This document shows, piece by piece, positions 1-15,224 of a DNA stretch of 15,224 nt. Within the stretch, counting starts at the first letter, position 1. Every line of letters starts with the position of its first letter. The DNA comes from a virus (Duplodnaviria; Heunggongvirae; Uroviricota; Caudoviricetes). The notes below the pieces were generated by a model, which saw only the letters and a list, made by a program, of their open reading frames with translations, searched no databases and was not told the DNA's origin. The position numbers and the translations under genes are program-made. The stretch lies in the IMG/VR virus record IMGVR_UViG_3300028048_000105; one strand, 5' to 3'.

Positions 1-429
1 ATCGAAAATAACCTTTTTCATTTTTGCAGGAGTAATGAAGAACTTGAACTTTTCAACCTGTTTTCAGAACGTCTCAATGTAAAAGATGAAAATGGGAAAC
101 CAAAAAAAATGGATGAATCTGAACTAGAAGACATCATTGAAAAAACTTTTGATTCCTACAGCTGCCAAACTTCCGGATCACAGGGCGCAGGCGCTGTCAT
201 CAGCAATGTAATGACTCGTGTAACAGGCATCCGCTTTTCCTATTACGGAGCTGATCCAAATTGTGACACTTATCCAGCTGTCATTTTCCAAGAAAATTAC
301 CCATGGAACTACAACGAAGAGGAAAAAAGTTTAACGCAAGAAAAACTTAAATTCTTTTGTAAAGAATGCATGGACTCGCTTGGAATTGAAGGAGAACCAG
401 ATTTTCTCAAACAGGAATACTACGGGTAG
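1..429 (+). CDS. Hypothetical protein, 5'-partial
   Basis: Frame 1 is open from base 1 (IENNLFHFCRS...) through the listed ATG at 109 to TAG at 427-429, so the true start probably lies upstream of the window. Confidence 0.7.
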   Translation: MENNLFHFCRSNEELELFNLFSERLNVKDENGKPKKMDESELEDIIEKTFDSYSCQTSGSQGAGAVISNVMTRVTGIRFSYYGADPNCDTYPAVIFQENYPWNYNEEEKSLTQEKLKFFCKECMDSLGIEGEPDFLKQEYYG

Positions 430-441
430 GAGGAAAAACGT

Positions 442-654
442 ATGTTAATCAATGGATACAAATTGTCTGTAGTCTGTGCAAACGATAGTGGCGACGGAAT
501 ATATGGAGATATTTATACAGAAGTTGAGGAATGTCTCCGCGAACATCCAAATACAGAAATTCTGTATGGATTCCATCTGGAAAAAGATGGAGTTGAAACG
601 CCGGATTGGTTCGATACCGCCGAAGAAGCTGTCGCATGGGCGTCATGTGATTAA
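442..654 (+). CDS. Small acidic hypothetical protein (70 aa)
   Basis: RBS AGGAGG just upstream of the ATG; packed directly behind the previous gene. Confidence 0.75.
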   Translation: MLINGYKLSVVCANDSGDGIYGDIYTEVEECLREHPNTEILYGFHLEKDGVETPDWFDTAEEAVAWASCD

Positions 655-673
655 ACACAAGGAGGGAAAACAT

Positions 674-886
674 ATGCTGGTTGGAGATCTTATTTATTCG
701 GATAGTTTCGATGCAAATTGCAATTACGCAGTTTACGACTGTCATAATGGAAAGCAGTGGAGCGAAGCACCCATACTGTTCAGCACTGCAAAGAACGGCT
801 ATGGAAAGCCGTTGGACAAAATTCTCGACATGCATGTCGGATACATTACGATATCAGACAACGTACTCATTATCGAGGCGAAGTAA
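674..886 (+). CDS. Small hypothetical protein (70 aa, MLVGDLIYSD...)
   Basis: RBS AAGGAGG at about 659-665 precedes ATG 674; the longer 476 start in the ORF track overlaps the upstream gene and lacks an RBS. Confidence 0.7.
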   Translation: MLVGDLIYSDSFDANCNYAVYDCHNGKQWSEAPILFSTAKNGYGKPLDKILDMHVGYITISDNVLIIEAK

Positions 887-890
887 GGAA

Positions 891-928
891 AGAAAAAGAA
901 AGTCTGGGATACAGGCTTTCTTTTTTTT
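891..928. terminator. Bidirectional intrinsic terminator between convergent genes
   Basis: Stem agaaagtctg (897-906) / caggctttct (912-921), with an A-rich run on the left and an 8-T run on the right. Confidence 0.85.
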
Positions 929-931
929 GTG

Positions 932-2314
932 TTAAATAAGTTTCTGTGCGAGGGAAAGAAGTTCATCCCGATTGTTTGTTACCGTTTCGTTAATGACCGC
1001 TTCAAGCATCTGCTGCAGGATAGCACCGATCTTCTTTCCCGGTTTTAGGCCAAGTTCTTTCATCAGATCTTTTCCATTAACCGCCAGATCTTTCAAAGAA
1101 AAGCACGTCTCCTCAGCCACTAATTCATCACGAATTTTCAATACCTCTGGAATATCCGTAAACCAGTTTTTTGGCGGTTCTGACGGGAAAATGTGGTCAT
1201 CGAAATCTGCTTTCTTTAAAACAGCCCAGTCATCGAGGAAATCCGCTCCATGAGCAGCGATGAATCTTTTTACGGATTTTCTTGACGACGAAATTGATTT
1301 GTCGTGCGTTTTCACAAGCGCGACGATACGGTCATATTCTTCCGTCTTTAACCCCTTAAAATCCGTTTTCAGAACTCCCTTTGCAATCTCCGCGGATACT
1401 GCCGGATGCCCGTAAAAATGACCATGTCCGTTCTCATCTTCCATGTAGCTGTCCGGCTTTCCAATATCGTGAAGCAGTGCTGCCATCTTAATCTCAAATT
1501 TTGTGGTCTGGCACAGATCTGTTACAGCGAGCAGATGCTCGTACACATCATGTTTATGGTATCTGTTGTTCTGATTGAAATGTACGCACGACTTTAATTC
1601 CGGAATAAGGCAGGTAATTACATCTGCATATTCCACAAAAACTCTGGAAACCGGTTTATCCATACTCAGGATTTTCCTAAATTCCATAAGGATACGTTCT
1701 TTTGAAACGTTCTGCAGCATTCCAAGGTTCTCATGGATTGCTTCCGTCGTTTTCCCATCAAAATCTGCCCCATAGCGGATTGCAAATCGAAGTGCCCGGA
1801 CAATCCGAAGCCCGTCCTCCTGAAAGCGCTCGAAAGGGTCTCCAACACATTTAATGATGCCGTTCTGTAGGTCGCTGATGCCGTTGAATGGGTCAATGAC
1901 CGTTTCGGACTGCAGATCGTAAGCCATCGCATTGATCGTAAAGTCTCTTCTGGAAAGATCCTTATTTATCTCCTTCTCAAATACGATCTTACCCGGATGT
2001 CGGCCATCGGTATATTCTCTTTCTGACCGGAAGCTCGTAATTTCGTAGGAATTCCCTCTTACATCCGCAATGACTGTACCAAAGTCGATCCCCGGTGCAT
2101 GGAACGGAATCTGCCCGTCCTGCAAAATCTGAATGACCCGCGCCGGAACAGCATTTGTACATAAATCGTAGTCGTGTGGTGCTGTTCCGGCTACAGCATC
2201 CCTCACACAGCCCCCAACGGGATACAGTTGATATCCTGATGCGGTAAACACCTGATATAGCCGGTCAATATCTTCCAGCGTGCAGACATCCGGTATTAAT
2301 TCTTCTTTTTTCAT
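932..2314 (-). CDS. cca: Class II CCA-adding tRNA nucleotidyltransferase with HD domain (460 aa)
   Basis: Motifs VGGCVRD, HDYD (DxD), RRDFTINAMA, EDGLRIVRALRF; HD signature ALLHDIGKP; RBS GAAAGGAG. Confidence 0.92.
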   Translation of the reverse strand: MKKEELIPDVCTLEDIDRLYQVFTASGYQLYPVGGCVRDAVAGTAPHDYDLCTNAVPARVIQILQDGQIPFHAPGIDFGTVIADVRGNSYEITSFRSEREYTDGRHPGKIVFEKEINKDLSRRDFTINAMAYDLQSETVIDPFNGISDLQNGIIKCVGDPFERFQEDGLRIVRALRFAIRYGADFDGKTTEAIHENLGMLQNVSKERILMEFRKILSMDKPVSRVFVEYADVITCLIPELKSCVHFNQNNRYHKHDVYEHLLAVTDLCQTTKFEIKMAALLHDIGKPDSYMEDENGHGHFYGHPAVSAEIAKGVLKTDFKGLKTEEYDRIVALVKTHDKSISSSRKSVKRFIAAHGADFLDDWAVLKKADFDDHIFPSEPPKNWFTDIPEVLKIRDELVAEETCFSLKDLAVNGKDLMKELGLKPGKKIGAILQQMLEAVINETVTNNRDELLSLAQKLI

Positions 2315-2347
2315 ATTTTCTCTTTCTCCTTTCGCAAAAAAAATCTC

Positions 2348-2365
2348 TACATTTTTAATATGAAA
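2348..2365 (-). promoter_or_regulatory. Conserved cassette motif copy A (TTTCATATT-N5-TGTA)
   Basis: Minus strand tttcatatt-aaaaa-tgta, 34 bp upstream of the cca ATG, between a terminator and the RBS. Confidence 0.75.
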
Positions 2366-2368
2366 TAC

Positions 2369-2399
2369 AAAAAAAAGACACAGCCGAAGCCGTGCCTTT
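2369..2399 (-). terminator. Intrinsic terminator A (cUUCGg loop)
   Basis: Minus strand ggcacggc-ttcg-gctgtgtc followed by 8 T. Confidence 0.9.
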
Positions 2400-2438
2400 A
2401 TCCTGTTTATTTTCTTAATGAAATCATCGTTTCATAGG

Positions 2439-2624
2439 TTATTCGATTTCTTCGTGTATCATAAGAGAATATCCATCCCATAATTCTACATCAATAACCT
2501 TTGACAATTCTTTATACAATTCGGGATGATTTATCTTAATATTTTGAATAGCTGCTATAACTGGTTCGTTTCTATCACCCTTAATTGCAATTTTATTTAT
2601 TGCATTTACTTTACTTGCCTTCAT
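2439..2624 (-). CDS. Small hypothetical protein (61 aa), low-GC segment
   Basis: RBS GAGGT before the ATG; co-oriented with neighbours. Confidence 0.65.
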   Translation of the reverse strand: MKASKVNAINKIAIKGDRNEPVIAAIQNIKINHPELYKELSKVIDVELWDGYSLMIHEEIE

Positions 2625-2659
2625 ATTGTTTACCTCTTTCCGAGTAAATCCTCATTTCA

Positions 2660-2938
2660 TCAAATTTTATACTTTGCAACCGCATCTTCCCAATTGGCAA
2701 TGATACAGATTTTGTCAATTTCTTTAGCAATTTGCTCTATTTGTTTTGCCGTATTACCAAACGTATCTTTAAGACCTCGACCGAAAGCTAGTTGTATATC
2801 ATCCAAAGTCTTTTCCTTTTTTAATTTAAGATTGTATCGTCTGAGAAGATGTGGTAATTTTTCTTTATGGATAATTCCATAATGATTATCCCATTCCAAC
2901 CATAAGGATTCTGCAAATAATTCTTGTGATAATCGCAT
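2660..2938 (-). CDS. Hypothetical protein (92 aa), low-GC segment
   Basis: RBS GGAGG before the ATG. Confidence 0.75.
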   Translation of the reverse strand: MRLSQELFAESLWLEWDNHYGIIHKEKLPHLLRRYNLKLKKEKTLDDIQLAFGRGLKDTFGNTAKQIEQIAKEIDKICIIANWEDAVAKYKI

Positions 2939-2993
2939 ATTATATCCTCCATTCTTCCAAAGAAACTCTTGTTTTCTTACTTATACAAAAATT

Positions 2994-3041
2994 TCAAGAC
3001 CGAGGAGGTTTTTCGATGATTTTTATTTTCTTTTTTCGCAT
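2994..3041 (-). CDS. 15-aa micro-ORF MRKKKIKIIEKPPRS (peptide or gene stub)
   Basis: Follows motif copy B and a full GAAAGGAG RBS at the usual spacing; translated by hand, TGA at 2994-2996; below the ORF-track cutoff. Confidence 0.45.
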   Translation of the reverse strand: MRKKKIKIIEKPPRS

Positions 3042-3080
3042 AGTCTCTTTTTCTCCTTTCGCTTTTGAAATAGTTTTATT

Positions 3081-3098
3081 TACACTACTAATATGAAA
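3081..3098 (-). promoter_or_regulatory. Conserved cassette motif copy B
   Basis: Minus strand tttcatatt-agtag-tgta, 40 bp upstream of ATG 3041. Confidence 0.75.
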
Positions 3099-3137
3099 CA
3101 AAATTTCCGCACTAACCGCTTAAGATGGAAAGGCAAC

Positions 3138-3168
3138 AAAAAAAGAGAAACCCACAGGTTCCTCTTTT
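3138..3168 (-). terminator. Intrinsic terminator B
   Basis: Minus strand agaggaacc-tgtg-ggtttctct plus T-run, immediately after the stop at 3172. Confidence 0.85.
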
Positions 3169-3171
3169 CTC

Positions 3172-3755
3172 TTATTTCTTCGTAATTGCATCTCCGTTTT
3201 TCGTAATTAAATCTCCGATATTCGATATTACGGTACGGAACGAATATTCCTTGAAAATTTTCCGTGCTCTTTCCACGCGCTCTTTGGATACGCCCCCAAA
3301 TCCGTTCATGGAATGCAGGAAATTTTCCACATTGTCCTGATATTCACATTTATTGAAAGAAATAATCACAACAGTCGTAAGATCGTGTCCAAACGGATCC
3401 TTAACCGTTTCCGTTGTAAAATCCACAATCCCACACGCCGTACTTCCCGGGGTTTTTCTGTCAGCCAGAACTCCCCTGTCAGCTTTGCATCCGGAACGTA
3501 GTTCTGCACTTCCTCTTTTCCCATGCCCTCTCCTGTAAGGTAATAAGCATGGATTATGACAGGAAGACCGAGACTTTTCATATTCTCCATAACAAGTCCT
3601 GCCTGTGGAACTGCATTAACAGCATTCAGGATGTCTTCCGCAACGCAGATCCGCGGAACTGTCTCATCTTCTCCCGGACACCGCTGACGCGGCACCCGGG
3701 GAGCAAATTCGTCCACAATATCGAAAGAGATATGGATTCCATTAATTTCTGACAT
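3172..3755 (-). pseudogene. Probable single gene split by a frameshift near 3426-3435; N-terminal part ADP-ribosyltransferase-like (tentative)
   Basis: ORFs 3366-3755 and 3172-3426 overlap by 61 nt in different frames; the second begins at a GTG with no clear RBS; the first has RBS AAGGAG. Motifs HxS, FxPRxP, ED..PRIC, TGEFW suggest an ART-like fold. Confidence 0.55.
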
Positions 3756-3765
3756 ATCGTTCTCC

Positions 3766-5826
3766 TTATTTTATCATTTCCAGAAACTCGTCTTCCGAAA
3801 CAACTGGCACTCCAAGTTCTTTTGCTTTCTTGTTCTTTCCTGATGTACTCTCTACATCGTTGTTGATCAGGTACGAAGTGTTCTTTGACACCGAACCAGA
3901 AGTCTTTCCTCCAAGTTCCTCAATCTTTGTCACCAGTGCATCCCGGTTTGCGAAATGCTTCAACTTTCCGGTAATTACAAATGTTTTTCCGGCAAGGGGA
4001 GCTGCATCCACTGACGATTCCCTCGGAACCTGGATTTCCACTTCTTTAAGCAGGTGGCAAACCTCCAGATTAATAAACGGATATACCCGGTCATAGCAGT
4101 CTCCAAATGGGATGTATCTCAGATACTCATTCCCCCACCTCCAAAGGTTGTCGTTTAAAACTTCCCCGATACCTTCAATGTGGGTAAAGTCATGCCTTTG
4201 GAATACATCAACGAAAAACTTCTCAACATCTCCATTATATTCCTTGTCAAACAGTTTTGCCTGCCCTTTCCCGATATTAGGGATACCGAGGGAATGGATG
4301 AATGGAACAAAGGAAGTCATACGGCTTTTCTCAACGGAGTCGATCAGGTTGTCGTATGATTTTTGTCCAAAGCCTTCCATCGAAACGATCTGGTCCTTAT
4401 ACCGGTCAAGGTGGTATAGATCCGCAAACTCACGGATAAATCCATACTCGATAAATTTCTGCAGTGTCGCTTCCGACAATCCCTTGATGTTCATGCAATC
4501 ACGCTCTACGAAATGTACAAACTTCTTGACGTGTTTTGCAGGGCATTCCGGGTTCATACACATGGCAACCTCTACAAGTTTATTTTTGCCGGTAATTCTT
4601 GGCTCAGTTTCCTGTCCACAGCACGGGCAGTACACAGGATGAGATTCTGCGTAAGTAAGCTTGTTTCCCGGAGTAAGGTTAGCTGCCACCTGTGGGATGA
4701 TCTTATTGGCCTTGTAGACCGAGATCGTATCACCAACACGCAGTCGTTTCTCTTTTAATATAGAAACGTTGTGCAGCGATGCTCTTGTGACCTCAGTACC
4801 TTCCAGATGGACCGGATCAAACACTGCAACAGGATTGATAAGACCTGTCCTTGATGGACTCCATTCAATTTCTCGGAGTACAGTCTCGACTTCCTCATCC
4901 TTCCACTTCAGTGCATAACCTACAAGTGGATCTGGGTGATGCCCGGTTCCCAGCAAGGACTCGGCGTATCTGACATCATCAGATGCCACAACAAGACCAT
5001 CCACCGGATACTCAAACTGTGGTACCGCGTCGGAAAATCCGTTCATCACATCGATCAGATCACAGTTACTGTCTCCGTAAAGGCGGTATACTGTATCAAA
5101 TCCAAGTGAATCCAGATAATCTAGGCGTCCCATGAAGGTATCCTGATCCTCTGGCAACGGATCATCCATGTGGACAAGTTTGAACGCAAAGAACTGAATC
5201 TTCCGTTCTCTCATCTCTGCGCTGTCCTGCATAGTGACCGTAGCATTTGCAAGGTTACGTGGATTCGCATACCGGTCTTCCTCATTTGTAATCTCGTTAT
5301 TGATGCGCTCAAATTCGGAGTAAGACATAACAGCTTCTCCACGAGTTACCAGATGCCCCTTATACGGGATCTTCATTGGAATCCCGTTGATGTACGGAAC
5401 ATTATGGGTAATGTCCGAACCGACTTCGCCATTTCCTCGTGTCGCTGCACGAGTAAGTGTTCCATCATCATAAGTAAGAACGATGGTTAAACCATCTAGC
5501 TTCCATGTGACAACTGCCATACCAGCTGCTCTTTTCTTGAATATTTCCGGAAATACGGAAATATCCTTTGTCTTGTCCAGCGACCGTGCAGGAAATTCGT
5601 GTCTGACTTCCAGCAGCTTATCAACTTTGACCGGGGCACCGACTCCCTGTGTCGGTGAATTCGGGTAAACAATACCTTTTTCTTCCTCCATCTTCTTAAG
5701 TCTGTCAAACATGGCATCCCACTCATGATCAGACATAATTGTGTTTCCACCATTGTAATAAGCAGCAGATGCCTCATTCAATGCTTTGATTAATGTCTTC
5801 ATCTCTTTCTTTTTTGTCTCATTCAT
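3766..5826 (-). CDS. ligA: NAD-dependent DNA ligase (686 aa)
   Basis: Adenylation motif KLDG, RGNG..G..IT, RNLA, DGLV, WSPSRTG..NPVAVFDPV, C4 zinc finger (CPCC...C...C), HhH repeats, C-terminal BRCT (GKTFVITG...SVSKNTSYL). Start moved to ATG 5826, which has RBS GAAAGGAG. Confidence 0.96.
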   Translation of the reverse strand: MNETKKKEMKTLIKALNEASAAYYNGGNTIMSDHEWDAMFDRLKKMEEEKGIVYPNSPTQGVGAPVKVDKLLEVRHEFPARSLDKTKDISVFPEIFKKRAAGMAVVTWKLDGLTIVLTYDDGTLTRAATRGNGEVGSDITHNVPYINGIPMKIPYKGHLVTRGEAVMSYSEFERINNEITNEEDRYANPRNLANATVTMQDSAEMRERKIQFFAFKLVHMDDPLPEDQDTFMGRLDYLDSLGFDTVYRLYGDSNCDLIDVMNGFSDAVPQFEYPVDGLVVASDDVRYAESLLGTGHHPDPLVGYALKWKDEEVETVLREIEWSPSRTGLINPVAVFDPVHLEGTEVTRASLHNVSILKEKRLRVGDTISVYKANKIIPQVAANLTPGNKLTYAESHPVYCPCCGQETEPRITGKNKLVEVAMCMNPECPAKHVKKFVHFVERDCMNIKGLSEATLQKFIEYGFIREFADLYHLDRYKDQIVSMEGFGQKSYDNLIDSVEKSRMTSFVPFIHSLGIPNIGKGQAKLFDKEYNGDVEKFFVDVFQRHDFTHIEGIGEVLNDNLWRWGNEYLRYIPFGDCYDRVYPFINLEVCHLLKEVEIQVPRESSVDAAPLAGKTFVITGKLKHFANRDALVTKIEELGGKTSGSVSKNTSYLINNDVESTSGKNKKAKELGVPVVSEDEFLEMIK

Positions 5827-5861
5827 TATTTTTTCTCCTTTCATTGGCTTAAAATTTTGTT

Positions 5862-5879
5862 TACACCTACAATATGAAA
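5862..5879 (-). promoter_or_regulatory. Conserved cassette motif copy C
   Basis: Minus strand tttcatatt-gtagg-tgta, 36 bp upstream of the ligA ATG. Confidence 0.75.
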
Positions 5880-5882
5880 CAC

Positions 5883-5912
5883 AAAAAAAAGACACAGCCG
5901 AAGCCATGTCTT
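5883..5912 (-). terminator. Intrinsic terminator C (cUUCGg loop), near-copy of terminator A
   Basis: Minus strand gacatggc-ttcg-gctgtgtc followed by 8 T. Confidence 0.9.
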
Positions 5913-5926
5913 AAAAGATGAGTCCA

Positions 5927-6259
5927 TTACTTGAATTCGATGTACTCATCCTCTGTTTCCTTAAACTCGTTGATGAGCTTAAGGAGTTCTTCCTCTGTGA
6001 CAATTTCATAATCGCCACAGCTATACCCGGATTCGAAGCGGCAATCATCACCTTCGTAATGATCGTTGAAGCCGCCGCATACCGGGCAAAACGGAAAATC
6101 TGCTGTAGTACCGTAAGATACCTCCCAGTTTCCGTCTTCCTGCCGGGTATAGTCGGTCCAGAATCCATAGCAGCCACCGTTGCTGGATTTCTCGGACTCG
6201 TGTTGCGAATAGTCGCAGAAACGGACTCTTGCGACTCCATTCAATTCTTCTTTTTTCAT
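5927..6259 (-). CDS. Acidic hypothetical protein with CPVCG motif (110 aa)
   Basis: RBS GAAAGGAG; own motif copy and terminator; starts MKKEEL. Confidence 0.85.
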   Translation of the reverse strand: MKKEELNGVARVRFCDYSQHESEKSSNGGCYGFWTDYTRQEDGNWEVSYGTTADFPFCPVCGGFNDHYEGDDCRFESGYSCGDYEIVTEEELLKLINEFKETEDEYIEFK

Positions 6260-6288
6260 ATATTTTCTCCTTTCGAATGCGTTTTGTT

Positions 6289-6306
6289 TACACCTTTAAT
6301 ATGAAA
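6289..6306 (-). promoter_or_regulatory. Conserved cassette motif copy D
   Basis: Minus strand tttcatatt-aaagg-tgta, 30 bp upstream of ATG 6259. Confidence 0.75.
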
Positions 6307-6418
6307 CAAAAAAAAGTTTTCCCATTGGACCCTCTTTTTCTCATTTTACAGTAACCATCTTCTTCCCACAACCACCAAATGTGTTTTTGTATTACATCTC
6401 TGCCATCCACGCACACAC

Positions 6419-6449
6419 AAAAAAGAAGAACCCCAAAAGGCTCTTCTTT
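6419..6449 (-). terminator. Intrinsic terminator D
   Basis: Minus strand agaagagcc-ttttgg-ggttcttct plus T-run, just after the stop at 6456. Confidence 0.85.
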
Positions 6450-6455
6450 CTCTTC

Positions 6456-7601
6456 TTACTTCTGCGTCGTTCCCCTCAACAGGATCGTTGTCTGCGGCGC
6501 CTGGTCACCCGTTTTCTGTAAACACTTACGGTGCCGCACGGACTCTTTGAATGGAACGAGCTTCCCGCTCTTCATGCGGCGCACACCGCCACGGGCAGTC
6601 CATACAGCTGTTTTGTAGTGGACGATGGAATTTGCGGATGGCAGTCTCGGCGGTTTTTGGGAAGTCATCTTGATACCGCCTACAGTACGAACAATTTTCT
6701 TGATCTCTTTCTCATCGCCTGCCTCTGTTTTCCTTGTTGCACCAGAAACGTTTCGTCCACTCCGGACAGCCTTTGGCTTGTTAAGCCACAACTCCTGATT
6801 GGAAAGCATGATAAAGTGGGTAAAGATCTTCGAAAGCTCATAGCAGCTGTTGCTTCCCTTTAAGGAAAGATTCTGCTTTTCGCCTGCCTCGGCATTCGCG
6901 ATGAATTTGTTCCAAATTTCTCTTTCCTTCTCTGACCACGAAAAACTGTCCATAGGCAAAAGACGGTATATTTTAGAATATTCCCGGCAGTTATTCAGCT
7001 GCACGTTGACACCGCCTGAAACGGTAACGTAGCGGATGGTATCTACGGTATACCGCTCCCGGACCTTGTCAGCATCCCAGAACTGGTAATGCACATCTGT
7101 ACTTACTCCCATCTGCCAGACACTGCCTATCCGGTTGTAATCGCAGATAAACACATCCATGGCACTCTCTGTCGTGTCAACCTTTGCAACCTTCCAGTAC
7201 ACATACCGGTCTGTATTAAGCTGCATGGCACCCTCTGAAAAACACGGGATATAGCAGTACCAGTAATTGCTATACAGGAATTCACTCGTAAGGCGTTTCC
7301 CGTCAATATCCGGGATACGGTTCTTCTCATCTGCTCTCCCTTTGTACTTTTCGTAGGTACACAGGCTGCGCAGATCAATCCGGTTTTTTGTCTTGATCTC
7401 TGCGCGGGACATCGCAATTCCTGCACGTACCAAAGCGTCGTTGTATTCCCAGAGCAGTTCCCGTCCGGTACTTGCCATATCCAGAAGCTGGGACTCATTT
7501 TGGATGCCAAATCGTTTTGCCACCATCGGATTAATCCCGACACCATCAAGCATGCCCGGGAATACCATACGTGAGGCGTCCGGATTCTTTTCATTCCTCA
7601 T
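6456..7601 (-). CDS. Hypothetical protein (381 aa) with basic C-terminal region
   Basis: Long ORF with RBS GAAAGGAG; C-terminal WTARGGVRRMKSGK is reminiscent of basic RGHxR-type segments in phage proteins; no family assigned. Confidence 0.85.
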   Translation of the reverse strand: MRNEKNPDASRMVFPGMLDGVGINPMVAKRFGIQNESQLLDMASTGRELLWEYNDALVRAGIAMSRAEIKTKNRIDLRSLCTYEKYKGRADEKNRIPDIDGKRLTSEFLYSNYWYCYIPCFSEGAMQLNTDRYVYWKVAKVDTTESAMDVFICDYNRIGSVWQMGVSTDVHYQFWDADKVRERYTVDTIRYVTVSGGVNVQLNNCREYSKIYRLLPMDSFSWSEKEREIWNKFIANAEAGEKQNLSLKGSNSCYELSKIFTHFIMLSNQELWLNKPKAVRSGRNVSGATRKTEAGDEKEIKKIVRTVGGIKMTSQKPPRLPSANSIVHYKTAVWTARGGVRRMKSGKLVPFKESVRHRKCLQKTGDQAPQTTILLRGTTQK

Positions 7602-7632
7602 ATTATCTCTCCTTTCGGTTCTGAAAAATTGT

Positions 7633-7652
7633 TTTCATAAGGAAATATGAGA
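7633..7652 (-). promoter_or_regulatory. Degenerate cassette motif copy E
   Basis: Minus strand tctcatatt-tcctta-tgaaa at the same position relative to terminator and RBS as the other copies. Confidence 0.55.
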
Positions 7653-7653
7653 C

Positions 7654-7688
7654 AAAAAAAAGAGCCCGCATTTCTGCGAACCCTTTTT
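7654..7688 (-). terminator. Intrinsic terminator E (GAAA loop)
   Basis: Minus strand agggttcgca-gaaa-tgcgggctct plus T-run. Confidence 0.85.
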
Positions 7689-7706
7689 GTGTTTTTTGTT
7701 AAGGTA

Positions 7707-8390
7707 TTACACGGATGGCTTCTTGAGTTCAAAAAGGAATTCAAGCGTCATGTCGCGTGTTAATGTTGCTTTCGTCAGCCGGAGTACATTGACCGGCACG
7801 CCGAATTTCTGGAATTTCTTCTGGGATGCAATGTACTCTGTCGCACAGTCAACATACTTTCGTGTATGTTCCCGCACATCCTTAAGCACATCTTCCTTCT
7901 TAACGTCCGTATACAGGACATACTCGAGACGGATAAAATCGAAGGTATTTGTATCCTTATTCCCAGCTGCTCTATCTATTCTCATTGGTCGAACGTGGCA
8001 GATATATGGAGGCGGCAGTTTCTTGGCAGTCTTTTCCTTTATTTTCCCCAAAATTACCGGAATTTCCTTGTAAAGAGAAACAATGTCATCCATTGTTGCC
8101 CCTTCCTGTATCCGGGATGCCACAGCAGCGAGCTGGTTGCGGTTAATTGGAAATCCACAGGAATCTTCAATCAGCGATGCCGTCCATCGGGTATCTCCCC
8201 AGAAACGTGGAAGTCTTTCCCCTAAATACCGAATAGCATAGTAACCTTCCATCAACTTGCAGGTTTCATAGTCTTCCTTAACTACACCAAGCTCCTGTAA
8301 AAGATCCCGGTTGGAAACAGTCTGTACGAGGGCAAGATCCGAATCATAGTATTTAACAATACCACCTTTGTGGTTCAAAAAATATCTCAT
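7707..8390 (-). CDS. Hypothetical protein (227 aa, MRYFLNHKGG...)
   Basis: GGAGG RBS overlapping the upstream TAG at 8401 places the start at ATG 8390; the 8501 start would overlap the upstream gene by about 100 nt. Confidence 0.8.
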   Translation of the reverse strand: MRYFLNHKGGIVKYYDSDLALVQTVSNRDLLQELGVVKEDYETCKLMEGYYAIRYLGERLPRFWGDTRWTASLIEDSCGFPINRNQLAAVASRIQEGATMDDIVSLYKEIPVILGKIKEKTAKKLPPPYICHVRPMRIDRAAGNKDTNTFDFIRLEYVLYTDVKKEDVLKDVREHTRKYVDCATEYIASQKKFQKFGVPVNVLRLTKATLTRDMTLEFLFELKKPSV

Positions 8391-8400
8391 CCAGAGCCTC

Positions 8401-9186
8401 CTATTTCTCGAAAAAGTGTCTTTCAAATACCATGGCAGTTTCATCCTGCCCAGGTACAGCATACACAATATTCTCCACAGAGGCAACACCAAAAATCTCA
8501 TCCATCAGTTCTGCAACCTGCCGTGGATCCTGTCCAAACACACCACAGCCAAAAGCACCGAGAATTAATGTATCGACACCCTGATCGGCTACGATATCCC
8601 GGATGAAAAGAAGCCGATTTATCAAGACTTTCTCATTTTCCTCATCGCTGACCTTCTGGTATTTCTGCGCGGCATACTTATTTGGCGCAGCACAGGTTAT
8701 GATGTCCGCTTTAACCGTACACTCATCGTTTTCAAAAACGACATCTGGCGTATATAATGCGCGGTCTGTATACAATGCCCGGTTTAAGAGCTTTTTATTT
8801 GGTTCGTAATATGCCCCACGGAAGCTGTTGAGCACCGGATACAGTGTTGAATCCATACAAAGGCATTCTTCCTGCGCCTTGCTTCCGGCAAGAAACATTC
8901 CGCCGGGATTTTTAAATGACGCAAAGTTCAACGCTGCCACCTTACCGGTATCTTTGCGGCGCTTAGCAGCAAAAATAGCTGCCACAGTGTCCGTTGGTAA
9001 AAAGAATTGCCGTGGGTTTCCGCTCTTATCTGATCTCTGCATCACACGGGCATCGTACATGACAGTATTTGCCACCTGCTCTCTGATCTCTTCTTTATAT
9101 TTCTCTGAAACATAAGCCAGATGATTCTTTGCAGCAGCTGCTCTTTCCTCTTTGTTCTTCCAATATCTTTCGTTTCTGTTTACCAT
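8401..9186 (-). CDS. TIGR02452-family protein (microbial PARG-like macrodomain, ADP-ribose glycohydrolase; 261 aa)
   Basis: ALNFASFKNPGGMFLAGSKAQEECLC carries the PGGxFxxGxxAQEE signature; ITCAAPN and LILGAFGCGVF are also typical. Start moved to ATG 9186 after RBS GAAAGGAG. Confidence 0.88.
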   Translation of the reverse strand: MVNRNERYWKNKEERAAAAKNHLAYVSEKYKEEIREQVANTVMYDARVMQRSDKSGNPRQFFLPTDTVAAIFAAKRRKDTGKVAALNFASFKNPGGMFLAGSKAQEECLCMDSTLYPVLNSFRGAYYEPNKKLLNRALYTDRALYTPDVVFENDECTVKADIITCAAPNKYAAQKYQKVSDEENEKVLINRLLFIRDIVADQGVDTLILGAFGCGVFGQDPRQVAELMDEIFGVASVENIVYAVPGQDETAMVFERHFFEK

Positions 9187-9191
9187 AATTG

Positions 9192-9240
9192 TTTTCTCCT
9201 TTCGAATTTGAAATATTTGTTTTACATCTTTAATATGAAA
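9192..9240. repeat. 49-bp direct repeat, copy 1 (RBS plus motif F)
   Basis: Matches 12499-12547 at 48/49 positions (ttttctcctttcgaatttgaaatatttgttttacatctYtaatatgaaa). Confidence 0.95.
9223..9240 (-). promoter_or_regulatory. Conserved cassette motif copy F
   Basis: Minus strand tttcatatt-aaaga-tgta, 37 bp upstream of ATG 9186. Confidence 0.75.
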
Positions 9241-9241
9241 T

Positions 9242-9270
9242 AAAAAAAGAAGAGCCGAAGCTCTCCTTTT
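9242..9270 (-). terminator. Intrinsic terminator F (cUUCGg loop)
   Basis: Minus strand aggagagc-ttcg-gctcttct plus T-run, directly after the stop at 9273. Confidence 0.9.
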
Positions 9271-9272
9271 CT

Positions 9273-9626
9273 TTATTCCCATCCTGCTACACCTGAGAAC
9301 GGATCATCATCATCTGCAGGCTGCGAAGCTCCGTCAGCATTCGACTGTGGCTGAGACTGCAATGTCTCATTGTACTTAGCAATAACCGCATCACTAATCT
9401 CCTTACGGAGTTCGGCAGTTGTCGGGAAGGCAATATCATAATATTTCTCATTGCCATCCTTATCTTTACCTTTACGGTTTGGGAGGGAAATAAATAATCC
9501 CTTCTTCCCCTCAACGACACGGATATCATTGACTGCAAATACCCCGTCTAAGTTAATTGAAGCATATGCCTTTGTTGATCCATTACCGGATTTCACCGGT
9601 ATAATTCTTACTTCTGATACCTTCAT
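9273..9626 (-). CDS. spoVG: SpoVG-family nucleic-acid-binding protein with acidic tail (117 aa)
   Basis: MKVSEVRI...KAYASINLDGVFAVNDIRVVEGKKGLFISLP...YYDIAFPTTAELRKEISDAV parallels SpoVG along its length; extra tail DDDDPFSGVAGWE. Start moved to ATG 9626 after RBS GAAAGGAG. Confidence 0.85.
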   Translation of the reverse strand: MKVSEVRIIPVKSGNGSTKAYASINLDGVFAVNDIRVVEGKKGLFISLPNRKGKDKDGNEKYYDIAFPTTAELRKEISDAVIAKYNETLQSQPQSNADGASQPADDDDPFSGVAGWE

Positions 9627-9665
9627 AATTTCATTCTCCTTTCGATAATAAAAAATAATGTTTTG

Positions 9666-9684
9666 TACATTTATCAATATGAAA
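9666..9684 (-). promoter_or_regulatory. Cassette motif copy G (N6 spacer)
   Basis: Minus strand tttcatatt-gataaa-tgta, 40 bp upstream of ATG 9626. Confidence 0.7.
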
Positions 9685-9725
9685 TGAAAAAAAGTTTGTG
9701 ATGAATGGTTTTTGTGAGAAAATTG

Positions 9726-9768
9726 AAAAAATAAGAAGAAAGGCCAAAAAAAATGATCTTTCTTCTTA
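9726..9768 (-). terminator. Intrinsic terminator G after recA
   Basis: 15-nt arms taagaagaaagatca / tggcctttcttctta (one mismatch, one GU) followed by a T-run on the minus strand. Confidence 0.85.
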
Positions 9769-9779
9769 CTGCTCACCGC

Positions 9780-10874
9780 TTATGCTTCCATTTCTTCCGA
9801 TTCAAGGGTTCCGTCTGCTGTACCCGCTTCTGCCGGAGCACTGTCATCCGCCATTTCTGTATCCATATTCTTTCCAAGAATTTCATTCTTAATCGCTTCT
9901 GCAATATCCGGATGCTCCTTCAGATACTGTTTTGCTCCATTTGATCCATCACGTCCCTGGCACTGCTTTCCATCCGGCATGGTAAACCACGCACCACGTT
10001 TGGAAATGATTTCACGGTCTGTTCCAAGATCCACGATTTCCCCATAAATATCAATGCCCTGCCCGAACACGATCTCCGTCATGGCTTCCTTAAATGGCGG
10101 GGCAACTTTGTTCTTCACAACTTTAATCTTCACGCGGTTGGAAACCGCCTGTCCCTCTTTCTTTAATGTTTCCGTTTTTCTCACATCCAGGCGGACAGAA
10201 GCATAAAACTTGAGCGCACGTCCACCGGCCGTTGTCTCTGGATTTCCAAACATAATGCCAACTTTTTCTCTCAACTGATTGATAAACACCACGGTACACT
10301 TGGTATTCGCAATCACGCTTGTCAGTTTCCGCAATGCCTGGCTCATCAAACGCGCCTGCAGTCCGACATGCGAATCCCCCATATCCCCGTCAATCTCTGC
10401 TTTTGGCGTCAGGGCGGCCACAGAGTCAACAACCACAATATCCACTGCGCCGGAACGAACCATTGTTTCTGTAATTTCCAGTGCCTGTTCCCCACAGTCC
10501 GGCTGGGAAACGTAAAGATCGTCAATATCAACCCCGATATTTCTTGCATAGGAAGGATCAAGCGCATGCTCCGCATCAATGAAGGCAGCTACTCCTCCGT
10601 TTTTCTGCACCTCTGCTACCATATGCAGTGCCATCGTTGTCTTTCCACCGGACTCTGGACCATAAATCTCAATAATACGTCCCTTTGGTACTCCCCCGAC
10701 TCCAAGTGCAAGGTCAAGGGACAGGGAACCGGTCGAGATTGTTTCAACTGTCATATGGGTGTTCTCCCCCAGCTTCATGACGGCGCCTGCACCATATTGC
10801 TTATTTATATGGTCAATTGCTGCCTCAAGTGCCGCAATCTTGCTGTTCTTTTCTTCTTTTACTTCTTTTGCCAT
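9780..10874 (-). CDS. recA: RecA recombinase (364 aa)
   Basis: Full-length RecA motifs: [16 protein letters not shown] (Walker A), [62 protein letters not shown]; RBS AAGGAG. Confidence 0.98.
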
Positions 10875-10896
10875 CTGTCATATTCTCCTTTTTTAT

Positions 10897-10930
10897 CAGA
10901 CTGGCAGAAACGCCAGCCTGTTTTATTTTT
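10897..10930 (+). terminator. Hairpin upstream of the recA RBS, with T-tract on the + (antisense) strand
   Basis: cagactggc-agaaac-gccagcctg followed by ttttattttt on +; on the coding strand the stem is followed by ataaaaagg, with no U-tract. Confidence 0.55.
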
Positions 10931-10936
10931 CTCTTC

Positions 10937-11755
10937 CTAGTTTTTCCCCCATCCGGCAAGCCCGTTTGTTCCCGGAATGAACGGATCTGATTCCTCACTG
11001 TCGTCATTAAAAATTGCAAATGGATCCTTATCGTCTGCCGAATTACCACCGGATGGCGCCGCAGGCTGCACCGGGGCAGGTGCCTGGTTATTCCTTCCTG
11101 TAAACGGATCATCCTGCCCCGTGGGTTGTTGTGGCAATGGAGACTGCGCCTGCTGTCCGGACTCTGCATGGGTTTCCCCCGGAGCATCAAGGGAATCGTT
11201 TGCATCGAAATCCCCGTTCTGGATGTCCTTCTTATAATAGGAGCTGCGCTTTGCTTCGTTTACATAGAATTCATAAATAAGGTTGCTGTAATACGTCTTT
11301 GGTGTCACCGGAACCAGCCCCATTAAAAGGCGGAACAAAAATGCCATCTTTTTTAATGAATGCGGGGTAACAGCGACCATCTTATTCTGCTTTTTTGATG
11401 TATTCTGTACCTGGAAAACAACTCCCGCACGCCCTTTGCCAATATTAAAATGACGGCATCCATTATTACCTGCTGTCCACTTATACGCGGATGGATATGG
11501 GCTGTTATCTTCCATGATTCTCTTCTGTGCAACACCATTATCAATTTCCTTACAAAACTGCCGGAATTCATCAATATCTAAGTAAAAATCAACGAAATCC
11601 TTTCCTCCGGAATTCAGGGCAACGATGGAAATTTTTACTTTCCCGATTGTCGGAGCCGGTGTAACGTTTACAAAATTTTTCTTGATATTATATTCCTTTA
11701 AGATAGAACCTTCACGGATCATCTCAAGATCCGATTTATACTTTTTTTCTTCCAT
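10937..11755 (-). CDS. Hypothetical protein (272 aa) with long Pro/Gln/Asp-rich tail ending DPF...AGW; possible ssDNA-binding or RecA accessory protein
   Basis: RBS AGGAAAGG; first gene of the recA unit; apparently globular N-terminal ~170 aa, then a low-complexity acidic tail. Confidence 0.8.
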   Translation of the reverse strand: MEEKKYKSDLEMIREGSILKEYNIKKNFVNVTPAPTIGKVKISIVALNSGGKDFVDFYLDIDEFRQFCKEIDNGVAQKRIMEDNSPYPSAYKWTAGNNGCRHFNIGKGRAGVVFQVQNTSKKQNKMVAVTPHSLKKMAFLFRLLMGLVPVTPKTYYSNLIYEFYVNEAKRSSYYKKDIQNGDFDANDSLDAPGETHAESGQQAQSPLPQQPTGQDDPFTGRNNQAPAPVQPAAPSGGNSADDKDPFAIFNDDSEESDPFIPGTNGLAGWGKN

Positions 11756-11803
11756 ATCTTTCTTTTCCTTTCCTTAAAAATTTGTCGTTTTATATCTTCA
11801 CCT

Positions 11804-11857
11804 TACATATTGCGTCATATAAAAATTCGTCAAAGAAATCTGGAAAATTTTTGAAAA
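11804..11857 (-). promoter_or_regulatory. 54-bp class II regulatory repeat, copy 1 (before the recA unit)
   Basis: Reverse complement matches 13832-13885 at 45/54 ungapped positions, including 17/17 for atatgacgcaatatgta; contains TTGACG. Confidence 0.8.
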
Positions 11858-11863
11858 ATATGC

Positions 11864-11899
11864 AAAAAAAAAGAGCCCGCAAGTATTACGAACTCTTTT
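11864..11899 (-). terminator. Intrinsic terminator H, related to terminator E
   Basis: Minus strand agagttcgtaa-tac-ttgcgggctct plus T-run; shares the gcgggctctttttttt arm with terminator E. Confidence 0.85.
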
Positions 11900-11914
11900 G
11901 ATTTTTCTTATTTA

Positions 11915-12175
11915 TTAGGACAAAATGATGTATGAATCTTCTTCCATACTCCCCTCTTCCGGCTTTCCACCTTCCCAGGTAATATCATTTTCCTGTAAAC
12001 TTTCTTCGTCTGCAGGATAACCACATGGACATGACCAACAGTAGCATTTTCCCTGTCCATTTTCGACTTCTTTTTGTGCTTTATGTTCACATCCATATCC
12101 ATTATTAACATCCGCGTTCCCATTGAAATATGGACACTCTGAAACAAAATTATCAAAATTCTTTGCAATTCTCAT
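11915..12175 (-). CDS. Small Cys-rich hypothetical protein (86 aa)
   Basis: RBS GGGAGG precedes ATG 12175 (MRIAKNF); ECPYF...GCEH...CYCWSCPCG suggests metal binding. Confidence 0.75.
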   Translation of the reverse strand: MRIAKNFDNFVSECPYFNGNADVNNGYGCEHKAQKEVENGQGKCYCWSCPCGYPADEESLQENDITWEGGKPEEGSMEEDSYIILS

Positions 12176-12189
12176 GTATATACCTCCCA

Positions 12190-12492
12190 TTAATCCTGAT
12201 TTTGAAAGAAATCAACCTTAAGGGTCGGATCTTCTTGCATCTCATCGCCCCAGATGATCGCACGAAGTTTTTCGTCCTCCACTGACTTTTCAAAAAGAAT
12301 TCTCGGAAGAGACAATGCCTCTGGATTACCATTCTTGTCCGGAATAAATTCGATGTCGATCCCTGGGTAATTTGGGTCAATACATGCAGTTGCACGGAGA
12401 ATTCCTCCCGGCACATTAACATCGATATACTGTGGACGTCCCTGAGATTTTACTTTCTCATTGATTTTCTCATTTTCTCTTAATTTTTCCAT
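12190..12492 (-). CDS. Hypothetical protein (100 aa)
   Basis: RBS GAAAGGAG following motif copy I. Confidence 0.8.
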   Translation of the reverse strand: MEKLRENEKINEKVKSQGRPQYIDVNVPGGILRATACIDPNYPGIDIEFIPDKNGNPEALSLPRILFEKSVEDEKLRAIIWGDEMQEDPTLKVDFFQNQD

Positions 12493-12498
12493 GTCTTT

Positions 12499-12547
12499 TT
12501 TTCTCCTTTCGAATTTGAAATATTTGTTTTACATCTCTAATATGAAA
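12499..12547. repeat. 49-bp direct repeat, copy 2 (RBS plus motif I)
   Basis: 48/49 identical to 9192-9240. Confidence 0.95.
12530..12547 (-). promoter_or_regulatory. Conserved cassette motif copy I
   Basis: Minus strand tttcatatt-agaga-tgta, 38 bp upstream of ATG 12492. Confidence 0.75.
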
Positions 12548-12548
12548 C

Positions 12549-12579
12549 AAAAAAAAGAAGAACCCGAAGGTTCCTCTTT
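12549..12579 (-). terminator. Intrinsic terminator I (cUUCGg loop)
   Basis: Minus strand agaggaacc-ttcg-ggttcttct plus T-run. Confidence 0.9.
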
Positions 12580-12591
12580 CTCATTCCTGTT

Positions 12592-13098
12592 TTAAACGCG
12601 CTTCACAATCTTCCGGCCACACATCGGACAATATTTAATGCCCTCATCGAACTGGTCCGTTCCAAAATCGTAGCCACAGCATTCGGTGACGCCATCAACT
12701 ATTTTTGTTGTTTCCGGTTCACCACTTTCCTGATTAGCTTCACCATTTAAGATTTCGTAAACCTTTTTGAGCTCCGTTAAGGCATATTCCTCACCAAATG
12801 AAGAAATATGGTCAACTTTTCTTCGGAGTTTTAAAATCAGCTCTTTTTTCTGGATAAATTCCTGTGCAGCCTGTTTTGAAGGAAACAGACAGGAAGTGTA
12901 TCCACAGGAAGCATGGTCTGTAAGATACTCCCCACCTCCGGGAAGCTCGGCATATTGCCGTCCGAATCCATCCATCGTGACATACTTTCTGCCAACTTTA
13001 ACTACTTTTCCCTCAACAATTTCCTTTGTATTTCCGAAATGTTCAATGGACCACGCAGATTCTCCAACGTGGAAATCTTTAATTGTAACATTACTCAT
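12592..13098 (-). CDS. Hypothetical protein (168 aa): N-terminal small beta-barrel-like region plus C-terminal zinc ribbon
   Basis: RBS GGAGGTG precedes ATG 13098, overlapping the upstream stop; GKVVKVGRKYVT at the N-terminus; ECCG...YCPMCG at the C-terminus. Confidence 0.78.
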   Translation of the reverse strand: MSNVTIKDFHVGESAWSIEHFGNTKEIVEGKVVKVGRKYVTMDGFGRQYAELPGGGEYLTDHASCGYTSCLFPSKQAAQEFIQKKELILKLRRKVDHISSFGEEYALTELKKVYEILNGEANQESGEPETTKIVDGVTECCGYDFGTDQFDEGIKYCPMCGRKIVKRV

Positions 13099-13771
13099 GA
13101 TCCTCACCTCCATCCTTACGCTCGTAAGTTGGAAGCCCCGGAACGGGTTCCGCATCCGCATCAAGGCAGAGCCAAGTACATCCCTGTTCTGCAGTATATT
13201 CCATTGCCTGATACAGATCAGCCGGGATCTTATCATTCATCGTGTCCGGATCAACAAATATAAACCATCCGTATCCATCCTTCTCGAATACAGGCGGAAG
13301 ATTATTTGTAACTTCAATCTCCTTTCCACAGTGCAGACATTTTGGAGGGAACGGGTTTTTCGAAACGAGGTCGCATGTCTGATCCAACAGATCTACTGTT
13401 TTCGGAGAAATATGCATGGTGCTGATTGTAAGCATCTGCGTAAATTCCCCTGATACCAGCTGGAGTCTGCCTATCGGGAAATATTCTTCCTGATTTCCCA
13501 TCTTTCCCGCGAAACAATCCTCAATGGTATACTCAGGGTTGACATCCTTCACAATATCCGCCACAACGGACGCAATGCTGTCCATCAGCAAACTATACGT
13601 CATACCGTAAAGGCAGGCGTTATTTTCATCCAATGTCTGGTTTTCATCCGGAACATGAATGCCGTAGCGGTCAAGCACGTTCTCAACCATCTCCAGAATG
13701 TCTCCGGCAGCATCACGGACCGCAACTTTACCGTGCAGCACGTATGGACTTCTCATTTCTTCCTTTTTCAT
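13091..13771 (-). CDS. Hypothetical protein (226 aa) with DUF5983-like C-terminal domain
   Basis: LTISTMHI...VFEKDGYGWFIFV...IPADL...GCTWLCLDADAEPVPGLPTY resembles DUF5983 as recalled (not searched); RBS GAAAGGAG; starts MKKEEM. Confidence 0.7.
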   Translation of the reverse strand: MKKEEMRSPYVLHGKVAVRDAAGDILEMVENVLDRYGIHVPDENQTLDENNACLYGMTYSLLMDSIASVVADIVKDVNPEYTIEDCFAGKMGNQEEYFPIGRLQLVSGEFTQMLTISTMHISPKTVDLLDQTCDLVSKNPFPPKCLHCGKEIEVTNNLPPVFEKDGYGWFIFVDPDTMNDKIPADLYQAMEYTAEQGCTWLCLDADAEPVPGLPTYERKDGGEDHE

Positions 13772-13804
13772 ATTTTTTCTCCTTTCGTTTTTGAAAATTA
13801 CTTT

Positions 13805-13822
13805 TACATCTTTAATATGAAA
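13805..13822 (-). promoter_or_regulatory. Conserved cassette motif copy J (head of the leftward array)
   Basis: Minus strand tttcatatt-aaaga-tgta, 34 bp upstream of ATG 13771; no terminator upstream; back-to-back with the class II repeat. Confidence 0.75.
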
Positions 13823-13831
13823 TGCAAAAAA

Positions 13832-13885
13832 TTTTCAAAAACTTTCAAAATTCCCTTGACGAATCCCCATATGACGCAATATGTA
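13832..13885 (+). promoter_or_regulatory. 54-bp class II regulatory repeat, copy 2 (pointing into the non-coding structured region)
   Basis: 45/54 identical to the reverse complement of 11804-11857. Confidence 0.8.
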
Positions 13886-13888
13886 TCA

Positions 13889-14170
13889 TGTAAAGGTCAT
13901 AAACCGAGCTGCCAGGGTTACCGGCTGGCAGAAATCCTTTCGATATTTGTTTACACTTCCGGGTAATACCCGGAAGGGATAGTGAGGACGCAGCGTAAGC
14001 TGTTCCGGGTCCGACTCCCGGATATCCCTTTCAACTGCCGCATGCAGTTTCGTTTAACATTTTCACTGACCGGATGCGGCCTGTGGGTTTTCCTGCTGAA
14101 CCAAAATAACGATAACCGCCAGATTAACAGCAGCGTACGTTGGCGTGAAAACTATCGGCGTACAAGAATC
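13889..14170 (+). ncRNA. Candidate structured non-coding RNA
   Basis: No RBS-supported ORF between 13771 and 14317; several stems: 13909-15/13925-31, 13956-64/13968-76, 14033-38/14044-49, 14110-14/14153-57, 14117-21/14141-45; lies downstream of a conserved promoter-like repeat. Confidence 0.45.
13976..14028 (+). ncRNA. Mini tRNA-like element (acceptor-like stem, GNRA hairpin, T-arm); not a canonical tRNA
   Basis: gggata / tatccc outer stem, gcagc-gtaa-gctgt hairpin, tccggg-TCCGACT-cccgga T-arm-like hairpin; no D-arm, anticodon loop or encoded CCA. Confidence 0.5.
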
Positions 14171-14316
14171 TCCTTTCAGATTTGTTTACAAAAAATATCT
14201 CTTGTATTTTTTACACAAATATTGCAAACCATCTTGACACGTTCTGCAAAATGGTGCGACAATACAACAAGGATTTAAAAACAATGTCAACTTTTACAGA
14301 GAACCGGAGAAATACT

Positions 14317-14826
14317 ATGGAAAGAAAAGAGAATAAAGCTTTAATAAAAAGTGATGCAAAACCAGAAAAACAAAATGATAAATTAACCAAAGACGAAAAG
14401 GAAGAACTGGAAAATTTATGCCACCAGATCCATATCGCAAAGTGTGATGCAAATTCCATCCCTTATTACGAGCCGCCAATCGGTGCGCTTGCAGATGAAG
14501 TCTTAAAGGAAAATTTTAAAACCAAGGATTTAAAAACAGAAAGCCGGAGAATTTATTTTCTGTGCTTAAAACAGATGGAACAACACAAAGGAAAGAACAA
14601 CACACTTATTTCCGTGCTCTGTGTGGCAGCCGCTCTTGGAATAGTTGTATACGGGCTCACTTCTGCAACAGGTTCCATGCAGACACCGTGCATCATATTT
14701 GCCGCTATACTCGCACTCATCGGTGTGTGGGGAACGTTTGATACCTCCCCGCGTTTTACGAAGGTATACATTAAAGACCTACATGATTCTGCATATCGGC
14801 TTATGCATTTGCAACAGAAAAGGTAA
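14317..14826 (+). CDS. Hypothetical membrane protein with two predicted TM helices (169 aa)
   Basis: GGAG RBS precedes ATG 14317 (MERKENK); hydrophobic stretches ISVLCVAAALGIVVYGL and CIIFAAILALIGVWGTF. Confidence 0.75.
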   Translation: MERKENKALIKSDAKPEKQNDKLTKDEKEELENLCHQIHIAKCDANSIPYYEPPIGALADEVLKENFKTKDLKTESRRIYFLCLKQMEQHKGKNNTLISVLCVAAALGIVVYGLTSATGSMQTPCIIFAAILALIGVWGTFDTSPRFTKVYIKDLHDSAYRLMHLQQKR

Positions 14827-14889
14827 GAGGCTAGTGGATAAGGTATTACACAAAATCAAAATACATTAAGAAGAAAGAAGGAATATTTT

Positions 14890-15147
14890 ATGAAAGCAAA
14901 AAGAGGAACATTAACCCCAAGACAGACTGAACTTATGGAATTCTTATGGAGCGAGAACAAACCTATGACTTCCAATACAATGGCAGAGAAACTGGCACCA
15001 GCCGGTTGGAACAGTGTAACACTGTTTAAAACTGTACAGGCTCTTACCACAGACGGATTCCTTGAAGTTACCGGACTGGAGAAAACCGTAAAAACTTGGC
15101 TCTTCATTAGGATGTGTGGTATAGAAAATCGGCTTAAAGCCGCTTAA
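14890..15147 (+). CDS. BlaI/MecI/CopY-like winged-helix regulator, probably C-terminally truncated
   Basis: LTPRQTELMEFLWSENKPMT...WNSVTLFKTVQALTTDGFLEV follows the BlaI-family N-terminal pattern; resemblance stops after KTVKT and the protein is short (85 aa). Confidence 0.6.
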   Translation: MKAKRGTLTPRQTELMEFLWSENKPMTSNTMAEKLAPAGWNSVTLFKTVQALTTDGFLEVTGLEKTVKTWLFIRMCGIENRLKAA

Positions 15148-15224
15148 AACTTGAAAAAGCATATGTACTTCAGTATGATTTTTTTGCGAAGAAAAATCTA
15201 CAAGAAAGAAGTTACATATGCTCA
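15098..15224 (+). mobile_element. Possible left end of an insertion sequence (ISL3-like terminus)
   Basis: GGCTCTTC starts exactly where the BlaI-like resemblance stops; GGCTCT is a typical ISL3-family end; an ATG at 15218 could start a transposase beyond the window. No transposase is visible. Confidence 0.3.

What the first reader, a model, noticed from the sequence alone, without database searches (positions are those of the whole stretch)
932..13822. Array of self-contained gene cassettes built on one repeated terminator-motif-RBS module
Seen: ten co-oriented units of 1-3 unrelated genes. Nine junctions or heads carry T-tract + TTTCATATT-N5-TGTA (2348, 3081, 5862, 6289, 9223, 12530, 13805 exact; 9666 N6; 7633 degenerate), lying 30-40 bp before an ATG with a GAAAGGAG RBS. 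In five cases (A, C, E, F, I) the upstream terminator's U-tract is fused directly to the motif. Known precedent: PeSL promoter-stem-loop cassettes that mediate modular shuffling in RB49-like T4 phages. Inference: this is a plug-and-play accessory array in which repeated junctions give every gene identical co-regulation and provide homology for cassette gain, loss and reordering, possibly via the element's own RecA and LigA. I do not recognise a described equivalent in Clostridia elements.
Basis: partly seen in the sequence, partly recalled or inferred. Interest (0 to 1): 0.88.

Follow-up and report, generated by a model that had tools for sequence, protein, structure and literature searches.

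The report
Repeated terminator-promoter modules on gut megaplasmid
A row of unrelated genes on a very common, probably conjugative, giant plasmid-like element of human-gut Lachnospiraceae is cut into self-contained units by one repeated terminator, promoter-like motif and ribosome-site junction, and relatives have gained or lost whole genes by recombination inside that junction, as in the PeSL cassettes of T4-type phages.

Summary
There are seven exact and two degenerate copies of TTTCATATT-N5-TGTA, all on the minus strand and each 29-40 nt before a strong RBS and ATG. Five are fused to the T-tract of an intrinsic terminator.

The array is not a special structure. The same motif heads at least 55 different genes, on both strands, across a family of 100-390 kb human-gut elements. 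These best fit the conjugative 'Hodor' megaplasmids. Lower-GC relatives also carry the motif.

It is not a host promoter. Only 12 stretches match in 185,579 species genomes. In a cultured Lachnospiraceae isolate, the copies with a T-tract and RBS lie on four element contigs only.

No sigma-70 -35/-10 pair fits. I read it as an element-specific promoter without a -35 box (inferred, no RNA data).

Among 90-96% relatives, 6 of 14 indels are whole cassettes flanked by two module copies. The window's single copies are chimeras of those two, so crossovers fell inside the module. Other indels lie elsewhere, and gene order is fixed.

A role for RecA or LigA was not tested. This scan has reported similar junction modules on other DNA before. 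I class it as a new variant of the PeSL kind.

The parts
13772..13835 (-). Module 1: T-rich tract, motif 13805-13822 and RBS, heading the DUF5983 gene. It lies in a divergent intergenic region with no terminator upstream.
13091..13771 (-). 226-aa protein with a DUF5983 C-terminal domain
12592..13098 (-). 168-aa protein with a Phage_ProQ_C_like domain; it overlaps the previous gene and shares its unit
12493..12582 (-). Module 2: terminator 12551-12582 fused to motif 12530-12547, then RBS
11915..12492 (-). Unit of two small unknown genes (100 aa at 12190-12492; 86 aa at 11915-12175). Some relatives carry an extra 112-aa gene between them.
11756..11899 (-). Junction without the motif: terminator 11869-11899, then a different promoter-like repeat (TTGACGAAT-N4-ATATGACGCAATATGTA, starting at 11833 and running to lower coordinates)
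9780..11755 (-). Unit of a 272-aa unknown gene (10937-11755) and RecA (9780-10874)
9627..9700 (-). Module 4: T-tract, degenerate motif 9666-9684 (spacer of 6) and RBS, heading SpoVG
9273..9626 (-). SpoVG-family protein, 117 aa
9187..9273 (-). Module 5: terminator 9242-9273 fused to motif 9223-9240, then RBS. It shares a 38-nt exact stretch with module 2.
7707..9186 (-). Unit of a microbial-type PARG (8401-9186) and a 227-aa unknown gene (7707-8390)
7602..7688 (-). Module 6: terminator 7657-7688 fused to degenerate motif 7634-7652, then RBS
6456..7601 (-). 381-aa unknown protein. Relatives of 88-96% identity lie on contigs of up to 386 kb. Some relatives carry an IS200/605 insertion just downstream of it.
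6260..6320 (-). Module 7: T-tract, motif 6289-6306 and RBS, heading the 110-aa gene (5927-6259)
5827..5912 (-). Module 8: terminator 5889-5912 fused to motif 5862-5879, then RBS. In relatives a 482-aa plus 169-aa cassette sits here between two module copies, and the window's copy is a chimera of the two.
3366..5826 (-). Unit of NAD-dependent DNA ligase LigA (3766-5826) and a 129-aa gene (3366-3755)
2994..3171 (-). Module 9: terminator 3138-3171, a 40-nt spacer, motif 3081-3098, RBS and a conserved 15-codon uORF (2994-3041). In relatives a 175-aa cassette, or 142-aa plus 173-aa cassettes, sit here between module copies. The window's copy is a chimera.
2439..2938 (-). Replaceable cassette content: a 92-aa gene (2660-2938) and a 61-aa gene (2439-2624). 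Relatives carry 92+98 aa or 105+82 aa here instead.
2315..2399 (-). Module 10: terminator 2374-2399 fused to motif 2348-2365, then RBS
932..2314 (-). CCA-adding enzyme / poly(A) polymerase family protein with an HD domain, 460 aa

Best explanation
The junction is a composite expression module. It consists of an intrinsic terminator whose T-tract runs into a short promoter without a -35 box, followed about 20 nt later by a consensus Firmicutes RBS. The promoter core is T-tract + TTTCATATT-N5-TGTAAA. I read CATATT as a -10-like element and the G of TGTA as lying near the transcription start.

The promoter is private to a family of very large (100-390 kb) human-gut Lachnospiraceae elements. These are most likely conjugative megaplasmids of the 'Hodor' type. 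The motif heads many of their short transcription units, so each 1-3-gene unit is insulated and driven by the same signal. It is probably read through an element-specified factor, or by host RNA polymerase with an element factor.

The modules are dispersed direct repeats with 14-139 bp of shared sequence, so homologous recombination between them has inserted or deleted whole cassettes.

Shown: the motif, its position, the terminators, its restriction to the element, and crossovers inside modules.
Inferred: promoter activity, the start site, and the dedicated factor.
Not tested: which recombinase acts, and whether cassette exchange is a selected function.
For: Motif statistics and fixed geometry.

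Terminators.

Unbiased instances: all 33 unique motif copies in loci retrieved by protein, not by motif, are followed by an RBS and a start codon.

Spread: at least 55 distinct gene heads carry the motif. The T-tract, TTTCATATT, TGTAAA and the RBS are conserved, while the N5 spacer and the leader vary.

Promoter inside the module: two copies sit back to back, 35 bp apart, in a divergent intergenic region (L010 20714 on the minus strand and 20749 on the plus strand). Module 1 sits in a divergent region of about 210 bp. Little room is left for another promoter.

No sigma-70 fit: no -35/-10 match lies at the modules on the coding strand.

Element specificity: only 12 stretches match in 185,579 species genomes. 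In isolate MGYG-HGUT-00136, 8 of 11 exact copies, and 18 of 25 copies with at most 1 mismatch, lie on 4 contigs totalling 77 kb. The 3 exact chromosomal copies lack the T-tract and RBS.

Conservation: between the window and that isolate's element, the matches on the element contigs are almost all to the modules and the uORF leader. Lower-GC relatives keep the architecture.

Recombination: the cassettes {482+169 aa}, {175 aa}, {142 aa} and three others are flanked by two module copies where the other genome has one. Homology overlaps by 20-139 bp. The window's single copies are left/right chimeras. The 105-aa and 82-aa cassette genes are 99-100% identical in all carriers, including L004 and L012, although neighbouring backbone stretches of the L004-type and L010-type loci are only about 92-94% identical.
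Against: There are no transcript data, so promoter function and the start site are inferred.

No sigma factor or RNA polymerase gene was found on the element sequence I sampled. Sampling was partial and biased towards motif-bearing regions.

CATATT keeps the critical A-11 and T-7 positions, so host sigma-A could suffice.

Seven or eight of the 14 indels are not module-bounded. Exact identity between most window modules is only 14-38 nt, which is short for RecA-type recombination.

Selection for intact expression units could enrich module-bounded variants without any special mechanism.
Confidence: 0.6

Rival explanations
1. The motif is mainly an operator for a global, element-encoded repressor or activator, like the KorA/KorB operators spread over IncP plasmid promoters. 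It would overlap a weak host sigma-A promoter whose -10 is CATATT. The repeats then reflect a plasmid-wide regulon, and recombination at them is incidental.
For: The motif has a fixed position in many promoters of one replicon, on both strands. Its conservation is far stricter than a -10 box needs. The element is probably a conjugative plasmid, where such regulons are known from established knowledge of RK2. CATATT keeps A-11 and T-7.
Against: The motif is not palindromic. No -35 element lies at the right distance, because that position falls in the variable terminator stems. No candidate regulator was identified.
Confidence: 0.2
2. The modules are ordinary dispersed promoter-terminator junctions with no role in cassette exchange beyond what any repeat gives. 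The cassette polymorphism reflects general mosaicism plus selection for variants that keep intact expression units.
For: About half of the indels are not module-bounded. These include an IS200/605 insertion, an LRR gene with 13-bp microhomology, in-gene indels and the 112-aa gene. Gene order is fixed. Short identity tracts separate most modules.
Against: Six of 14 indels have both ends in register inside modules with chimeric single copies. Modules cover only about 6-8% of the DNA.
Confidence: 0.25
3. The motif acts at the RNA level, as a processing site or translational operator in the 5' leader of polycistronic transcripts, rather than as a promoter.
For: It lies at a constant distance from the RBS. 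It lies just after hairpins that could serve as 3' stabilisers. The element encodes RNA-binding-type proteins, a ProQ_C-like protein and SpoVG.
Against: The motif heads genes in divergent intergenic regions, and in back-to-back pairs 35 bp apart, where no upstream co-directional transcript exists. The hairpins are followed by 7-9 T, which is typical of true terminators. There is no Rfam match.
Confidence: 0.07
4. The module is a site for a dedicated site-specific recombinase, in an integron-like or attC-like cassette system.
For: Cassettes of 1-2 genes are bounded by a repeated junction. Tyrosine recombinase genes exist somewhere on the element.
Against: The overlapping homology at the module-flanked indels ranges from 20 to 139 bp, and in the two aligned cases the switch between left-copy and right-copy sequence lies in a stretch of tens of identical bases rather than at a demonstrable fixed point. 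The motif is not an imperfect palindrome. Each cassette has its own promoter. No integrase lies next to the array. The motif always sits at a fixed distance from an RBS, including in front of core genes.
Confidence: 0.03

Closest known systems
PeSL (promoter-early stem-loop) cassettes of T4-type phages (Arbiol et al. 2010, PMC2839356; Comeau et al. 2014, PMC4122927)
   Same: Both are composite units of about 100 bp with a terminator stem-loop, promoter, Shine-Dalgarno sequence and start codon, repeated between small and mostly unknown genes. In both, indels between close relatives are flanked by two copies where the other genome has one. This is the same comparative signature as RB49 ORF192.
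   Different: The promoter here is not the sigma-70 consensus: there is no -35 box, and the core is TTTCATATT-N5-TGTAAA. The terminator sits strictly upstream, with its T-tract fused to the motif. The replicon is a plasmid-like giant element of Lachnospiraceae, not a T4-like phage. The motif also heads core-type genes across the replicon. Mini-circles have not been shown.
'Hodor' conjugative megaplasmids of the human gut (Yuan et al. 2026 preprint, PMC12934698)
   Same: The size range matches (contigs up to 386 kb against 211-389 kb). Both come from the human gut and are very prevalent. Both carry a Rep_3 initiator, a VirD4-type coupling protein, an HD-domain protein, a ParM-like protein and frequent TnpB. 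GC is about 42-44%.
   Different: Identity to a named Hodor genome could not be checked because no sequences or supplements are held. A word search of that paper found no occurrence of 'promoter', 'terminator' or 'intergenic'. No sortase or ParA/ParB was seen in my partial sample.
Kil-kor regulon of IncP plasmids (KorA/KorB operators in many promoters of one plasmid)
   Same: One short sequence recurs at a fixed place in many promoters of a single large plasmid and gives replicon-wide co-regulation.
   Different: Kor operators are palindromes bound by known repressors and sit in ordinary sigma-70 promoters. Here the motif is asymmetric, no regulator is known, and no sigma-70 promoter is evident.
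Integron gene cassettes (attC sites)
   Same: Both are arrays of unrelated, co-oriented small genes that differ between relatives by whole cassettes.
   Different: Integron cassettes lack their own promoters and are moved by IntI at structured attC sites. Here each cassette has its own promoter and terminator, and exchange looks like homologous recombination.

Membership tests
PeSL cassettes (T4-type phages) | Strong promoter matching the sigma-70 -35/-10 consensus | tested here: not met
   No coding-strand sigma-70-type match lies at any module. The position where a -35 box would lie falls in the variable terminator stems.
PeSL cassettes (T4-type phages) | Stable stem-loop acting as a terminator or attenuator within the repeated unit | tested here: met
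   Seven hairpins of 10-15 bp with T-tracts; five are fused to the motif.
PeSL cassettes (T4-type phages) | The unit ends with a Shine-Dalgarno sequence and the start codon of the downstream gene | tested here: met
   GAAAGGAG and ATG lie 47-58 nt from the motif start in the window and in relatives.
PeSL cassettes (T4-type phages) | Indels between close relatives are flanked by copies of the unit (one copy against two) | tested here: met
   Six of 14 indels fit, with chimeric single copies.
PeSL cassettes (T4-type phages) | Preferential location in hyperplastic regions next to ORFans | tested here: inconclusive
   Many heads are ORFans, but RecA-, LigA-, CCA enzyme- and NadE-type genes are also headed by the motif. 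Whole-genome maps were not available.
PeSL cassettes (T4-type phages) | Excised mini-circles carrying one chimeric unit | not testable with these tools
   This needs PCR or long reads.
PeSL cassettes (T4-type phages) | Resident in a T4-like myovirus genome | tested here: not met
   No phage structural genes were found in 47 of the larger proteins encoded in the sampled element loci. Plasmid and conjugation genes were found instead.
Hodor conjugative megaplasmids | Replicon of 211-389 kb from the human gut with a Rep_3 initiator | tested here: met
   Relatives lie on contigs of up to 385,989 bp. The records are human-gut metagenomes. Rep3_N occurs among the sampled proteins.
Hodor conjugative megaplasmids | VirD4/VirB4 type IV secretion, an HD-superfamily (MOBH-like) relaxase and ParM/StbA | tested here: inconclusive
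   T4SS-DNA_transf/TraG-D_C, HD/HD_5 and ALP_N were found on the isolate's element contigs. VirB4 was not looked for, and the link to the window's own lineage rests on about 78% identical shared genes.
Hodor conjugative megaplasmids | At least 90% nucleotide identity to a G1 or G2 reference genome | not testable with these tools
   No Hodor sequences or supplementary tables are held.
Integron / attC cassette array | Adjacent IntI integrase, cassettes without promoters, palindromic attC | tested here: not met
   No integrase lies in the window or its flanks. Every cassette has its own promoter-like motif, and the motif is not palindromic.
Intrinsic (Rho-independent) terminators | GC-rich hairpin followed by a U-tract at the 3' end of a gene | tested here: met
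   This is a sequence test only; there are no 3'-end data.

The most novel reading that the evidence does not exclude
This megaplasmid family runs a private transcription system. An element-encoded specificity factor (a sigma-like or other protein) would read a -35-less promoter, T-tract + TTTCATATT-N5-TGTAAA, that is absent from host chromosomes and conserved across lineages of 33-45% GC. Fusing this promoter to terminators gives portable, insulated single-gene expression units. The plasmids would then exchange these units by homologous recombination, which amounts to an integron-like gene-collecting system without an integrase in one of the commonest mobile elements of the human gut.
Probability: 0.3. 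Interest if true: 0.72.

Novelty: new variant of a known kind. Interest (0 to 1): 0.52.

Why it matters
The element family is among the most widespread large mobile elements in human-gut metagenomes. A neighbouring 102-aa protein is indexed in 4,491 blocks of the collection. The word search of the only description I found turned up nothing on how its genes are expressed.

A single, easily recognised promoter-like motif would let one map its transcription units in any metagenome. It also gives a handle for finding the factor that reads it. It could supply portable expression parts for Lachnospiraceae, which are hard to engineer.

The module-bounded cassette differences extend the PeSL idea from T4-like phages to a plasmid-like element of Gram-positive anaerobes. 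A cultured carrier, isolate MGYG-HGUT-00136, makes both ideas testable at the bench.

Tried and rejected
- **Whole genome of the window.** None is held. The window is essentially a whole 15,240-bp metagenome contig.
- **Megablast of the window** against the phage and plasmid collections gave no match.
- **IMG/VR.** A protein search, a motif search and a profile search gave nothing or one weak hit.
- **GTDB species genomes.** A search with the 381-aa protein gave nothing.
- **DnaE-type polymerase of the element.** The best hits in known phages and plasmids are only 32-37% identical.
- **Inocle giant elements** were considered and rejected on GC (24-32% against about 43%).
- **Jumbo phage.** Not supported: 47 of the larger proteins gave no structural PHROGs, while plasmid and conjugation genes are present.
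- **Sporulation-sigma readings.** TCATATT resembles a sigma-E -35 box, and CATA resembles the -10 boxes of sigma-K or sigma-G. I considered these from memory and dropped them because the partner element is not conserved at the required spacing.
- **Sigma-54-like spacing** was also considered and dropped.
- **Literature search for the motif string** returned nothing relevant.
- **Rfam and tRNA scans of the window** found nothing.
- **Sigma70_r2 search of the isolate's genome.** It found 19 genes, none on the four element contigs. One lies on contig C30, which shows no similarity to the element.
- **Rep3_N** was not found in the isolate's genome.
- **Supplements of the Hodor paper** are not held.

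Full report
**1. The observation**

The window is essentially one whole 15,240-bp ENA gut-metagenome contig. No surrounding genome is held.

Between 932 and 13822 all genes lie on the minus strand. In transcription order they are:
- a DUF5983-domain protein and a ProQ_C-like protein;
- two small unknown genes;
- a 272-aa unknown gene and RecA;
- SpoVG;
- a microbial-type PARG and a 227-aa unknown gene;
- a 381-aa unknown gene;
- a 110-aa unknown gene;
- NAD-dependent ligase LigA and a 129-aa gene;
- a 15-codon uORF followed by 92-aa and 61-aa genes;
- a CCA-adding enzyme.

TTTCATATT-N5-TGTA occurs exactly seven times, always on the minus strand. With up to two mismatches there are 8 matches against 0.9 expected, and none of 200 shuffles reaches 8. 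Two more heads carry degenerate copies, at 9666-9684 (spacer of 6) and 7634-7652.

Each copy starts 47-58 nt before an ATG that is preceded by GAAAGGAG or a near variant. Seven strong minus-strand intrinsic terminators are present, and five have their T-tract abutting the motif. The 272-aa/RecA unit has a different promoter-like sequence.

**2. What the replicon is**

The 381-aa protein has relatives of 88-96% identity on contigs of up to 385,989 bp. A neighbouring 102-aa protein is indexed in 4,491 blocks of the assembly collection, so the element is very common in human-gut samples.

There is no near match in the phage or plasmid collections or in IMG/VR. A DnaE-type polymerase of the element is at most 37% identical to anything there.

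Proteins encoded in the sampled element loci include:
- DnaE, NrdD, UvrD- and RecD2-type helicases, NadE, and a 3,382-aa protein with a glycine-rich domain;
- NAPRTase, PARP, RecJ, PhoH, integrases, group II intron reverse transcriptase, Rep3_N and Mob_Pre;
- an LPD1-domain protein and TnpB/IS200-605;
- no phage structural protein among the 47 larger proteins tested.

Only 12 stretches in 185,579 GTDB species genomes match the motif plus RBS. Three of them lie in one cultured isolate, Lachnospiraceae bacterium MGYG-HGUT-00136. Its four motif-bearing contigs total 77 kb. The parts that align are 95-99% identical to metagenome loci of the element cluster, and about 78% identical to genes on the same contig as a window-type region. 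They encode a VirD4-type coupling protein, HD-domain proteins, an actin-like ParM-type protein, RuvB and TnpB.

This fits the 'Hodor' conjugative megaplasmids described in a 2026 preprint: 211-389 kb, human gut, Rep_3, a MOBH-like HD relaxase, ParM/StbA and frequent TnpB (PMC12934698). I could not compare sequences. I put membership at roughly 70%. A word search of that paper found no occurrence of 'promoter', 'terminator' or 'intergenic'.

**3. The motif is replicon-wide and element-specific**

In loci fetched by protein identity, which are unbiased for the motif, all 33 unique copies are followed by an RBS and a start codon. Copies also occur outside the array and on the other strand. One back-to-back divergent pair lies 35 bp apart, at L010 20714 (minus strand) and 20749 (plus strand).

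Most of them cluster with the element. Together with the loci fetched by protein they give at least 55 different gene heads.

The logo shows conservation of an upstream T-tract, TTTCATATT, a purine before TGTA, TGTAAA(C) and the RBS. The N5 spacer and the leader are free to vary.

Contigs of 33-37% GC carry the same terminator, T-tract, yTyCATATT-N5-TGTAA and RBS architecture several times each. They also share gene themes: PARP, NAPRTase, NadE, UvrD and LPD1. The module is therefore older than the window's lineage.

In the isolate's 3.9-Mb genome:
- 8 of 11 exact copies lie on the four element contigs, as do 18 of 25 copies with at most one mismatch;
- the three exact chromosomal copies lack the T-tract and RBS and look like chance matches inside coding sequence.

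When the window is compared with the isolate's genome, the matches on the element contigs are almost all to the modules and the uORF leader. The other matches are the chromosomal recA and a short repeat at the window's end.

**4. How it most likely works**

Promoter function is inferred, not shown. The arguments are:
- fixed orientation and distance to the RBS;
- presence at heads in divergent regions, and in back-to-back pairs, where no upstream transcript could supply the gene;
- placement just after bona fide terminators.

No sigma-70-type -35/-10 pair fits on the coding strand. The place where a -35 box would lie falls in the variable terminator stems.

CATATT keeps the A-11 and T-7 positions of a -10 box. 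That puts the G of TGTA about where transcription would start. This follows from general knowledge of promoters and is not a measurement.

The strict conservation of 13 or more bases, together with their absence from the host chromosome, suggests a dedicated factor. I found no sigma factor or polymerase gene on the sampled parts, so this step remains open. A global repressor operator overlapping a weak sigma-A promoter is the main rival.

**5. Cassette exchange**

Relatives of 90-96% identity keep the same gene order but differ by whole cassettes. I found 14 distinct insertions or deletions among element loci.

Six of the 14 are flanked by two module copies where the other genome has a single copy. 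Homology overlaps by 20-139 bp:
- {482+169 aa} before LigA;
- {175 aa} after LigA's unit;
- {142 aa} after LigA's unit;
- a 1,171-bp variant at the same place;
- two events elsewhere on the element (L107/L070 and L119/L038).

Three-way alignments show that the window's single modules at 5862 and 3081 are chimeras. Their upstream part matches the left copy and their downstream part matches the right copy, with the crossover in the shared terminator-to-motif stretch. This is the signature used to define PeSL-mediated shuffling (PMC2839356).

The {92+61}, {92+98} and {105+82} contents replace one another. The left breakpoint lies about 160 nt after the motif, beyond the shared uORF leader. The right breakpoint lies 71 nt before the next motif, at the terminator.

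The 105-aa and 82-aa cassette genes are 99-100% identical in all carriers, including L004 and L012, although neighbouring backbone stretches of the L004-type and L010-type loci are only about 92-94% identical. This fits recent exchange.

Against a special mechanism:
- The other indels are not module-bounded. They are a 112-aa gene inside an operon, an LRR gene with 13-bp microhomology, three in-gene indels, an event bounded by an unrelated 83-bp repeat, and one bounded by a 75-bp repeat at a gene's 3' end. An IS200/605 insertion is bounded by a duplicated terminator.
- I saw no reordering. The only hint is one partial second copy of a cassette gene at another site.
- Exact identity between most window modules is only 14-38 nt.
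- Nothing links the element's RecA or LigA to these events.

**6. Comparison and verdict**

The system works like PeSLs but fails two defining features: the sigma-70 consensus promoter and a T4-like phage genome. I therefore file it as a new variant of that kind, not a member. It is not integron-like, because there is no integrase next to the array, no attC-type palindrome, and each cassette has its own promoter.

This scan has already reported comparable terminator-promoter-RBS junction arrays on other DNA, so the general phenomenon is recurrent. What is specific here is threefold:
- the non-canonical, element-private motif, conserved across a deep family of very prevalent gut megaplasmid-like elements;
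- its physical fusion to terminators;
- the availability of a cultured carrier for tests.

Interest is moderate, 0.52.

Noticed in passing
window 2994-3041 (-); also L010:17380, L031, L054, L140 and G001 contig C49 near 8716: A conserved 15-codon uORF, M[RGKQ][KR][KE]K[ICT]KII[EG]KPP[RPQ][SD]-stop, plus about 60 nt of conserved leader, follows the motif in front of at least five different downstream genes. The ending, KPP plus two residues before the stop, suggests a ribosome-stalling leader peptide that controls the downstream gene.
   Followed up: partly
window 11833 (-) and 13856 (+); also L055: A second repeated promoter-like sequence, TTGACGAAT-N4-ATATGACGCAATATGTA, heads the 272-aa/RecA unit. 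It also heads the plus-strand genes divergent from module 1. At the plus-strand site the 37 nt downstream of it are conserved between the window and L055. There is no Rfam match.
   Followed up: partly
G001 (Lachnospiraceae bacterium isolate MGYG-HGUT-00136), contigs C28, C33, C49, C78: A cultured gut isolate carries 77 kb of contigs. Their aligned parts are 95-99% identical to metagenome loci of this element family. They include VirD4-type, HD-domain, ParM-like and TnpB genes. This points to a Lachnospiraceae host for these Hodor-like elements. No Rep3_N was found in that assembly.
   Followed up: partly
window 8401-9186 (PARG); L065, L067 (NadE, NAPRTase); L041 (PARP); element loci with NrtR/NUDIX: The element family carries a marked NAD and ADP-ribose theme: PARG, PARP, glutamine-dependent NAD synthetase, nicotinate phosphoribosyltransferase and NrtR-like Nudix proteins. 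These could replenish NAD or reverse ADP-ribosylation, perhaps against host defences.
   Followed up: no
L004:11252-14407 and L019:12464-14952: IS200/IS605-type insertions (Y1 transposase plus TnpB-like gene) sit next to terminator hairpins of modules in some relatives. One is bounded by a 42-bp duplicated terminator.
   Followed up: partly
P0057 (369 aa, contig of 107,939 bp): One relative has a protein that joins the end of the 381-aa protein (94% identity over 38% of it) to the HD and tRNA_NucTran2_2 part of the CCA enzyme. This implies a large deletion that fuses two array genes, or an assembly chimera.
   Followed up: no
element loci, e.g. L125:1506-3278: DUF5983-domain proteins form the largest paralogue and orthologue cluster in the sampled loci (27 members, lengths up to 590 aa). 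This suggests a multigene family on the element.
   Followed up: no
window + strand 9208-9236, 12515-12543, 13791-13818, 3065-3094: The reverse complement of several modules scores as a sigma-70-like promoter (TTGAAA, 16-18 nt, TAATAT) pointing back into the upstream terminator. It may be a coincidence of AT-rich sequence or a source of short antisense transcripts.
   Followed up: no
L015-L017 (346-kb contig, GC 54%): A 31%-identical homologue of the 381-aa protein lies on another very large contig with SNF2, UDG, UvrD, ClpB-like and SLH-domain genes. That contig lacks the motif entirely.
   Followed up: no
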